The notes under the pieces were generated by a model. That model searched no databases and was not told where the DNA came from. It saw only the letters and a list, made by a program, of their open reading frames with translations. From assembly GCA_008632985.1 (NCBI GenBank), contig QPGO01000186.1, positions 62,001 to 126,000 of the forward strand: DNA of 64,000 nucleotides, read 5' to 3'. This DNA is from Psammoneis japonica. Its lineage: Eukaryota. The position numbers were made by a program, and so were the translations under genes. How positions within the stretch are numbered: the first letter of the stretch is position 1; every line of letters begins with the position of its first letter. Positions 1 through 64,000 of the stretch are shown here, piece after piece.

Positions 1-404
1 TGCAAGGTTGACGAGCAGAGTCAACAAATGAGCGTCAGTAAGTGGGCATCAAACGCAATAAAGGAAAGAAAGAATGGATGTTGGCTGACCATGGACTGGT
101 TGATGGCTGATGATCGATGACATCGATGCGGTCGAGGTCGCGAGCTTGTCGCGAGATCGAGAGATGGTCGATGGTCGTGGTCGAGTCTTGCATTTGGTGG
201 CGTTTTTTACTTCCTCATGACTGAAATCCCACCAAAAAACCCGGAAATCCCACCCTGGCGCGCCGAATATTATTGAGCTTCGAAAACCGGGGGGTTCGGG
301 CGGGTGCCCGGTTCATTATTCCGGTTCATGCAAACAGTGTCCCTATCCATTACAGTACCTATCCATCATCGCCTGAGTAAGTCTAAGTCTTAAAGACCTG
401 AAAG

Positions 405-1931
405 ATGCAAGATCGGGAGCACGTTGCTCTCATACTCCCTCCGGGACCCCTCGGGATCCAGATCTCACTGGTAAGGACTCCTCCTCCTTCAACCTCGAGC
501 TACTGCACCGTGACGAGCGTTGGCTCTGCAAGTAAATTTGTCATAGGAGACTTACTTTACTCCATTGATCGTGTGCAAGTTGCTAATTGGAGCCTTCAAG
601 ATGTATCTCAGCTTCTTTTATCGAGAGCCGAAACCGTCCGCACTGTGGTGGTGATGCGAAAGAAGAAGCCGCATCCTTCCATCGTCGCCCCAGCGATATC
701 TGAGAGTGAAATGCAAGAACGACATAAAAGAGCCAGAGAGCATGCGCTGACATCCCTTCCCGCATCGGAGAATACTCAGGCAGCTGAATACCCGAAACGA
801 AAGCGGGGTCGACCGCGTAAGGACGAAACACGAGAGGCTACTCAAGCTCGTAGCATGCCCAAAGGAAAACCTGGAAAGCAAAGAAAAGTTGAAAAGAAAA
901 AGGCTGCTGCAGAACGCTCAAGTGTTACTGCTCCTCCACCACAACGGACTGCTGCTGCAGCATCTGCTGCAGTCGCTGCTGCAGAACGCTTAAGTGTTGC
1001 TGCCGCCCCACCAAAACGGACTGTAGCTGCAGCATCTGCTTCAGCTACTGCAGTGAAGGTACCTGAGACCGAGGCTCCTCATGACAGCCTTCATCGCCCA
1101 GAAGTTAAGGGTCAAATTGTCAAGTCATATGAACTCAAAGTAAGTGCTGATAAGCTCGAATCGCTGCAGGGAGATTCTCGATTGGAAGGAGACTCTCTTG
1201 CTTTGGAGCGACTTAAGGAGCTCTGCCAAAGCATGCGCCAGGAGAGTGAACAAATTATGAACTCTCGCCCGGACTCTACCTTAAACACCGGAGAGCGCAA
1301 TCTCAAGGGGCTTATCAAGTTCAAAGAAGAACACGGCCATTGCAATGTGCCTTCTTCCTACAAGAACAAGTCACTTGCTGCTTTCGTCATGAAAATGCGG
1401 GAGCGGCACAGGAAACGTTCATCGGTCTCGAGTCAAAGAGGCAAGCAGCGATTAAACGATGACATTGGGTTTCTCAATCGGCTTGGGTTTTGCTGGGGAT
1501 CACCCGGTGCGTCACCGATAGATTGGGACACCCATTACGAAAAACTAAAGGCCTTTGTAGCGGAAAAGGGCCACGCGAGGGTCCCGCAAATCTACGAGCC
1601 TGACAAAAGGCTGGGTAGCTGGGTGCATGCCCAGCGCAAGGATTATGAGAACTTAAAGGAGGGTAAGAAATCTCCACTTACCGAAGAAAAGATTAAGAAA
1701 TTGGAGGATATAGGTTTTCAGTGGAAGCTAAGAATTGCACGGCCCAAAAAGACGGATGAGCGCTACAGGCGGGTTTCGAGAAAGAGCTTGACCAACGGAA
1801 ATACCGATACGGAAGCAGCAACTTCACACAAAGCTGAAAACGACAACAAAGAAGGGGAAAACGCCGAGAAGGAAAACACCGAGAACGAAGTTGGAGAAGG
1901 GCCCTTTGATCCGGGTGAGTTTATTATATAG
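405..1931 (+). CDS. Helicase-associated (HA) domain protein with N-terminal PDZ-like region and AT-hook
   Basis: 508-aa ORF; two HA repeats (LIKFKEEHGHCNVP...FLNRLGFCW; LKAFVAEKGHARVPQIY...LGSWVHAQR...LEDIGFQW); AT-hook KRKRGRPRK; PGPLGI...GDLLYSID resembles PDZ. Confidence 0.85.
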   Translation: MQDREHVALILPPGPLGIQISLVRTPPPSTSSYCTVTSVGSASKFVIGDLLYSIDRVQVANWSLQDVSQLLLSRAETVRTVVVMRKKKPHPSIVAPAISESEMQERHKRAREHALTSLPASENTQAAEYPKRKRGRPRKDETREATQARSMPKGKPGKQRKVEKKKAAAERSSVTAPPPQRTAAAASAAVAAAERLSVAAAPPKRTVAAASASATAVKVPETEAPHDSLHRPEVKGQIVKSYELKVSADKLESLQGDSRLEGDSLALERLKELCQSMRQESEQIMNSRPDSTLNTGERNLKGLIKFKEEHGHCNVPSSYKNKSLAAFVMKMRERHRKRSSVSSQRGKQRLNDDIGFLNRLGFCWGSPGASPIDWDTHYEKLKAFVAEKGHARVPQIYEPDKRLGSWVHAQRKDYENLKEGKKSPLTEEKIKKLEDIGFQWKLRIARPKKTDERYRRVSRKSLTNGNTDTEAATSHKAENDNKEGENAEKENTENEVGEGPFDPGEFII

Positions 1932-2465
1932 ATTTGCAGATGTGGTGGTTTGAAGGAACACACCACCTCTTCCTTTAGCGTCCATAACATGCTGGTTATG
2001 GCGTTTCTTCTTTTACATATAAGGAGGCAAAGTCAGTTACGTTATTGCTGCTAAGTCAACGCCCATCATTTAGCTTGCACGTTACAGACACTCACTGCCA
2101 TAGATGTGCCACTGTACAGATTTTAACTCCATTACCGTGGCATTTTAGTTTGAGCCTCCGAGGCGTGCTCCATGTCCTCAAGGAAAAGCATATCTGAAAC
2201 CTTTTCATCAAGAGTGTTTCGTCAAGAGGATTAGAGTCCTGGCAAAGCAAAGACGTAAAAAGAAACTTTGATCCACTAAGCTGACTATTCATGGTCAAGC
2301 CATGCTTCGGCGATCCTTTGCGACTCTCTTCTGAAGAATGGCCTTTGGGTGCTAGCTCGGGCAAACTGTATGCCGGTTACACTGCTGTCGTTTCACCGAC
2401 CCGTGGTTCAACGACGAGTACCATTATGGAACCAAGTAAACCGACACGCTTCGGCCCCGTCTGTA

Positions 2466-4064
2466 CTATTCTTCTTCACGGGATAAGCAGCCAACGGAAC
2501 CACTGTTGTGTCGCTGTGGAATCCCCATTACCGATTGTTTTCTTCGTAGCACTACCCTCTCAATGTCGTTGTGAACTGAAGAATCCTTCTTCGGCATTCT
2601 TGACGTTGCTTCGTCTTCCTCTCGAGAACCGCTTTCCACATCTTCGTCACACGTCGTACTTGCTATGCGACTTTCACCTGATCTGGCACCGTCACCACAC
2701 GAAATGCTGTTTGACAACAAATCAAGCTCCGGCGATTCTTCATAGATTGCTAGTTCAACAATCTCGTGCAAACACTTGTCTGCGCCTTCGATTTCTTCGC
2801 GGAGTGAAACTCGCAAGCCTTTTCGGGGATCTTTCCATGACTTGGATATTGAAATGCCTACCAAATAGAAAAAGGGGATACAACATGCCAGGGACCATCC
2901 AATAATGGCAAAGATCCCCACAAATTGGTAGCCCAGCAACGTCAGACCGCCTCCTCGAACAAGCCCGTCGCTAACTTCAACCCCCGGAAGCTTGGAATCA
3001 GCGAATAATCCAACGGCAATCAAGCCCCAAATTGCACCTCCAGCATGGACACCAATGGCTCCTACCGGGTCATCTATTCCGAGTCTCTTGACTCCTCGGT
3101 TGACCAAAATAGCCACAGCAGACCCGATGCCCCCAAGAAGAAACGCGCCATAAGTATTCAAGACAGAACAAGCGGGCGATGTTGCAACCAATGAGCCTAG
3201 AATACCATTGACAAGGCTGTGGACCTCGATCGTCTTCCAACGGGATCGTACTAGGCTATAGAACAACGCCATGAGCCCACCGCCGGCGGTCGCATTTATA
3301 GTGACAATGGCAGCGCGTGTGGCAACTTCCCATTTGGTTCCCGTGATTCCAAACGTTGATCCACAATTGAAACCAATCCAGCCCCACCAGAGCATGAAAA
3401 GGCCAAACAATTGTGATGCAGGCGACACGGGTCGGAACACGGATTTGGGTCGTTTCCCATCAAAGAAACCAGATCGCGGCCCTGTCATGATGGCTGCAAT
3501 GGCGCCATTCACGCCACCAAACAAATGTACGGGACCACCTCCCGCAAAATCGTAGTATCCAAGGGTGCGTAACCAACCGTCCTCTGCCCACACCCAATGG
3601 CTTACAAATGAATATGCAATCACTGCATAAAGAGAAAATAAGCAGTACACGAGAAATCGACCTCGCATCGCAATGGCTCCGCTGACAATGGTCGTGGACG
3701 TTGCAGCGAAACTGAAATGAAAAATGTATTGCGAAAACTTGAGCCCCGAGGCTGTTGGAGTGTGCGTGGCTGTTGGAACAAAGTCTCCCAGACCCATGAA
3801 CGGATTGGATGGAGTTCCAAATGCCAGTCCAAACCCAACGAGCCAGTACGTGACTGCTCCAAGGACCACGTCCACCACGTTCTTCACCATAATGTGAACC
3901 TCGTTGCCAGGCATGCTACTTCCCATCTCTAGCAGTCCGAAGCCGGACTGCATGGTAAGAATAACAAAGCTCGAAGTCAAGACCCAAGTCACATCGTCTG
4001 CGTAGCCTGGATCTTCACGAACAAACTCGCACTCGGCAAAGTCCTCGCAAGTGAACTCGCTCAT
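2466..4064 (-). CDS. AMT: Ammonium transporter (Amt family)
   Basis: Amt motifs MQSGFGLLEMG, SHWVW, DFAGGGPVHLFGG, WWGWIGFNCGS, IDDPVGAIGVH; multiple TM helices; start set at MSEF (4064). Confidence 0.95.
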   Translation of the reverse strand: MSEFTCEDFAECEFVREDPGYADDVTWVLTSSFVILTMQSGFGLLEMGSSMPGNEVHIMVKNVVDVVLGAVTYWLVGFGLAFGTPSNPFMGLGDFVPTATHTPTASGLKFSQYIFHFSFAATSTTIVSGAIAMRGRFLVYCLFSLYAVIAYSFVSHWVWAEDGWLRTLGYYDFAGGGPVHLFGGVNGAIAAIMTGPRSGFFDGKRPKSVFRPVSPASQLFGLFMLWWGWIGFNCGSTFGITGTKWEVATRAAIVTINATAGGGLMALFYSLVRSRWKTIEVHSLVNGILGSLVATSPACSVLNTYGAFLLGGIGSAVAILVNRGVKRLGIDDPVGAIGVHAGGAIWGLIAVGLFADSKLPGVEVSDGLVRGGGLTLLGYQFVGIFAIIGWSLACCIPFFYLVGISISKSWKDPRKGLRVSLREEIEGADKCLHEIVELAIYEESPELDLLSNSISCGDGARSGESRIASTTCDEDVESGSREEDEATSRMPKKDSSVHNDIERVVLRRKQSVMGIPQRHNSGSVGCLSREEE

Positions 4065-4607
4065 TTTGTTATGTGAACAAGGACAGCAGATATCATGCGA
4101 TGTACAATACAAAGCTGGCTTCGCTCGGAGCTTTTGTAATTTGTAATAAAAGCACTGAAGGATAGGCTAAGGGATGGAAGTGTGCTACAGATAAGGCCTC
4201 TTCGAGCCGCCTGCGGTACTTTCCGGTGTCAAAGGTCAAAGAATGGTTGTGCGTGCGTTCACGTTCATCATGGTCGGGCGTCGCGACGCGATCCGATCGG
4301 CGTCCAGTCGCGCGTGCGCTGGAGCTGACGCGCGCTACACGTATCATACAGACGGAAACCTGACGTCATCAAAATAGCGAGCGAGGAAGGCGAGCGAGCT
4401 TGCAGAGTGCACCACACACCACATACACAGCCTCTGTGACTCACACACAAAAACAACACATCAAACATCATCATTTCGCATCATTCAAGTCATCATGTCA
4501 TCATCTTCTGCCATTATCAACGCACTGAGAAGCGGTATCTTCACTTAATAGCTCCAAGCCTTCTTCACCCTCTACACCATAAAAAGCAAACTGCTTCGTT
4601 GTTTACA

Positions 4608-5294
4608 ATGTTTGTTCGAAATACCATGCTGAGGTCTCTTGTAGGAGCGTGGCTATGCCTCTCAGGCAATGCTTTTGCACCCAAGTCAATCCAACGTCAT
4701 CCGGTATCCACAACGTCGAGGAACGCTCTGTGGAGGCACTGGATCCCTGAAGATGATACTCTTGTCAATAAAGTCTCTGTAGACGACGTTCAGCGCAAGG
4801 TGTCAAACGGATTGACATCTGCTGCAGTGGCTCTGGCTGTAGTTCTGGCGGCTCCCACAACATCTCACGCCGTGAGTGGAGGAGGGTTGGACTATGCAAA
4901 TCTTGATATTACAGGCCAGGACTTTTCCAACGGAAACTACAAGGGCAAAGACTTTACGCAGGTGATTGCCAAGGGAACTACCTTTGCCAATTCCAACTTG
5001 CAAGGCTGCCGTTTCTACAAGGCGTTTTTAGTGAATGCTGATTTTTCTGGGGCAGACATGCGTGGTGCTTCTCTGGAAGACACCAGTATGGACGGTGCGA
5101 GTTTAAAGGACGCAAACGCGGGAGGCGCATACTTTTCCGCTAGCCTGCTTGAATCAAAGTCCCTAGAGAATGCGGATTTTACCGACGCTCAGATTCCGAT
5201 CAAGACTCTGACGCAAGTTTGTGAACGGGAGGATGTAAAGGGTACGAACCCAACCACCGGTGCTGATACCAGAGACAGTCTCATGTGCCCCTAG
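4608..5294 (+). CDS. Plastid thylakoid-lumen pentapeptide-repeat protein
   Basis: Signal peptide followed by AFAP motif, lumen-targeting hydrophobic stretch ending SHA, GGGLDYA and A(D/N)LxG-type pentapeptide repeats, C-terminal Cys pair. Confidence 0.9.
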   Translation: MFVRNTMLRSLVGAWLCLSGNAFAPKSIQRHPVSTTSRNALWRHWIPEDDTLVNKVSVDDVQRKVSNGLTSAAVALAVVLAAPTTSHAVSGGGLDYANLDITGQDFSNGNYKGKDFTQVIAKGTTFANSNLQGCRFYKAFLVNADFSGADMRGASLEDTSMDGASLKDANAGGAYFSASLLESKSLENADFTDAQIPIKTLTQVCEREDVKGTNPTTGADTRDSLMCP

Positions 5295-5525
5295 CTATAT
5301 TGAATATTGTGCAGCAAAGCCTTTTCGCAACCAGCTATCAGAACTTAAGTATTTAGCTATTGTTTTAGATGTTTGTAACTCTTGCAAGTACGCGAGAAAA
5401 CGCCAAGTACCTGTACTTTTCGTGAGAGGGGAAAACCTAAAGAATTCACCAGCAATGCACAGTAGATTTTTGAATCAAAATATATCTGCAGGAAGGCGAT
5501 ATCAACAGCATAGCTCTTCTAGATA

Positions 5526-6305
5526 TTAAAGAGACTTGGCAAAAGCCACTAAATCGTCCGTCGCTATCTTGTGATTCGCAAGTGCTTGGTCCACTTGTTT
5601 CCGTTCAACGTTTGCGGAGATGGCATAGAGGTCGGTCTTGACCTTTTTTGCCAATTCAGAAGCTTGAGCAGCGTTTTCAGACAGCTTCGAGAGCTGGTTC
5701 ATGGTAGCCACCAAAGTACCCATGGGTCCAGTCAACACTGAGACCACTTTGCTCCACTGCTTGTTCTGAACAAGTTCGGGGATGGTTGCCAAAGCCATCG
5801 ATGATGTTTCGAGTCGGTCCAAAAGAACCCTGTTGTCCGCCCCTTTATAGAGTTTGTTCTCAGGATCCTCATACAATAAGCATTCCCTGTTCCCCAGGGA
5901 TTCCACGATACACTGCTTGTTCACGCGATCCGACATGCCTTGAACCACATTGGGGAGCGCGATATTTGCATCTGCCCCATAGGTTGCTTGAGCTTGCTGG
6001 GGAAACAGCAAGGCGCTACTAGCTGCCCACCCCAGCATTGCAAAAGCGGCCTCCCGACGATCCATGTCAAGGTCATCCGAAGAAGGTTCCGGACAAGGAC
6101 CACATTTTCGTTTTCTCTTGCCGCCTTCAAACTCAATTTCAATCTTTGCAGCTTCTGCTTGGAGTTGCGTCTGTTGCTCAAAGCTTCTGCCGACTGTATG
6201 GGCTCGGTTCTCTGAAGGTGCGGAAAAGGACACCGATAACTGCAACGCGGCAAGGGAACAAACAACAAAAGCGCTGATTCTTATCATCTTGAAGACGTCG
6301 GTCAT
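5526..6305 (-). CDS. Plastid lumen protein with Tat signal, PsbQ-like helical domain
   Basis: Signal peptide plus SFSAP, twin-arginine DRREAAFAML...AQA, helical C-terminal domain; PsbQ-like assignment is inference. Confidence 0.65.
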   Translation of the reverse strand: MTDVFKMIRISAFVVCSLAALQLSVSFSAPSENRAHTVGRSFEQQTQLQAEAAKIEIEFEGGKRKRKCGPCPEPSSDDLDMDRREAAFAMLGWAASSALLFPQQAQATYGADANIALPNVVQGMSDRVNKQCIVESLGNRECLLYEDPENKLYKGADNRVLLDRLETSSMALATIPELVQNKQWSKVVSVLTGPMGTLVATMNQLSKLSENAAQASELAKKVKTDLYAISANVERKQVDQALANHKIATDDLVAFAKSL

Positions 6306-6649
6306 GCAGGATCCAGAAAAAATGAAGAAGTGAAAAAATGTATATTTACTCTTTATATTTGTATATGCTTTTATTCAATTCCAAATTTTGGCTCTCAACG
6401 GATGTTTCTCGTAGGTTTCTACGCGACAATTTTTTTGAAAAACATACAGTTACGTAGATATATCATTAACATTGTCGGAGGGAACTTTCGACATTTTCCG
6501 GTGCTGTACGAACCCCACAGTAAAATGGCACACACCCCTTTCCCGCAAGCCATACCTTGTTTGCGATGAAGAACAGGAGAGTTTCAAGTTTCAAAACTCT
6601 CTAGAGACGACAGAAAGCGTCATCATCAGGAGCTCTTGATCCTGTCATT

Positions 6650-7765
6650 ATGCTGCCACGAACCGCAAAACTTTCAATCTTCAGCTTGTTGTTCTCTACG
6701 GCCAGAACAGCTGAACGTTTCTTGGAAACGGGCGACGAAGAAAATTGCCCATGGGTAGCTGGTTGCTGTGAAGATGACTGCTGTGGAAATCAAACAAGTT
6801 GGGATCTTTCTATTGAAAAATGTGTTCTAGACATCTCATCGCCCGGGTTTGACGGAACTCATCGGCCGGACTATACATATGGCTGTGTTGATCGCACATG
6901 CTGCGAGAACGACTGCTGCGGAACCGGAACATATTACAATCAGACAATTGAATGCTGCCTCAGAAACACCACAACCGGAGCTCCCACTAGTTCCCCTACC
7001 CCTGGTGGTCCTACTCTTGAGCCTTCCGAATACCCCACTCTTTCACCTACCAATACGACCCAGTGCATTACTACTCCGATCACCTACAAGGATCGACTGA
7101 GAGCCGTTGCAAGTCTTGGATTTCAAGGGTTTCAGGACCCTTTAAGCTGCAAAGTCACGTTTCAACCTGAAGGCGAGTCAGTCAATGCATTCTTCTTTTG
7201 TCCACACACTACGCAAGGAGCTATGGAACACCTTCGATCCGGGTTCTCGAATTTATGTGGGAAACCTGAAGGCTTCCTTGGCCGAAGCGTTATTAGCTGC
7301 TTTGCCTCACAATTCGAGCAAGATATCCGAAAGTACCAGAAAGAAGTAGGCTTGACAAGAGAGAGCACATTCCCTCTTGAGTGCGACGATCCTGATAGTT
7401 CCGGGATCCGACTATGCAGACTTACCTACGACATCTCGGGCAAAATCTTTGGCTCAGAAATCATTCAAGAACTCAATCAGTGGGGCTCAAGTTCAAGCGA
7501 ATCACGCTTTGGTGTTGGAATATTTAGTGGAAGCCTTGGTATCAGATACAATAGCGAAACTGGTAGCATCACACCCGCGTTTGGGCTTCCCAAGGAAGGG
7601 AATCTCGAGTTGAGCGCAGCCTATCTCACCAAACACGTGACTTTGGAGACCATTGTCGGCACAGGCGTTGATCCTCTATGTGGTAACTATGATCTTTTAG
7701 GTGGGAGTGCTTTTGAGAAAGAAGATGAGATCACAGTACAAGCTAGGCTCACGATCACATTCTAG
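6650..7765 (+). CDS. Secreted cysteine-rich protein with mucin-like linker
   Basis: 371-aa ORF; signal peptide; two CCE(D/N)DCCG modules; PTSSPTP/PSEYPTLSPT linker. Confidence 0.7.
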   Translation: MLPRTAKLSIFSLLFSTARTAERFLETGDEENCPWVAGCCEDDCCGNQTSWDLSIEKCVLDISSPGFDGTHRPDYTYGCVDRTCCENDCCGTGTYYNQTIECCLRNTTTGAPTSSPTPGGPTLEPSEYPTLSPTNTTQCITTPITYKDRLRAVASLGFQGFQDPLSCKVTFQPEGESVNAFFFCPHTTQGAMEHLRSGFSNLCGKPEGFLGRSVISCFASQFEQDIRKYQKEVGLTRESTFPLECDDPDSSGIRLCRLTYDISGKIFGSEIIQELNQWGSSSSESRFGVGIFSGSLGIRYNSETGSITPAFGLPKEGNLELSAAYLTKHVTLETIVGTGVDPLCGNYDLLGGSAFEKEDEITVQARLTITF

Positions 7766-8348
7766 GAACGTGTGCTCGGGGTGGATTGGCGTTTGCTCGC
7801 TAGACAATTCAAATATACGCAATTCGAATCAACAGCACTCTTGGCAAGAGACTGGAAATGCTACAATGTGATGAGCCAATGATTCATGACAGAACTATGA
7901 GTGGGCTGTGTTGTTGCACGTAGATTACATGTGCTTAAGCTACGTATTGTGAAGCGCCTCCTCACTTCTACTCTAGAGCTAGCTAGAGCGTAGTACCGCA
8001 ATCCACAGAAAGGAGCCCCTCGCCATTAGGTAATGATCATTGTTTACAGCTCTGCGGAGGTCTTCTTTTAAAAAAAAATGAGCCTCAAGATTTTTGAGTT
8101 TTACCGACATGCTTTTCCATTCATCAGAGGCAAATAACGAGGAAGGAGAGGGAATTAGACCTCTAGACTAACAACATAACAATGAGAGTTGGATCCTCTC
8201 TGTCACCAATCACCAAGTTGGCTGCTGCGCTGTGCGCGCATTCGATCGCGCGTGCGCGCGCGCAAGCCCCCGCCCGTCCGTCCGTGCGTCGCCCCCAAAG
8301 CATTCCCTGCGAAAAAGCACATTGAACTTTGAACTCCGCGATACCACC

Positions 8349-11300
8349 ATGATGGCGGCTGTACGATCACCTCCGCCAACCAGTGAGATGAGAGGTGAAG
8401 TCGAGAGACTATTGAATGAACTGAAGCACAATTGTCGGATTCCACTGTTTGATCAGTTGACGGCTCGTGAAAATCAAGCGAACTCAGGCCAAGTTATGCA
8501 AGACACGACCGCACCGGTCGACGACATGGAAACTGCTTCAAGAGATGATTCTTCCGAAATTTCGAGTCGTAGCTCCAACAAGAGACAGCGACGAGGGTCG
8601 GACATGACTTCAAAGAATCGTATAAGACCATGGGATGAGGTAAGAAAAAGCAAAATTTTCCACTTTTCTGTGCGCTCTATTCGTCTTCTCATTCATTTGC
8701 ATTGCACGAACCTCTTTGTTTAGTTGCTTGGCGAGGCTTCAATACTTTTGCCGTTCATGACACCAGATGAACACAGTGTCTGTCTACGACTAGCATCCAT
8801 TCTCTTTCTGGGTTATCTTGTTCCTAGCTCTACTGGCAGCGAAGCCTGGATTGATCACGTATGTTTTCCAAAGAAAGACGGCAATATTCGACCACAAGTG
8901 ACTCTAGACCCAGACCCATTGTCTGAAGTTACAAATGAATTGACAGATCGAGATGACGATATAGCTTCTTGGATTTGGCGAATACCTCTGGAAGAAAGAT
9001 TAGAATACACAAACAAATTTTTCAATGCACAGGAATACGGAGAGATTGACGTCTGTTCAAGCGAGTTTGTGACCAACGCGTTCCACTCGTTCATCGAGGA
9101 TGGACTGGCTCCGTTCCTGGTAGGGAGACCAGCTCATTTCGAGGAAGTAGATTTGATTCACTTATTGGCAATGGCAATTTCTCCAATGCCTCTGAGTTCT
9201 GCTCTAGATAAGCCGCCATCTGCAAGAGCAAGAGCTCTGATGCAGTCTCGTCATCCTCACAGCTTTCATGTCAGCTACAAAGACAGATTACGACTGGTTC
9301 AGCTCGTTGCAGAAAGGCTTACGCTTCCTGAACAAGATGACACATTATCAGAAGGCTCGTCTTTGGTTGATGGAGCCCTTCCTCACCTTCGAGCGTCCCT
9401 GTACGCCTTCAGTTCGATCGCAATGTCTTCCCGAGATGCACATTTAGCGCACTGCGGTCTTGTCAGGATTGCGACTCAGACGGGGCAGAATGTTTTGAAA
9501 GAATGGGATGCCTTGATATGTCGAACAGAACGAGACGTATCTGCATGTTCATGTGATTCTATGCAAGCCATAAAAACGTCAGAGTCGGATGCTACTGGTG
9601 TTGGATTTTCAAACAAGCCCTATTGCATCCACGGAAAAAGGGGAGAGCTGATAGAACAATTTATACTACAATACAACGGGTCTCGTTATTACGCGGATGG
9701 GGAATTCACTCGACACGTGCTTTCCTCGTTGGCAAACTGTATTCAAAATGAACTTGAAAGGTTGAAACGTGCACCGAAAAGAGATGCCGATCAATGCACA
9801 AGGACGCCACCTCCGTGTCTTGTGGCATCGCTGTTCTCTGCAGCGAGACAAGTGCTTTACTTCATTTTGACACCTTCAACAACCGAAATGAATCAAACTG
9901 AGAAGGAGGAAGACGACGTTTCTGCTGATGACCAATTTGCCGACGCCGACGAGTCGTCAGAAAAGGAACAATTGAGTGTTGGTCCTACTACATCAGATGC
10001 CAGTATACATAGAGAGGAATTGAAGGATCGTGATGAGATTATGTTATGCGCAATCACTTGCTTGAAGCACCCAAGTGGCGTTGTTGTGCGTCAAGCTTCG
10101 TCTCTGCTCGCCGTTGCTTTTGCATATGACATCGATAGGTCCATGGAGAAACATTTGGCTGCTATCCTTGGAGCACTACAGGAGGGGATGGAACAGCGTT
10201 TCCGAGATGGAGGAAACGGAATATTGGTTGACTGTCAAAACTTTTTAGCACGAACGCATGGAATCCAAAGCTTAGTAGCAGCAAGTGCTCGCTATTCGCT
10301 TCATTTCGCGTCTTCGTTGGTAGATTTTTTCACGTCCAGGAGACAAGAAAAGTGGAAGATCACCGTCGAAGCGGATGATAGTGTCGTAGCTGCTTCCATT
10401 TGTCGCTTGATTGCTGCTATTGCCGTGGTGCAGCCTAGAGTTTTTCTCGGGAGGATGGAGGCATTACAATGGCTTGTTTCGCAGGAGAACGACCCAAACG
10501 CGAGGACACATGTCGTAGGTACAATTCTCTCTTGTCGCCACGCTTTCTTGTTCTCCATGACACCGGAAGTTTCAACTTATAAGTCGCTCATTGATGACAT
10601 AATGCCGAGCATTTCAACGCCGTGGACAAGATACAAATTAGCACAGCATGCGCTGGTGACAAGCAACTTCGGTGTTGCACGCGATATCTATCAAAATCTT
10701 GTTGAAACAACGTCAACCGAGAAATCGTTTTTGTGGCTCACATCTCTAGTGAAGATCTCAGAGGCCGAACATTATCTCTCAAAGAATGGTGTACGAGGCT
10801 TGCCCTCGTTTTTCCCGCCAATGTACTCTGCTCTGACCCATCTGCGTTCCCTGTCTGAAATGGAGAGAGCAACGGGATACTTCGCCTTCCAGGTTGAAAT
10901 TGTAAGCCTGAGAATCGATTTAATAGAACTCTGTTCGACGATGCGTGGACTTGCGAGTGAGATCCGCCTTACAGGAGTCACCCCAAAGAGAAACACCAGG
11001 TCCGGTTTGCATGCAAAGAACATTGAGAAGTGCTTTGTTGCGTTGTCCTCTCGATACTACAGACTTTACCGCCGGCATGGCATATTTTACTGCCAGCAGA
11101 CACGGTCTTCCATACGTACAATGTTTGCTCTCTGCCGTTTCCTTGGCAACAGTGCTCGCAAAGGCTTCTCGACTGCTTCAACTACTAAAGAAAATCAGGA
11201 ATTATCAGACGTAAGACGGCCAAAAGGAGATTCTATGCACCCAATCACTCGACTTATTCAAAAACTTGATGATCTTGTGATACGCCCCATGGATGCCTCC

Positions 11301-11957
11301 ATTGATCCGATCATTCGCGGGGCTGCGCTCCTCGAAGTTCTCGAGGGAATACTGATGGCTTCGTTACCGTTCCCTCGTGGCTTCATCGAAATCAAGTTGC
11401 TTCCTGTTGCAAAGCTACGAATATCGGCAGATCCTTGCCAAGTCGATGCATGTACTACTGGTAAATGTGCGCTACCGTTGACAGCAAGAGAGCAGACATT
11501 GCAGGATTACAGTTATCTAGTCGAACGTGACGAGGCGGAGGTGGTGGATATCTACCCAGGAATGTCATACACGCTGTTTGCTTGTGGCACCGTGCCCGAA
11601 GACTACATGAAACTTGCCAAACTACCCTTTAATCAGATTGTGGCGTGGATCAGCGTATCTTATGACGGCGCTCTTGAAGAGGAAGATGAGTGGGCGGTAG
11701 ATGACCATGCCGCTGTTGATTTTGCAACAAAAAGCACTACAAAATCGAATCAGAAGGACCACGAAGAAGAGGAATCGTCTCCATCCTGTTCGCCTCTTTT
11801 ACCCAACGGGAGCTTCTTTTTGCCGATCGAATGCCATCCAATTGCGGACGAAGGTTTTTACGAAGTAGAAATCACTTTAGGTTGCCGAGACAACCGATGC
11901 GGCGAGTGGGAAATTGCATCCAACAATAATATAATATTCGTGCGGGTTGCTCGATGA
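8349..11957 (+). CDS. INTS7: Integrator complex subunit 7-like protein (2 exons; intron 8640-8723)
   Basis: GT at 8640 and AG at 8722-8723 join ORF 8232-8723 to ORF 8724-11957 in frame; PWTRYKLAQHAL...ARDIYQNL...SFLWLTSLVKISEAE and FAFQVEIVSLRIDL match recalled INTS7 motifs. Confidence 0.75.
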
Positions 11958-11980
11958 CAAACAACTGACCAACGGTGTCT

Positions 11981-14478
11981 CTAGTATCTTTTCTTCTTTC
12001 CTTTACTCTTCTTTGGATTCGTCCCGCGTTTTCTCTTTTTTGCGCGTGCTCTTTTCTTTGTTCCCATTTCTAAGGATTGGCTGTGACCAGCACCTAGAGC
12101 GGGGAGTCTCGCTTTCAGTTCGAAAAATGATCGCATTCTTCGAACAAGCACTGGTGACACCGGCCGCAGGCGTTCATTATCCTTGGTGTATCGATGGTAT
12201 TCACCAACAACCCACCCATACACTACTTTCGTCTTGTCATTCCACCCATAGCCGCTGTCCCGCGTAACCAGATGAGCTTCCTCATCCCGCTCAAAGTGCT
12301 CCCGAGTATCGTATTTGATGACTCGTGTGAACCTGCACCAGCCAGCCAGTTCCACAACCGAAGACCCTTCCCCGTTCTTTTCGTCGACATGAACAATATT
12401 TCCAAGTGAGCTGACACCAGACTTTCCTTTGCTTGACTTAATGATTTCGACCCGCTTACCCAACAGATCCAGAGGCAAATCGTAGAGTCGTGTCTCGACC
12501 GCTTTTCGACCCTCTAGCAAATGTTCGGCCCATGGACTCTGCAACTCAAGTCCAAAGTCGTGTTGTTTCCACCCCGCCCATGATGAAGTCTTGGAGTGTT
12601 CGTCCTCCGCACTGGTTCTCGTATCTATGCCCTGCTCCGGTGATTTTCGCTCTTCGCTTACAGAATCGGAAAGTTTCTTCGTTGCTTGGTCCAAACTTTG
12701 TGGTAAATCGGTTGCATCCCGTGTCTTGAAGGCCTTTCCAAGCAATCGAAGATGATTCGCAATCTCTCGAAGTTCCTTTGGGGACCCTTTCATTGGTGAC
12801 TGGCCACACTCATCTTTCCTTTGCAGCTCGCCCGTATCGTTAAATCGAACTGGGAGGCGAAGCGGCACACAATCACGACCCACTTCACGAAATACTTGAT
12901 CCTTTTCACGAGTCATCCACTGTTCTCGCATCATGGCACGTTCCTCTAGTAGCCCAGCAAATGGTTCATAGATTGTCTCTAACGCCAAATGTCCACTCAC
13001 GCCCTCGTCTCCAGCACCCCCTCGTGACAAGAGGTCCTCGAGTGTGCAACACGCTTTCTTTTGCTTGTCTAAGCGTTTCCGTTCTGATCGTGACAAACCA
13101 TTTGGAGCTGCTCCTGCGCAACGACCCTGAGCTGCATGCGTTAGCAAATCAATCGTTTGTTTGGTGCGTGCTTCGAGCTGACTCCAATACTTCCATAAGG
13201 CGCAGATTGATTCCTTCCAATGCGGCCACAGCAAATCAGTGTGAGCTTTTCCTTGAATATAATATTGCCGCAGCCATTCTGATTCCAACTGCGTCAGCAC
13301 CAATTGTTCCGAACGCCAAATCTTTGGACCCTTCTTGTGAAAGGTGCTACAAACCGATCGGCACTGTTCAATCATGTAGGAAACATTGTGACTTGTTCGA
13401 AGCAGTCGATGCGTGAGGAAAAGCGTACCGTCGCTGCCTTATCATTGGATGCAAGCACAGCGTGTTGATGGTGGTGATTAAAATCGTCCAATAGATAGTA
13501 AGCGGAACCAGACGGCAGCGATACTGCAATAGGCGGAGTTTCCTGGACAATCGATGACTCGATATCCATCCCTCGTCGTGATGCATCGGGGCCCTCTGAA
13601 TTGTGAGCCACACGTAGTGCAACCGACCATTCCTTTGCCGATTCCTCCTGCTTCACGGTTTTCTTTCTCTGATCTTGATCCTTACGGAACAGTGTGTGAT
13701 AAACTCCAATGGTGGAAAAATGTTCCAGACTTGAATCCGCGTGCCACGAAACTGAACATTTACCTTGTCCCATACTAGGCTCGGGTTTCAAGTCATCCGT
13801 GTATTCCATACGATTAATCAGAGTAATGTCAAACTTTTTCTCTCTTTGCGAGGCACCTTCGTGGATGCTTGCACCGCGTTTCGAGCGCTTGTCTTTGAGT
13901 TCTGTCAAGTGCACACTGGTACGCTCTGTAAGTGTCTCGTTGAGCTGTCGGATCGTTTCAACTGCTTCTTCAAGACTCATTTTCGATTTCCCCTTGTTGT
14001 CTTTTGCTTTCTTCTTCTTCTTCTTCTTCTTCTTCTTCTCGTGGTCCTCCTTGGCGTTCCACGGAAACGCAAACATGCGCAATCCCAAGTACTTGTAAGT
14101 AGTTCCCTCCTCACCCATTAGGCACCGCGTCACGTAGGTTTTGGCACACTTTGTTCCCAGTCCAAAGGGTTGTGTTACATCGGTACGAAAGAAACCAACG
14201 TCCTCCAACACTTGAAGCGCTTGCCGAATCGACTCGTGCTGAAACACGTCAATATTTCCATCATCCACGGCAAATCCTTCATAGGATGTATCCAGGGCAG
14301 TCTGAAAGGATTCCTTGTAGGGTACAATGTCTCTTAAGAAGTCATTTTTCGGGAGTGCAAGATTAGGTGATTGTGGAAATGGCAAGGGAAGCTCATGCGT
14401 GATTCTCGGTTGATGATTTTTGGCGTTTTTCTTCTTTGCAGAAGCCGCCGTCGAATTCTTTTTGTGTTTCTTGCCCAT
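11981..14478 (-). CDS. FTO: FTO-like 2OG/Fe(II) nucleic-acid demethylase fused to a C-terminal ASCH (PUA-like) domain; 1-nt frameshift near 13415
   Basis: TYKYLGLRMF, VSWHADSSLEHFSTIGVYH (HxD), YYLLDDFNHHHQHAVLA; conserved RFSSTHR is restored by a single-base correction; FTO C-domain EWLRQYYIQG; ASCH signature QSPWAEHLLEGRKAVETR at about 12190-12560. Confidence 0.88.
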
Positions 14479-15335
14479 GATTTTTCTGGCAAATTCAACA
14501 ACACGGCGTATCTCTTGTATGTTATTGACTACCGCGCTAGATTAAGGAGGTTCTTGACAAAGATGGCGATGGTTTCCAGTTTCCAGTTTCCATTCCCATA
14601 GCCCATGGTCGATGGTCGATGGTCGATACTCGATACCGTGTATTAGATATATGGTGATCTCGCTACGCGTGCCCGCAGACAGACGAAGATGCGGGTGGGA
14701 CGTACTACGCACGTACGTAGTATGTACTTCTAGCGTAAGTAAGTAAGTACCGTACTGTACGGCACAGTACGCACGCGGCAAATGCTACCGTACACCACCG
14801 GCAACAAGCGACAGCTGAATGAAACGAGCGAAAAAGTAAATCGGCGCGCCGCGGCAATGACAGTCACGGCATTGCATTCCACCTCGGATAAAACTGAAGA
14901 ATCAATTAAGGATCCTTAGAAGATCTTCTGCTGCACTGCTCTGTTGATGCAAGAGCATTAAAGATGAAATGCTGCGACCTCATCACACTCACACAGAGTG
15001 CGGAACTCCTTCACAATCAATCAGACATCACCACACAATTGTTGTTTGAATTCGATGCACAGTTGGTTGTTGATTGTCAGTGCAGTGGAAGGGGTTGATG
15101 ATCAAAATTCATTGCATCAGCAAAGCACATCATTGATTTTGTGTGGCAGCTTGTGCTCCACGTCTGGCGGGGCAACAACAATCTGACGCCGTGCGCGAAT
15201 GAGCGTGCGACATTCTTGCCCGTCATGTCTGACTTTTTTTTAATTTAATTTAAAAATTTTTACATGCCGTGTCAGAAATCTTGCTTCTGATTTATTTTTT
15301 TTGTCAAAGTCACAAGAAAATTTAAACATGACAAC

Positions 15336-15500
15336 CACACGGACAACGTTCCCGACATTTTCAAGTGCAACACTTGTCCACTTTTCATCGTGCAACAATT
15401 TGCCTTTGGACCAGCCCCTGATTCACATTGCCTTCAAACTGTGCTTTAAATCTAACAAGCACACGGACAACATTCCCAACATTTTACAGTGCAACACTTG
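15336..15500 (+). repeat. 41-bp direct repeat pair near the island left edge (possible subterminal repeats)
   Basis: cacacggacaacgttcccgacattttcaagtgcaacacttg (15336-15376) vs cacacggacaacattcccaacattttacagtgcaacacttg (15460-15500); two CG/CA differences. Confidence 0.8.
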
Positions 15501-15546
15501 GATGCTGTTCACCATGTGAAAAATCTCTTTCCGGTCAATGCCCGGT

Positions 15547-16800
15547 TCACACTCCATTGTGTTGCAGCTGCCGAACTGAGTTGAATTCCCAGTTGATGCC
15601 TCTGCCATCCTTGTGTTCTGCCACATGCCAGCAAATGTCACTGCCATGCTGCCCGTGTGCTTGTGTCATCCTTGCTTGCTTCTGTGGGTCATTGTTCACT
15701 CTGCCTCCTTGAGAACCCGTTTGTGTCGAAGCGCTGTTGTCGGTTGCTGCTGCTCCCGGAGTCTCTTCCTCTTTGCTCCCCTGTTCGTCATTCCTTCCTG
15801 TGGCCTCCTCCTTGCTGTCACTCCAATCAGTTTTCAGAGCAGCCCATCCCCTCATGCTGTGCTTCTTTTTTTTCTTTCATTTTTTGCCGCACATGCACTC
15901 TCCGATTTCTTTGTCTGCAGGTGCTGTGCATCGACTCTGCTGCAATTCGTTCTCTCCTTCACCACCGCATCATGGAGTTTGTTGCACTTGTCGATCCCAT
16001 TCTGGTTCCATCCTTGATTTTGCTTTGCACCTTTCCCCATGAAAGTGCACTTGGGGGCCATGGGTTGGGTTGGCTGTTGCTGCACTCCATTTTCTTTGAA
16101 TTGCTCTTCGATCTCTGCCACAGATGTGGCTGTGTTGCAGCAGTTGTCACACATCAGCCTGGCAAAAGCTTCCACACTTGTTGTCAGCCAATTGCTGACA
16201 CTTGGTTGTCCACCATTTTAAAGGGTTCTGTTCCTGCTGCAAGGGAGCAGCAATTTTCCAAGAACCAGAAGTGCATTCTTGGCAATGCCCTGCCCTTCTT
16301 GATGTCTTCGACACTTTCTGGTCCTTCGCATCTGGCCATTTCTGAGTGAAAACCAATGTGTGAGAACACTGCTCCATCTCATCCACACGCCGCCCGAGTC
16401 GCACTTGCCAACCATCTTCTTTCTAAAAACCTCTTGCCTGTTGTTTCTTCTCCTGTTTGGTCTTTTTCTCACCTTCTCCTTGTTCTCTTCCCACCAAACT
16501 GCACAGTCACTTGCATCCATGTTGAGGTGTTTGCAAACCTTTTTCTGCATTTTGCTCCCAAAAGCTGACTCAACCTCGTTGTGCATCACAAACTTTGTCT
16601 TGGGGTGCACAGCCATCGCAAGCAATCAGTCATCTGGCCATCCACAAACTTTCTCTTTGCCACCTCTGAGCTGACCACCGACATTCCTGCAATCTCCACA
16701 TTGTGGGATCCTGTCTCTGCCATGTCATGGGTGCCAACTGCAACAAATGACACATGACCAGCATTGGCAGGCCAACCCATTTGTTCATCAGAGCAGTTGT
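15547..16800 (-). pseudogene. Decayed gene of an EAF...PKYT...GW family (probably transposon cargo) with relic intron 16342-16408
   Basis: Fragments WWEENKEKVRKR, HFWFLENCCS, TSVEAFARLMCDNCC, PKCT...GWNQNGIDKCNKLHDAVVKER resemble a family motif EAF..L..EN / PKYT / GW..EG..(R/K)(Y/F)N.L recalled from memory, with Tyr replaced by Cys/His. Confidence 0.6.
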
Positions 16801-17377
16801 TGCTGCAACGACACATGTGCCTGATGAATCATTTCATGCCGACATGTTTGCCCTGCCCCTCTGGACCGAACCCAGTCCTGGAGTGTGCGCCTGCCAGCAC
16901 ACCTGTCTGCCCTTCTTAAATTTGCTCCCTCTCTTTGAATGCCAAAATTTTCAAATGACTCATTGTCAAACATCAATTGATGAATTTTGCTTTCCTTTTG
17001 AATGGCAGGTGTTGTTGTTTGCAGCCTCACATCATGTGTTCACTGTGCATTGCATGATCCGCGTGAAGAACAATGGCACTCCCAACTGCTGCATGATGGA
17101 ATTTTCAAATCACCACCCAATTTTATTTTTTGGGCACAATTTTTATAGATGAAGGGGCTGCAGTCCGAACACTTCTTTTTGCTTTTTTAGCTGGCCTTTG
17201 ACATCTCGCTTTGCCGTCTGGGTCCCCATGCTCTCAGCCGTCCCCTGCTCATTGCCCACAACAAACAGAGCATTGTTTGACCACGGTCGCAACCAGCCAG
17301 TGCGTTAAAAATTTCCATGGTTTGGTTGTCTAGTTTGAGTTAAAACTTTCCAGGAAATGAGGCCAATCTCTTGACCC

Positions 17378-18390
17378 TCACTCATTGTCCAGTCCAGCTC
17401 TTGCCTTTCTGCCTTCCTCAACAACACCCACTTCCTTGCACACACTTTCATGCAATTCAAACAAGCGCTCCACAATTTGGTGCAATCCACTGATGTGACC
17501 CTCTCTGGCAGTGTGCACTCCTGCACAGCACACCCTCAATCCCAAGAGTGCCTTCTGGTAAAATGCCAAGTCTCCGCTTACCAGTGGAGGGCAATGTCCA
17601 TCTGCAAAAGGCCGTTCGGCACCCAAACCGGCATTGTGCTCATCAAGATAAACCGTGTCCAACACGGTGTCTTCTCTTGTAACCACCGCATCATCTCTCA
17701 CAGGCGGCAGAGCACACACAATTCTTGGGAACTGGCATTCTTTGTCAGCTTTTTTGCAAGCCACCACAATCGTGGAAGGCTGTTGCATCAAAACATCAAC
17801 TGGTGTGTCTCCACTTTCAAGTCCACCAAATCCAGCATCAAAGTCACTTTGTCCACATGTGTGTTGCAATGGATTTTGCTGTTTCTCATCCACCCCTTCA
17901 AAAATGGTTGCAAGCCATGCCTGCAAAACCTGTCACCATCCACATGTTCCACCGCGACACAACAATTGAAACTCCTTTGTCCACACATGCGTTCTGTTTT
18001 TATCCAATTTTTCATGCAAACTGAAAGTCCGGAAGTCTGGATCAATGTGGTCTCTTTGCAAACAAAGCAACAGCCTTGCAACTTGGCATCTCCACATTGA
18101 AGTGCATCTGGGATTGCCCAAGTTGCGCCTCTGCATTTTCAACACATCGTCTTGCTCCACTGCTTCTCACAAAGCATTGAGCATGTGTGGCCTCAATGGT
18201 TTGTCAACCAAGTCCATTTTCTTCAACAATGCTCTCTTGCTGAGGCAGGAAAACATGCACTCCAGGATGCCTTTTGTGGATGCAAGGCAACCCAGGCTGC
18301 CCAGCATGTCGCACTGTTTGCAATTGGAGAAAAGCATGTTCGACGCCAGCGCCAAGTCTCTGTTGCTGTGATTTGCATCCGCACACATTT
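17378..18390 (-). pseudogene. Decayed ORF of unknown function, weak F-box-like segment
   Basis: Protein-like minus-strand fragments; KGILECMFSCLSKRALLKKMDLVDKPLR loosely fits an F-box pattern. Confidence 0.3.
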
Positions 18391-19699
18391 GGGAGCATGA
18401 TGGGTGTCAAAGCTGCACTGGCAGTTGCCCGCACACACTTGATTCTTGAATTTTCATAAATTGGGCAACAGACCATTCATTCTTTCTCTGGCAAATTTTC
18501 AGTGTCCTTGAATGAAATGATTGAGTCATGTGTTGTGCATCCCCTTTGTGTGCAATGAATGTCATGCAAAAGTGCATCTTTTGTTTGTCACATGTTGCAG
18601 AAAGAGAACATGAAATGTCAATGTTCACTCCAATTCTTTTGGTTTGAATTTCACAGATTTATGATGTAAATCTGCGCACTGTCGCCAAAACAGGTTTGAC
18701 ATTTTGTGCAATTCAATTTTCATTGATGTGGACAATTTCACTGGCTTGCCATGTGGCCTCATGCGATGCTCCCCACACTGTGTCTCCATGGTCACAATGT
18801 CACACAGCAGCTTCACAACTGTGTCGCTGTGTGTTTTTGTCAGGCTGCACCCTCACCTTGCCGCCACATCCATTTTCTCCTGCCATGTCGTTGTCACATT
18901 CCAGCTTTCACCCAGTGTCTCATCTCCCACCCATTCCAATGGGACTTGATTGCAAAAACAACAAAATCTCTTGGCAATTGTGTGCATTTCCAACCCGGTC
19001 AGTGTGTCAACAAGAGGACCTTGATGCACAAGAAGGTCTCTTCTGTTGGATTGTCTCCCACTGACATCAATCATTTGTTCTGCACTCTCAACACGGATGG
19101 ATTTCTCAGTGCACTTCCAACTGGCCAAGCTTTGGTGTCATCCGGCCAAGAGCACTGCATTGCTGTTCAATGGTTTGCAGCAACAAACATCTGTCATCTG
19201 CGTTGAGGGAGGTGGCAGAGGAATTGTCATTGCAGACAGCCAGACAAAGAGAGGCTGGTGCCAGGAGAAAATCTCTTGCCCAGAAAAGAAAGCGCCCACA
19301 AGATGCTGACTTTTTGGAAAAGAGCACATCTGCTGATGGGAATGGTGGTCATTCTGTTGGTTCCTGTGTGGAGGGACTGTTGATCAAATCACCAAAGGAA
19401 ATGTCAGCAGAGTTTTGCCTGTGCTTGGACTGCTTTGGACAGTCAAAGTCTGTCCATCCATTGTCATTTGGCCCTTCTGCTGCCCAAGATCTACAAACAT
19501 CCCAGGAAGGTGACATTTGCAATTCTGTGAAAACCAAACATGATGACACAAGTGGTTGTGAAGTGCCAGTTTCCAGCACCACCAACTCTGTTCAACAATT
19601 GCCAGAAGGAGCAGTTGGAGACGACTGTTGCGACGAGCCCCCTTTGCTGATCAAGTGGAGTTGGACAACCACAGTTTCCGATTTTGCGATGACTCATCA

Positions 19700-20390
19700 G
19701 ATGCTGCCATGATCAACACTGCCAAGAATGTCACTGTCAACAACAATGTGTTGGTTGTTGGCATTGTTTTTGGTGATGAGACAACCAACGCATCCACCCA
19801 GGAATGCAGAGATGCCGCACATTGCCAGGCACCAGTCAAAAATGGCTTCAATGTCCACACTGTGGACTGCCGTCACACAGACACTCCAAACCACAATCAC
19901 ATCAATGCAGATGTACGGGTCCAACAATTGGGCTGCCAAGGAATGCATCTGCAACTCTGCATTGATGGACGTTGCATCTGTGACCAAATCACATTTCAAC
20001 GACAGTGTCTTGACAGATTCTTTTTTCAGTCAATCATTGACTTGCTTCCGTCAAAAGCTGTCGGATGCAGGCAATGTGTTTCTGCCTGTCAATTCACAGA
20101 TGGCCCAGTGTCTTTACAAAAACTGGGCTGTGGTTGGCAAAGTGTGGATTGTCAGGTGCCTGTGCCATGATCAGTGGGAGGAAATGCCTCTTTTCCATCC
20201 CTCTGCAGTTGCGCCACTGGACTGTCACAGAAACGAGGGAGAAATGCATCCTCACAGTGAAGATTTTGGAGTTACGTTGTCAGAGGCACGTGCATCTTTG
20301 TGCTGTTTCACACTGGCTGTTCCTCTTTGCTTGTGCTCACTGCTTGTCATTCGTTTGTTTCAAGATCAAGGGCTTTGTTTCCAATGAACA
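19700..20390 (+). pseudogene. Decayed class-I SAM-methyltransferase-like ORF
   Basis: Across one frameshift: VLVVG, helix QECRDAAHCQAPVKNG, FNVHTVD, HINAD, ALMD, helix FFSQSLTCFRQKL, SDAG, NVFLP; order matches a Rossmann MTase core. Pattern inference only. Confidence 0.4.
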
Positions 20391-20399
20391 TCACGAACC

Positions 20400-22140
20400 A
20401 GTTGGAACTTTCCCAGCCAATGTTGAGAGAATCAACTTCATTGCTCTCACTCCATGACAAAGCAACTGCATCACTGCCACTTGTGAGGTTGCAAACTCAT
20501 TGATGGCAGGTGATGGTGTTGATGGCAAGGTTTGCACAAGATGTTCCTTTGAATGTCTAGAAAGCTGTGCAATCTGTCCCATGTGCTGTCAAATGCCACT
20601 GCGAAAGGCTTGGACTGCCAAGTCTCTTGCAGACAGTGACCACAAGCTCAACAAAGTGTCAGATGCCACAGAAGCCAACTGCGGTTGCCTGGGTGGAAGG
20701 AGGAAGGCGGAAACCAGCAAGGTGGACATTCTCAAAGAAAAAAATTTCTGTCGTTGGGCAAAACAGCACCAACCGCTGGACACCCTGAATGGGCAAGACA
20801 ACAAGCACTGGGGAACCACCTCCTTCTTCCCAACAGACGAGAAGAAGTCAAAAGCACAGTTGTTCCCAGATTTTGATCTCGCCAATTTGGAAAAGATAAA
20901 AAATTCATGGGAAAGGCAGCTGTTGTTTGTTGAGAAAAAACGGGGCTGCCAGATTCAAGTGCAGCTCCGTTTGCACATGAACTGGCACGTAGTGACTGGA
21001 ATGGAGTTGGCAAACAAACTTGCATTGGAGCCAGGTGGTGACGCTCGTGTGTTGCCAAATTCGCACAATCATCCACATTCGTCATTGCACCTGATGGATC
21101 CGATTGTTGTTGACGAACACAATGTCACTGGAATTGATGCTCCTGCTGGCGGCAAACATCTTTTTCAAATGCTTCAATTGCCACGGGAGATTGCCGGACA
21201 AGACCTTTTGTCTCAAACTGCCAGCACTGTTGAGGATGGATCATGCAGTGGACTTGGTGATGAGTTTGTCATGCTTTCAAAAGCAGACAAATGCAGAAAG
21301 TTTTGCTCCATGGACAGTGGGACAAATGCAACAGGTGGGAAATGGAGCAGAAGCTGTGGCGTGGGAGCGGCAATGCCGGGATGCCCACCCGGAGCACCCG
21401 ACCAAGAATCTCCAAGGTTGCGGTGGTGGATGCTGCAACTCTCTGTGATGATTGTGCATGGCGTGTGCCATGGGATGCTTGGTGGAACACAATGATCGCA
21501 ACAGGGTGCAACAAGGGCCATGAGACAAAAACGCAAATCATCAAAGATGGCTGAACTGCCCTGATGATCCATGGGACGTTCTGAGAGAGTTCCATGCACA
21601 CACCTCCTCAATGAGGCAGCGACTTGGCATTCGGATGTGAGCAATGGAAAGAACAACAATCATGATCACATTGCTTTGGCCTCACATTTTGTTGAGGACT
21701 GGTCCATGTTTCTATCCCAAAAGAATGTCAACAAGCTCATGGAGCATTGTGTGCCTGCAACAAACAGCTGCTTCACTCACTTGTTGCACACTCGGTCTGT
21801 CATTGACAGCCAGTGGAGAAGCTGGAATTAAACACAAATTGTCCACATGTGGAGTCCCTGATTGCAGCATTGCAGGAACACTTGGATGCCATTGACCTTT
21901 GCACACTCAGCAACCAGGAAGAAATTTCTGAGGCAACGGAAAAGATTCTGTCCATGGCCGAAACACACGCAATGTCCAATTGCAGAGACAGAAGGTGCAT
22001 CAAGATGAAGGAGGGTGAGACTCAAATGACAATGCTTGGGTGCATCACGTGGCTGTGGATTTTGTTTTGCAATTGCTGTGATGGAGCTGTTTGTCTCCAA
22101 CACATTGCAGAGCACAAGGGTTGGTTTGCAGGGAGCACAA
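20400..22140 (+). pseudogene. Decayed large ORF of unknown function (possible SRA-like segment)
   Basis: 331-aa ORF 20500-21495 plus downstream protein-like fragments; Tyr-free; ends where it meets the truncated transposase. Confidence 0.45.
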
Positions 22141-24263
22141 CAAAAAAATTTGAGGCTCTTTTTTTCTTTGTCTTGTCAAAATCTGGATGGCAACGAAGAT
22201 GGAGCATGCTCCGTCCCTCTGCGGTCTGACCCATCAGTGCTGTCGCAAACAGCTTCCCCATCTTTTGGTTGCAGGTCAAACTGGACAAGGCACAAAAGCC
22301 GTTTCACAGGACAACGGTGGAAACATTGATCTCTGACCTGGTCTGCACCACTGAGATCCAAACATGTGGTTTGCCAAATTGTTCAGTTGGCCTTTGGCGG
22401 AGTCAGGCAAATCATTGACAATGACGGAGAGCATCTGAGGGACTGTGCCGCCTAGAACATGTGCATTGGATTGGGCAATGCAAACCCAAACACACCCTGA
22501 CAATTGTTTCCCATCCCAAGAGGAAAGATTGAGTTGTCAACCGTGTGTTGGCCAAACACCTCATGAAGTGTGGTGGAACAAATGTTCATGCACCGGATGA
22601 CTGCACCATGTGCCTTGGAATGGATTGATTTGGCTTCAGCCTTGGACATCACTGTGGCCATTTGTGATTCAACAAACAGATGCCATGGACTGTCAAAAGA
22701 ACTGGGTGGTGGTCCAAGAGCTGCAACAGTCAAGCTCCATCACTTCCTGAGAAAAACACCTGCAGCAATGCAATGATTCATTGCTGCACATCCAGGAAGT
22801 GTGAGAGGCATGACCAATGCAGCAGGTGTTTTTCCGGCCAGAAACAGGGCCGGTCACTTGTGCGGCATTGACAGCATCACCCAACAATGTCACGCTGTGA
22901 ACAACAATGCACTCAAAACAATGCTGATTGCCAAGTTGGACTCAGCAGACAGGAGGTGATTCTTGCACTTGAATTGCAGACACAAGAAGGACAGATAAAA
23001 TGTGGTGATACCTCTGACATTCAACCCAAAAATGGGGTTCTTTGTTTTGTGCCTGTGCATTTCGGAACAAATCCAAGAGGACGCCATGCTTCAAAACGTC
23101 GGTGGACACATGCCTTGATGAGAGTCACAGAGAAAACAAATGACTCCATGGAATGAGGTGTGACCTGTCCTTTCCCAGTTTTGTTGGTGCAGCACACAAC
23201 AAACACATGAAAGGAACCAGGGACGGCGGGAACATCACTGCCACAAAAACAGTTCCTGCAAGTTTCACCATTCTTCATTTCAGCATCGTCACAAAGTTTC
23301 CAGTCACTGTTCTTGTCCAGCATGGGTTCACTGGAGAGCACCTGAGACCAATGTGAATCAGGAGGAACATCAAGATTTGAAAGATCAGCAAAAAGGGGGT
23401 TGTTGAACAGGTCATGCAGTTGGAGGGAAAAGTCATGCACAGGGATGCCGGGAGACAGCTCCTGCAGTGGGTCATTCTTGAATTGGTTGACGATGGAAAC
23501 AGACTCAAGGGGGACTTGCTGCAGCACTGGAGTGACAACGCTGGGCAACATCAACTTGAGCTTGGACATGAAAGTTCAAGAAGAGGGTGTTTGTCGGGTG
23601 ACAGACAACCCACCACTGGAGAATTCCTCCTGCACAGTTCTCAGCAACACATCTGTTGCACTGATTGGGTCACCCTTGGAGCAACACAAATTCAACATGC
23701 AGACCATGGATGTGGTTTCACTGTTGTAAACTTCGGGCACCATGAGGTCCTCATCCATGGAGAGATGTCCAACTTGATCAAGAGTGGCAAAAGGGCCGGA
23801 TTTGGCAACCGTGGTGGCAGAACCCTTGGTGTTGGAAACAAATTCTTCATCAGGAAACTGGTGTTCTGAAACATCATTGACGGGGGGAGAACGGAATTGT
23901 CATGGGAACCACGGAGCTCTGGTGCAGATGAAAATGCACAATTGGTTGCAACGGCCGGGGATTGAGTCTCATGTGACCTTGTGGAGTTGGCCCAGTGTTG
24001 GAGTCAGGCCCTGCAGCAAGAAATTCAAAGGGAGGAGAGCCAAGGGTAGAAGAGGCAGCAACGTCCACTTGTTCATCCGATTCTCCCATTTGGGGCTGTT
24101 TGGCATGAGCCGCATTGGATTGATGGGATGAAATGGCGTGAAGGCTTTGAGAAAAGGACAGTTTGCAGGGAAGACAAGTTCTCAGGTGGTGTTGAAGACC
24201 AGTTGGGAAAAAACGTTTGCCACACATGGGACAATCATTTCCAACAGCGAAGGGGGGCACCAT
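22140..24263 (-). mobile_element. Plavaka-type transposase pseudogene, 3'-truncated
   Basis: Colinear motifs: N-terminal CPMCGKRF...HHLRTC; VHDFSLQLHDLF; (D>N)KTG...MESFVFS; AWRPLGFVP; LLGD; HTVDNS...GNNCQGVFG...PMHMF; RSMFP; multiple frameshifts and stops. Confidence 0.8.
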
Positions 24264-24399
24264 TGTTCATGTTGTAAAAACAAGTGGTGTGAAAATAGAG
24301 TGGGACAAACCACGTGGTAAAAACAACACATGGCAGGTGACAAGATTGTGCTGCACAAATCAACTACATGTGAGCGCGCAAGATTGTAGCTTGGTTTAA

Positions 24400-25551
24400 T
24401 CAATGCACAACATCAGTTGTCTGCATCCGGCATGTGGCACTTGCATCAAGCAATTGAAAATGCAAGACAAATCCAACTTTCCACAGCAACGGAAATTTTG
24501 TCATGCTGGCATGCATCTCAGATTGTTGCCCCACCAGATGCAGCCATGGGTGACACACTTCTGGAACTTGCTCTTGAACTTTTGTCCCATGTTGATTGGG
24601 GGGCATCTGATGAGTTCAGTGACCGTGTCACAAGCCTCCTGCAGGATGGTCTCCCTTGCTGGGTGCCACACTGCCAGCAACACATCCAGCTCTTTGGGTG
24701 TGTAACTCTTGGCATGCAGACTGTCAAAGTGTCCAGTCACTGTGATGGATGCCTTGTTGTTGGCCACAAACTCTTTCACACACTTTGCAGTGTCTTTTGC
24801 CTGCTTGACTCTCAACAGTTGATCATTGTTTTCCAAATGGGTCATGAACACATGGCCAACTTCCTTCATCTGCACCCCAATCAATGTGTGAGCCCAGTTG
24901 CAGCATGAGCACTCACAGCCAGGCTGGTTTGTGGACTCATCGTGGTGGTTGAAAGGTTCCACACAGCCGCCTTCACTGGCTCCTCTTTTGTGATGACAAT
25001 GCTTCCCCAGTTGCTGCCCCAAGGGCATGGGTTGGGATTGCTGAACATAAAGCAGCAAAAGCCAAGCTTGCAGAGGGCTTTCTTCAAGGGGCAGGTCACT
25101 GTTTTGGCAGTGCTGTTGTCATGTTTCAACTTGATTTCCTCACACCTGGGCCAAACTTTCTTCCCGCACAGCTGTTCAAACATGCCATCATTGGCAGCAA
25201 AGCTGAGTTTGATGACTTTGCAAGCACCAGGATTCTCAACAAATTCTTTTGCAATGTTGTTTGGAAGATCTCAAACACCTTTTTGGCACTCCCCCTTTTG
25301 GGGAATCCACCACAACCATTTAGATTGTACACCAGCAACATCTGCTTGTTTTTGTTTGGTGATTTTTTGTTTTTGCAGAGCTGCTTCAATGCTGCCTTGT
25401 CAAGGGCTTTGTGCTCTTGACTGCAGAGCATTTTGGTTGTCTCTGTGCAATTCAACTGCTCCTCCTTCATGGCACGTTTCAGGTCGTCCAAGTTTTTGAA
25501 CAGTTCAAAGAGTGGCAGTTCTGGCCAGGGAGAAGAAGATGGAGACACCAC
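24400..25551 (-). pseudogene. Decayed ORF upstream of the Plavaka transposase, unknown function
   Basis: Consecutive protein-like minus-strand fragments (25126-25551, 24881-25183, 24501-25058) separated by frameshifts. Confidence 0.4.
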
Positions 25552-27169
25552 TGCTTGATTGTTTTTGGTTCAAGGAAATGTGGGTGTGTTGTTTTGAGAG
25601 AACTTGTTTAATTTGTTGTTTGGAGTTTTGTGAAAGGTGGTGAAAGATTGCAGATTTAACCAGCAATTCATCAGTGCAAGTCAGGTGTCCAGGGCTGCCG
25701 GCATTTGCTTTCTTGGCCAACCAGTTGGCTCTGTTGAACACATTTGCCAAACAACTCCACTGCCTCACAACTCGACTGACCAACAAACAAACTCAAAGCA
25801 CCTCATTTTGGAAATGCGTGATGCCATCCATTTCACGCCTCCTCACAGCAGATGTTTGTCACCATCTCACACAAAACACCAACTGCCCAAGCCCCTTTGA
25901 ATGGGTGCTGCCTTTTACGGACACTGTTGTTGGTCACTCCCTCCATTTTCTTGCTTGTCTCACCAAAATGACAGCACCTCTTCCACCTGGCAGGTGGTGT
26001 TGGAAGGTGCAAGAAGGTTGGAAAGTGCAAGAAGGGAGTGTTGGCATGCCAAAAAGAGGCTTGGGAGTGAGATGGGTCAGATGGACTTGTCCAGGGTGGT
26101 TTGGACAGAGGGGGGGGGAATGGGAGAGGATGGAGCAGTGGAGTGGCCAAAGAAGAAGATGTGAAAGAGTGGTGCCCAATGCCTTCGATTGGAGCAATGG
26201 CTGGCCTGATGAGCAAGGGGGGTCATTTGCTGCTTCTTTAGCTCAAATTTTGCAGAGCAGCTTTTGACTTGCATGGTTTTTCCTGAAAAAATGTTGACAT
26301 TGCTGTCATTGTTGTGCTTTGATCATGGTGCCTGATGTGTTTGTTTTTGTGCATGATTGGGGGTGAATGTGAACAATGCATTCAAAAATGAACACTGCAA
26401 ATGTCCTTGTTTTCAAATCTTGTCATGGCAATTCCAGGACAAACATGAGGATGACCCCCCTTGAATCAAGGAAGCAAGCCACTGCAGGATTGTTGAGAAA
26501 GTGAAGGTTGCCAATTTGCCAGCAGTTGTTTGACGTGCATGCATGCACTGCAAGCAAGCAAAGAAAAACTGATTGTGTGAACAGCTGTGCTTGTTGATCA
26601 GAGCAACAAAGATGGGCAGCAACAAGCTGCGCCAAACCTCATGCCCCATGTTGACCCCACCATTGAGAGTGAATTCTTCAATGGATGATGAGGTCTGGGT
26701 TCTCTAATTTTGAACAAGTGTGCAAAATTTTTTTTGAAGGAAACATTGCCGGCTGCCCCCCCCCCTTGAGAAAAGAGAGCAGCAATTGTCAAGCTGGCCA
26801 GCAAACCAGCAACACTGTGCCACATCAAGATGCTGTGTGTTCCCATCAAATCCAGCAGCTGGAAAAAATTTGCTGCAATGGGAACATCTTTGTCTTGTTT
26901 TTTATGCAAAAAGCAAGGCGCTGCAATGTTTTGTCCACTGTCAGTGCATCAAGCATCAAAACCCTCTCTGCTCTGCCATGCCCACACAGCCAGAGCCAGG
27001 CATGCTGCTTCTCACTCCCTCTGGCCAGATCAGTGACCTTTGACACCCAGCTGTTGTTGTTGATGTTGTTGACATTGTTGTTGTTGCTGTTGCTGTTGCT
27101 GTTCATCTTCTTCTCAGGCAGGCAGGAGGAAACTCTGTCATGGCTGGCTGCCGGGTTTGACATGGCCTG

Positions 27170-27872
27170 TTTGCTCATGCACAGTGGCTTTGTTCTCCAC
27201 GTGTGGCAGTTGAGGCTATAACAGCAGCAGGCAGCAGCAGCACAGCAGCATGCAAAACAGCACAGCTGCCCACAAGGAGCTCATTGCACTTTGCAAAATT
27301 CAAGCTCTTTGAGGCAACAAACCAACAGAGCTGTGGCCACCATGTTGTTGTCTGCTGGGTTGCAAATGACACCAGAGTGGTTGAAGACCCCAGTCTTTCA
27401 TCTGCAGGACTCACAACAGAGTGACAGTTCACTGTGTCCAGAGAACTTGCAATCATTGTGTCAGCACTTTTGTTGCTGCAAACACAACAGCAGCAGAAGT
27501 GTCAAGGCAGACCAAGCCACAGCAAGTGCTCTCCTGTCAAAAACCAGGGTTGCTCTGTTTTAACTCAAACACAGTTGGCTTTGTTGGCTTTCACATCCAT
27601 TGACTGAGAGCTGTGTCAAGGGTGACAACAACAGCAAAACCCTGACAGTCATTTCTCTCTGTTTGCACCGCTCAATGTTCTTGAACTGACAAAATGAGTG
27701 TTTTCCAAAACAGGCATCTTGACTGGGGCAAATGAACAGCTGATGGCCAGCTTTGACAGAGATGATTTCACAATGATGCAGCTTCCCCACATCAGCCACT
27801 GCTTTGGCTCCATCACAGAATGCTTGTCTTTCTGGACAGAGCCAGCAGCCCAAGAAAACCCAGACTGAGTGC
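27170..27872 (+). repeat. Diverged ~0.6-0.7 kb direct repeat, copy A
   Basis: Shares tctttcatctgcaggactcacaaca, cacttttgttgctgca, caaggcagaccaag and ggacagagccagcagcccaag with 35300-35912. Confidence 0.85.
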
Positions 27873-28536
27873 TCAAAAAAGCATCTTCTTAGACTGTTTG
27901 ACTGTTTTCTAGATGCCTGCAGCAGACCAAGAAACCTTTGTCCACAGTGGCTTCAAAAGTTGCACAGAGCTGGCAGGAATCAAAGACTTGTGTGCCTCTG
28001 GTTTGCTTCATGCAAGATCAAGCTCAAGTGCACTTCACAGCAAGCTCCCTTTATGGCATCTTGTGTGTTGCATTTGTGAGCTAGAAAATTCTTGTGTTTT
28101 CCAACATTGTGTGCACATCTGCAGGTCTGCTCTGATTTGATGCATGGCAGCAGCTGCCAGGGCTTGGCATGGCAGCAGAATTGCCAAACCAGGTTGTGAA
28201 GAAACCTCAACATGGAAACAGCAGGCTGTGTGCAAGCAGCTGCAAACATCAGTTGACAAAGACAGCTGGGAAGAAAACATGTGCAGGGGGCAGCAAAAAT
28301 TTTTGTAGAAAAAGCAGGAATTTTGCAGAGGCCATTCCTCCTCAGTTGCCAGTGGCTGTTCTCTGTTTCAGCTGCACTTTGTGACATTTGGAAAGATCAA
28401 AAGACAAAACCACTGTCAAGTGAGTCAGCCAGAAGGCAACATTTTGTGCCTTGATGCAGAGCACACCTGATGGCAGCAAGAGCCGCTCCATGGAAAATCA
28501 ACCATGACAGCTTTGTTGTTGTTCATCAGGGGCCCA

Positions 28537-29270
28537 AATCAATGAATCCTGTGTCTGCAGATGACCAGACATTGGTCTGCTCTAACATGTGTGAGCATGA
28601 GCAAGTGAATTTATTTGTGGCTAAATCAGTCAGATTTGTCATGAATCCCCCCCCCCTTTGCGATGAATGGGGGTGATTTGAAAACAAACAAATGTTCTGC
28701 ACCTCTCCAACAAATGTCATGGGTTCAAATCAAGGGTGTCCAACAAGTTCACTGCAGTCAAACAAGTTGACTCACACAAAACATTCCATTTGATCGCTGT
28801 CAAGAACAACTGACTGGCTGTGGATTGGTTGGCTGGTTTCCCAACTTGTCATCATGCAAACCCATTGATTGCAACTCTTTGGGCCTCAGAATGGTGATGC
28901 ATCTTCACAACAGAGGGTCAATGCCCTGAACTTGAGCCCCAAAACAGGAGACAGCAATCAGGGGGTGGAATCAATGAATCCTTGCATCTGCCGACAACTG
29001 GACCTCAGTCTGCCCCAACATGTGTGAGCGCAAGCACATCAATTTGTTTGCAACTAAATCAGTCAGATTTGTCATGAATCACACCCATTTGTGACAAACA
29101 TGAGTGATTGCAAACAAACAAATGTCCCACACCTCTGACAAATGTCTGTGGGTTCAAATCAAGGACGTGCAAGAGTTTGTTGCAATCCAATCATTTGACT
29201 TCCACAAAACACTTCATTTGACAACTCTTGTCAACTGACTGGCAATGGAGCTGGTTTGCTGTTTTCCCAA
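28537..29270 (+). repeat. Diverged tandem duplication, period about 430 bp
   Basis: ctaaatcagtcagatttgtcatgaatc, aaacaaacaaatg, gggttcaaatcaagg and caactgactggc occur in both 28537-28843 and 28968-29270. Confidence 0.85.
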
Positions 29271-29329
29271 AGTGCCATTTGGTGACAATGTTGCTTTTTT
29301 CAACTTGCTTGCTGATCAGCATGCTGGGG

Positions 29330-32300
29330 TTCAGTTTGGCAGTTTGGCTTCACAGCATTGTTTGCAATGATGTGAGTGCCACTTTTTGCATGTTGTCTGC
29401 CAAACTGGCATTGACTCCAGTTTGCACATCTTGGCACAGTTCACCATGTGGTCACCTTTGTCCACTGACTCATCATTCTCTTCCTCCTCTTTCTTTTCAC
29501 AGTTTGCCACAATCTTTCTGTGCAAAAGTCGTTCACTTGCAACATCTTGTTTGATTTCCTGCACCAGCTGCTTGAAGAACTTGTCTGCCCTTGGCAACCA
29601 TCATTTGCACTCCCTTGGTGTCTTCCACTCTATTGGAGTTTCCCACCATGAAGTGCTTCAGTTGTCTCGCGCACTTTTTCTTCCCAGTGCCACATTCCTT
29701 GTCAGGGAGTTCCTTGTTGTGGCAGCTCTTGAGGGACTTCTCCTGCACCTCCTTGAACTTGCTTGCCATCTCCACAATTGTTCCTTGCTCCGTGGACTCT
29801 TCAGGGTCTTTTTCCAAAATGATGAATGTGCTTGATCCATTTTCTGCATCCTCCAGCTTGGTAATGACGAGATCCAGCATGGCAGTTTCACACAAGTCTT
29901 CCCTGCCGGCAGTGGGGTGTCCTTGGTCATCAACATCTGTGCTGCAGTCTGACATCAAATGGCTGTTCTCATTGTTGCTGTTGTGCTCTGCATGCCACAC
30001 AACAAAGTTGTTCTTCAGGAGCATGTGGGGGTGAACGCCCCGGGGGTGAATGCCCCGGCACATGACATGCCCAACCTTGTGTTTTTGGAGAGGCTTTTCT
30101 TCCACAAATGTCTCCCATGGCTGGCTGCAACAAGCAATTGCAGAACACTGTCTGCAATGTTGGATTCAACAATCACTCTTGGAATTGTTCTGGCAAAGGC
30201 AAGATGCAATTGTTCTTGTTGCAGCATGCACAAAGCACTGCATCATCAGCAACAACATGACATTGATGTCAGTTTGTTTCCTCCTCATTCATGACAATCC
30301 TCAGCAACACTTGCTGTGAAATTTGTCTTGCTGGGCCTGACATGCATTTGATTGCTTTGCCACCAGCCAATCCTGGCACAACCTGTTTTGTTTCATTTTC
30401 ATCTACAGGAAATGCAGGTGTGTCTTCTGCTCTGCCTCTGGAAGCTCTGCAAGCATTCCATCCATCAGCAGCATTGGCCTGCCATTCCAGGCACAGTCTC
30501 TGTGCAGCGTGCAGGTTTCCTCTGCCTGACTGCCTTGCACCAAACACAAGTGTGATGCAGAGAAACACCTTTTTTTGACATGGTCTCTCACCTTGACTGT
30601 GTCCCTGCCCATGTTCTCATCATTGTCCACCAACTTGGCTGGGTTGATCTGCCTCTGCACTGTGGTTGCCATGTCTCCTTGTTGTTTTGTGTGTGGTTTG
30701 TTTTCCCAGTGCTCATCTCAGCAAAGGATGTGCACACATGGTTGCCAGGCCATTCACCGTTGCAAGCTGGATTTCCCCAAATTTGCAAATCTTCTGATCT
30801 GAACATCAGATGGTCATTGACATCATGCATTCTCTGATGTTCACTTGTGCAACTCGGGTTTGCTCACCCAAGTTTCAAAAACAATGCAATTGCTCATGAC
30901 TGAATGTCTGAATGTCCAAAATTTCAAATGTTGTTTTGCAGTTCTCCAACATGTCAATTCGATTTCAAAACAATCAGTTTGCTTGCTTCCAGCAAGTCTC
31001 CTTTTGTTTGTGTCAATCTTGGTTGACCCCCCACTGCAATTTGATCCAAAGCATGTCTTGTCACTGCTGCAAGCCCAGCCAAATTGGTTGTGTTGATGTT
31101 GCAGCCAGTGATTTGGGCACACTGTTCCAAGCCACTGCATTGCCCATTTGTCAACAATGGGGTGAGGAGGAGCCCTTGCTGTCGTCCTCCTGTCAGTGTT
31201 GCTCAAACTCTCTCCCAGCACCTCCAAAAACACTGTTGACAGCTGAGATGTCAACCCCCCCTCTGGTGCTTAAGCTGTTTCCTCCCATTTGTCCCCTGGC
31301 GCAACAGCGGCATGTGATGTTGAGTTTTCTGCTGCTGACACAGCAGAAAATCAGAGAATTTGCATGTCTGGTGCAAATCGGTTGTCCCAGCAAGCATCTC
31401 TTTTGTTGCAGCTTCTTGTTGGCCATCAGCTGGTCAACAATGTTGAAGGGGCCTTGGTTTTGAAAGGGCATGTCCACCTCCGTCCACCATCCTTCCATCT
31501 TCTTGAAAAAGTGGGCATTGATGAAGCACCAGCAACAAGTCACAATGGCTTGCACACTGGGAAAATCTCCCCACACACTGTCTCCCAGCACAATGCAGTG
31601 ACTCCATTGTTGTTGGTTCTGTCCAACACAATGGCAATTGGCGCAGCTCCCCTCACAGGGTGAAAGAGTTTCAATCCCATCTTGAGTCATTCCAAAGTTG
31701 CTGAGGCAGCGAATGACATTTTTTTGCAGATGGATGCATGTGCCACTTGCCCACCTGCAGTTTTACTTTGCCTCCTTTGGCTGGGCAAAAGTGCAATCCT
31801 TGACAGGATTGGTGAACTGACCCAGAAAATCCACCTTGTCCAACATGGTGAACAATGCACTTTGTTTGTTGATGACATTCCGGTTTTGTGACACCAAGGA
31901 AAAAAGTGCAGAATTGCATGCAAGGGGATCACAGTGACACACAATGAAGGTTCACCTCAATGTGCATCACTGTGTTCTGAGTGGTTTGACCCATTCAAGT
32001 GACTTTTTGTCACACCATCACCAGTCTTGTCTGCTCCTGTTGGGAACAGCATCCAAGATTCTTGTTGCATGGTTGGAATGCTCATTTGTGGCTCTGGCTG
32101 GCAAAACACAAATGCTTGTTTTGCATGTTTTGCCTCTTCCTAAAAAAATCCATTGACAAACATTGACCTGCTGCAACTTGTTCCTTGGTCTGGCCCACAC
32201 TTCATGGGTGCAATCATGCTTGCGTTCTGGAGCGGACTCTCTGATTTCCTGGGGCAGCACACCAGTGAGGCACTTCTCAACCTGGTGATGACAGTCCAGA

Positions 32301-35200
32301 CCCAGTTTCCTGCAGCACACAACTTCATCCAAGTGACACAACAGCATGGCTCATGAAGCAAAACTTTCATTTCTGGGTGTGGGAATGACACCTCAAACAC
32401 TTCCAGCATTTATTTTCATGCTCCACATGCCCAACAACAAATGACATGATGTCAAAAGGCACAAAGAAGGCTCCACCTTCTTTCATTGCCACTGACAGAT
32501 CTGGTGTCATTTGCTGAAAGCCCATTTGCCAAACTGGTCATTCAACCAACCCTTTTGCAACCAAAAAAAGTCCATGTTAATTTCTGGTGTGAAATTGCCT
32601 CCAAACTTGCTCAGCATTTGATCAAGGAAGTTGGGGTTTCACACATTGCAGTTTGGGTGTCGTTTTCCATGACCACCATTGCCAAGAGACATGGTGGAAA
32701 ATTTGCATTCTTTGTTTCCTGATTTGTTGCAATTGTGCTGCAATTGCTGACAGTCCAGCAGCCTGGCCATGTTGGATCAAAGCTTTGCATTGTGAGAAAA
32801 CAAATGGATGTTTGTGTCATCAAGCATGTTTTGGTGTGACACAAGAACATTGATGTCTTTGGTCTGCATCATGCACAAGAAAAGAACCTTCACCTAAATC
32901 CCAGAAGGTGGTCCATCCACAACCTCACTTGTTCCATCCAGTTCATCATTTTTTTTCCACCTTTGTGGGAATGACAACAATGATGTCTTTGGAGGGAGGG
33001 TCAGCAATCTGAGCCTTGTCGTTGAATGCACCTGGCTGGTCATCTCCTTCTTCCTGTGTCACAGCACTGTCAAAAATGAAATCATCCATGGAAGTGTTCC
33101 CAATCCTGCTGGCCCCACCATTGGTGCCATCAGTTTTGTCTCCATTGTCAACTGAATTGGCAGCAACATCAATTTCCTTGTCCTCCCAGTGTTGGTTGGT
33201 CTGCTCTTCTGTCAGAGTTGGCATCTTCTTCTCCCAATGGTGTGTGCCACATCATTTGATGCTGGGAATGCCATCTTCACCAATGAGGGAGAAGAGATGT
33301 TGATTCTCAACAAAATGTTCCTTTTTGTCAAATCTTTGATTCTGTTTTTGTGGCTGTTGCAGGTGACAGACTCTTGCAGCTGTCACCGTGATGGGCGACA
33401 CCAAAATTTTGCACAAGAATCTCCAATGCTTCTGCCCTTTCATCGTTTGTCAGCTGAGCAAATTGCTTTGTGGCACCAAGGTTTGTCACAGGGTGAGCCA
33501 AGTCCCACGGATCTTTGTGTCCTGAAATGACTGCATCACATCCATTGGGCATTTGCAGAGTGAAAATTGTCTGGAACTCATTGATGTTGGTTTCACGAGA
33601 CCAACTGCAGCAAAGTTTGTGTTTGTTTTGTAACGCAAAGTGATGGAAATTTTGAGTGCCTGTGTTTGCATCAATCCACTCCAGCAGGGCAATGACATCT
33701 GTTGTCATGTCATCCATTCTTTGGCTCACACCCAAGTTTTTGAGTTCTTCAATTGACATTGCCCATTGGCGATCTTCCTTGTTTGGTGATTTGACGTGTC
33801 ACCTCTGTCTAGGAGGATTGCTGCTGGATTCATCAGTGCTGGTGTGGTGGTGCTTCTTGCCATCCTCCACAGCAGATCCACCACTTTCATCATCACAGCT
33901 GTCATTGTCATGACCGCTGTAAAACATTGTCATCAACATCACTGCAGTGCACGTCAATGAAATCACACCCACTTGGGTTCATGCAATGAGGGGTCATTCC
34001 AATGTCCCCAGCAGCCATTCAGAAAAGTTTGATGGCATGAGACGGAAACAAATGAGGGTGGACATGTCCAGAGAATTGCGCAGCTCATCTGAGTGCTTGG
34101 CGGCAACACAGAAGAACTGGTTGAAGCCAGTCTGACAGCTTGCCATTGTGGCCAGCTGCACACAACCATGACAAATGCCCAAGTCCTCATGAATGTTGGG
34201 GGGGGGGTTGTCTTGGCCAGAGAAACCCAAAGATTCCACATGACCCAAAGTGGGAAACACAATGGCACCCTGCTTTGTGTCACCCTTGGATTGTGCAGAG
34301 ACTGACTCCCATTGGCAGCCATCATCAAGAGTGCCAGGATGGCTGTTCCATGCCCTTTTCCTCACTTGAAACAAAAACAACAATGCAACACAGTTTGAAA
34401 ACAATGTTCCAATCAGGGGCTGGCATGGTTGGACAAAAGACTGATCTTTGGCAGATCCAGAACTGCTCTTCTTCTCACCATTGCCAGGCAAACCAATCTG
34501 TGCAGAAGAGATGAACTTTTCTCTCCATTTTGGCTTGAGGCACCTGTGCATCAAGTCACAAACCCTTGAGCAGATGATCCCCAAATTCTTCATTTTCTGG
34601 CAGTTGAGATTCTTGCAAGTCCTTGAAAATGAATTGTGCATCTGCTCTTTCACTGGCTCACACTGATGGGCTGTTTTTTCATGCCACGGGCCTTGTCAGC
34701 AATGGTGTTCCTGATGGCACCCAGCCCTTTGTTCAGCATGTTTTCACTGTGTTGCCAGATTTAACTTTGGTGTCAGCATCAATGGCTTGCAGAAGATTGC
34801 ATGCTACAATCACAAATGTCTTTGGTTTGGAGCATTGAGAAAAGACCAATTTGCACCAGTTGCAGGTGATTCCATGTTCAGACTCAATGTGAGAGAGGAA
34901 AAGAGTCTCCAGTGTGGATGCAGTGATGCTCTGAGTCTGTGCCACAAAACTGGCTTTGGCAACAAAGCTGCTCTTCTGCAGAAACATTGAACAGTTGTGG
35001 CAACTTTTGGACTTGACAAACTGGCACATGCAATCCACCATTGCCGCCAGGTTCTTGCCACAGCACTCAAGGTTGTTGAAGGCCTCCACAACTTCCTGTG
35101 CTGAACAACAAACCACCCAGAGGCCTTCCCCTTCTTCCTTTCCAACTTGCAGGTCCAACCATGGCTTTGAACACAACAGAGCCCATGTTTGCATCCAAGA
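29330..35200 (-). pseudogene. Series of decayed minus-strand ORFs of unidentified element(s)
   Basis: Protein-like fragments (29533-30105, 30269-30568, 32946-33224, 33328-33759, 34733-35194); no RT, integrase or transposase motif recognised. Confidence 0.4.
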
Positions 35201-35299
35201 GATTGATCCATGACATCATTGACAGCAATCACTTGCTCAAAAAAGTGGCACAATCCATTCTTGGGATTGTGCCACAAATGGTGGCAGGGCTTGTCATGT

Positions 35300-35912
35300 T
35301 TGCTCAGATGGCAGCTTTGTTTTCTCCACACAGTGGGGCTGTGACCAGCAGCACAGCAGGGTGCAAAGCAGCACAGTCACCTGCAAAGAGCTGTGCACAT
35401 CTTGGAAGCAACAAACCAGAAGAGCTGCAGCCATTGTTGTCTGGATTGTAAATCCATGCTGGAGCAACTCCAAAGCCCCCAATCTTTCATCTGCAGGACT
35501 CACAACACAATGATGGTCCCCAGAGAACATGTCATTGCTGGGACAACACTTTTGTTGCTGCACACACAACAGCAGGAATGCCAAGGCAGACCAAGTCACA
35601 GTGAGCACTCTCTTGTAAAAAAACCAGGGAGCCGCAGTTGCTCTGTGGACTTTTGAACAAAGTCAGCTTGGGTGTTGGCTTCCATGCTCCATTGGCTGCA
35701 GGTTGTGTCAAGCAGGCTGTGTCAAGGGCAGTGACAACAGCAGTTCTTTCTCTGTGTTTCTTCCAAAACAGGCAACTTGACAGGGGCAAATGAAACAATG
35801 ATGCAGCCCCCCCCCCCCCCCACACACACATCAGGCACTGCTTCAGCTCCAAACTCAGAACACTTGTCTTCATGGACAGAGCCAGCAGCCCAAGGGAGCC
35901 CACACTGAGTGC
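35300..35912 (+). repeat. Diverged direct repeat, copy B (of 27170-27872)
   Basis: Same shared blocks; both copies end at ctgagtgc; reciprocal CA/TG differences such as cagcaagtgctctc vs cagtgagcactctc. Confidence 0.85.
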
Positions 35913-36669
35913 AGGGTGGACACTTCATTTGTCATTGTGGGCTGCAGTGCCACCCAGCAGACCACACTGTTCACAGTCCTGCCAAACAACCATCAGAAAT
36001 TGGACCACCAACTTTTGAGTGGTGCCACCAGGAATGCAAGCACAGTTGAGGTCTTGGCATTGCTTTCTTTTTTGTCTTCAGAGTTTCTGCATGAGTGGCA
36101 TTTGTGCTGTGTAAAAGTTGTGCCAAAAGAACAAGCCCACCCTTTGCCCTGGTTCAATTCTGATGAGCTCTGTCATTGAGCCCATTTGAAAGTCCAAAGT
36201 TTGAGCTTCACCATCAATGACTCTGCATCTGCTGGGGTGCACTGGGCTTGATGCAAATTTTCTCAAACTGGGTGACATGGCTTTGTGCACCATGCTCCAA
36301 ATGATTGCCAGCAGCATGGGAAGAAACTGATGTGAGCGGCAACAGTTTTAAAGATTGCACAGTCAACTGTGCGGAGAAGATCATCTCCCAAGGAATGGAT
36401 CATCCTGCCATCCAAGAGTTGAATCTGGTCCAATGTGCACCCTGTGATGTTTTTTAAGTTCAGAAAAAAGCAGGGAGATACAAGCAACGTGGAAATGAGA
36501 CTCACTCAGCATGTTCACGCTTCTTTTCTGACAACTTCAGCAAAGACAGAGTGCCCAGCTGCAAGCAAGAAACCATTTCGTTGCGGCTTTTGCGTGGACG
36601 AGAGGCACTTGGACCTGAAGTCGTGGGTGGCAACCACCGGCAACCAGTGAAAAGGATTTCTCTTAGTTG

Positions 36670-36830
36670 CGGGAATCACCCAGAGGTGCCACAACGGCAT
36701 GAGAAACATGTCTCTCCTGTTGCACACTGGGTCGTGGTTCCACGTCAACAATGCAAGGAGATGAAGAAAGGAGGAAAGACATTGATGAAGGAACATGTGG
36801 AAAACTTGGAACGAATCGGGTTTGTGAGGT
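36670..36830 (+). pseudogene. HA-domain relic (second copy at about 41775-41930)
   Basis: EVPQRHEK...QQCKEMKKGGKTLMKEHVENLERIGF aligns to VPQIYE...QRKDYENLKEGKKSPLTEEKIKKLEDIGF of the intact gene at 405-1931. Confidence 0.7.
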
Positions 36831-37130
36831 TGATCAAGGATGAGGTGTGGTCGATAAGGCATTAGAGTAGTGTAGGGTGGTCGTGTGATAGTCTTGCGGA
36901 GCACGTCCGACAAGGTCATCGGTGAGGTTCAGAACGCAAGATGCTAACACTCAAATGTACACCTTCTTTGTACCACCTGTATCTTGAGAACGTTTTTTTG
37001 GTGTTATCGCGTTGGGAACCATTCCGCGTCCTTGTGCGGTAAAGTGTTACGTGTGATGTAACGGCATATCGCCCAAGTGAACTATGACGGCACCCCCATT
37101 AGTGAGCTATCGTCACGAGCATAAGTAACA

Positions 37131-37500
37131 CTAAAGACTGTTTCGTGGTGGAAGAATGGTATGGGCAATAATCATTCCTACGAAAATGGGCCCAGCCACT
37201 ACAAACATTTGCAGAAATTGCTCCCATCCCTGATCCGTTTCTCCAGAAGCAGGCAGTTCTCGCCAGGCCACGGAAGCCAATGGACCCACTCACTAGCAGA
37301 AGAATGCCAGCCGCCGCCATAACGGACGCAGGTCGGTTTCACAACCTTTCCAGAGTGTCGGCCGTCAATGACATGGCCACTCATCCAATAAGAGTCCCAA
37401 AATTGTCAGAAACGTAAAAAGAACCAAGATAACTAACACCGTACCCAGACACCGAGACGACCAAAGACGAAAGTATGTCACGGTATGGTGTTTGATAGTA
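37131..37500 (-). pseudogene. 3' fragment of the ThrE exporter gene (duplicate)
   Basis: MAAAGILLLVSGSIGFRGLA identical to 42258-43736; small deletions and frameshifts. Confidence 0.9.
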
Positions 37501-39466
37501 GAGTCCGGGCGAGAGTTCATGATTTGTTCACTCTCCTGGCGCATGCTTTGGTATACTTCCTTAAGTCGCTCCAGTGCAAGAGAGGAGTCTCCTTCCAATC
37601 GAGAATCTTCCTGCTGCGATTCGAGCTCATCTGTGCTTACTTTGAGTTCACATGCCTTGACAAATCGACCCTTGATTTCTGGGCGATGAAGGCAGTCATA
37701 AGGAGCCTCGGTCTCAGGTAACTTCACTGCAGTAGCCACAGCAGCTGAAGCAGATGCTGCAGCTACAGTCCGTTTTGGTGGGGCGGCAGCAACACTTAAG
37801 CGTTCTGCAGCAGCAACTGAAGCAGATGCCGCAGCACAGTCCGTTGTGGTGGTGGGGCAGTAACACTTGAGCGTTCTGCATCAGACTTTTTCGTTTCAAC
37901 CTTTCTTTGCTTTCCTTTGGGCATGCCAAGAGCTTCAGCAGCCTCTCGTGCTTCGTCCTTATGCGGTCGATCCCGCTTTCGTTTCGGGTCTGCAGCTACC
38001 TGATCACTCTCCGATGCGGAAAGGGATGTCAGTGCATGCTCTCTCGCTTTCTTCATTCGTTCTTGCATTTCACTCTCCAATGTGGATGTAAGCGCATGTT
38101 CTCTGGCTCTGTTATTTCGTTCTCGTTTCGGGTCTGTAGCTACCTGATTACTTTCCGATGTGGGAAGGGATGTCAGCGCACACTCTCTCGCTTTCTTCAT
38201 TTGTTCTTGCATTTCACTTTCAGACATGGATGTACGCGCATATTCTCTGGCTCTGTTCTTTCGTTCTCGTTTCGGGTTTGTAGCTACCTGATTGCTCTCC
38301 GATGCGGGAAGGAATGTCAGCGCATACTCTCTCGCTTTCTTCATTCGTTCTTGCATTTCACTCTCAGATAAGGATGTAAGCGCATGTTCTCTGGCTCCGT
38401 TCTTTCGTTCTCTTTTCGGCTCTGTAGCTACCTGATTACTCTCCGATGCGGAAAGGGATGTCAGCGCATAGTCTCTGGCTCTTCTATGTGGTTCTTGCAT
38501 TTCACTCGCTTTCTTCATTCGTTCTTGCATTTCACTCTCAGATGTGGATGTAAGCGCATATTCTCTGGCTCTCTTCTTTCGTCCTCGTTTCGGGTCTGTA
38601 GCTACCCGATTACTCTCCGATGCGGAAAGGGATGTCAGCGCATACTCTCTGGCTCTTTTATGTCGTTCTTGCATTTCACTCGCTTTCTTCATTCGTTCTT
38701 GCATTTCACTCTCAGATATGGATGAAAGCGCATGTTCTCTGGCTCTCTTCTTTCGTCCTCGTTTCGGGTCTGTAGCTACCCGATTACTCTCCGATGCGGG
38801 AAGGGATGTCAGCGCATACTCTCTGGCCCTTTTATGTCGTTCTTGCATTTCACTCTCAGATATGGACGTAAGCGCACATTCTCTGGCTCTCTTCTTTCGT
38901 CCTCGTTTCGGGTCTGTAGCTACCCGATTACTCTTCGATGCGGGAAGGGATGTCAGCGCATACTCTCTGGCTCTTTTATGTCGTTCTTGCATTTCACTCG
39001 CTTTCTTCATTCGTTCTTTCATTTCACTCTCAGATATGGATGAAAGCGCATATTCTCTGGCTCTCTTCTTTCGTCCTCGTTTCGGGTCTGTAGCTGCCCG
39101 ATTACTCTCCGAGGCGGGAAGGGATGCCAGCGCATACTCTCTGGCTCTTTTATGTCGTTCTTGCATTTCACTCTCAGGTATAGCTGGGGTGACGATGGGA
39201 GGATGCGGCTTCTTCGTTCGTAGCACCACCACTGTGCGGACGGTTTCAGCTCTCGATGAAAGGAGCTTAAGTACATCTTGAACGCTCCAATTCGCAACTC
39301 GCACACGATCAATGGTGTGAATTAAGTCTCCTGTGACAAATTCATTTGCAGAGCCAACGCTACTCGTCATCACGGTGCAGTAGCTCGAGGTTGAACGAGC
39401 TTTTACCAGTGACATCTCGACGTTTCCCGGACGGAGTTTGAGGAAAACGTGCTCCCGATCTTGCAT
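37500..39466 (-). pseudogene. Paralog of the HA-domain gene (405-1931): repeat-expanded, frameshifted near 37835, truncated before the HA domains
   Basis: MQDREHV start and upstream aagacctgaaagatg shared; similarity continues to MNSRPDST then switches to ThrE sequence; AT-hook altered (KRKRDRPHK). May still be expressed. Confidence 0.8.
38030..39180 (-). repeat. Coding tandem array: 15 AR(E/D)xAL units of two alternating subtypes
   Basis: Alternating ALTSLPASESNRVATDPKRGRKKR and ALTSISESEMQER units; single copy in the paralog at about 700-810. Confidence 0.95.
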
Positions 39467-39659
39467 CTTTCAGGTCTCTAAGACTTACGCAGGCGATGAT
39501 TGATAATGAATAGGGATGTTGTTTATACTAAGGGCCTTGTCTTCAAACCGGACGATGCATGCTGCTACATTTAGAATACGCAACGTTCTGCTCTCACCAC
39601 TCACCACAACAAGAATTCCTGCTCTCAGCTCTCAGCTAGCTCTCAGGGCTCTGCTATCG

Positions 39660-41950
39660 CAGAAAAAATGCACGGCAACGGAATCTCGCGAGCGACCATT
39701 CCGTCCGACTCTGGCGTGGCTGTCGACCTTGCCGCAACAAGCTCATCAGAAAGTGACAGCGACGATGGACAGTGCATGAACAACAAAGATTCCTCGCAAA
39801 CAAAAACACCTGCATGAACTGAACTTTGGGAACATCAAGTTCAAGATCAATGAGGAAAAATCAAGCCTGACTGAGTGTCAGAGCTGGCCAGCAGCCCAGA
39901 CATTCTTTCCATGCTGAAAGATGGCACAGCGTTCTCATCACCCCCAAACTTGTCGATGCAGCATGTTTCCAATCCTTGCCCAAAGCCTTGTGAGCACACC
40001 ATGCAAAAAGCAGACCTTGCAACCAAATCTGCTGCAGCCCAAAGGCTGACAAACACCGCTGAACAAGTCATCACGAGTCTTGCAGCTTCTGTGCTGATGT
40101 GAAAAATGCTGCCAGCAAGCAGCAAGGAGGCTTTGATGTGCTCCAGCTCCCACCACAGACAAACTTGCTGCTTCAATTGCAACACCGCCCGCCACAAGGC
40201 AACACTGAAAGTCAGAAACAAACTTGTCAAGCATGAGGGCTTTTCTTGCTTTCTCATGATCTTGCTCATGAATGTGCAGAGACGCCCTGCAGCAATGTCA
40301 TGGATTTGGCTGGGTTGGATGCAGGGTTGCTCACCTCCTCTGTTGCTCTGCACTGTTGCTTGTTGCCAGTGAGAGGATTTGCTCAGTTTTCACACAACTC
40401 TCCATGTCAATCTTGTGGCAATTTTGTCAACAAATTGAATGTGAGCCAATGAGTGGGAAAGCTGTCAGGTGGGTTGGAAGTTGTCATGCTGTCAGGGCGG
40501 TCCTTTGCAGCACAAGTTCAAAGATGACCAGATGTGAGGTTCCATTGGAAAACAAGAGGGAAGACATCAGACATGCACTGCTCATTGACCAGAACTCTCT
40601 CTCTCTCTCTGGCTTGTTGGAGGAAGAAGTCCAGCCAAAATCAGTGTGCTGTCAACGCCAGTTGGCAGTCATGTGTGCTGCAATGCTGACCACAGCTGAA
40701 AGAGCTGTCATGCAATGCACAAAGAGCCTGCCACTCCCACTGGAGAGAACCAACCAGAGGTGCACAAATCATCAGTTGTTGTTTGTGCGCATGCATCTGC
40801 ACACTCAGCATGAGTGAATGAGACCAAAATGATGAGATCGCTTTTGTCGTTTGCACATTGATTGCATGCAAGGAAGCACACGCATGGACAACAAGATGAC
40901 TTGTGCACCTCTGGAGCAGAGAACAAGAAATGCCAGGGTGGATGCTGCATTTGTCATTGTGTGTTGCAGTGCCGTGCAGCAGACACCACAGCCCTGCCAA
41001 ACAACAATTGAAAATTGGGCCGCTGACTGGAGAGTGATGACACTGGCAATGCAAGCACAATTGAGAGCTTGGCACTGTCTTCTCTTTTGTCTCCAGAGTT
41101 TCTACATGAACAGCATTTGTGCAAAAATTGGTGCCAAAAGGGGCAAGCCTCTCACACTGCCTGGCTCAATTCTGATGGGCTCTTTCATTGATTCATCTGA
41201 TTTTCCTCAGACAAAATGAGCCCTTGACTTTGTTTGTCTTGTAAAGCCATTCTTTGAAAGTCCAATGTTTGAGCCTGGAGGAAAGAAGTGCTTCTTCATC
41301 AATGACTTTCATCTGCGAGGGTTGCACCATGCTTGCTGCAATTTTGCTCAAACTGAGTGATGCAGCTTGAGTGGCACCATGCTCCAAATGATTGCTGGTG
41401 GCATGGAAGAAACCCACATGAGCGGCAACAGTGTTGGCAATTCCACAGTGAACTGTGGAGAGAATGCCATCTCCTGAGGAATGGAGCATCCCGCAGTCCA
41501 AGAGTTGAGTCAGGTCCTGATGGCTGATGGACACCCTGTGACATTTTCAAAGTTCAGAAAAAAGACAGGAGACACAAACAATGTGAAAATGAAACCATGC
41601 TGGACTTTGTGCATTCAAACTTCTTTTGCTGATGGCTTCGGCAAGGCAAAGCACCCAGCCACATGTTGGGAACCATCTCATCATGTTTTTTTTTTGTGCA
41701 GAAGTGCAAGGCACTTGGACCTTAAGTTGTCAGTTGCAACCACCGGTGACTGGTGAAAAGGATTTCCCTTAGTTGCGGGAATCACCCACAGGCACCACAG
41801 GGGTGTGAGAAACATGTCTTTCTTGAACAGTGGGTCGTGGTTCCACGTCAACAATGCAAGAAGACGAAGAAAGGAGGAAAGACAATGATGAAGGAACATG
41901 TGAAAAAATTAGAACAATTGGGTTTGTGAGGTTTTTCAAGGATGAGGTGT
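39660..41950. other. Hypermutated island 2 (TpA/CpG depleted)
   Basis: No TA dinucleotide found by eye between 39657 and 41102; CG sparse in the interior. Confidence 0.92.
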
Positions 41951-42257
41951 GGTCAACAAGGCATTAGAGTAGTGAAAGGTAGTCGTGTGATAGTCTTGCA
42001 AAGCCTTTCCGAGAAGGTCATCGATGTGATTTAGAACGCAAGATGCTAACACTCACATAATGTACTCCGCCCTCGTACAACCTGTATCTTTAGAATGTTT
42101 TAATTCTGGTGTTATCGCATTGGGAACCATTCCGTGTCCTTTTGCGGCAAAGTCATTCGTGCGATGTAATACGGTAGCATGTCACCCATGCAAGAAGCCT
42201 ACCATACGACGGCACCCCCTTTAGTGGGTCTATCGTCGCCAGCAAAATCAACACCAC

Positions 42258-43736
42258 TCAAAGACTGTTTCGTGGTGGAAGAATGGTATGAGCAATAATC
42301 ATTCCTATGAGGATGAGCCCAGCCACAACAAACATTTGCAGAAACTGCTCCCATCCCTGATCCGTTTCTCCCGAAGCAATACTCGCCAGGCCACGGAAGC
42401 CAATGGACCCACTCACAAGCAGAAGAATGCCAGCCGCCGCCATAACGGACGCAGGTCGGTTTCGCAACCTTTCCAGAGTGTCGGCCGTCAATGACATGGC
42501 CACTGATCCAATAAGAGTCCCGAAATTGTCAGAAATGTAAAAAGAACCAAGGTAGCTAACTCCATACCCAGACACCGAGACGACCAACGACGAAAACATG
42601 TCACGGTACGGTGTCTGATAGTAGACCGCAAAGCCCATGGCCGCTGCTGGAACTCCTAAAAGTAACCACAGATTGTTTGGATACAATGGTGGGTCTACGT
42701 TTTCTGGATGTTGCGTTTGTGCAATACCGTCGACTAAAACATAGGCCAACCATGATCCGGTAAACAGTTTCACAAGGCACATGATCCCCGTGATGAGATT
42801 GCTAAAACCAGACAAAATGTGATTTGTAGCCATCTCGATGACCCCAAGGGAAATGGTGTATCCGGGGATGAGAATTAAAATGGCTCCAAGAATGGACATG
42901 ACGGGTGAGGACTGCGGTATCGCCGTATAGGCCCCCGTTGCAATCAGTCCAGTAACAAAGCCACAAACCACGTCAAGCCATCGACTGGCATCATGACGAG
43001 CATAGAGCGACTCTGGACCCATCCTTTCATCGATTTCCACAATAAGAAACACAGGAATAGACATAGCTGTTCCCAAGCCGACATCAATCCAAGAAGATCC
43101 CAGCAGAATCCCAAAGCCGAAGGCTACACACGGATAAGCAAGGGCTCTCCAAATAAGCCCCCAAGGCCGTTTTAAGAGTTCGATTTCGTTCAAACGATCC
43201 ATGGCTTCAGAAATAGATACCTCATTTCTCCTCATTTCCAATTGTAAATCATTAAGAGCTGCCAAACGATTCGCCTTGATACACGACTTGGTGCTAATGT
43301 GGTGAATTCTCTGTGTCGATAAGTCATCTTGCGCACATTGATAAAAGACAAACGTTAAGTGATCTGGAAATGAACGAAAGGTCCCCCGAAAGCCATGGCG
43401 AGCCGTCAATCCCGATAAATGCTTTTCCAACCGTTTGGCTCGAGATCCACTTTCGTGAGCCAATGTCCCGAATCGAATGATGAAGCGAACAACGTCCTCA
43501 AAGCCCGGCGGCTCTTGATGATTATGAGCGATTTCAATAACATCTTGGTTGTGCTTTGACCTAAATCGAAAATTGGCTTCTTCATTATGACATGGCTCTG
43601 AAGATTCGTTATCATTCTTATCTGCTCCGTGCCAGGGAGCCAATGACGCAAAAACACCAATCTCATCGTCAGTCTCGGGAACGGTTTGTTCCGGCAAAGT
43701 CAAGCCGGATTCGAGATCTGTGCTAGATTCAGACAT
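42258..43736 (-). CDS. Threonine/serine exporter (ThrE family)
   Basis: GTLAHESGSRAKRLE, ILILIPGYTISLGVIE, GILLLVSGS; about 10 TM helices; start set at MSES. Confidence 0.88.
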   Translation of the reverse strand: MSESSTDLESGLTLPEQTVPETDDEIGVFASLAPWHGADKNDNESSEPCHNEEANFRFRSKHNQDVIEIAHNHQEPPGFEDVVRFIIRFGTLAHESGSRAKRLEKHLSGLTARHGFRGTFRSFPDHLTFVFYQCAQDDLSTQRIHHISTKSCIKANRLAALNDLQLEMRRNEVSISEAMDRLNEIELLKRPWGLIWRALAYPCVAFGFGILLGSSWIDVGLGTAMSIPVFLIVEIDERMGPESLYARHDASRWLDVVCGFVTGLIATGAYTAIPQSSPVMSILGAILILIPGYTISLGVIEMATNHILSGFSNLITGIMCLVKLFTGSWLAYVLVDGIAQTQHPENVDPPLYPNNLWLLLGVPAAAMGFAVYYQTPYRDMFSSLVVSVSGYGVSYLGSFYISDNFGTLIGSVAMSLTADTLERLRNRPASVMAAAGILLLVSGSIGFRGLASIASGETDQGWEQFLQMFVVAGLILIGMIIAHTILPPRNSL

Positions 43737-44270
43737 GTCCAATTTTTCTCGTTACGGATACCATTCGAGTAGAGCAAAGATTGTTCACCAACAGCAACTC
43801 AATACACACCTTCAGAAAAATCTCAGCCCATAATACACATACCGGTAAAAGGTGCTCGCCAAAAAGATACAGTACGGTACATACCGTTGTACAGCCGACG
43901 GTACCGTACTACCGGTACGAAAACTGCCACGTCAAAACACTGGGACTTCGTGGGACTGATCCGCCATCTTGATCGCGCGATATTTATACTTTTCAGTCGT
44001 TCTGCATGCTTGTCAAGACGACTCGATCATTGCTTTGCATTAGGCTCTGAATAAAATCCTGTGAATCTAAGATATCCGATACTGGACACATCGTGCATGA
44101 TTACAGCGGGCGGGAAAGATCCGGATAAGTTCACGTCGTACCGGTAGTACAGTAGTAGGTCGTAGTTTGTTACTCCGCTTTCACTCTCATTTGACAACGA
44201 TCAGAACCCCATGCATTGACCATAAACTGCGAAGTGTAGCATATTTTAAATTCATTACGATTGAAAGAAC

Positions 44271-45656
44271 ATGAGCACCAAAGCTCAAGTTGGAACTTCG
44301 TCGCAGGCAGCGCTTGCCATAGTAGCTGGAGCAGCGACGCTTGCAGCTGTCATTCTCTCATGGAAGATACGCAAACGCCATGAAAGTGATCTTGCCTGTG
44401 GTATTCAGGATGATAGCATGGTGGAAGAAGAACTGTTGGATATTGAAATGAGTTTTTATCAGCAGGGCGAACCCTCTATCTCGGCACTCACGTGGTTTCA
44501 CGGTGATTATCAACAAGCACGACCAATCTTGGAGAGTCGTTTGCAAGCAATTCTACACAAGAATCCATGGCTCTGCGGACGAGTCATGAAAAGAAACAAC
44601 AAATTGCTTCTTATTTACAGCCACAACGCTCTCGGTATCCATCAGGAAGACTTTTTTGAAACGGTTTCTCCCGAGGCTTCACCCATTTGTCGAACCACAA
44701 CGTCTATTTATGAGCTTGCCGAAAAGACAAAAGACTTGATACTAGCCAATTCCATTGGGTCTGCGGCTCCTCTCTTAAAGATTTCACTCGTTCCTTGTCA
44801 GAGTCGCCCCACGGACCGGTTCGCACTCATTGTGTCCATCTCGCACTTGATAGCGGACGGACACACCTTTTACCAGATCCAATCCATGCTTTGCAGTGAC
44901 AACAGAGACATTGTCAGTCTGAACGCTAAAAGAATCAAAAGTACGGCACAACAACAAGTTGCAGCGATGGGAGGCAAGCAAGAGAACTATGACTTTTTTG
45001 CCAAGCCCAGTGTCGGGTTCAAGCTTAATTTGGCTCGTGGCGGTCTCTTGCGCAAGACTGGACTCGGACCGTCCAATCAAGTGGCCATGGCCTTGGTGGA
45101 TACCAAACAAACGCAAACAACAAAAGAAGAAGCCGCCAAGAAGGGAGGAGTTCCGTTTGTGTCAACCAATGATGTGCTGACTAGTTGGTTCCTACAGAAT
45201 ACCAAATGCTCGTTTGGTTTCATGACGTTGAACTGGAGAGAACGACTAAAAGGGCATAGCAGTTTACACTCTGGCAACTACGAGAATGTCATCTTTTATC
45301 GTCCGGAGGACTCAGCATTACCGAGTCTCATTCGAAAGTCACTCTCCATCTTTGAACGAACAGTGACCAAAGACAAATCTTTGCCGGGGTTGTGTCAAAC
45401 AACCGCTTCCACAATGGCTCTTGTTACGAACTGGACCACCTTTGCGGAACCAAACGAGATACAAGGGTGTCGCGAGGACTTGCACATGCCACTCTATGAT
45501 GCCACCGACGTTGTCTCGACGACCATGGCTCTGTTGATTATTTTCAGGTCGGGACCCAGAGGTATTGGTCTTTACATGGTTGGGACACCAGAAAAGTTGC
45601 AGGGGCTTAAAAGCGCACCGTTCATTTCAACGGTAAACGATACATGGACGGAGTGA
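44271..45656 (+). CDS. CoA-dependent acyltransferase-like protein (HxxxDG)
   Basis: SISHLIADGHTFY, NPWLCGR, VSTNDVLTS; N-terminal membrane anchor. Confidence 0.75.
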   Translation: MSTKAQVGTSSQAALAIVAGAATLAAVILSWKIRKRHESDLACGIQDDSMVEEELLDIEMSFYQQGEPSISALTWFHGDYQQARPILESRLQAILHKNPWLCGRVMKRNNKLLLIYSHNALGIHQEDFFETVSPEASPICRTTTSIYELAEKTKDLILANSIGSAAPLLKISLVPCQSRPTDRFALIVSISHLIADGHTFYQIQSMLCSDNRDIVSLNAKRIKSTAQQQVAAMGGKQENYDFFAKPSVGFKLNLARGGLLRKTGLGPSNQVAMALVDTKQTQTTKEEAAKKGGVPFVSTNDVLTSWFLQNTKCSFGFMTLNWRERLKGHSSLHSGNYENVIFYRPEDSALPSLIRKSLSIFERTVTKDKSLPGLCQTTASTMALVTNWTTFAEPNEIQGCREDLHMPLYDATDVVSTTMALLIIFRSGPRGIGLYMVGTPEKLQGLKSAPFISTVNDTWTE

Positions 45657-46707
45657 ACCCATGCTCTCGATCATGCCTATGAATTCAGAATATACCTCCA
45701 GCAGCTCAAGCAAGATCGATGAACTTGACTTCGCGTCATGCCTGCCTACTAAATCCATCGCAGAATGCCGCGTAGCCAAAGGTTTCTAGACTCGCCGGAA
45801 GAGCATCGTTATGGGAACGCTGGTAACCGTTGGAACTTTGGAATAGACAACGAAGTCCAAACGTGGCTGGCTACCACCTGAAAGCTAGCCTTCCGTATTA
45901 CATCACTCTGGTGGTCAAATCATTCATGTCAAGTAATCCTTCGTACCGGTAGGCTAGGCTTCACCCCTCCAAGAAAGCCTGATGCGAGGCTGCCCCGCTG
46001 TGCGTGGAACATTCGATTTGTTGCTTTGGCACCATGCCAAGCTTTTGCCATCTTCGCTGCGAGCACCAATCATGCTTTCAGGCTAAAATGAGTGATTGAA
46101 TCTTTGAAACGACCTCGTTGACATCGTCTTTGTCTCCTCGAGAATCTTGACACAATGAAACATGACATGTTTTGCACAACATTCCGCCAATGGAGATTAT
46201 CGTCCGGAACTACGTATTTTGCAAATAGCTCTCCGCCCGCACAACATTTTTGATTTTTTGTTCACACCATGCCTCCTGTCAAGCAACCGCAACTGCCATT
46301 TGCGTAGGCCTATTCTACTCTAGTAGCTCGCTAGAGTAGCTACCATACTCTAGCTACTTCTGGCTCTAGTAGAGAGGGAGGAGGCAACTCGTACGGTACT
46401 CTAGAGAGATAGAGGGTCATGAGGGTTGTCAGAGCCAGTGAAGCACTGAAGAAGAGCGATGTTTTATGAGCGGCTGTGCTAAAGGTTCCGAGTGAATTTT
46501 TATTTTATTTGAGTGTGCGTGTTTCGTTTGTCAATCACATGAGCAAATAAAAAAATAAACCGCATGATCCGAACAAGAGGAGGTGAAATAATGAACCATG
46601 ACAGTCGTCTCCATGATCTGCCGTTTCCGCCCAAGAATTCTTTTCGTCGTCTCAAAAACAGCAGAGTCGCGGACAAAGGCTGGAAAGTTTTGCTTCGCTC
46701 AGTCGTC

Positions 46708-48332
46708 ATGAACCTTCTTCTCCTGTCGACGTTGACAACACGACGATACATCGCCGTCGTTTTCTGTGTGGCGGAAGCTCGGAGATTATCACCAGTGTCA
46801 CTTTTCCCTCGCTATTACAAAACATTGCCTACTACTGGTGCGAGAAATAACGAGGCAACATCGAGGAGGGGAGAGTGGAAGCAGAAAGATATAGGGGCGA
46901 CCGTCAGAAGCAAACAGGTGGATAAAGCAACATTCATTGTCATCAACGGTGATGTCCCACGTGGAGGCGCTGCCGTTGATACAGATAAAGAGCAGGCTGC
47001 CACCAAACCACCTCAATGGCGACGCAGTGCATGCCGAAGACTGGGCGATTTCTTCTCGGCTGTTGGCTTTGTTGTGAGCAGCATTACCTCTCTGTTCACT
47101 GACCGAGGCCAATTCCGCCGGTGGACACCCACTGTGAACGCCTTGCAAAAGTTCCTGAAAAGCAGTGGTATCGAGCTGGAGCTCAGTCGGGTGTTCAATC
47201 ACCGTTTCTTGGAGAACATCGTAATTTTGAGTCGAGTGGAACGGGCTGCTGTCGGCGATAAGGATCGAAGAGATCTGGCGCTGTGTCGAACATCTTTGGC
47301 AACGCAGTGCCATCGACAGAAGAGTCGCTGCGGTACATGAAGTACGCAACGGCTGCATACGGAAATGACATGATCCAAGCAGCAGAATTGGACGTGATGG
47401 GACGAATTGATAATCGCTGGTCGCCCTTAACGCGTACACGGATTAGTGAGCACTGCTCTATTCCCGAACAAGACATTATCCATATGGACGTTGACCATGG
47501 GAACAAATCCGATGTTCTTCGACACTTTGTAGCGGTGGATCATAAGAACAGGAAGATAGTCCTCGCCATTCGAGGGACCTTTTCCTTGTCGGAGTTGATT
47601 GTCGACGTAGCGGGCTTTTCACGCCCCTTTTGCGGTGGCGAAGCTCATTCTGAAATGGCAACCATGGCGGAACGATTATGGGAAGTCGCGGGGGACACAG
47701 TCGTCAAGGCTCTCGAGGAGAACAAGCATTATGAATTTGTTGTTACGGGCCATTCTCTCGGTGCCGGAGCGGCTATTTTATTAAACATAATGGCTCACCG
47801 AGATGGACGAAAACTCGTCCGCGGGCACAGGGTTCGGTGTTTTGCGTACGCCTCTCCTCCCGTCTTTGCCCCGTTGAGCGCTGCTCCCGCGGCCACCAAA
47901 GCGTGTACCAACTACATCCATGAGAACGATGTCGTGCCGTTCTTGTCGATCGATGCGGTGAGGCACTTGTTCAACTGCATCCGAGTGGTGGACGAATGCA
48001 AAATGTCTTGGACGGCAAGAAAGAAACTGCTCTTTGGTCGAGCGGAACCGGACCAGACAATCCGGAATGCAGTTGAAGAAGCAAATTGTGAGCGTCTGAA
48101 ACCGAAGCCTGGGGCTCCACCATTGTTTATTCCAGCCCAAACGAATTTATGGATAAGGGAGAAGGAGGTTTCAGGAACCTACGACATGAAGCCGTGTTCT
48201 TCAAAGCAACTGGCGAAGCTTGGTATCTTGTTTCATCCAAACATGCTAGAGGACCATTTTCCTTCACGGTACGAGCACGCCTTGCACAATCTGAATGCCA
48301 AGGACGTCGGTGCATCACTTGACAGGCGTTGA
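46708..48332 (+). CDS. Class 3 lipase (DAG-lipase-like); frameshift near 47285
   Basis: IVLAIRGT, GHSLGAG, FAYASPP, NDVVP, DHFPSRY; N-terminal part lies in ORF 46564-47340; start uncertain. Confidence 0.85.
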
Positions 48333-48589
48333 AGAATATCGAGAAGAAGGGCATATTATCAGAGCAGACAGAATTGGAAGCGCCTTTTGCGACAATGAAT
48401 TGTCCCAAGTTGATCCTCCAGCAAACGTTGTTTTGCTGAAGCTCATTAGGCAGTATCATATGGTAGCCGTGTGGCTGGATGATCACTTTGTGGAAAAGTC
48501 AGTGGCAGAAGCATGTCATTATTATCTCCGATGTCACTGGTCCTAATTGTTCGTGTGTTGTGGCAACAACAGGAGATCTGAGTAGTACA

Positions 48590-49500
48590 AGTAGCGAGCA
48601 TTGTCGTGAAGGTTTCCGAAACGTTTCAAACCTCCCTCCGAGGATGCGGTTTCTCATTTCGCTACGGATTCCATAAATGACCTTACGGACATTCGTCACG
48701 TTATGGACGTTGTGGAAACCTTCCCTCAAAGATGAGGTTTGTCAACATTGCTTCCGTAACGAAACTTAACGTAATGGTTTGAAAAAATCGTTACGGAATC
48801 CGTAACGACTCCGTAACGTTATGGTTTGAAAAATTCATTGCGGATTCCCTTTTTTGATTATTGGAAAGTAGCAGTAGCTCTAGAGAGCAGCTACTAGACA
48901 GATAGATGATGCACCTACCGGCCCTGAATTCCGCATGTCGCCGGGCGTTGCTCTTGGCCATTGTCGTTTGTGAAAGTCTTAATGAACGACTTATGGCAAT
49001 TGATCTGTGTTGTAGTAATGATGCTACTCCTATGATCGGCTGGAGTCTCCTACACCTCGAGAGGAGGTTGGATAATAGCAATGGCGCTAACAGTAAGACC
49101 AACGCTGTCATGGTCTGAAAATTGTGAGGTTCCAATCAGGGTTCGGTCGTGACGTAATGAGTCTTGCGATTTGCGATGGCGATTTTGTGTTGAGCCACGA
49201 CTAAATAGATGAGTGAATCGTGACTGCTGTGGCAACATCATCTGCAGAAGATGAGCATGGATAGCGAGCATTGTCGTGAGGTTTTTCTGAGACGTTTCAA
49301 ACCTTCCATCGAGGACGAGGTTTCTCATTTCGTTGCGGAATCCACAACAAATTCCGTAAACGTTACGGAATCCGCATCGTTGTTGCGGACGCCCGTCACG
49401 TTTTGTGGACATTGTGGAAACCTTGCTTCGAGGATGAGGTTTCTCATTTCGTTTTTGCCGTCCGCAACGTTATGGACGTTGTGGAATCCGCAACATTGTG
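48590..49500. repeat. Intergenic repeat built from gaggatgaggtttctcatttcg units and the palindrome gttacggaatccgtaac
   Basis: tagcgagcattgtcgtga at about 48592 and 49262; perfect inverted repeat TCGTTACGGA-A-TCCGTAACGA at 48788-48808; degenerate copies at 49332, 49362, 49478. Confidence 0.8.
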
Positions 49501-49870
49501 GCGAGACACTCGCTCACGCATTTCGCTCTTGTTCCGCAGAATTGCATGATCTCGCGTCGTCTTCGAAGCGGAACTTTTTCATTTTGGCTTGTTTGTGCTG
49601 GCCTTGAGGACTGGGGTGCTACGTCCATTGAAGACTGCAACATCACGTTGTTCACAAATCCACTGAAACAACCTGAACAACCTGAACCTGATGATTCCAG
49701 ATTCATTCTCCGGAGATTACCTTACCGGGTAGCTCTGCTGTGAGAGCCGTCGTCTTGTCAGTGTCTTGAGTCTCGGGTGTGTGGGTAGGTGTCGGTTGAC
49801 GACTCACGAGCCTACGCGCAGGCTGAAGGCCAACAGGCAGGCAGAAGGCAGCAAAACGCAAAGACGCAAA

Positions 49871-51682
49871 ATGAACATGACAACGGTGAGGCTAGCGGTG
49901 TTCGCTGCGTTGTGGCTGAGCACGCCAATACACGGGTTTGCCCCTATCAGGAGCCCCCAAAACCAAGTTGGGAAAACAAAAATCTCAACAGGCCAGTGTT
50001 TGCTACTGTGGACGTTCCTGCGGAGAAAAGTGAAACGAAGGAGTCGTCGATTGCGTCCCCCAAGGTTCGACCACTCCATCAGAATTGGTGGCCAGTGACT
50101 CTATTGAATTCCCTAGACAAGTCTCGACCGAACCCGATAGAGCTCTTGGGGTCTCGTCTTGTGTTGTTCTGGGATGATGGACCAAACGAATGGAAGTGCC
50201 TAGACGACAAATGTGCTCATCGGTTTGCGCCTCTGAGCGAAGGACGTGTTTTGCCTGCTCAAGACAACAGCTGCAAAGCTGCTTGTCTGCAATGCGCATA
50301 TCACGGGTGGGAGTTTAGCGGCGACGGTAAATGCACGCATCTCCCACAAGGAGCTAAAGAGACAGAAGAAAAGGTAAAGCCAGTGCCCTCCTACCCAGTC
50401 AGAGTTGACGTGGGGATGGTTTGGGTTTGGGCTGATCCAGACAAAGCCTCGCTACCACTTGCGAACTCTTTACAGCTACCTATAGATTCCTTATTGAGGC
50501 GTCACCATGAATACCACGGCGATGGGGCTTGCTTTATGCGAGACTTGCCCTACGGAATGGAGCTATTGGGGGAGAATTTGTTGGACCTAAGCCACCTTCC
50601 CTTCTCTCATCATAGTGTCGGAGGCCTCTCTCGAGAAAGTGGTGGTCCCCTTCCACTGAGAATGATGTCCGAAGAACAAAGGAAGAGTTTGAGTCATGGG
50701 ATGATAGCTTTGAGGGCTCGCCATTGCTGCAGGCGAGTCTCGTTGACGCGGGGCACCACGACCCAGTGTTTATGGGACTTCGAAATGCCATGGGAGATGA
50801 CGCCATTGACGAAGATGCGCAATGCGTAATTGGTTTCTACGAACCTGCCCACGTTCGGTATCGCCGTGTACGGAAGAAAGGCCAAGCGTCTCATACCGAG
50901 CTATTCATGTGCCCAACTCATCCCGGTAAGAGCCGGGTGTTTTTGTTCAATGTTGCATCAAGCCTGCTGCCGTCGCCCAACAACCAAGAGAAGAAGAAGA
51001 ACTTTGTTTCGTCGCTGTCGAAACTTCGACATCCCAAAAAGTTTCTTGCTTCACTCCAATTGTACATCTTTAGGAAGATGATGAATCCATCTCGAGTCAC
51101 CAGCCATTTGTTCTCTCACAAGATTTTTGATGGTGACGGGATCTTTTGCACAAGCAAGGTAACCGCATGTCTCAATTCGGCTTGACGTTTCGGGACTACG
51201 AAACGCCATCTTCTGCAGACGTCTTGTTGAATGCCTTTCGCCGATACTTGGAGGGTGCTGCAAAAGCAACGCAGAATGCGGGAAAGGATGCAGCGGCAAG
51301 ATGCGTGGTTCCGCCAAAAGATACATACCGCGATACGGACCCTCGCTCGGTTCTTCTCGATAGATACATGTCCCACACGGCCAACTGTGCCGTATGTAGT
51401 GCCGCCTTGGAAAAGTACAAAAGGAGAAAAAGGCGTTGTGATGCGATTCTTGCAGGCTTAGTGGGTGCGACGGGAGCATCGCTGTCTCTGGCATTGTCGA
51501 CGGCCCTTGCGGTCGTGAGGCGAGGCATTGCGGATGCGTCAATTTTTCCGCTACAAAATCTAGTCACCACTGCTCTTTCTTGCATGCTTGGCATTGTCTG
51601 GACATCCAAACGACGAGCTCGACTGGAAAGGAAGATTCAGGAGTTGTGTTTTGTTGACTATGTTCATGCTCGTGTCGACTGA
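49871..51682 (+). CDS. Pheophorbide a oxygenase-like Rieske oxygenase, plastid-targeted; three apparent frameshifts
   Basis: Signal peptide plus GFAP; CAHRFAPLSEG...CAYHGWEF; ENLLDLSHLPFSH; FDGD; HTANCAVC; C-terminal TM helices; split over four ORFs. Confidence 0.88.
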
Positions 51683-52601
51683 TGTTTGTTCAATTGGCGG
51701 CTCTAGAGACTTGATGGAGCAAACTGACAATCGCGGCGAAAATAAATCAGAAGGAGGCTTGCTTCGGTACGATAGTTATCCCTAAGCTACAGTACCTCTA
51801 CGGTTCAAACTATGTACTGTACCTGGTGAAAGCGCCGCTACAAAAATGATTCTCGCGCAACGCGAGACAGGAAAACTCTACCGGTATCAAATTCTGCTTA
51901 CTTTTCGCCTTCCTCCTGATAATGCAACTAATCACATGTCCTTTGTCGGAGAATTTACAAGCAAGGTCGAGACCGGTAAGGTGGTGTCCTAGTTCAAAAC
52001 GATAGGAGATGGAGAGCTGCTAATTCTAAAACAATGCGTACTTTCCGAACGCATGGACTCATACGTTCAGAAAGGAATGCAATGTTAATGTCCCCCAAAC
52101 CCCCAATCGCGACAGAATCGCTAACAGCAATCAAGCTACAGTAGTAGTAGTAGCAGCAGCTATTCGGCATCTCACTCCAGCTACCGGTACCGTAGAGCGT
52201 CCAAGCTTCACGAAACACGCCCCAAAAATTTTTCGCACTTCCGGGTTCTGTCCATGTTAGTGGTCGCTGTCGTTGCGCTGTTTTCAACTTTCGCCGCACT
52301 CGCCATGGCGCATGTCACACTCCGTACTAGCGTTTTGCATACTGCGGCATTTGAATAATGAGTCTGTCGATAAACAAGCTACAGCAACTGTTTCATGAAG
52401 TGATGGAGCAAATCCCGAGTCCCGCCAAAAATGGCGGGAAAACCAAAGATCGGTGCGTGGAACGCTACGTGCTTTCGCCGTACAACAGCAGCGACACCCC
52501 AACAGCGGCCACTCTTCACTCTTCGTCGTCATCACTCAATAATCCCTGTTGAACAGAACACTCCATCAGCATCTCAATACTGAATCAATTCAAACAATTC
52601 A

Positions 52602-54720
52602 ATGCCTCGCCTTCACATTCCTGCCGTGAAGAAACGACCCGGGTGGCAACGTGCCGCCGCCGGAAAAGGTTTCGCTACCGCTCTTCAAAAGAATCAGCGA
52701 CGGAAAATGACAGCAGTAGTTTAGATCTCTTCAGTGGCAGGACGACTCGACTCCTTCCTTTGCACCCAAGCAAATTACTGTCAAGGACAAGAGCTCTAGA
52801 AAGCGCAAGTCGACGGAGCTAAAAGTGACGACAACAAGGTCGGCAGCAAAGACGACAAACTCAGCAACAAAAAGAGCAAGCAGTATGACGAAACGAAACA
52901 CAGAAATCGCACCTCGTCACCATCATACTACGACACCTACAGCGGTGACTCCAGCAGCTCCCAAAAAGAAAGCGTCTTCCAATCGCCGCGCACTCGCCGT
53001 GGACAATCGAATTCTACAAACCGTCACGTGCGATGCGGCGGGACGGGTCTTTATGAATCACGTTGTGGAATCCTTCTTGGCGACGCTGACGCAGCGCGGT
53101 GCCGCTCCGTGTATTGTAGCGTCGTTGCAACAAGCATCCTCAAAAAAGCAAATCGAAGTCAAGGCCGAGTGCGAGTGGAACGACTTGTGGAAGAATAGTC
53201 CCATCCACATTCCCGCTCCGTCCAATATGAGCAACACGGCGAATCGAAATGCGATTCACGTTCCAAACAAGCTGCTGGCGCACAATTCGTACAAGTTCTT
53301 TGGTAATCTTGGTGAGTTACTGCGATCTCTGCACCTGTATGGTGACGTTTACGTATTTGTAATGTTATACTGACTGTTCTGTATATTTGCGTTGTTCTCT
53401 TCTTAGTTGAATCCATGGTTCAAGTAGACGCCGAGACTTTTGATCAAGTACGTCCGCTGGATGTTACGATTTTGACAAGCGACGTTGCCTTTTTATCCGA
53501 TACCAAGGAAGACTCCCACAAGCACGGCATTCATGGATTTTGGAATCAAGTTGGCAAATGCCACCAAGCGGTCGGCTCGATAACCATTGTCGTAGTGGAA
53601 ACGGGCGCCGGCTTGTATGCCGTCAATCAAGACGGATGGGAAAAGAACGAGTCTCTCACCAACACCGACTCCTCGTTCGCAAATGCCTTCAGAGCGTCAA
53701 GAATGAAATTTTGCTTTCCAGCCGCAACGAGGCATCACCCGTGAATATGGAAATTACAAGCATTGAAAACAACAAGATTGACTTTCAGTTGCTTGCGGGC
53801 AAATGGATTACGCAATTGTGCTCACCGTCACTTTCAGCTAGCCGCATTAGCTTTCCTTGCCTGAAACGGTCGATGGCACGCAGTGCAGTGTCGATTTGGA
53901 TTTGGTGTACAAAATCATGCCCTTTCGCGCCGATTCCCCCGCGGCCGCACAGCTCCGCGGCGACATGGAGCTCTTGTCCCGTTGCGACATTCAAGTCCTT
54001 CAAATGATTCCGCTTGATAATATTGATGCCTCGCTCCTCTTTGGTGTTCCCATGGCGGTTCGAGCCGGGATGGAACAAGACTTGTCGCGATTCCGTGAAA
54101 TGAAATTGTTGGTGCAGTGTCTATGGAAGTACCTGGTCGAGCAACAAGTGGCGCTTGTGCTTCGAGCCAGAACTCCCAAGAATACTAATATCAGCAATGG
54201 TGGTGGGCTCTATTTTGATGAGTCTGGCGAAACCTTTCTTCTCATGGCGGACGAGGTGTCTCGCAAACGCCAGCAGTCGTTTGAAAGCACGGGCGAGACA
54301 GAACAAGCCGACATTACTGGGGGTACAAGGGGAACTCTGTTTCGGTATGCATGCCAAAACCACGTCTTGGACCTTCGAGATGATGGCGACGACATGGATT
54401 GTATGGATGACGCTCTTTGTTCCGAGTACACTGAGTACATTGAGAATTCGTGTGAGTTCCTCAATCGCGAGCCGTACAATCCGTTTGTGGCTGGTGACGC
54501 CATGTTGGATGCCCCGGAGGGACCAAACGCTACTAATACTAGGATGACCGCTACTAGCGAGACTCCAAAGCATACAGATGGGGACAATAGTGATGACGTG
54601 ATGGTGGACTGGGGCGACAACGAAGGCGTGGGCGCCAGGCCGAGTCAGGATTCTGCTTCGTCAACGTCTTCTTCCTCGTTAGAGGAGATCCCTGGAGAGT
54701 TTGAATACTTTTCTGATTGA
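52602..54720 (+). CDS. Hypothetical protein (intron 53312-53406; probable frameshifts)
   Basis: GTGAGT...tactgac...ttcttAG intron; consecutive plus-strand ORFs ending at 54720. Confidence 0.55.
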
Positions 54721-54878
54721 GGCGGTCACTCGATTACACGGTCCTTGGGGCATGGGATAGAAGGAAAGCGTATACAGTGGGACTAATCGAATCTTTCCTA
54801 CTCGAGTTTAGTTTTTTTGTATTCTTGGAATTCGTTTTCTTTCTGTTACCCGCGTCCTGAACCTATTTTCTCTCTGAA

Positions 54879-54916
<38 letters not shown>

Positions 54917-55343
54917 TGCCATATTCACTGGATGATGAAAAGAAACTGCAAATCCAAAATGAATGCTGGGAAGAAAAACAAAACCATTTGATTCAATCGA
55001 CTGAGTATAATATGTATTCATACATGAAATATTTTTTAAAAATAGTTGTTTTCAACTCCACATTATTTTCATCTCTGAGGATGATCATAAAAATATATTT
55101 TGAATTTTTGAACAAGCACAAACCGTCGGAGCGTTGAGCGTTGATATCGAGACTCGAGAGAGAGAGAGACGATGATCTGGAGATGATCGTCCAAGTTCAA
55201 GCATCCAAGCATTCATATTATATGGAGTATTGCAAAGGAATCGTCCTCGAGAACGCGAGCACGAAATATGAAAGGTTGTACAGAGTAGATTGGTGGTGTT
55301 CGATCGACAAAGCTGCTGCAAACCCACTAGGAATATAATTCGC

Positions 55344-56696
55344 ATGCAGATTTCAGAACCAAAAAGCATGAATGTTGGCGTTGGATCTCGGTACTGCAAC
55401 CTGCATTCCGCAGTCGCTCTCATAACGCTGATTGTATTTGTTACAATAAACATCTCAGTAATCTGTTTGCATGCTGGATTAAAAGATGAAGAAAATGGCA
55501 AGAAGAACCATACGCCATTCAGCCGACAGAGAACATCCGTTCATAGTGCTCTCGAGAAACTGGATTTGCCCCTACTCAAGCAGAACCAGTCGAAGGCTTC
55601 AGGAGATTGCTTTTGTCCCAATGGTAGGCCCAATTGGATTTACTATCACCAGTACTGTCCAAGCAACTATAATGGTGCGGGTATCAAGGATCGGCAAAAC
55701 ATTTTCAGGAATGTTCTGTTCTGGGCTGACGAAGTATGTGCTCGCGTGGCATTTGCGTGCTCACCAAAAGTGATGCTGAATGAGAAACGCCACGGATGTC
55801 GTGTTCCCGAAGAAGCCACGTGGGATGAATACTTTGTTGCGATTCGCAAAAGCATCGTCGATGGCGAACAAAAAGTCGATCTCGTGGAAGGCATATTGGA
55901 ACCAGAGATTGATGAATCTCAATTTGAGGGGATGGCCACGATCAACACAACTCGAGATTCTCACGGAAAGGAATCGACGAGTTTGAATGGCAGAATGGTA
56001 TGACTGCAATGGAATCATACAAGCTTGCTCAGCAATTGTCCACTAAGAACGAAACATTTGTTTGGAGATTTGGCATAAGTTTTTGGCAATCGGACCTCCA
56101 CTTCAAAGACTTTTTCACGGAAGACCGCTACAAAGAAGGCATAATCCCTCACCGAGCATATACCGATTCATGTGGAATACTAGACGTATACATGACAAGA
56201 ACGCAAATCAGAGTGGCACAGATTTTGCTGGATTTCATGAATGTCACATATGTGAAAGCTTGTTTCTCTTCATTTGAGAAGAGGTGATCATACGGGATGT
56301 GATACGAATCCAGCGGTGGTTGTCGACTATCTGAATTGTTCCTTAGATGTAGAGGAGCCCAACCACAATGTTGAGCATGTCTTAGCTTTTACAAACGGGG
56401 ACAAGGAATACAGGAGAAACATGACAAAAGCGTTCAACGACGGATTCGCTCCCAACAAGGATATTATATTTGTAGATGACACTGTGGAATCGGAAGCATT
56501 TCTCGAACACCTTGGACAGGTGGAGGGATTGCCGAAAAACATTGGATCTCGAATGTTGCAGGATAACTGTTATCGATGGTCTGTCTTAAAGGTCATCATC
56601 TCCACTTCTTACTTTCATTTGGAACGAGGAAAAGCCAGTTGTAATGAATGCGACCAAGGAGGCATCAATCCTAACGAAACTGTTGTAAGATGGTAA
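55344..56696 (+). CDS. Type II membrane protein, fucosyltransferase-like (frameshifted)
   Basis: N-terminal TM helix; AGIKDR; LHLRRGD at about 56268-56288; three ORFs in series. Confidence 0.55.
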
Positions 56697-56903
56697 CCAA
56701 ACAAACTATTACTCCTTATAAATATCGTACAAATAGTATTCCAGTGTCATCCGTCATGCGTGCGAAGCGAAAGAAGGCACAACTTTAGATACCACACAAC
56801 CTCGAAAGGTCGTCCTGTCTTCGCCACTGCATCATAATTGAACGCCTCCTTTCTTTCGCAAACTCCGCATGTCCATCAGACTCTTTGGCTTAGACTAGTA
56901 GCA

Positions 56904-58202
56904 TTAACTGAAAGCTGATAACAAGAAAGATACAAGCATAATGGGCGACGACTCGTTTCCCTCCGATGTGGTGGGCGAAGGAGTCGAAACGACAGTGGAT
57001 TCTGGTGTTGAAGCACCTGTGGATTCTGGTGTGGAAGCACCTGTTGATGCAGGGGTTGATGCCGCGGTTGATCCAGGTGTCCCTACCGGAGTAGGCATTG
57101 GAGTGCCGGGGCTTACACTTTCCGGTCTCACGGCCTTGAGCAACTGGCTAGCAAAAGGGTCGCATACATTGTCCACTTCCACCAAATTTAGAATAGTGCC
57201 ATTCTGCACCAATTCTTTAACAAATTCCAACACGAGACGATTGATCTCTGATTCTTCCACATCCTTTAGAATGTTTGTCACTTGCAGACCAAGAAGAAGT
57301 TCAGGCAAGGGAATAGGTCGAAAGATGGAAAGCGTGACGGTATCTTCAACAACTTGCCAAAGAGCCTGCAACTGCCAAGGTTTACCGTCCGGTGGAGGTC
57401 CTGCACCAACAACCTCACGCAGATGGTCAAAGAGTCGATTCTTCGGGAAGTCCTTGGAGTCACTATCGTCCCAACAATCGAAAGTTTTGACCTTGTCCGT
57501 CGTCAATACGTCTTTCATGCACAAAAAGGCAGCAGCGAGTGCGCTGGCGTCAGCTTCGCTCAACGGCGGCACGCAATTTCGCACGGCATCCACGTTTTCC
57601 TGGACGTTGTCGGGCAAAAAGCCGTGACAGTTCATGGTGTCGTTAAAGTTTTGAATAAAGCAAGACCCGTCCATAGCCAACACCGGACCTCTTTCTAGCG
57701 CATCCCTCACTGTAAGATTTTGGAATTCTGCACAGTCCTGAATGAAATCGATACCAAAGTCATCCAAAATGGTTGAAACGCGTTCATTGCAGGTGTCGCC
57801 CTCGCGACAACCGACAATCTTCAACAAGAGTAATTCTCCCTGAGACGTTCCGAGCCTGGACCAATCACGTAATTCTCTGATTCCGTCGACAAAGGATACC
57901 TCCGTCACGACCCTATCGCCGTGACGAAAAAAGAGATCGCCGTTTGCTTCCGCTGGGCGAAGGTCAAAGGCCCTTGCACCGCAGAAAAGCTGCTCTGTGA
58001 AGGTGCCAACTTGATTCTTGAAGAAACCAACTGCAAGGTCTTCAAAAGGCGATTTTTCTTCGAGATAACCTGTAGCGGCATTGTGAGCGAATACAAAGGC
58101 CTCTTGATTGAGAGGCAAGTCAAGGCGTAGCGGCCTCTGGGCTAGTGCTGAATGCAATACAACACCGAGCAACAGCTGTAGCGTATTACGGATGAACATC
58201 AT
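56904..58202 (-). CDS. PI-PLC-like phosphodiesterase, secreted, probably GPI-anchored
   Basis: AHNAA, EQLFCGARAFDLRP, HG; STPxSTG repeats; hydrophobic C-terminal tail. Confidence 0.8.
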   Translation of the reverse strand: MMFIRNTLQLLLGVVLHSALAQRPLRLDLPLNQEAFVFAHNAATGYLEEKSPFEDLAVGFFKNQVGTFTEQLFCGARAFDLRPAEANGDLFFRHGDRVVTEVSFVDGIRELRDWSRLGTSQGELLLLKIVGCREGDTCNERVSTILDDFGIDFIQDCAEFQNLTVRDALERGPVLAMDGSCFIQNFNDTMNCHGFLPDNVQENVDAVRNCVPPLSEADASALAAAFLCMKDVLTTDKVKTFDCWDDSDSKDFPKNRLFDHLREVVGAGPPPDGKPWQLQALWQVVEDTVTLSIFRPIPLPELLLGLQVTNILKDVEESEINRLVLEFVKELVQNGTILNLVEVDNVCDPFASQLLKAVRPESVSPGTPMPTPVGTPGSTAASTPASTGASTPESTGASTPESTVVSTPSPTTSEGNESSPIMLVSFLLSAFS

Positions 58203-58675
58203 CTTATCGAAAGAGGAGCAGAGTGTTGTTCTGTTTCGTTCCTGACTCTCTTTGATCACTGTAAAGCTATTTGTTGGTTGTGGGTGGTGTCAGAAGACCT
58301 CTAAAACGCGGATTTCACTCGTGTCAAAATGGACAACACAAACGAGATGATGATGTGTTCGCTTTGTTGATGGATCTTTGTGGCGCGCGCACGCAACATC
58401 AAAAGATCTTCCGTCTGACCTGCCTTCCCACTTCCCTCCAACGCATCGTATTTGATTACGTACATTTGTACGTACGTAAGACTTCGTTGAGAAAGTACGA
58501 AGAAATAAAATGGCGGGAAGGAATTCCGTCTGAAATCTGAAAGTGGAACGTGAAAGTTGACGATGCGAACGACTTGTTCCGTTTCTTTTAGTCGTGACGC
58601 CTCGGCATTGGAAGAAGTAACGACAGCAGCAACTCAAAAGACGGGTTTGAGGTTCTACTAGTGTTAGCACAAATA

Positions 58676-60151
58676 ATGTTGATGCCACACACAGCAGCTC
58701 TAGACCACCGCGCGTTGTTGGATACAAGTACACACCTTTTTCACGCAACAACAACAACTCATTTAGCAGCTGCGTCTCAAGTTGACTTTGAAGATTTTGA
58801 TTCAGAAACGCTCACCATGTTGGGGCATTCGCGTTTGTTGGCAGGAGGACCGCTGCTTGAGATCACCAGGAAAGTACGACTTGTCGGTGAGAACGCCTTT
58901 GCAGCAGCAATTGTGATTTCTACTATTCAAGCAGGTGTTGCCTTGTATCAGTACAGATCCAATCCCAGAGGGGAGCTTATTGTCCCTCCTGGTTTGACCA
59001 TTGGTGTGGAGCGTCCTTTTAATCAAACGACACGTACTGCTACTGTTCCGGATACCAGCTATACCGAGTCTGAAGATGGATTCTCAAAAGCCCTATCAGA
59101 ATTGATGGGGGAAGACGAGCGCTCCGTTACAAGTACTTCCAGCGACACTGATTTCAAGCATATTTGGAGTCGTCCACTAAGTCGGTTGAATCAATGGCTG
59201 TTTCTCTTATTGCCATGGATCAGCACAAAACTTAGCTTTCTAATGGAGCGAAGCGGTCACTTGTTTCACATTAGCTTTGTTATGAGCCTGGCGACTGTTT
59301 TTGGTTTTCAACCGCCCAACTTTAGATGGTTCGGCAGACAAGAAAAAGGCGACCTACATCCTCCTTGGAAACTTGGTAACCGCAAAGCTCAAAACGTTTT
59401 AGTCATTGGCGACTCGCTCGCAGTTGGTCTTGGATGTAGCAACAAGTTCGATACCAACAAGAACAATACTACTCCAATGATGAGACTGGAAAATCTGAAA
59501 ATAGACAAAGATGACGAAGGGGGTGACTTGACCGGCCCGGTGTTTCCAAGAGTCCTTGCGCAGACTCTTTCACAGAAACTTCAATCGACAGTAACATGGC
59601 GAAGCGCTGGCGTGGATGGAGGTGCTGTGGAGGACATTGAACGTTTTTGCCTTGACATTGTAAAGGAGGAAGCGACCAAGGGCCATCCGCCAGATTTTGT
59701 TGTTCTACTCTGTGGGATGAACGATTTGAAAACCTTTGTTGGGAATCCTTTCCAAGCGAGCTCCGGCGCTGCCTTTCAACAGAAAGTATCTGATTTTATT
59801 GATGACATTCGGGAACAAGCTCCCAACTGCAAGGTGATTTTACCAGCGCTTCCAATTCAAATGTTTCATCGAAAGAGTATCTTCAACATTTTCCCGCTAG
59901 GATTGTTCTTGGATGTCGTTGTTGGTTTCTGGGATTCACAGAAAAAGCGAGTTGCAGACAAAGCACCGTCACACGTCCTTTATGTTGGGCTATCAGGAGC
60001 CGACATTTATTCGTGGTACAAGAGACACGATGGAGAAGGGGAGCACAACACACTAATTGCCGCGGACGGAGTTCATCCCAACAAGAGATGCTACTCCAAA
60101 TGGGCAGAGGCGGTGGCAAATAAGCTTGTGGATAAGTTAGAGTTAGACTAA
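58676..60151 (+). CDS. SGNH/GDSL hydrolase
   Basis: VIGDSLAVG, GVDG, GMNDLK, ADGVHPN. Confidence 0.88.
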   Translation: MLMPHTAALDHRALLDTSTHLFHATTTTHLAAASQVDFEDFDSETLTMLGHSRLLAGGPLLEITRKVRLVGENAFAAAIVISTIQAGVALYQYRSNPRGELIVPPGLTIGVERPFNQTTRTATVPDTSYTESEDGFSKALSELMGEDERSVTSTSSDTDFKHIWSRPLSRLNQWLFLLLPWISTKLSFLMERSGHLFHISFVMSLATVFGFQPPNFRWFGRQEKGDLHPPWKLGNRKAQNVLVIGDSLAVGLGCSNKFDTNKNNTTPMMRLENLKIDKDDEGGDLTGPVFPRVLAQTLSQKLQSTVTWRSAGVDGGAVEDIERFCLDIVKEEATKGHPPDFVVLLCGMNDLKTFVGNPFQASSGAAFQQKVSDFIDDIREQAPNCKVILPALPIQMFHRKSIFNIFPLGLFLDVVVGFWDSQKKRVADKAPSHVLYVGLSGADIYSWYKRHDGEGEHNTLIAADGVHPNKRCYSKWAEAVANKLVDKLELD

Positions 60152-60282
60152 ATACAGTACACTAATGCAGGCATGTAGTACCGTAGGAGCGGGATCTTCC
60201 TGCGTGTGTGCTTTTTGAGTCACGAACGAAGTGAGTCACTCGATCGTCAGCGCCGCGCATTGCACTTCCCAACGATCCCACG

Positions 60283-61119
60283 ATGACGAATTTTGGAATG
60301 ACGACGCGGAGCTCCCCGCATTATTTCCAAAGTCGGGAACGGCTTGTCACCATGGTAGAGTCAAAACTAGTACGGAAAACACTTCGTTTGTTTCCAACGA
60401 CTTTGTTTCTTGTTGGAGTAATTATGCTTCGTGAACGGCAGTTTTGCGACGCATTTTCAACCTTGTTGCCGACAACGACGAGATATTGCTCCTACCGTGG
60501 AACCGTTATTCGGCTTGACGCAGACAGCGGTATCCAGGAAGACATAGAGGCAACGACAGAGATTTTGGCAGAAGAACCATCTGAATATGTTGACAATGAG
60601 GCCGAGAGAAAAGAACATATGCGCGAGCTGGTAGTCTCGAGTGAGTTAGACATGCCATTCTCGCCAGAGAGTTCCTTTGATGCGTTTTCAGATCTCACGA
60701 GACAACCATCTTGGTCCTCATGGTTGAAATCCGTAGAATATATAGAGTATCCAACAAACAACAATTCATTGACCGCTCAGGATGAGAATAGTCACTATGG
60801 AAAATCTAAATGGACGATTGGAGTGCGTGGCTTAAAGTTTTCTTGGAAAGCAATCACGACGGCGTCGGAACGTCCACGTCTCATTGAATGGAAGAGCATA
60901 TCTGGTCTCAAGATTCGCGGCAGAGTTGTCTTTGAACCTAAGGAAGATGGGACTCATAACATGAATGTTCAAATGACCTTTGTTCTACCAAGATTAGCAT
61001 GGAGATTATTTCGAAGATCGAGCACTGTGATTCGATTCGTTGAGAGCAAAATGCTTCGTAAAACACTGGAAAACTTTCGGAGCGTCGTATTAGAGGAAGG
61101 CATAAGGCGGGAGGGATAA
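60283..61119 (+). CDS. SRPBCC (polyketide cyclase/START-like) protein
   Basis: FSDLTRQPSWSSWLKSV, SKWT, FSWKA, IEWKSISGL, GRVVF, LENFR. Confidence 0.8.
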   Translation: MTNFGMTTRSSPHYFQSRERLVTMVESKLVRKTLRLFPTTLFLVGVIMLRERQFCDAFSTLLPTTTRYCSYRGTVIRLDADSGIQEDIEATTEILAEEPSEYVDNEAERKEHMRELVVSSELDMPFSPESSFDAFSDLTRQPSWSSWLKSVEYIEYPTNNNSLTAQDENSHYGKSKWTIGVRGLKFSWKAITTASERPRLIEWKSISGLKIRGRVVFEPKEDGTHNMNVQMTFVLPRLAWRLFRRSSTVIRFVESKMLRKTLENFRSVVLEEGIRREG

Positions 61120-61395
61120 TTTCACAAAAGAATGACTTGTGTAGTATTGGTTTACAATGCGTTGCGATACAAAACAAGCCGGCCTTGCTTCCCAGTACTC
61201 CATCCACTGTCAAAGAAATAGTTCGAGAAAGGCATCATAGAGGAGTATCGTACCAGATCCATTGAATAAAACCAACGAGCTGCTTTTGTTCTTGTTGACG
61301 GCGTGAAGTCAAAAAGAACACGTTATTGCGTGATGTCAGAAAAGCTGTTTCAGATACTTAGTACAGAGCTGGTTTAAGGTATTAGTTTTAGTATT

Positions 61396-63107
61396 TCATG
61401 AATTTCGAAATGCGTCTCGCGCTTACGGCTGTCTGGTTCATCACTGCTTTCAGAACGGCGATTGCGTCAATTTCCCAACGACGACTCCCCATTGTCGTCC
61501 ACTCAAAGGCAATCCTGATAACTTCTGTTGGCAAGTTCTTTCTCAAAGAAGATCCTTCGGCTCAAGTCCGAGCTTTTGCGCATGTTTGCGGAGTGTTGCT
61601 CTTGCTGCCTTGATTTCCCTGGTATTTTCTGGCTTGCCCGTGAAGACTCTCCTTTTCACAAGGATTTTTCTATTCACGTGAGCTTGTTTATTTTCTTCAT
61701 CAGAAGTAGTCCATTCGGAGCCCGATCCTGTTGACACTGAACTCATATCAGAAGAATCGAATGAATTGCCTTGTTTGTTCGCAAAGAAGTCAATTGCTGT
61801 CGAATCCACAGAAGAATCTGACGTTACCAATGAATTCAGAATCCCTTCTAACTCTTGCTCGTCATCAACTGTCTCAGTTTTGCTTTCAACAACAGAAGCT
61901 AATTCGGTCTCTTCTTCTATTGGGACGCACCCGCAGAGGAAAGTATTGCCAAAGATGGATGCCGGTGATTCATCGGATTGGGGATGGAAATCTGCGGGTT
62001 TTTTCGCAGCGGAGTCCGGTCTCATTGAGAGAAGCTTTGTTCTTGAACTGGCGTCTGAGCTACTGGAAATCGAGGTGGATGCAAGATGCATTTCGCTTGA
62101 GGCTTGTTCCTTCTCCACATTGATGCTTTTTTCTTGCTCGCGACCAACGAAGGTCGCGGCAGAGTTTTCACCATTACCCGAAGAGATGAAGTTCCTTCCA
62201 GCCTGAACGCACTGGAAGGATCTCTCGGAAACCTTTTCTTTTTTCCTGACTTAAAAATTTTCCCTCGCCGCGTTTTGGTTTCCGAACCGCTAATCACCGC
62301 CTTGGCTTTTTGTGGCAACGGTTTAATGGGAAGAGCCATGGTCTCGGACCCTTCTTCATCCCCAGTGACCACCAACGATGCCAACCCAAGAGTAATCATG
62401 TCCTTTCCTCTACAGAGACCAATGTGAATATCAATAGACTCTGTTCCGTAGTAGGTGTTCGAATTGATTCCATTCTTGTCCGCCAAGTTGGTATCCTTCA
62501 GCATCATTCGTGACAGGGTGAAGGACGCTCTATCAATCTCCCCATGCTGCTCCGCAAATGAGTGACTCTCTGTTGGCCAATATGCTACGTAGTTTTGTTC
62601 ACGCGGTTTCGTTGACTCTGTCACTTGTAATGGATGGCTTGGTATATGAGTTGCAATCATTGTGTTGCTGCTGGTAACGTTTCTTTGAAAGGTGACAACA
62701 GCTGTCGTCGGAGTTTGATCAAAGTTCATGCCCGAGTCAGTGGACATATCTAGAGACGACAACGATGATATAGTTGAGCCTTTTGCACTTGTTTCGGAGA
62801 CACTTGGACTCGGTAGTGATCTACGAGTAGAAGCCGTAGCCGAGTATGAACCTGACGTAAGCTTTTCCTTCTTTTTCTTCTTCGGGTTGACCTCCCTTAC
62901 AATTCCCGTAAGTCCAAGTACAGTTACTTTGACCTCCACTAGCTCATAATCATGGTTTGCTCTACTTCCAAAAGTACTTCCTAATGATTCACATGATGGC
63001 TGATAGCCAGAAATCGAGTTTTCGCCAAAATTGAAAGAATGGGAATCTCGATTTGGCGGAAGAGGTGGTCTCGTTGATGGAGTGCCTTGCGAGATTGTTC
63101 CAGGCAT
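61396..63107 (-). CDS. Hypothetical protein (frameshifted)
   Basis: Overlapping minus-strand ORFs 62022-63140 and 61543-62118; ends approximate. Confidence 0.55.
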
Positions 63108-63514
63108 GATCGCACAACAGAAAATGCTGCTTCTGGGCAATCTTTATCGTTCGGCCTCGAAAAGAATTGTGTAAATGCGACAAAAGCTGTTGCCAAGTTC
63201 TCTATTTTGGCTTTGTGGCGAGCTTTGAAGGCTTCGTTGTCAGCTTTGTGAGGCTGCGTGACAAACAATTAGAAGATTTAGCGAGTATGTACGTTTATAT
63301 ATTCGATATCAACATCAAAAAAAGTGATAAAGAAACTTGTTTCACAGACATTTCTTGGCTAGATCTTTAATCGATTAATACATTCATTTATGACTTTGGT
63401 CATAGTAGAAATAACGGCTTCCTTTATTTAAAACAAATCCACAAAGTGAAAATATTATTATTATATACATACTCTTAAATAACACACACGCGTGTGTAGC
63501 ACACGCGCTATGTA

Positions 63515-63731
63515 TGATAGAGTAGACTAGCTAGAGCCTCTACTCTATCGAGTCTAGTAGCCTAGTCTCTCTGAGTAGCTACTCTCTCTCCAGTGGAGAG
63601 TAGAGTAGAGAGCGCTAGAGAGAGAGAGAGACGACTCTAGAGTAGAGAGTAGGGCCGGCCCTCTAGCTAGCTCTAGCTAGAGTAGACTACGACTAGTTCA
63701 AAATAGCACGGACTCTACTCTAGCTAGTAGA
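63515..63731. repeat. TAG/CTA/GA low-complexity tract
   Basis: Scrambled tagag, ctag and ctact units; similar tracts at about 7968-7995, 46310-46415 and 48868-48905. Confidence 0.8.
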
Positions 63732-64000
63732 CCTCCCGCAAAACATACGGTAAGTATGCATCAGAAAAAGCGATTTACAAAAAGACTCTAAGTACAAAAG
63801 AAAGTGCCGTAGTCAAGACTAGCAACAAAGCTTGAAGCGTCAAAACCAAACTCATTCCATGACGAGTGGCTCCCCGCCACCGCCATTTTGTTCCCGAACA
63901 TCATTGATTAGATCAGTATCTACTTTCAATACACCCTTTTCATCTTTGTAAAGAAGGTTCACGAATTGGTATCCAATACTTAAGTCCACAAAATCATATA

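Follow-up and report, generated by a model that had tools for sequence, protein, structure and literature searches.

The window analysed here, a stretch of 64,000 nucleotides from the diatom Psammoneis japonica (contig QPGO01000186.1, positions 62,001 to 126,000 of the forward strand), raises the question of how some 22 kb of DNA came to be nearly free of TA and poor in CG, with normal genes on either side.

Extent and composition of the islands

Windowed observed/expected (o/e) ratios bear out the first-pass annotation, which had noticed that TA is nearly absent, CG rare and CA and TG dominant over about 22 kb between normal flanks. Borders were set from a 250-bp profile and from lists of TA and CG sites. 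The extent first given, 14950 to 36850, needed only refinement to 14960-36854, but a second island at 39656-41909 had been missed.

14960..36854, no strand, island 1, TA-free zone; last normal TA at 14959, dense TA again from 36855
16000..36487, no strand, CG-poor core of island 1, lying within the wider TA-free zone
39656..41909, no strand, island 2, TA-free and CG-poor; CG-poor part about 39764-41743

In the ten 2-kb windows of 16001-36000, TA o/e is 0.02-0.11 and CG o/e 0.05-0.37, with CA at 1.71-1.98 and TG at 1.61-1.88; the two islands together have the same TA and CG ranges, with CA and TG at 1.6-2.0. The 18 flank windows of the same size (1-14000 and 42001-64000) gave TA 0.46-0.76, CG 0.85-1.22, CA 0.96-1.28 and TG 1.01-1.29. 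At the density of the flanks, island 1 (21,640 bp) should contain 833 TA and 1208 CG, but it contains 89 and 264 (Poisson tails ~1e-238), the CG deficit having a matching gain of TG and CA. Inside the CG-poor core, CG o/e is ~0.3 at 16-24 kb and 0.05-0.2 at 24-36 kb. At the left border the TA at 14959 is followed by the next only at 15241. GC content is equal in islands and flanks (~0.47). The TA-poor zone of the window is region-restricted and its neighbouring genes are normal.

The ORFs had been described as almost free of Tyr and rich in Cys and His, and six-frame translation agrees: Tyr is 0.13% in the island against 2.13% in the flanks (x0.06), and relative to the flanks Cys stands at x1.78, His x1.53, Gln x1.62, Trp x1.46 and Arg x0.48.

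Read support and copy number

Contigs were built independently from one public DNA run, probably of the source sample of the assembly. They cover 30 of 30 bins of 13500-33400; seven at single-copy depth differ from the window at 1-10 places each, per 0.5-2.5 kb, and one that matches 14053-15286 spans the left border of island 1 with 1 difference. Failure of raw reads to support the sequence was one of the refuting outcomes named in the first-pass annotation; the read-derived contigs do support it. The chance that the islands are an assembly or sequencing artefact is therefore negligible: the sequence is present in one sample only, probably the assembly's own, but independent contigs fill every bin, match at single-copy depth and bridge the left border, and the pattern follows gene borders and paralogue structure.

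Two segments of island 1 are present in many copies:

15492..16819, no strand, high-copy repeat segment; summed contig depth ~1000 against ~57 in the single-copy flank
22132..24787, no strand, high-copy repeat segment; depth 735-1054 against ~57 in the flank

Depth peaks at up to 18x that of the flank, and roughly half of the island stays close to single-copy depth, counting copies of at least 90% likeness. Among the 40 listed of 284 copy differences, no copy had TA where the window has TG or CA, and in 3 cases the window has TA and the copy TG or CA, so these differences give no sign that the high-copy families lost TA once amplified; copy-specific CG/TG and CG/CA differences account for 14 of these 40 places.

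A relic reading frame in island 1

One stretch of island 1 can be assigned to a protein family:

19742..22115, + strand, relic ORF in three frames with TGA stops; unnamed protein family, profile E 5.8e-70, positions 98-893 of 1210

The proteins of this family have 1200-1500 aa and are known from metagenomes only. The relic has no Tyr in 452 codons. Its relatives might have proved equally TA-poor and Tyr-free; instead, Tyr makes up 1.4-3.6% of ten family members (2.3-3.6% of the six longest), and the one relative compared at the DNA level has a TA o/e of 0.56. A single column of the family alignment has Tyr in every homologue aligned there (5 of 5), and the island copy has His at it; at the 12 columns with Tyr in at least two relatives it has His at 3, Phe at 3 and Cys at 0. 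In the oriented relic the gains are strand-symmetric, with CA at 0.1096 and TG at 0.1146 (~0.07-0.09 in the relative). RNA hyper-editing of the ADAR type, fixed by retrotransposition, was rejected as a source since both CA and TG are raised here.

Island ORFs of at least 150 aa number 25, against 12.3+-3.1 in dinucleotide shuffles, an excess that indicates coding relics. A search of the six frames and of 118 ORFs found no Pfam domain of transposable elements (TEs) or viruses, and a scan of viral contigs found no relatives of the relic family. It is from copy number and this one unnamed family that we infer the label of foreign DNA for the islands.

Conversion by mutation

Pyrimidine-purine steps make up 0.2411 and 0.2406 of the islands and 0.2369 of the flanks, and the share-out among them alone differs: CA plus TG, TA and CG stand at 0.1425, 0.0385 and 0.0558 in the flanks and at 0.2248, 0.0041 and 0.0123 in the island. 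When conversion of TA and CG was simulated in flank DNA, the dinucleotide profile correlated with that of the island at r 0.97, compared with 0.72 for the unconverted DNA. Neither AA (0.0794 in the island, 0.0827 in the flank) nor TT (0.0937 and 0.0779) is depleted; mutagenesis at WA motifs by Pol eta was rejected on this ground, as the first-pass annotation had argued from the abundance of AA and TT.

Paralogues within and beside the islands were compared as well:

27235..27872, + strand, direct repeat; partner 35346-35912, 75% base identity, 83-93% in purine/pyrimidine code, 17 CA<->TG swaps
35346..35912, + strand, direct repeat; partner 27235-27872
28525..29279, + strand, two adjacent direct copies (28525-28853 and 28957-29279); 77% of bases, 89% in purine/pyrimidine code, 10 CA<->TG swaps
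35912..37502, + strand, segmental duplicate of 40934-42625; crosses the right border of both islands
40934..42625, + strand, partner of 35912-37502; reaches into the 3' end of the ThrE gene
42258..43751, - strand, ThrE gene; 3' end overlapped by the segmental duplicate 40934-42625
37979..39181, - strand, control, tandem 144/174-bp units in a gene between the islands; 88-96% alike, TA and CG normal

At conserved pyrimidine-purine steps, three island pairs carry 48 double swaps between CA and TG and 20 single-step differences, whereas two control pairs outside the islands carry 1 swap (in 223 conserved steps) and 45 single-step differences (Fisher p 8e-15). The segmental duplicate joins both situations in one alignment. 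Its island part is 75% identical and swap-rich, its outside part 89% identical with normal TA and CG; 23 swaps lie up to ~36860 (13 in 35912-36480, 10 in 36480-36860) and 1 beyond. Since the swaps end at the island border, the process acted after the duplication and on the island part only. Transversion divergence is also doubled in the island (8.7% against 4.0% outside), so that relaxed constraint or alignment noise contributes as well.

The step balance, the confinement of swaps to the islands and the normal Tyr and TA of the relatives support the view that TA and CG were turned into TG and CA by mutation and are not a native composition. The change from TA to TG or CA is itself deduced from base composition, from the swaps and from a family of distant relatives (26-32% identity). 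Some of the swaps could have arisen in DNA depleted beforehand, with TG passing through TA to CA; such recycling would still need the mutator yet weakens any dating. A native origin, either from a source without TA and CG or through removal of UpA and CpG by selection on RNA as in RNA viruses, appears highly improbable. Joint suppression of CpG and UpA is indeed reported for cytoplasmic RNAs and RNA viruses (PMC3829696), but the depletion here is far more extreme and affects both strands of broken, frame-shifted sequence; the one identifiable gene has normal relatives, pyrimidine-purine steps are conserved, and the swaps represent conversion in place after local duplication.

Separate losses of TA and CG

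TA loss has reached saturation (o/e 0.03-0.11) in places where CG stands at ~0.3, with ~70% of CG lost, and the TA-free zone overshoots the CG-poor zone by 100-370 bp at three borders and ~1 kb at the fourth. Because borders and kinetics differ, the data speak for two processes, rapid mutation of TpA and a slower decay of CpG. The earlier proposal of a second mutator at TpA besides CpG decay is sustained by these differences together with the step balance, the island-only swaps and the normal relatives. Survival of TA fits a one-strand neighbour model (likelihood-ratio chi2 79, 3 df), with 20 TTAA surviving where 34.7 are expected and 0 ATAT where 62 are; this points to 3' neighbours favoured in the order T >= C > G >> A, presupposing an ancestor with the tetranucleotide frequencies of the flank. 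CG loss is slower at sites flanked by G+C (survival 0.51 for CCGG, 0.09 for TCGA). Diatom methylation is reported to be mostly at CpG, with highly methylated repeat regions of up to 30 kb (PMC5124317), and the CpG loss of the islands is attributed to what would be a separate, methylation-dependent decay.

A single deaminase acting on both A at TpA and C at CpG seems improbable. Both depletions share the same islands, and ADAT2 homologues able to deaminate both A and C in DNA are described for amphioxus and Trypanosoma (10.64898/2026.01.13.699255). However, extents and kinetics differ as described, the neighbour geometry is unlike (3' G for C, 5' T for A), CpG methylation of diatom repeats already accounts for the CG loss, and in the giant-virus (NCLDV) region of Bigelowiella natans 210 of 211 changes are reported as AT>GC (10.64898/2026.01.13.699255).

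Relation to known processes

The first-pass annotation knew of no description of such a process; one has since appeared. TpA to TpG/CpA hypermutation of integrated viruses was measured in B. natans (Mettrop et al., bioRxiv 10.64898/2026.01.13.699255, 2026). According to that preprint, 230 of 231 mutations in two viral regions of mutation-accumulation lines were A>G/T>C, all at TpA, at a rate raised by orders of magnitude; the genome has 124 TpA-poor, CpA+TpG-rich clusters of mostly unannotated or TE-like ORFs; a hypermutated region can be single-copy, with no copy-number dependence; and the authors propose an ADAT2-like adenine deaminase. The diatom islands are, by analogy, the same kind of footprint: TpA would be converted on both strands (as judged from balance, swaps and Tyr loss), in particular regions with normal flanks, with gain of CpA and TpG and independently of copy number. 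They differ in several respects. The host is a diatom (Stramenopila) and not a chlorarachniophyte (Rhizaria); the islands are near-saturated (TA o/e 0.02-0.11), compared with a Rho of 0.45 given for the active NCLDV region; the target is repeat DNA without viral hallmark; CpG is co-depleted (o/e 0.05-0.37), whereas essentially no C>T is reported in B. natans; and the diatom case is known from a fossil footprint alone, that of B. natans from a measured rate. Our literature search found no description of TpA hypermutation in diatoms.

With fungal RIP the islands share the features of what would be a mutational genome defence, namely transition-riddled repeats, stop codons, fairly sharp borders and a dinucleotide signature. 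A true RIP-type process, in which pairing detects duplicated sequence and triggers its mutation during a sexual or pre-meiotic stage, is nevertheless rather unlikely. Multi-copy parts of island 1 (up to 18x) and its sharp left border would suit it, as would the DNMT4 enzymes related to fungal RID that diatoms except P. tricornutum are reported to carry (PMC9998398). Yet the direction is opposite, since RIP deaminates C mainly at CpA, creates TpA and lowers GC, whereas the islands lose TpA and keep GC at ~0.47. RIP is triggered by duplication, but duplicated genes adjoining the islands are untouched: the ThrE duplicate fragment (89% identity, ~750 bp) and the HA-gene paralogues (84-87%), beside or between the islands, retain normal TA and CG, as do the tandem units. 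Single-copy depth, or nearly so, holds for about half of island 1 at >=90% likeness, and a single-copy region is hypermutated in B. natans (10.64898/2026.01.13.699255). Repeat induction, the sense in which the islands had been called RIP-like, is therefore not supported.

CpG decay of methylated repeats in vertebrates, plants and diatoms likewise converts CG to TG/CA within repeat DNA only, but it explains just the CG half of the pattern, TpA being untouched by deamination of 5-methylcytosine. ADAR hyper-editing of retroelement RNA and APOBEC action on retroelement cDNA also produce deaminase-driven clustered transitions in mobile elements, and ADAR prefers a 5' U (10.64898/2026.01.13.699255). 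Unlike the islands, where CA and TG rise equally in the oriented relic and the change extends to non-coding sequence, these are strand-asymmetric and are inherited only via reverse transcription.

Proposed mechanism

Probably, each island is a cluster of old repeats or mobile elements, part of them multi-copy, that two region-restricted transition processes have rewritten. In the fast process A:T would become G:C at 5'-TA-3' on either strand (TA to TG or CA), to near saturation and ending no more than tens to a few hundred bases from element edges, most likely through an enzyme that deaminates adenine to inosine in silenced foreign DNA. In the slower process CpG would decay to TpG/CpA as 5-methylcytosine deaminates, given the CG methylation of diatom repeats. 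Their joint outcome would be the removal of Tyr codons and of TAA and TAG stops, the halving of Arg and the inactivation of elements.

The same footprint might stem from other chemistry, which we regard as unlikely: the thymine of TpA could be oxidised by a TET/JBP-type dioxygenase, and the resulting 5-hydroxymethyl- or 5-formyl-uracil would pair wrongly with G to yield T>C, or a modified adenine (6mA) could be deaminated. An A>G change on one strand looks identical to T>C on its complement, and the neighbour model can equally be read as a 5'-neighbour preference of a thymine target. In dinoflagellates 5-hydroxymethyluracil is enriched at TpA, and 5-formyluracil leads to A:T>G:C transitions. 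We know of no eukaryotic 6mA methyltransferase with TpA specificity, which speaks against the 6mA route. The B. natans authors, by prediction alone, favour deamination of adenine (10.64898/2026.01.13.699255).

For the adenine-deaminating reading, the data themselves establish the composition of the islands and its origin by mutation, the symmetry between strands, action following a local duplication, and the unequal reach and speed of TA and CG loss; what we infer comprises chemistry, enzyme, targeting signal and defence role. In its widest form, which we put forward tentatively, diatoms, and by extension the ancestor of Stramenopila and Rhizaria or an older one, may have a system of enzymes acting on the chromosomal DNA of silenced repeats or foreign elements, which would deaminate the adenine of 5'-TA-3' and be guided by the very domain signal that attracts CG methylation. 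It would be a heritable genome defence that runs to saturation, an A:T-directed mirror of fungal RIP, and a natural DNA adenine editor that permanently deprives elements of Tyr codons, TAA/TAG stops and TA-containing signals.

Significance

TpA-directed hypermutation of chromosomal DNA has so far been measured once, in the 2026 preprint on a chlorarachniophyte. The diatom footprint would extend the process to at least two branches of the SAR supergroup, beyond a one-lineage curiosity, and would make its end state visible: DNA without TA and Tyr codons in which domain searches recognise nothing, which would account for the lack of annotation in such regions. It is also a warning that TE annotation, divergence dating and gene prediction (long ORFs free of TAA and TAG) may be systematically misled there. 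The process would coexist with CG methylation in the same domains, yet be separable from it. Since diatoms offer transformable, CRISPR-ready model species, the enzyme could be found, and a natural A-to-G enzyme for chromosomal DNA would be of interest to both genome-defence biology and base editing.

Results

Composition and extent of the islands

A 250-bp profile together with site lists placed the TA-free zone of the region picked out in the first-pass annotation at 14960-36854 (island 1), and located a second island at 39656-41909 (island 2) that the annotation had not listed. In the ten 2-kb windows of 16001-36000 the observed/expected (o/e) ratios were 0.02-0.11 for TA, 0.05-0.37 for CG, 1.71-1.98 for CA and 1.61-1.88 for TG, against 0.46-0.76, 0.85-1.22, 0.96-1.28 and 1.01-1.29, respectively, in 18 2-kb windows of the flanks (1-14000 and 42001-64000). 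The loss of TA and CG with dominance of CA and TG, as first described, was thus accurate and even understated. Within 21,640 bp of island 1 there were 89 TA and 264 CG sites where flank density would predict 833 and 1208. The G+C content was ~0.47 both within the islands and outside, and since they also lack any tandem array, a centromere or satellite can be ruled out.

The almost Tyr-free, Cys/His-rich reading frames remarked on earlier were confirmed by six-frame translation, with Tyr at 0.13% in the islands vs 2.13% in the flanks; Cys, His, Gln, Trp and Met were raised 1.4-1.8 fold and Arg was halved, which are the shifts predicted if TAY, CGN, ATA and TAA/TAG codons underwent conversion. 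Self-comparison of the window in purine/pyrimidine code found no further hidden repeats, and Rfam and tRNA scans gave no match. Just within the left border of island 1 lie a stretch rich in T/A runs (15236-15300) and a 109-bp direct repeat (15321-15429 / 15445-15553), and 15236-15300 together with 15321-15553 hold most of the few TA sites that survive locally, in TTAA/TTTA contexts.

The sequence is present in only one public sample, probably the one from which the assembly was made. An independent contig build from that run covers 30/30 bins of 13500-33400; seven contigs of single-copy depth match the window with 1-10 differences each, and a contig at 14053-15286, with 1 difference, spans the left border of island 1. 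On this evidence the island is not an assembly artefact.

Setting and neighbouring genes

The flanking genes are intron-poor and encode HA-domain proteins, an ammonium transporter, PsbQ, an FTO-like dioxygenase, ThrE, lipases and a Rieske protein. The best named relatives of the ammonium transporter are from diatoms (Helicotheca, Pseudictyota, Thalassiosira and a Bacillariaceae MAG; 53-66% identity). On these grounds the window is diatom DNA and does not derive from Bigelowiella. Two gene features were noted in the left flank and between the islands:

11981-14541, minus strand: FTO-like AlkB-family dioxygenase, as two overlapping ORFs (FTO_CTD at 11981-13438, FTO_NTD at 13372-14541)
37796-39469, minus strand, and 360-1289, plus strand: HA-domain-related gene family, copies 84-87% similar

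The upstream side of the FTO-like gene adjoins the left border of island 1; the position of a gene for a nucleic-acid base-modifying enzyme beside a base-modified domain is probably a coincidence. The HA-family genes, in which the Pfam HA match is limited to 402-1931, served as a control and were normal in TA and CG throughout. The copy between the islands contains 144/174-bp tandem units that are 88-96% alike. Beside island 1, 36860-37502 repeats 41970-42625 at 89% identity; the copied fragment comprises the 3' terminus of the ThrE exporter gene (42258-43751, minus strand) together with DNA downstream of the gene. The right flank also carries two short direct copies (48584-48693 / 49254-49364; 84% identical in bases, 94% in purine/pyrimidine code) with no relation to the islands.

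Mutation rather than native composition

Four lines of evidence concur in supporting a mutational rather than a native origin of the island composition, as the first-pass annotation had proposed in reading TA and CG as converted to TG and CA. The first is mass balance: at 0.2411 and 0.2406 in the islands, the summed pyrimidine-purine steps barely differ from the flanks (0.2369), and what shifts is solely their make-up, with CA+TG at 0.2248 vs 0.1425, TA at 0.0041 vs 0.0385 and CG at 0.0123 vs 0.0558. When flank DNA was converted in simulation, its dinucleotide profile correlated with that of the island at r 0.97, compared with 0.72 for unconverted DNA.

The paralogous copies provide two further lines. 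In columns with a pyrimidine-purine step in both copies, three island pairs differed by 48 swaps (CA<->TG double changes) vs 20 single-step differences, and two control pairs just outside the islands by 1 swap vs 45 (Fisher p 8e-15 against the island pairs); identity within the island pairs rose from 69-77% in bases to 83-89% in purine/pyrimidine code. The duplicated segment 35912-37502 / 40934-42625 crosses the right border of both islands, with 23 swaps up to ~36860; past that point there is 1 swap, and TA and CG are normal in both copies. Since the swaps stop at ~36860, the process was later than the duplication and limited to the island part.

The fourth line comes from a relic ORF at 19742-22115 (plus strand). 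A word-indexed protein search with a 345-aa ORF gave no match, and an exhaustive HMMER search found 10 relatives of the longest ORF (best E 2e-25). A profile of seven relatives matched 19742-22115 at E 5.8e-70, running over three frames and several TGA stops. The relatives are 'hypothetical' proteins of up to 1200-1500 aa, solely from metagenome (marine) and run assemblies, with conserved motifs that include W.RKNGCGIA.PG. Neither singly nor as an alignment did they match a Pfam family; a PDB profile search of the family gave just a weak RanBP2-type zinc-finger match, and ESM Atlas searches with the relic ORF and one relative (P0123) gave no usable match. A mixed-alignment profile search returned 8 proteins, all unnamed and all metagenomic. 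For related loci, a narrower alignment led to a single metagenome contig (L001, family gene at 1284-4900), and a contig scan found no relatives in viral contigs. This unnamed family (the relic ORF and its relatives, P0121-P0143) may represent a new transposon or viral gene.

Intact relatives as TA-poor and Tyr-free as the island would have spoken against a mutational origin; instead, Tyr was 1.4-3.6% in the ten family members (2.3-3.6% in the six longest), and the one relative assessed as DNA had o/e ratios of 0.56 for TA and 0.65 for CG. The island copy retains 24/24 invariant alignment columns, and none of its 452 codons specifies Tyr, with Cys at 4.9% and His at 4.6%. At the sole all-Tyr column (Tyr in 5/5 aligned homologues) it reads His, and over the Tyr-bearing columns, just 12 in this distant comparison (26-32% identity), it reads His in 3, Phe in 3, Cys in 0 and other residues in 6.

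What the islands contain

No transposon or viral Pfam domain was found in island 1 by six-frame read-through of both halves, nor in 118 ORFs of at least 90 aa. Pfam traces were confined to part of an HA domain on the right edge and a weak C2HC/C2H2 zinc-finger match at 23877-24266 (minus strand; E 4e-4 to 2e-3, below Pfam cut-offs) inside a high-copy segment. A zinc-finger motif is reported among the domains enriched in the TpA-depleted genes of the chlorarachniophyte Bigelowiella natans (10.64898/2026.01.13.699255). Simulated full conversion alone changed ~17% of residues, removed every Tyr and added ~0.4-1.2 stops per 100 codons. Alteration on this scale would not be enough to conceal a Pfam domain, and the absence of known domains therefore points to unknown families, further decay, or both.

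The island DNA is not random, since ORFs of at least 150 aa numbered 25 and those of at least 200 aa 10, compared with 12.3+-3.1 and 2.8+-1.6 in 200 dinucleotide shuffles. Summed contig depth was ~1000 at 15.5-16.8 kb and 735-1054 at 22.1-24.8 kb vs ~57 in the flank. At at least 90% likeness, depth was near single-copy (55-148) at 24.8-30.1 and 30.8-33.4 kb, where the depth data end; the intervening bin (30.1-30.8 kb) stood at 442. Differences among the genomic copies comprised 206 transitions vs 78 transversions. The islands are thus composites of old repeats or mobile elements, which may derive from transposons or viruses.

Discussion

The loss of TpA and the loss of CpG can be separated. 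At 16-24 kb TA is saturated (o/e 0.03-0.11) while CG still stands at ~0.3, and CG reaches 0.05-0.2 just in the 24-36 kb part. The borders are also offset: in island 1, TA ends at 14959 and CG thins only towards 16000 on the left, and CG is dense again from 36488 and TA from 36855 on the right; in island 2, TA ends at 39655 and CG goes on to 39763 on the left, and CG is back at ~41744 and TA at 41910 on the right. Among 40 listed copy differences (284 in all), 14 were CG vs TG/CA in either direction, so that CpG decay is copy-specific and continuing, and 3 involved TA, which the window keeps in each. From these differences in saturation, extent and copy variation it follows that the TpA process is faster than, and distinct from, CpG decay. 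CG survived best in CCGG (0.51) and worst in TCGA (0.09), and the CpG loss would be attributable to 5mC deamination. Diatom methylation is described as mainly at CpG, with highly methylated repeat regions of up to 30 kb next to unmethylated genes (PMC5124317).

It is very probable that a TpA-targeted, region-restricted mutational process made the islands. In the oriented relic ORF, CA and TG are 0.1096 and 0.1146 (0.0725 and 0.0857 in the relative), and the two are balanced over the whole island. The process is strand-symmetric, which excludes RNA editing fixed by retrotransposition. A Pol-eta WA process is excluded by AA and TT, which are undepleted; the argument to this effect in the first-pass annotation was borne out. 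Surviving TA is concentrated in TTAA (20 vs 34.7 expected without loss) and in TAA/TTA, with ATAT at 0 of 62 and GTAT at 0 of 57 expected. A model with one neighbour rate per strand fits 16/16 contexts (likelihood-ratio chi2 79, 3 df). Its relative doses, set by the base that follows the A, are 2.05 for T, 1.57 for C, 1.23 for G and 0.26 for A, and would tentatively indicate a 3'-neighbour preference of T >= C > G >> A; the model presupposes ancestral contexts like those of the flanks and leaves out any TA newly formed in A/T runs.

As to the chemistry, adenine deamination in DNA is a plausible candidate, and we put it forward tentatively. To our knowledge, ADAT/TadA enzymes always act on the A after U33 in tRNA, which would confer a built-in 5'-T preference. 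The footprint would look no different if thymine were oxidised at TpA or if a modified adenine were deaminated, and either may be the case. As to the targeting, the repeat-induced ('RIP-like') trigger originally suggested is unsupported. Three duplicated sets beside or between the islands, namely the ThrE fragment (89%), the HA paralogues (84-87%) and the tandem units (88-96%), are normal in TA and CG, so that repeat induction alone does not account for the process. The signal may instead reside in the inserted DNA itself, for example as silencing, chromatin or small RNA, which would fit the near-coincidence of the TA-free zone with a CG-poor, presumably methylated, domain. Judged from its targets and consequences, the process may serve in defence.

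Full-text literature searches turned up nothing that describes TpA loss in repeats of diatoms. The first-pass annotation knew of no account of such a process at all; TpA hypermutation has, however, already been reported in a 2026 preprint on B. natans (10.64898/2026.01.13.699255). In mutation-accumulation lines of that species, 231/302 nuclear mutations are given as falling in an integrated giant-virus (NCLDV) region and a virophage region, at a rate ~1000 times background, and 230/231 of these as A>G or T>C, all 230 at TpA. The preprint also describes 124 TpA-poor, CpA+TpG-rich clusters of mostly unannotated or TE-like ORFs, and its authors propose an ADAT2-like adenine deaminase (10.64898/2026.01.13.699255). 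The TpA footprint as reported there is common to both organisms, and the diatom islands show it at saturation. The diatom differs in host lineage, in the lack of a viral hallmark in its islands and in its CpG loss, whereas the B. natans spectrum, as given, has essentially no C>T. The words diatom, stramenopile and CpG are absent from the preprint (10.64898/2026.01.13.699255). On balance, we lean towards the same system operating in both. Fungal RIP is alike in outcome but opposite in direction, since RIP makes TpA.

The kind of process is therefore already known, although described only months ago, and the diatom islands are new for that kind. They extend TpA hypermutation to diatoms, display its end state and separate TpA loss from CpG decay, and the finding brings in organisms that could yield the enzyme.

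What the first reader, a model, noticed from the sequence alone, without database searches (positions are those of the whole stretch)
35912..37500. Duplication straddling the island edge polarises the mutation to TA
Seen: 35912-37500 and 40933-42624 are copies. The parts inside the islands are heavily diverged with many reciprocal CA/TG differences, whereas the ThrE part outside is nearly identical. In the HA relic, copy 1 reads GTG CCA CAA CGG CAT (36686-36700) and copy 2 reads GCA CCA CAG GGG TGT (41792-41806). Established: the HA motif is VPxxY (VPQIY in the gene at 405-1931). Inference: the ancestor was GTA CCA ... TAT, and each TA resolved independently to TG in one copy and CA in the other. 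CpG decay would need Ala and Arg ancestors.
Basis: partly seen in the sequence, partly recalled or inferred. Interest (0 to 1): 0.82.

Follow-up and report, generated by a model that had tools for sequence, protein, structure and literature searches.

The report
Duplicated gene relic records TA-erasing mutation
Two copies of a dead gene fragment sit half inside DNA stretches where nearly every TA and CG has been turned into TG or CA, and comparing them shows this rewriting continued in place after the copying and stopped at the same point in both, but it tells the TA-versus-CG origin for only one or two sites.

Summary
35912-37502 and 40934-42625 are copies. Each runs from a TA/CG-poor island into normal DNA. 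Inside the island the copies differ by 24 adjacent double transitions CA<->TG; outside there is 1 (17 versus 0 under a strict filter).

The quoted codons are correct. A profile of 449 HA repeats favours Tyr (0.54) over Arg (0.01), so TAT is the likely ancestor of CAT/TGT. It also favours Val (0.90) over Ala (0.00), but GTG could itself be ancestral.

The reading is only partly right:
- ThrE is "nearly identical" because of purifying selection (pS 0.154, pN 0.030). The non-island spacer is 83% identical, the island 80%.
- CpG decay acts in the same islands.
- A simulation shows two-step changes within one copy could give many of the reciprocal sites.

New points:
- The unconstrained duplicated DNA outside the island is unmutated, so the duplication did not trigger the process, unlike RIP.
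- TA loss and CG loss have different edges in copy 1.

Earlier notes of this scan report the same TpA-erasing process on other DNA of this genome. The only precedent my three full-text searches found is a 2026 preprint on Bigelowiella natans.

The parts
35912..37502 (.). Copy 1 of the duplication. This is the derived copy: HA relic 3' part, spacer and a ThrE 3' fragment.
   Evidence: Local alignment. The right end is joined to gene X at a TCTAC microhomology, and the left end abuts a repeated element.
40934..42625 (.). Copy 2 of the duplication. This is the original locus, because ThrE continues intact to 43742.
35912..36854 (.). Island part of copy 1, poor in TA. It holds 24 reciprocal CA/TG sites, the last at 36698.
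   Evidence: Observed against expected from base composition: TA 3 versus 40.0 in 35912-36479, and 1 versus 23.2 in 36480-36854.
36480..36854 (.). Sub-zone of copy 1 where TA is erased but CpG is largely kept.
   Evidence: TA 1 (expected 23.2 from base composition, about 12.6 at the o/e of 0.54 seen in the window's genes). CG 15 (expected 22.4).
36458..36862 (+). HA-domain gene relic, copy 1: a stop-free 135-codon stretch. The recognisable HA repeat lies at 36674-36826, and the stop TAG is at 36863.
   Evidence: Pfam HA E = 8.7e-4, 20 bits, below the 28.4 cut-off. Own profile of HA repeats gives E = 5e-13 against a 93-sequence set. 89 HA-repeat proteins at E <= 1e-3.
41750..41964 (+). HA-domain gene relic, copy 2, in two frames (41750-41926 and 41827-41964). 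The stop TAG is at 41965.
36855..37132 (.). Non-island spacer of copy 1, with normal TA and CG.
   Evidence: TA 19 against 18.8 expected, CG 18 against 15.7 expected. 83.1% identity to copy 2.
37133..37502 (-). ThrE pseudogene fragment, matching residues 372-494 of ThrE. It has a frameshift and two in-frame stops, and it is not hypermutated.
   Evidence: tblastn gives two pieces in different frames. Codon table. TA 15, CG 18.
42258..43742 (-). Intact ThrE gene.
   Evidence: Pfam PF06738 (5.6e-43) and PF12821 (1e-15).
37494..39466 (-). Gene X, a paralogue of residues 1-293 of the HA gene at 405-1931. It has an expanded 144/174-nt tandem repeat, lacks HA domains, and runs into the ThrE fragment.
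   Evidence: tblastn 70-79% identity. Repeat family D1. Junction.
405..1931 (+). Intact HA-domain gene, used as the unmutated family member.
   Evidence: Pfam HA 4.5e-31. Its HA region has TA 17 against 27.9 expected and CG 22 against 25.1 expected.
15000..36854 (.). Island 1.
   Evidence: In 15500-35900: TA 76 against 1400.7 expected, CG 238 against 1150.3 expected, TG+CA 4596.
39700..41956 (.). Island 2, lying between gene X and ThrE.
   Evidence: In 39800-40933: TA 0 against 74.5 expected, CG 13 against 66.6 expected.
35263..35911 (.). Repeated element that ends exactly at the left breakpoint of copy 1. Its partner is at 27129-27871.
   Evidence: 613 aligned columns, 77.7% identity, 21 CA/TG among 34 double transitions.
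40754..40914 (.). 161-bp palindromic element just left of copy 2.
   Evidence: Self reverse-complement alignment. Raised contig depth and loose ends there.

Best explanation
SHOWN
- A convergent gene pair, the 3' part of an HA-domain gene (+) and the last 122 codons of ThrE (-), was duplicated about 5 kb away.
- The new copy was joined at a TCTAC microhomology to a truncated HA-gene paralogue (gene X).
- Neutral divergence is about 15-17% along the whole duplication.
- In both copies only the HA-gene part lies in a domain where TpA and CpG have been replaced by TpG/CpA.
- The TA-poor zone ends at homologous positions in both copies, within 8 nt of the relic's stop codon.
- The duplicated spacer and the dead ThrE fragment of copy 1 keep normal TA and CG.

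INFERRED
- A mutation process acts on the DNA in place and on both strands (CA in copy 1 at 13 sites, TG at 11). It continued after the duplication and is confined to a domain. I take that domain to be silent chromatin bounded by the neighbours' transcription units.
- It was not set off by the duplication as such.
- It has two components with different reach. One is A:T-to-G:C change at TpA, most simply adenine deamination with a 5'-T preference (the enzyme is unknown). The other is ordinary deamination of methylated CpG.
- The HA gene was already partly mutated when it was copied. Some of its remaining TAs, including the motif tyrosine codon, were then resolved independently to TG or CA.
For: Structure of the duplication.

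Uniform neutral divergence:
- Transversions 6.1% (island) against 6.5% (spacer).
- ThrE pS 0.154 against spacer divergence 16.9%.

The signal is specific to the island:
- 24 reciprocal CA/TG sites against 1 outside, p = 4e-5; 17 against 0 under a strict filter.
- A second repeat pair inside island 1 shows 21 CA/TG among 34 double transitions.

A TA ancestor at the motif Tyr: Y 0.54 against R 0.01. Val 0.90 against Ala 0.00 at the other site.

Shared changes:
- A conserved Tyr (0.75) reads TGC in both copies.
- A conserved Arg (0.78) reads CAT in both copies.

TA loss is separate from CpG loss:
- Copy 1, 36480-36854, has TA 1 and CG 15.
- The same 153 bp of the intact gene's HA repeat have 9 TA and 6 CG. 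The relic has 0 (copy 1) or 1 (copy 2) TA, and 5 (copy 1) or 3 (copy 2) CG.

Balance in island 1 (my arithmetic on the counts): the excess of TG+CA, about 1680, is close to the missing TA (about 680) plus the missing CG (about 900). GC content is unchanged (0.475 against 0.474-0.482).

Not homology-triggered: the dead ThrE fragment and the spacer of copy 1 have TA 15 and 19, and CG 18 and 18.

Partly mutated ancestor: the simulation gives 18-45 reciprocal sites on average from a native ancestor and 6-19 from a fully depleted one. The observed 24 lies between.

The sequence is reproduced by contigs of run X1, with 2 differences in each copy.

Precedent: TpA-only A:T-to-G:C hypermutation of a single-copy, silent viral insertion in B. 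natans (preprint 10.64898/2026.01.13.699255; abstract, Discussion and first part of Results read).
Against: - Only 2 of the 24 reciprocal sites could be polarised, and one of them (Val) is ambiguous because GTG may be ancestral.
- At a high ordinary transition rate and fast resolution, a depleted ancestor reaches 12-26 reciprocal sites. So 24 does not firmly exclude the view that most are two-step events in one copy.
- For the 13 reciprocal sites in 35912-36479, both TA and CG are depleted in both copies. No polarity can be assigned there.
- Variants between the window and run X1 inside the islands are mostly CG versus TG/CA: 40092, 40110, 40789 and 41697. There is one TG/TA (36270) and one CA/TG double (40384-5).
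- Transitions outside YR steps are also higher in the island (10.6%) than in the spacer (6.1%). So the process is not strictly dinucleotide-bound, or the alignment is noisier there.
- There are no chromatin, methylation or RNA data, so the chromatin-domain idea and the chemistry are untested.
- X1 is probably the sample the window was assembled from and its sequencing technology is not on record.
Confidence: 0.6

Rival explanations
1. The reciprocal CA/TG sites are mostly two successive hits in one copy. An ordinary transition makes a new TA or CG, which is then quickly resolved. This happens on a sequence that had already lost its TA and CG before the duplication. On this view the duplication shows that the process stayed active, but it does not reveal the ancestral dinucleotide.
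For: - The simulation with an island-like ancestor gives 6.3-18.9 reciprocal sites on average, with 95th percentiles up to 26.
- Copy 1 keeps a valid Val codon (GTG) at one of the two motif sites.
- The shared Tyr-to-Cys and Arg-to-His changes show that mutation had begun before the copying.
Against: - With rates that reproduce the standing TA and CG counts (lTA 3, lCG 1.5), the depleted ancestor gives 10.9-13.8 sites (5-95% range 6-20), below the observed 24.
- At the motif Tyr neither copy keeps a plausible ancestral codon.
Confidence: 0.3
2. Decay of methylated CpG alone produced the islands and the reciprocal sites, and there is no TA-specific process.
For: - CpG is strongly depleted in both islands.
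- A conserved Arg reads CAT in both copies.
- Most X1 variants in the islands are CG versus TG/CA.
- CpG methylation of diatom transposons by DNMT5a is documented (PMC9998398, abstract and passages read).
Against: - TA falls from an o/e of about 0.54 to about 0.05, which CpG decay cannot do.
- In copy 1, 36480-36854, TA is 1 while CG is 15.
- The motif Tyr position would need an Arg ancestor (0.01).
- GC content is unchanged, although about 900 CG-to-TG/CA losses alone would lower it.
Confidence: 0.05
3. A RIP-like, homology-triggered process: the duplication itself made both copies targets.
For: - Both copies are mutated.
- Diatom DNMT4 enzymes are related to fungal RID (PMC9998398, passages read).
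Against: - About 650 bp of the duplicated DNA outside the island, including an unconstrained pseudogene fragment, keep normal TA and CG.
- The direction is opposite to RIP: TA is lost here, not gained.
- The shared changes predate the duplication.
Confidence: 0.05
4. The high identity of the ThrE part is due to gene conversion between the copies.
For: - Identity is 93.4% against 83.1% in the adjacent spacer.
- One 100-column stretch has only 3 differences.
- pN of 0.030 is lower than expected if copy 1 had been a pseudogene throughout.
Against: - Synonymous divergence (pS 0.154) equals the spacer's divergence.
- dN/dS is 0.18, the pattern of purifying selection.
- Copy 1 carries its own stops and a frameshift.
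Confidence: 0.1
5. The islands are a base-calling or assembly artefact at heavily modified bases, not real sequence.
For: From memory: some long-read base callers misread methylated motifs as transitions.
Against: - Contigs of run X1 (k-mer depth about 60) reproduce both copies, with 2 differences in 1327 and in 1437 bases.
- The relics also carry indels, TGA stops and 6% transversions.
- A deterministic miscall would give the same letters in both copies, not reciprocal ones.
Confidence: 0.03

Closest known systems
TpA-restricted hypermutation of integrated NCLDV and virophage DNA in Bigelowiella natans (Mettrop et al., bioRxiv 10.64898/2026.01.13.699255; abstract, Discussion and first part of Results read)
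   Same: - TA is turned into TG or CA on both strands.
- The changes are confined to bounded, silent regions.
- No repeat is needed; their NCLDV region is single copy.
- The long-term trace is TpA depletion with CpA+TpG enrichment.
- The enzyme is unknown.
   Different: - There the mutations were observed directly in mutation-accumulation lines. Here they are inferred from paralogues.
- The lineage differs: a chlorarachniophyte there, a diatom-like genome here.
- The target here is a host gene-family relic and unidentifiable repeat DNA, not viral insertions.
- Here TA loss is nearly complete and goes together with CpG loss. The preprint's main text does not contain the word CpG.
Repeat-induced point mutation (RIP) of Neurospora and other fungi (details recalled; mentioned)
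   Same: Dinucleotide-specific transitions that destroy repeated or foreign DNA in place, leaving bounded, compositionally odd blocks.
   Different: - RIP makes TpA from CpA; here TpA is removed.
- RIP is triggered by homology and covers the duplicated length. Here 650 bp of the duplication stay unmutated.
CpG decay of methylated transposons (diatom DNMT5a-dependent methylation, PMC9998398)
   Same: CpG depletion with TpG/CpA excess in silent repeat DNA. It is present in these islands.
   Different: It does not touch TpA. In copy 1 the CpG-poor zone ends about 370 bp before the TA-poor zone.
ADAR/ADAT-type adenosine deamination (discussed in the preprint's Discussion)
   Same: A-to-G outcome with a preference for a 5' U/T neighbour.
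   Different: The known substrates are RNA. Here the change is fixed in genomic DNA, in place, on both strands, and no enzyme could be looked for because no genome is held.

Membership tests
TpA-restricted hypermutation (B. natans type) | Changes are A:T to G:C at TpA, giving TpG or CpA. | tested here: inconclusive
   TA is nearly absent and TG/CA doubled. The direction is shown by a protein outgroup at one site strongly (Tyr) and at one weakly (Val). The other 22 reciprocal sites are not polarised.
TpA-restricted hypermutation (B. natans type) | Both strands are hit. | tested here: met
   At the 24 reciprocal sites copy 1 has CA 13 times and TG 11 times.
TpA-restricted hypermutation (B. natans type) | Restricted to TpA only. 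| tested here: not met
   CpG is lost as well, and transitions outside YR steps are 10.6% against 6.1%. The CpG loss has a different edge and may be a separate process.
TpA-restricted hypermutation (B. natans type) | Confined to bounded regions, with no repeat needed. | tested here: met
   The edges lie at homologous positions (36855 and 41965, the homologue of 36863). Duplicated DNA beyond the edge is unmutated.
TpA-restricted hypermutation (B. natans type) | De novo mutations are seen in cultured lines. | not testable with these tools
   Only contigs of one sample were available.
RIP | C-to-T change at CpA, raising TpA. | tested here: not met
   TpA o/e is about 0.05 in the islands.
RIP | Mutation covers the duplicated length. 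| tested here: not met
   Spacer and ThrE fragment of copy 1: TA 19 and 15, CG 18 and 18.
CpG methylation decay | CpG depletion with TpG/CpA excess. | tested here: met
   CG 238 against 1150.3 expected in island 1. Conserved Arg to His in both copies.
CpG methylation decay | It accounts for the whole composition shift. | tested here: not met
   About 680 missing TA, and unchanged GC content.
HA domain (Pfam PF03457), for the relic | Match above Pfam's gathering score. | tested here: not met
   20.0 and 20.2 bits against a cut-off of 28.4. The relic is accepted as a decayed member on other grounds: E = 5e-13 to a profile of 420 repeats, in a 93-sequence set, and conserved W, G, L, G and F kept.
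ThrE (PF06738 and PF12821) | Both domains present and the frame open. | tested here: met
   Met for 42258-43742. Not met for the fragment 37133-37502, which holds only residues 372-494, with a frameshift and two stops.

The most novel reading that the evidence does not exclude
A diatom-like alga has a DNA mutator that erases TpA. It works by chromatin domain rather than by homology and is separate from CpG-methylation decay. It can take in an ordinary host gene, not only transposons or viruses. It stops within a few bases of the same point in two independent copies, which would place its boundary at a sequence-encoded feature such as the end of the neighbour's transcription unit.
Probability: 0.45. 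Interest if true: 0.8.

Novelty: new member of a known kind. Interest (0 to 1): 0.6.

Why it matters
A TpA-specific A:T-to-G:C mutation of silent DNA is so far described, in the library I searched, in one preprint on an unrelated alga. If diatoms have it too, it is a widespread and unrecognised genome defence or chromatin-linked mutation process.

This locus is a natural experiment with a built-in control: the same duplicated DNA lies inside and outside the mutated domain. It argues that the trigger is not duplication, that the process acts in place after copying, and that TA loss and CpG loss can be told apart. It also gives two precise edges (36855 and 41957) at which chromatin, methylation and transcript ends can be mapped.

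Tried and rejected
- No whole genome is held for the window. So no genome-wide copies, outgroups or candidate deaminases could be sought.
- A third copy of the island part was looked for in the window with a transition-tolerant scan. The best other score was 39.5, against 33.5 for a shuffled query.
- The unmutated upstream region of the gene at 405 was tried as an outgroup for the left edge of island 2. The homology with gene X ends at 39531, short of the island.
- Further HA repeats were sought in the relics by a six-frame profile scan. Only the last repeat of each copy is detectable: 4 hits in the window, 2 of them in the intact gene.
- 75 stop-free stretches of the islands were run against Pfam. 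None reached a curated cut-off; there were only weak zinc-finger and other hits.
- Searching the representative library with the relic gave 89 HA proteins. The best is 37% identical, so there is no close intact relative for DNA-level polarisation.
- ThrE relatives found were at most 39% identical; the few that carry a name are bacterial. They were not usable as a DNA outgroup.
- Homogeneous-rate estimates of how many reciprocal sites stem from CG (my arithmetic from the counts) were dropped as decisive evidence. I realised that two-step changes in one copy break their assumption, so I replaced them with the simulation.
- Sequencing runs: no RNA holder is listed. Only Logan contigs of one sample were available, so expression and transcript ends could not be examined.
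- The Atlas look-up of the ammonium transporter showed eukaryotic relatives but no finer taxon. That the genome is a diatom's rests on its gene content, on my memory that HA repeats and FTO homologues are typical of diatoms, and on earlier notes. I did not establish it.
- Three full-text searches found no description of TpA-erasing mutation in diatoms. The supplements of the preprint are closed and were not seen.
Full report
WHAT THE WINDOW IS

GC content is about 47-50% throughout. Long open frames outside 15000-36850 and 39700-41950 encode ordinary eukaryotic proteins:
- an HA-domain protein at 405-1931
- an ammonium transporter
- an INTS7-like protein
- an FTO homologue in two frames
- ThrE at 42258-43742
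- lipases and a Rieske protein

No whole genome is held. I call the genome diatom-like on gene content and on earlier notes of the scan, but I did not establish the taxon.

THE ISLANDS

A 500-base profile of dinucleotide odds ratios shows two blocks, about 15000-36850 and 39700-41950. In them TA drops to 0.00-0.2, CG drops to 0.03-0.5, and TG and CA rise to 1.5-2.3. Elsewhere TA is about 0.5 and CG about 1.

In island 1 (15500-35900) the counts are:
- TA 76, against 1400.7 expected from base composition
- CG 238, against 1150.3 expected
- TG+CA 4596

I then applied the odds ratios of the window's own genes (TA 0.54, CG about 0.99, TG and CA about 1.15); this is my arithmetic on the counts. The excess of TG+CA comes to about 1680. 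That nearly equals the missing TA (about 680) plus the missing CG (about 900). GC content is unchanged. So both TA and CG have been converted to TG/CA. CpG decay alone cannot explain this.

None of 75 stop-free stretches from the islands reached a Pfam cut-off.

THE DUPLICATION

A transition-tolerant local alignment gives 35912-37502 against 40934-42625 (repeat finder found the same pair in pieces). Each copy holds three things:
- on the + strand, the 3' part of an HA-domain gene
- a spacer
- on the - strand, the last 122 codons of ThrE

Copy 2 is the original, because ThrE runs on intact to 43742. In copy 1 the ThrE piece has a frameshift and two in-frame stops.

At 37502 the ThrE piece of copy 1 is joined, at a TCTAC microhomology, to gene X. 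Gene X is a paralogue of residues 1-293 of the gene at 405, with an expanded tandem repeat and no HA domains. The left end of copy 1 abuts a repeated element, 35263-35911, whose partner lies at 27129-27871. A 161-bp palindrome lies just left of copy 2. There is no third copy in the window.

DIVERGENCE ALONG THE DUPLICATION

By zone:
- Island part: 80.4% identity, transitions 13.5%, transversions 6.1%.
- Non-island spacer: 83.1% identity, transitions 10.4%, transversions 6.5%.
- ThrE part: 93.4% identity, transversions 1.9%.

In the ThrE part 14 codon differences are synonymous and 10 are not. Nei-Gojobori values on 119 codons are pS 0.154 and pN 0.030. Synonymous divergence therefore equals the spacer's 16.9%.

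The whole segment is of one age. ThrE looks nearly identical because of purifying selection, not because it lies outside the island, and gene conversion is not needed. The low pN suggests that copy 1 was under constraint for some time before it was truncated; this is an inference.

THE ISLAND-SPECIFIC SIGNAL

The signal is a class of change, not overall divergence:
- There are 24 sites where one copy has CA and the other TG, against 1 in the 644 columns outside (Fisher p = 4e-5).
- These are 24 of the 35 adjacent double transitions in the island. None is CG against TA.
- With a strict alignment filter the counts are 17 in the island and 0 outside.
- Copy 1 has CA at 13 of these sites and TG at 11, so both strands are hit.
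- The in-island repeat pair 35263-35911 / 27129-27871 shows the same pattern: 21 CA/TG among 34 double transitions.

POLARITY

The relic matches Pfam HA only below threshold, at 20 bits against 28.4. A library search found 89 HA-repeat proteins, the best 37% identical. From their repeats I built a profile: 420 repeats in the first round, 449 aligned in the second. The findings at its conserved columns are:
- Val position (V 0.90, A 0.00): the copies read GTG and GCA.
- Tyr position (Y 0.54, H 0.07, C 0.02, R 0.01): the copies read CAT and TGT.
- A second Tyr (0.75): TGC in both copies.
- A conserved Arg (0.78): CAT in both copies.

From this I conclude four things. The motif Tyr is best explained by TAT resolving independently to CAT and TGT. 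The Val site fits GTA, but GTG is commoner in this window's genes (29% against 17%) and could be ancestral. One TA-to-TG change and one CG-to-CA change are shared, so they probably predate the copying. CpG decay is real here as well.

Only the last HA repeat is detectable, so the other 22 reciprocal sites have no protein outgroup.

A CA/TG difference can also arise in one copy alone. An ordinary transition makes a TA or CG, which is then resolved the other way. I simulated 923-base sequences evolving on two branches, with ordinary rates plus fast TA and CG resolution.

- A native-composition ancestor gives 18-45 reciprocal sites on average.
- An already depleted ancestor gives 6-19 on average, with 95th percentiles up to 26.
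- With rates that reproduce the standing TA and CG counts, the two give about 32 and about 11-14.

The observed 24 lies between. It fits a gene that was partly mutated when it was copied. It does not allow each reciprocal site to be read as an ancestral TA.

EVIDENCE THAT TA LOSS IS A PROCESS OF ITS OWN

In copy 1, 36480-36854 has 1 TA (about 12.6 expected at the genes' odds ratio) but 15 CG (22.4 expected from composition). The homologous part of copy 2 has 3 TA and 6 CG. The 153 bases of the intact gene's second HA repeat hold 9 TA and 6 CG. The relic holds 0 TA in copy 1 and 1 in copy 2, and 5 CG in copy 1 and 3 in copy 2. So TA is erased where CpG is largely kept.

WHAT TRIGGERS IT

The TA-poor zone ends at homologous positions in the two copies. 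The first TA of the dense series is at 36855 in copy 1 and at 41965 in copy 2, which is the homologue of 36863. That is within 8 nt of the relic's stop codon.

Beyond that point the duplicated spacer and the dead ThrE fragment of copy 1 have normal TA (19 and 15) and CG (18 and 18). A homology-triggered process like RIP would have mutated the whole duplicated length. This one did not.

The simplest reading is a domain-limited process. The domain could be silent chromatin bounded by the neighbours' transcription units. This is inference only, because no RNA holder was listed and no chromatin data exist.

IS THE SEQUENCE REAL?

Contigs of run X1, with k-mer depth about 60, reproduce both copies with 2 differences each. 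X1 is probably the sample the window came from. Its differences from the window inside the islands are:
- four CG versus TG/CA (40092, 40110, 40789, 41697)
- one TG/TA (36270)
- one CA/TG double (40384-5)
- two other transitions
- one transversion in X1, and a further one seen only in X2

The processes therefore look recent or still running. CpG changes are now the commoner kind, as expected once almost no TA is left.

COMPARISON WITH WHAT IS KNOWN

The closest case is the 2026 preprint on Bigelowiella natans. There, mutation-accumulation lines showed A:T-to-G:C changes only at TpA, on both strands, in a silent single-copy NCLDV insertion and in a virophage insertion. Its main text does not mention diatoms or CpG.

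RIP works in the opposite direction and depends on homology. CpG methylation of diatom transposons by DNMT5a (PMC9998398) explains the CpG component only. Three full-text searches found no description of this process in diatoms. Earlier notes of this scan report the same signature on many other pieces of this genome, including LTR pairs. I did not test those.

VERDICT

The TA reading holds well at one site and plausibly at a second. The wider claim that the duplication polarises the mutation to TA is only partly supported. The ThrE contrast was misattributed.

The locus is most useful for three other inferences: the mutation acts in place after the copying, the duplication itself is not the trigger, and TA loss and CpG loss have separate edges.

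Noticed in passing
11981-14478 (-): An FTO homologue lies right at the left flank of island 1 and is read in two frames overlapping by 4 nt. The catalytic domain is at 13372-14478 (4.4e-68) and the C-terminal domain at 11981-13375 (6.6e-18). This could be an intron, a frameshift or a true split.
   Followed up: no
42258-43742 (-): The ThrE protein's relatives in the large protein library are at most 39% identical, and the few that carry a name are bacterial. No close eukaryotic relative was listed. Possible bacterial origin.
   Followed up: no
37896-39293: Gene X holds 8 tandem units of 144 or 174 nt. They multiply residues of about 97-134 of the paralogue at 405-1931. Run X1 shows several variant contigs here.
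   Followed up: partly
40754-40914: A 161-bp perfect-ended palindrome with no TA sits in island 2. Contig depth is raised and there are loose ends at 40753, 40785, 40880 and 40913, as for a short element repeated in the genome.
   Followed up: partly
35806-35830: A run of C followed by (CA)n. Contigs of X1 break here (35794-35835).
   Followed up: no
36855-37502 / 41957-42625: Outside the island, 5 of the 8 TA-versus-TG/CA differences are TA in copy 1 against CA in copy 2 (36855, 37040, 37126, 37132, 37474). This may be a one-strand bias or a low-level spill-over of the process into copy 2.
   Followed up: no
35912-36854: Transitions outside YR steps are 10.6% in the island against 6.1% in the spacer and 5.0% in ThrE. 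This excess is not explained by TA or CG changes.
   Followed up: no
40384-40385: The window reads CA where the X1 contig reads TG, at full depth. This is a reciprocal difference between alleles or strains inside island 2.
   Followed up: partly
36761-36763 / 41864-41866: Copy 1 has ATG and copy 2 ACG at a profile column that favours Leu or Met. This looks like a TG-to-CG change that creates a CpG inside the relic.
   Followed up: no
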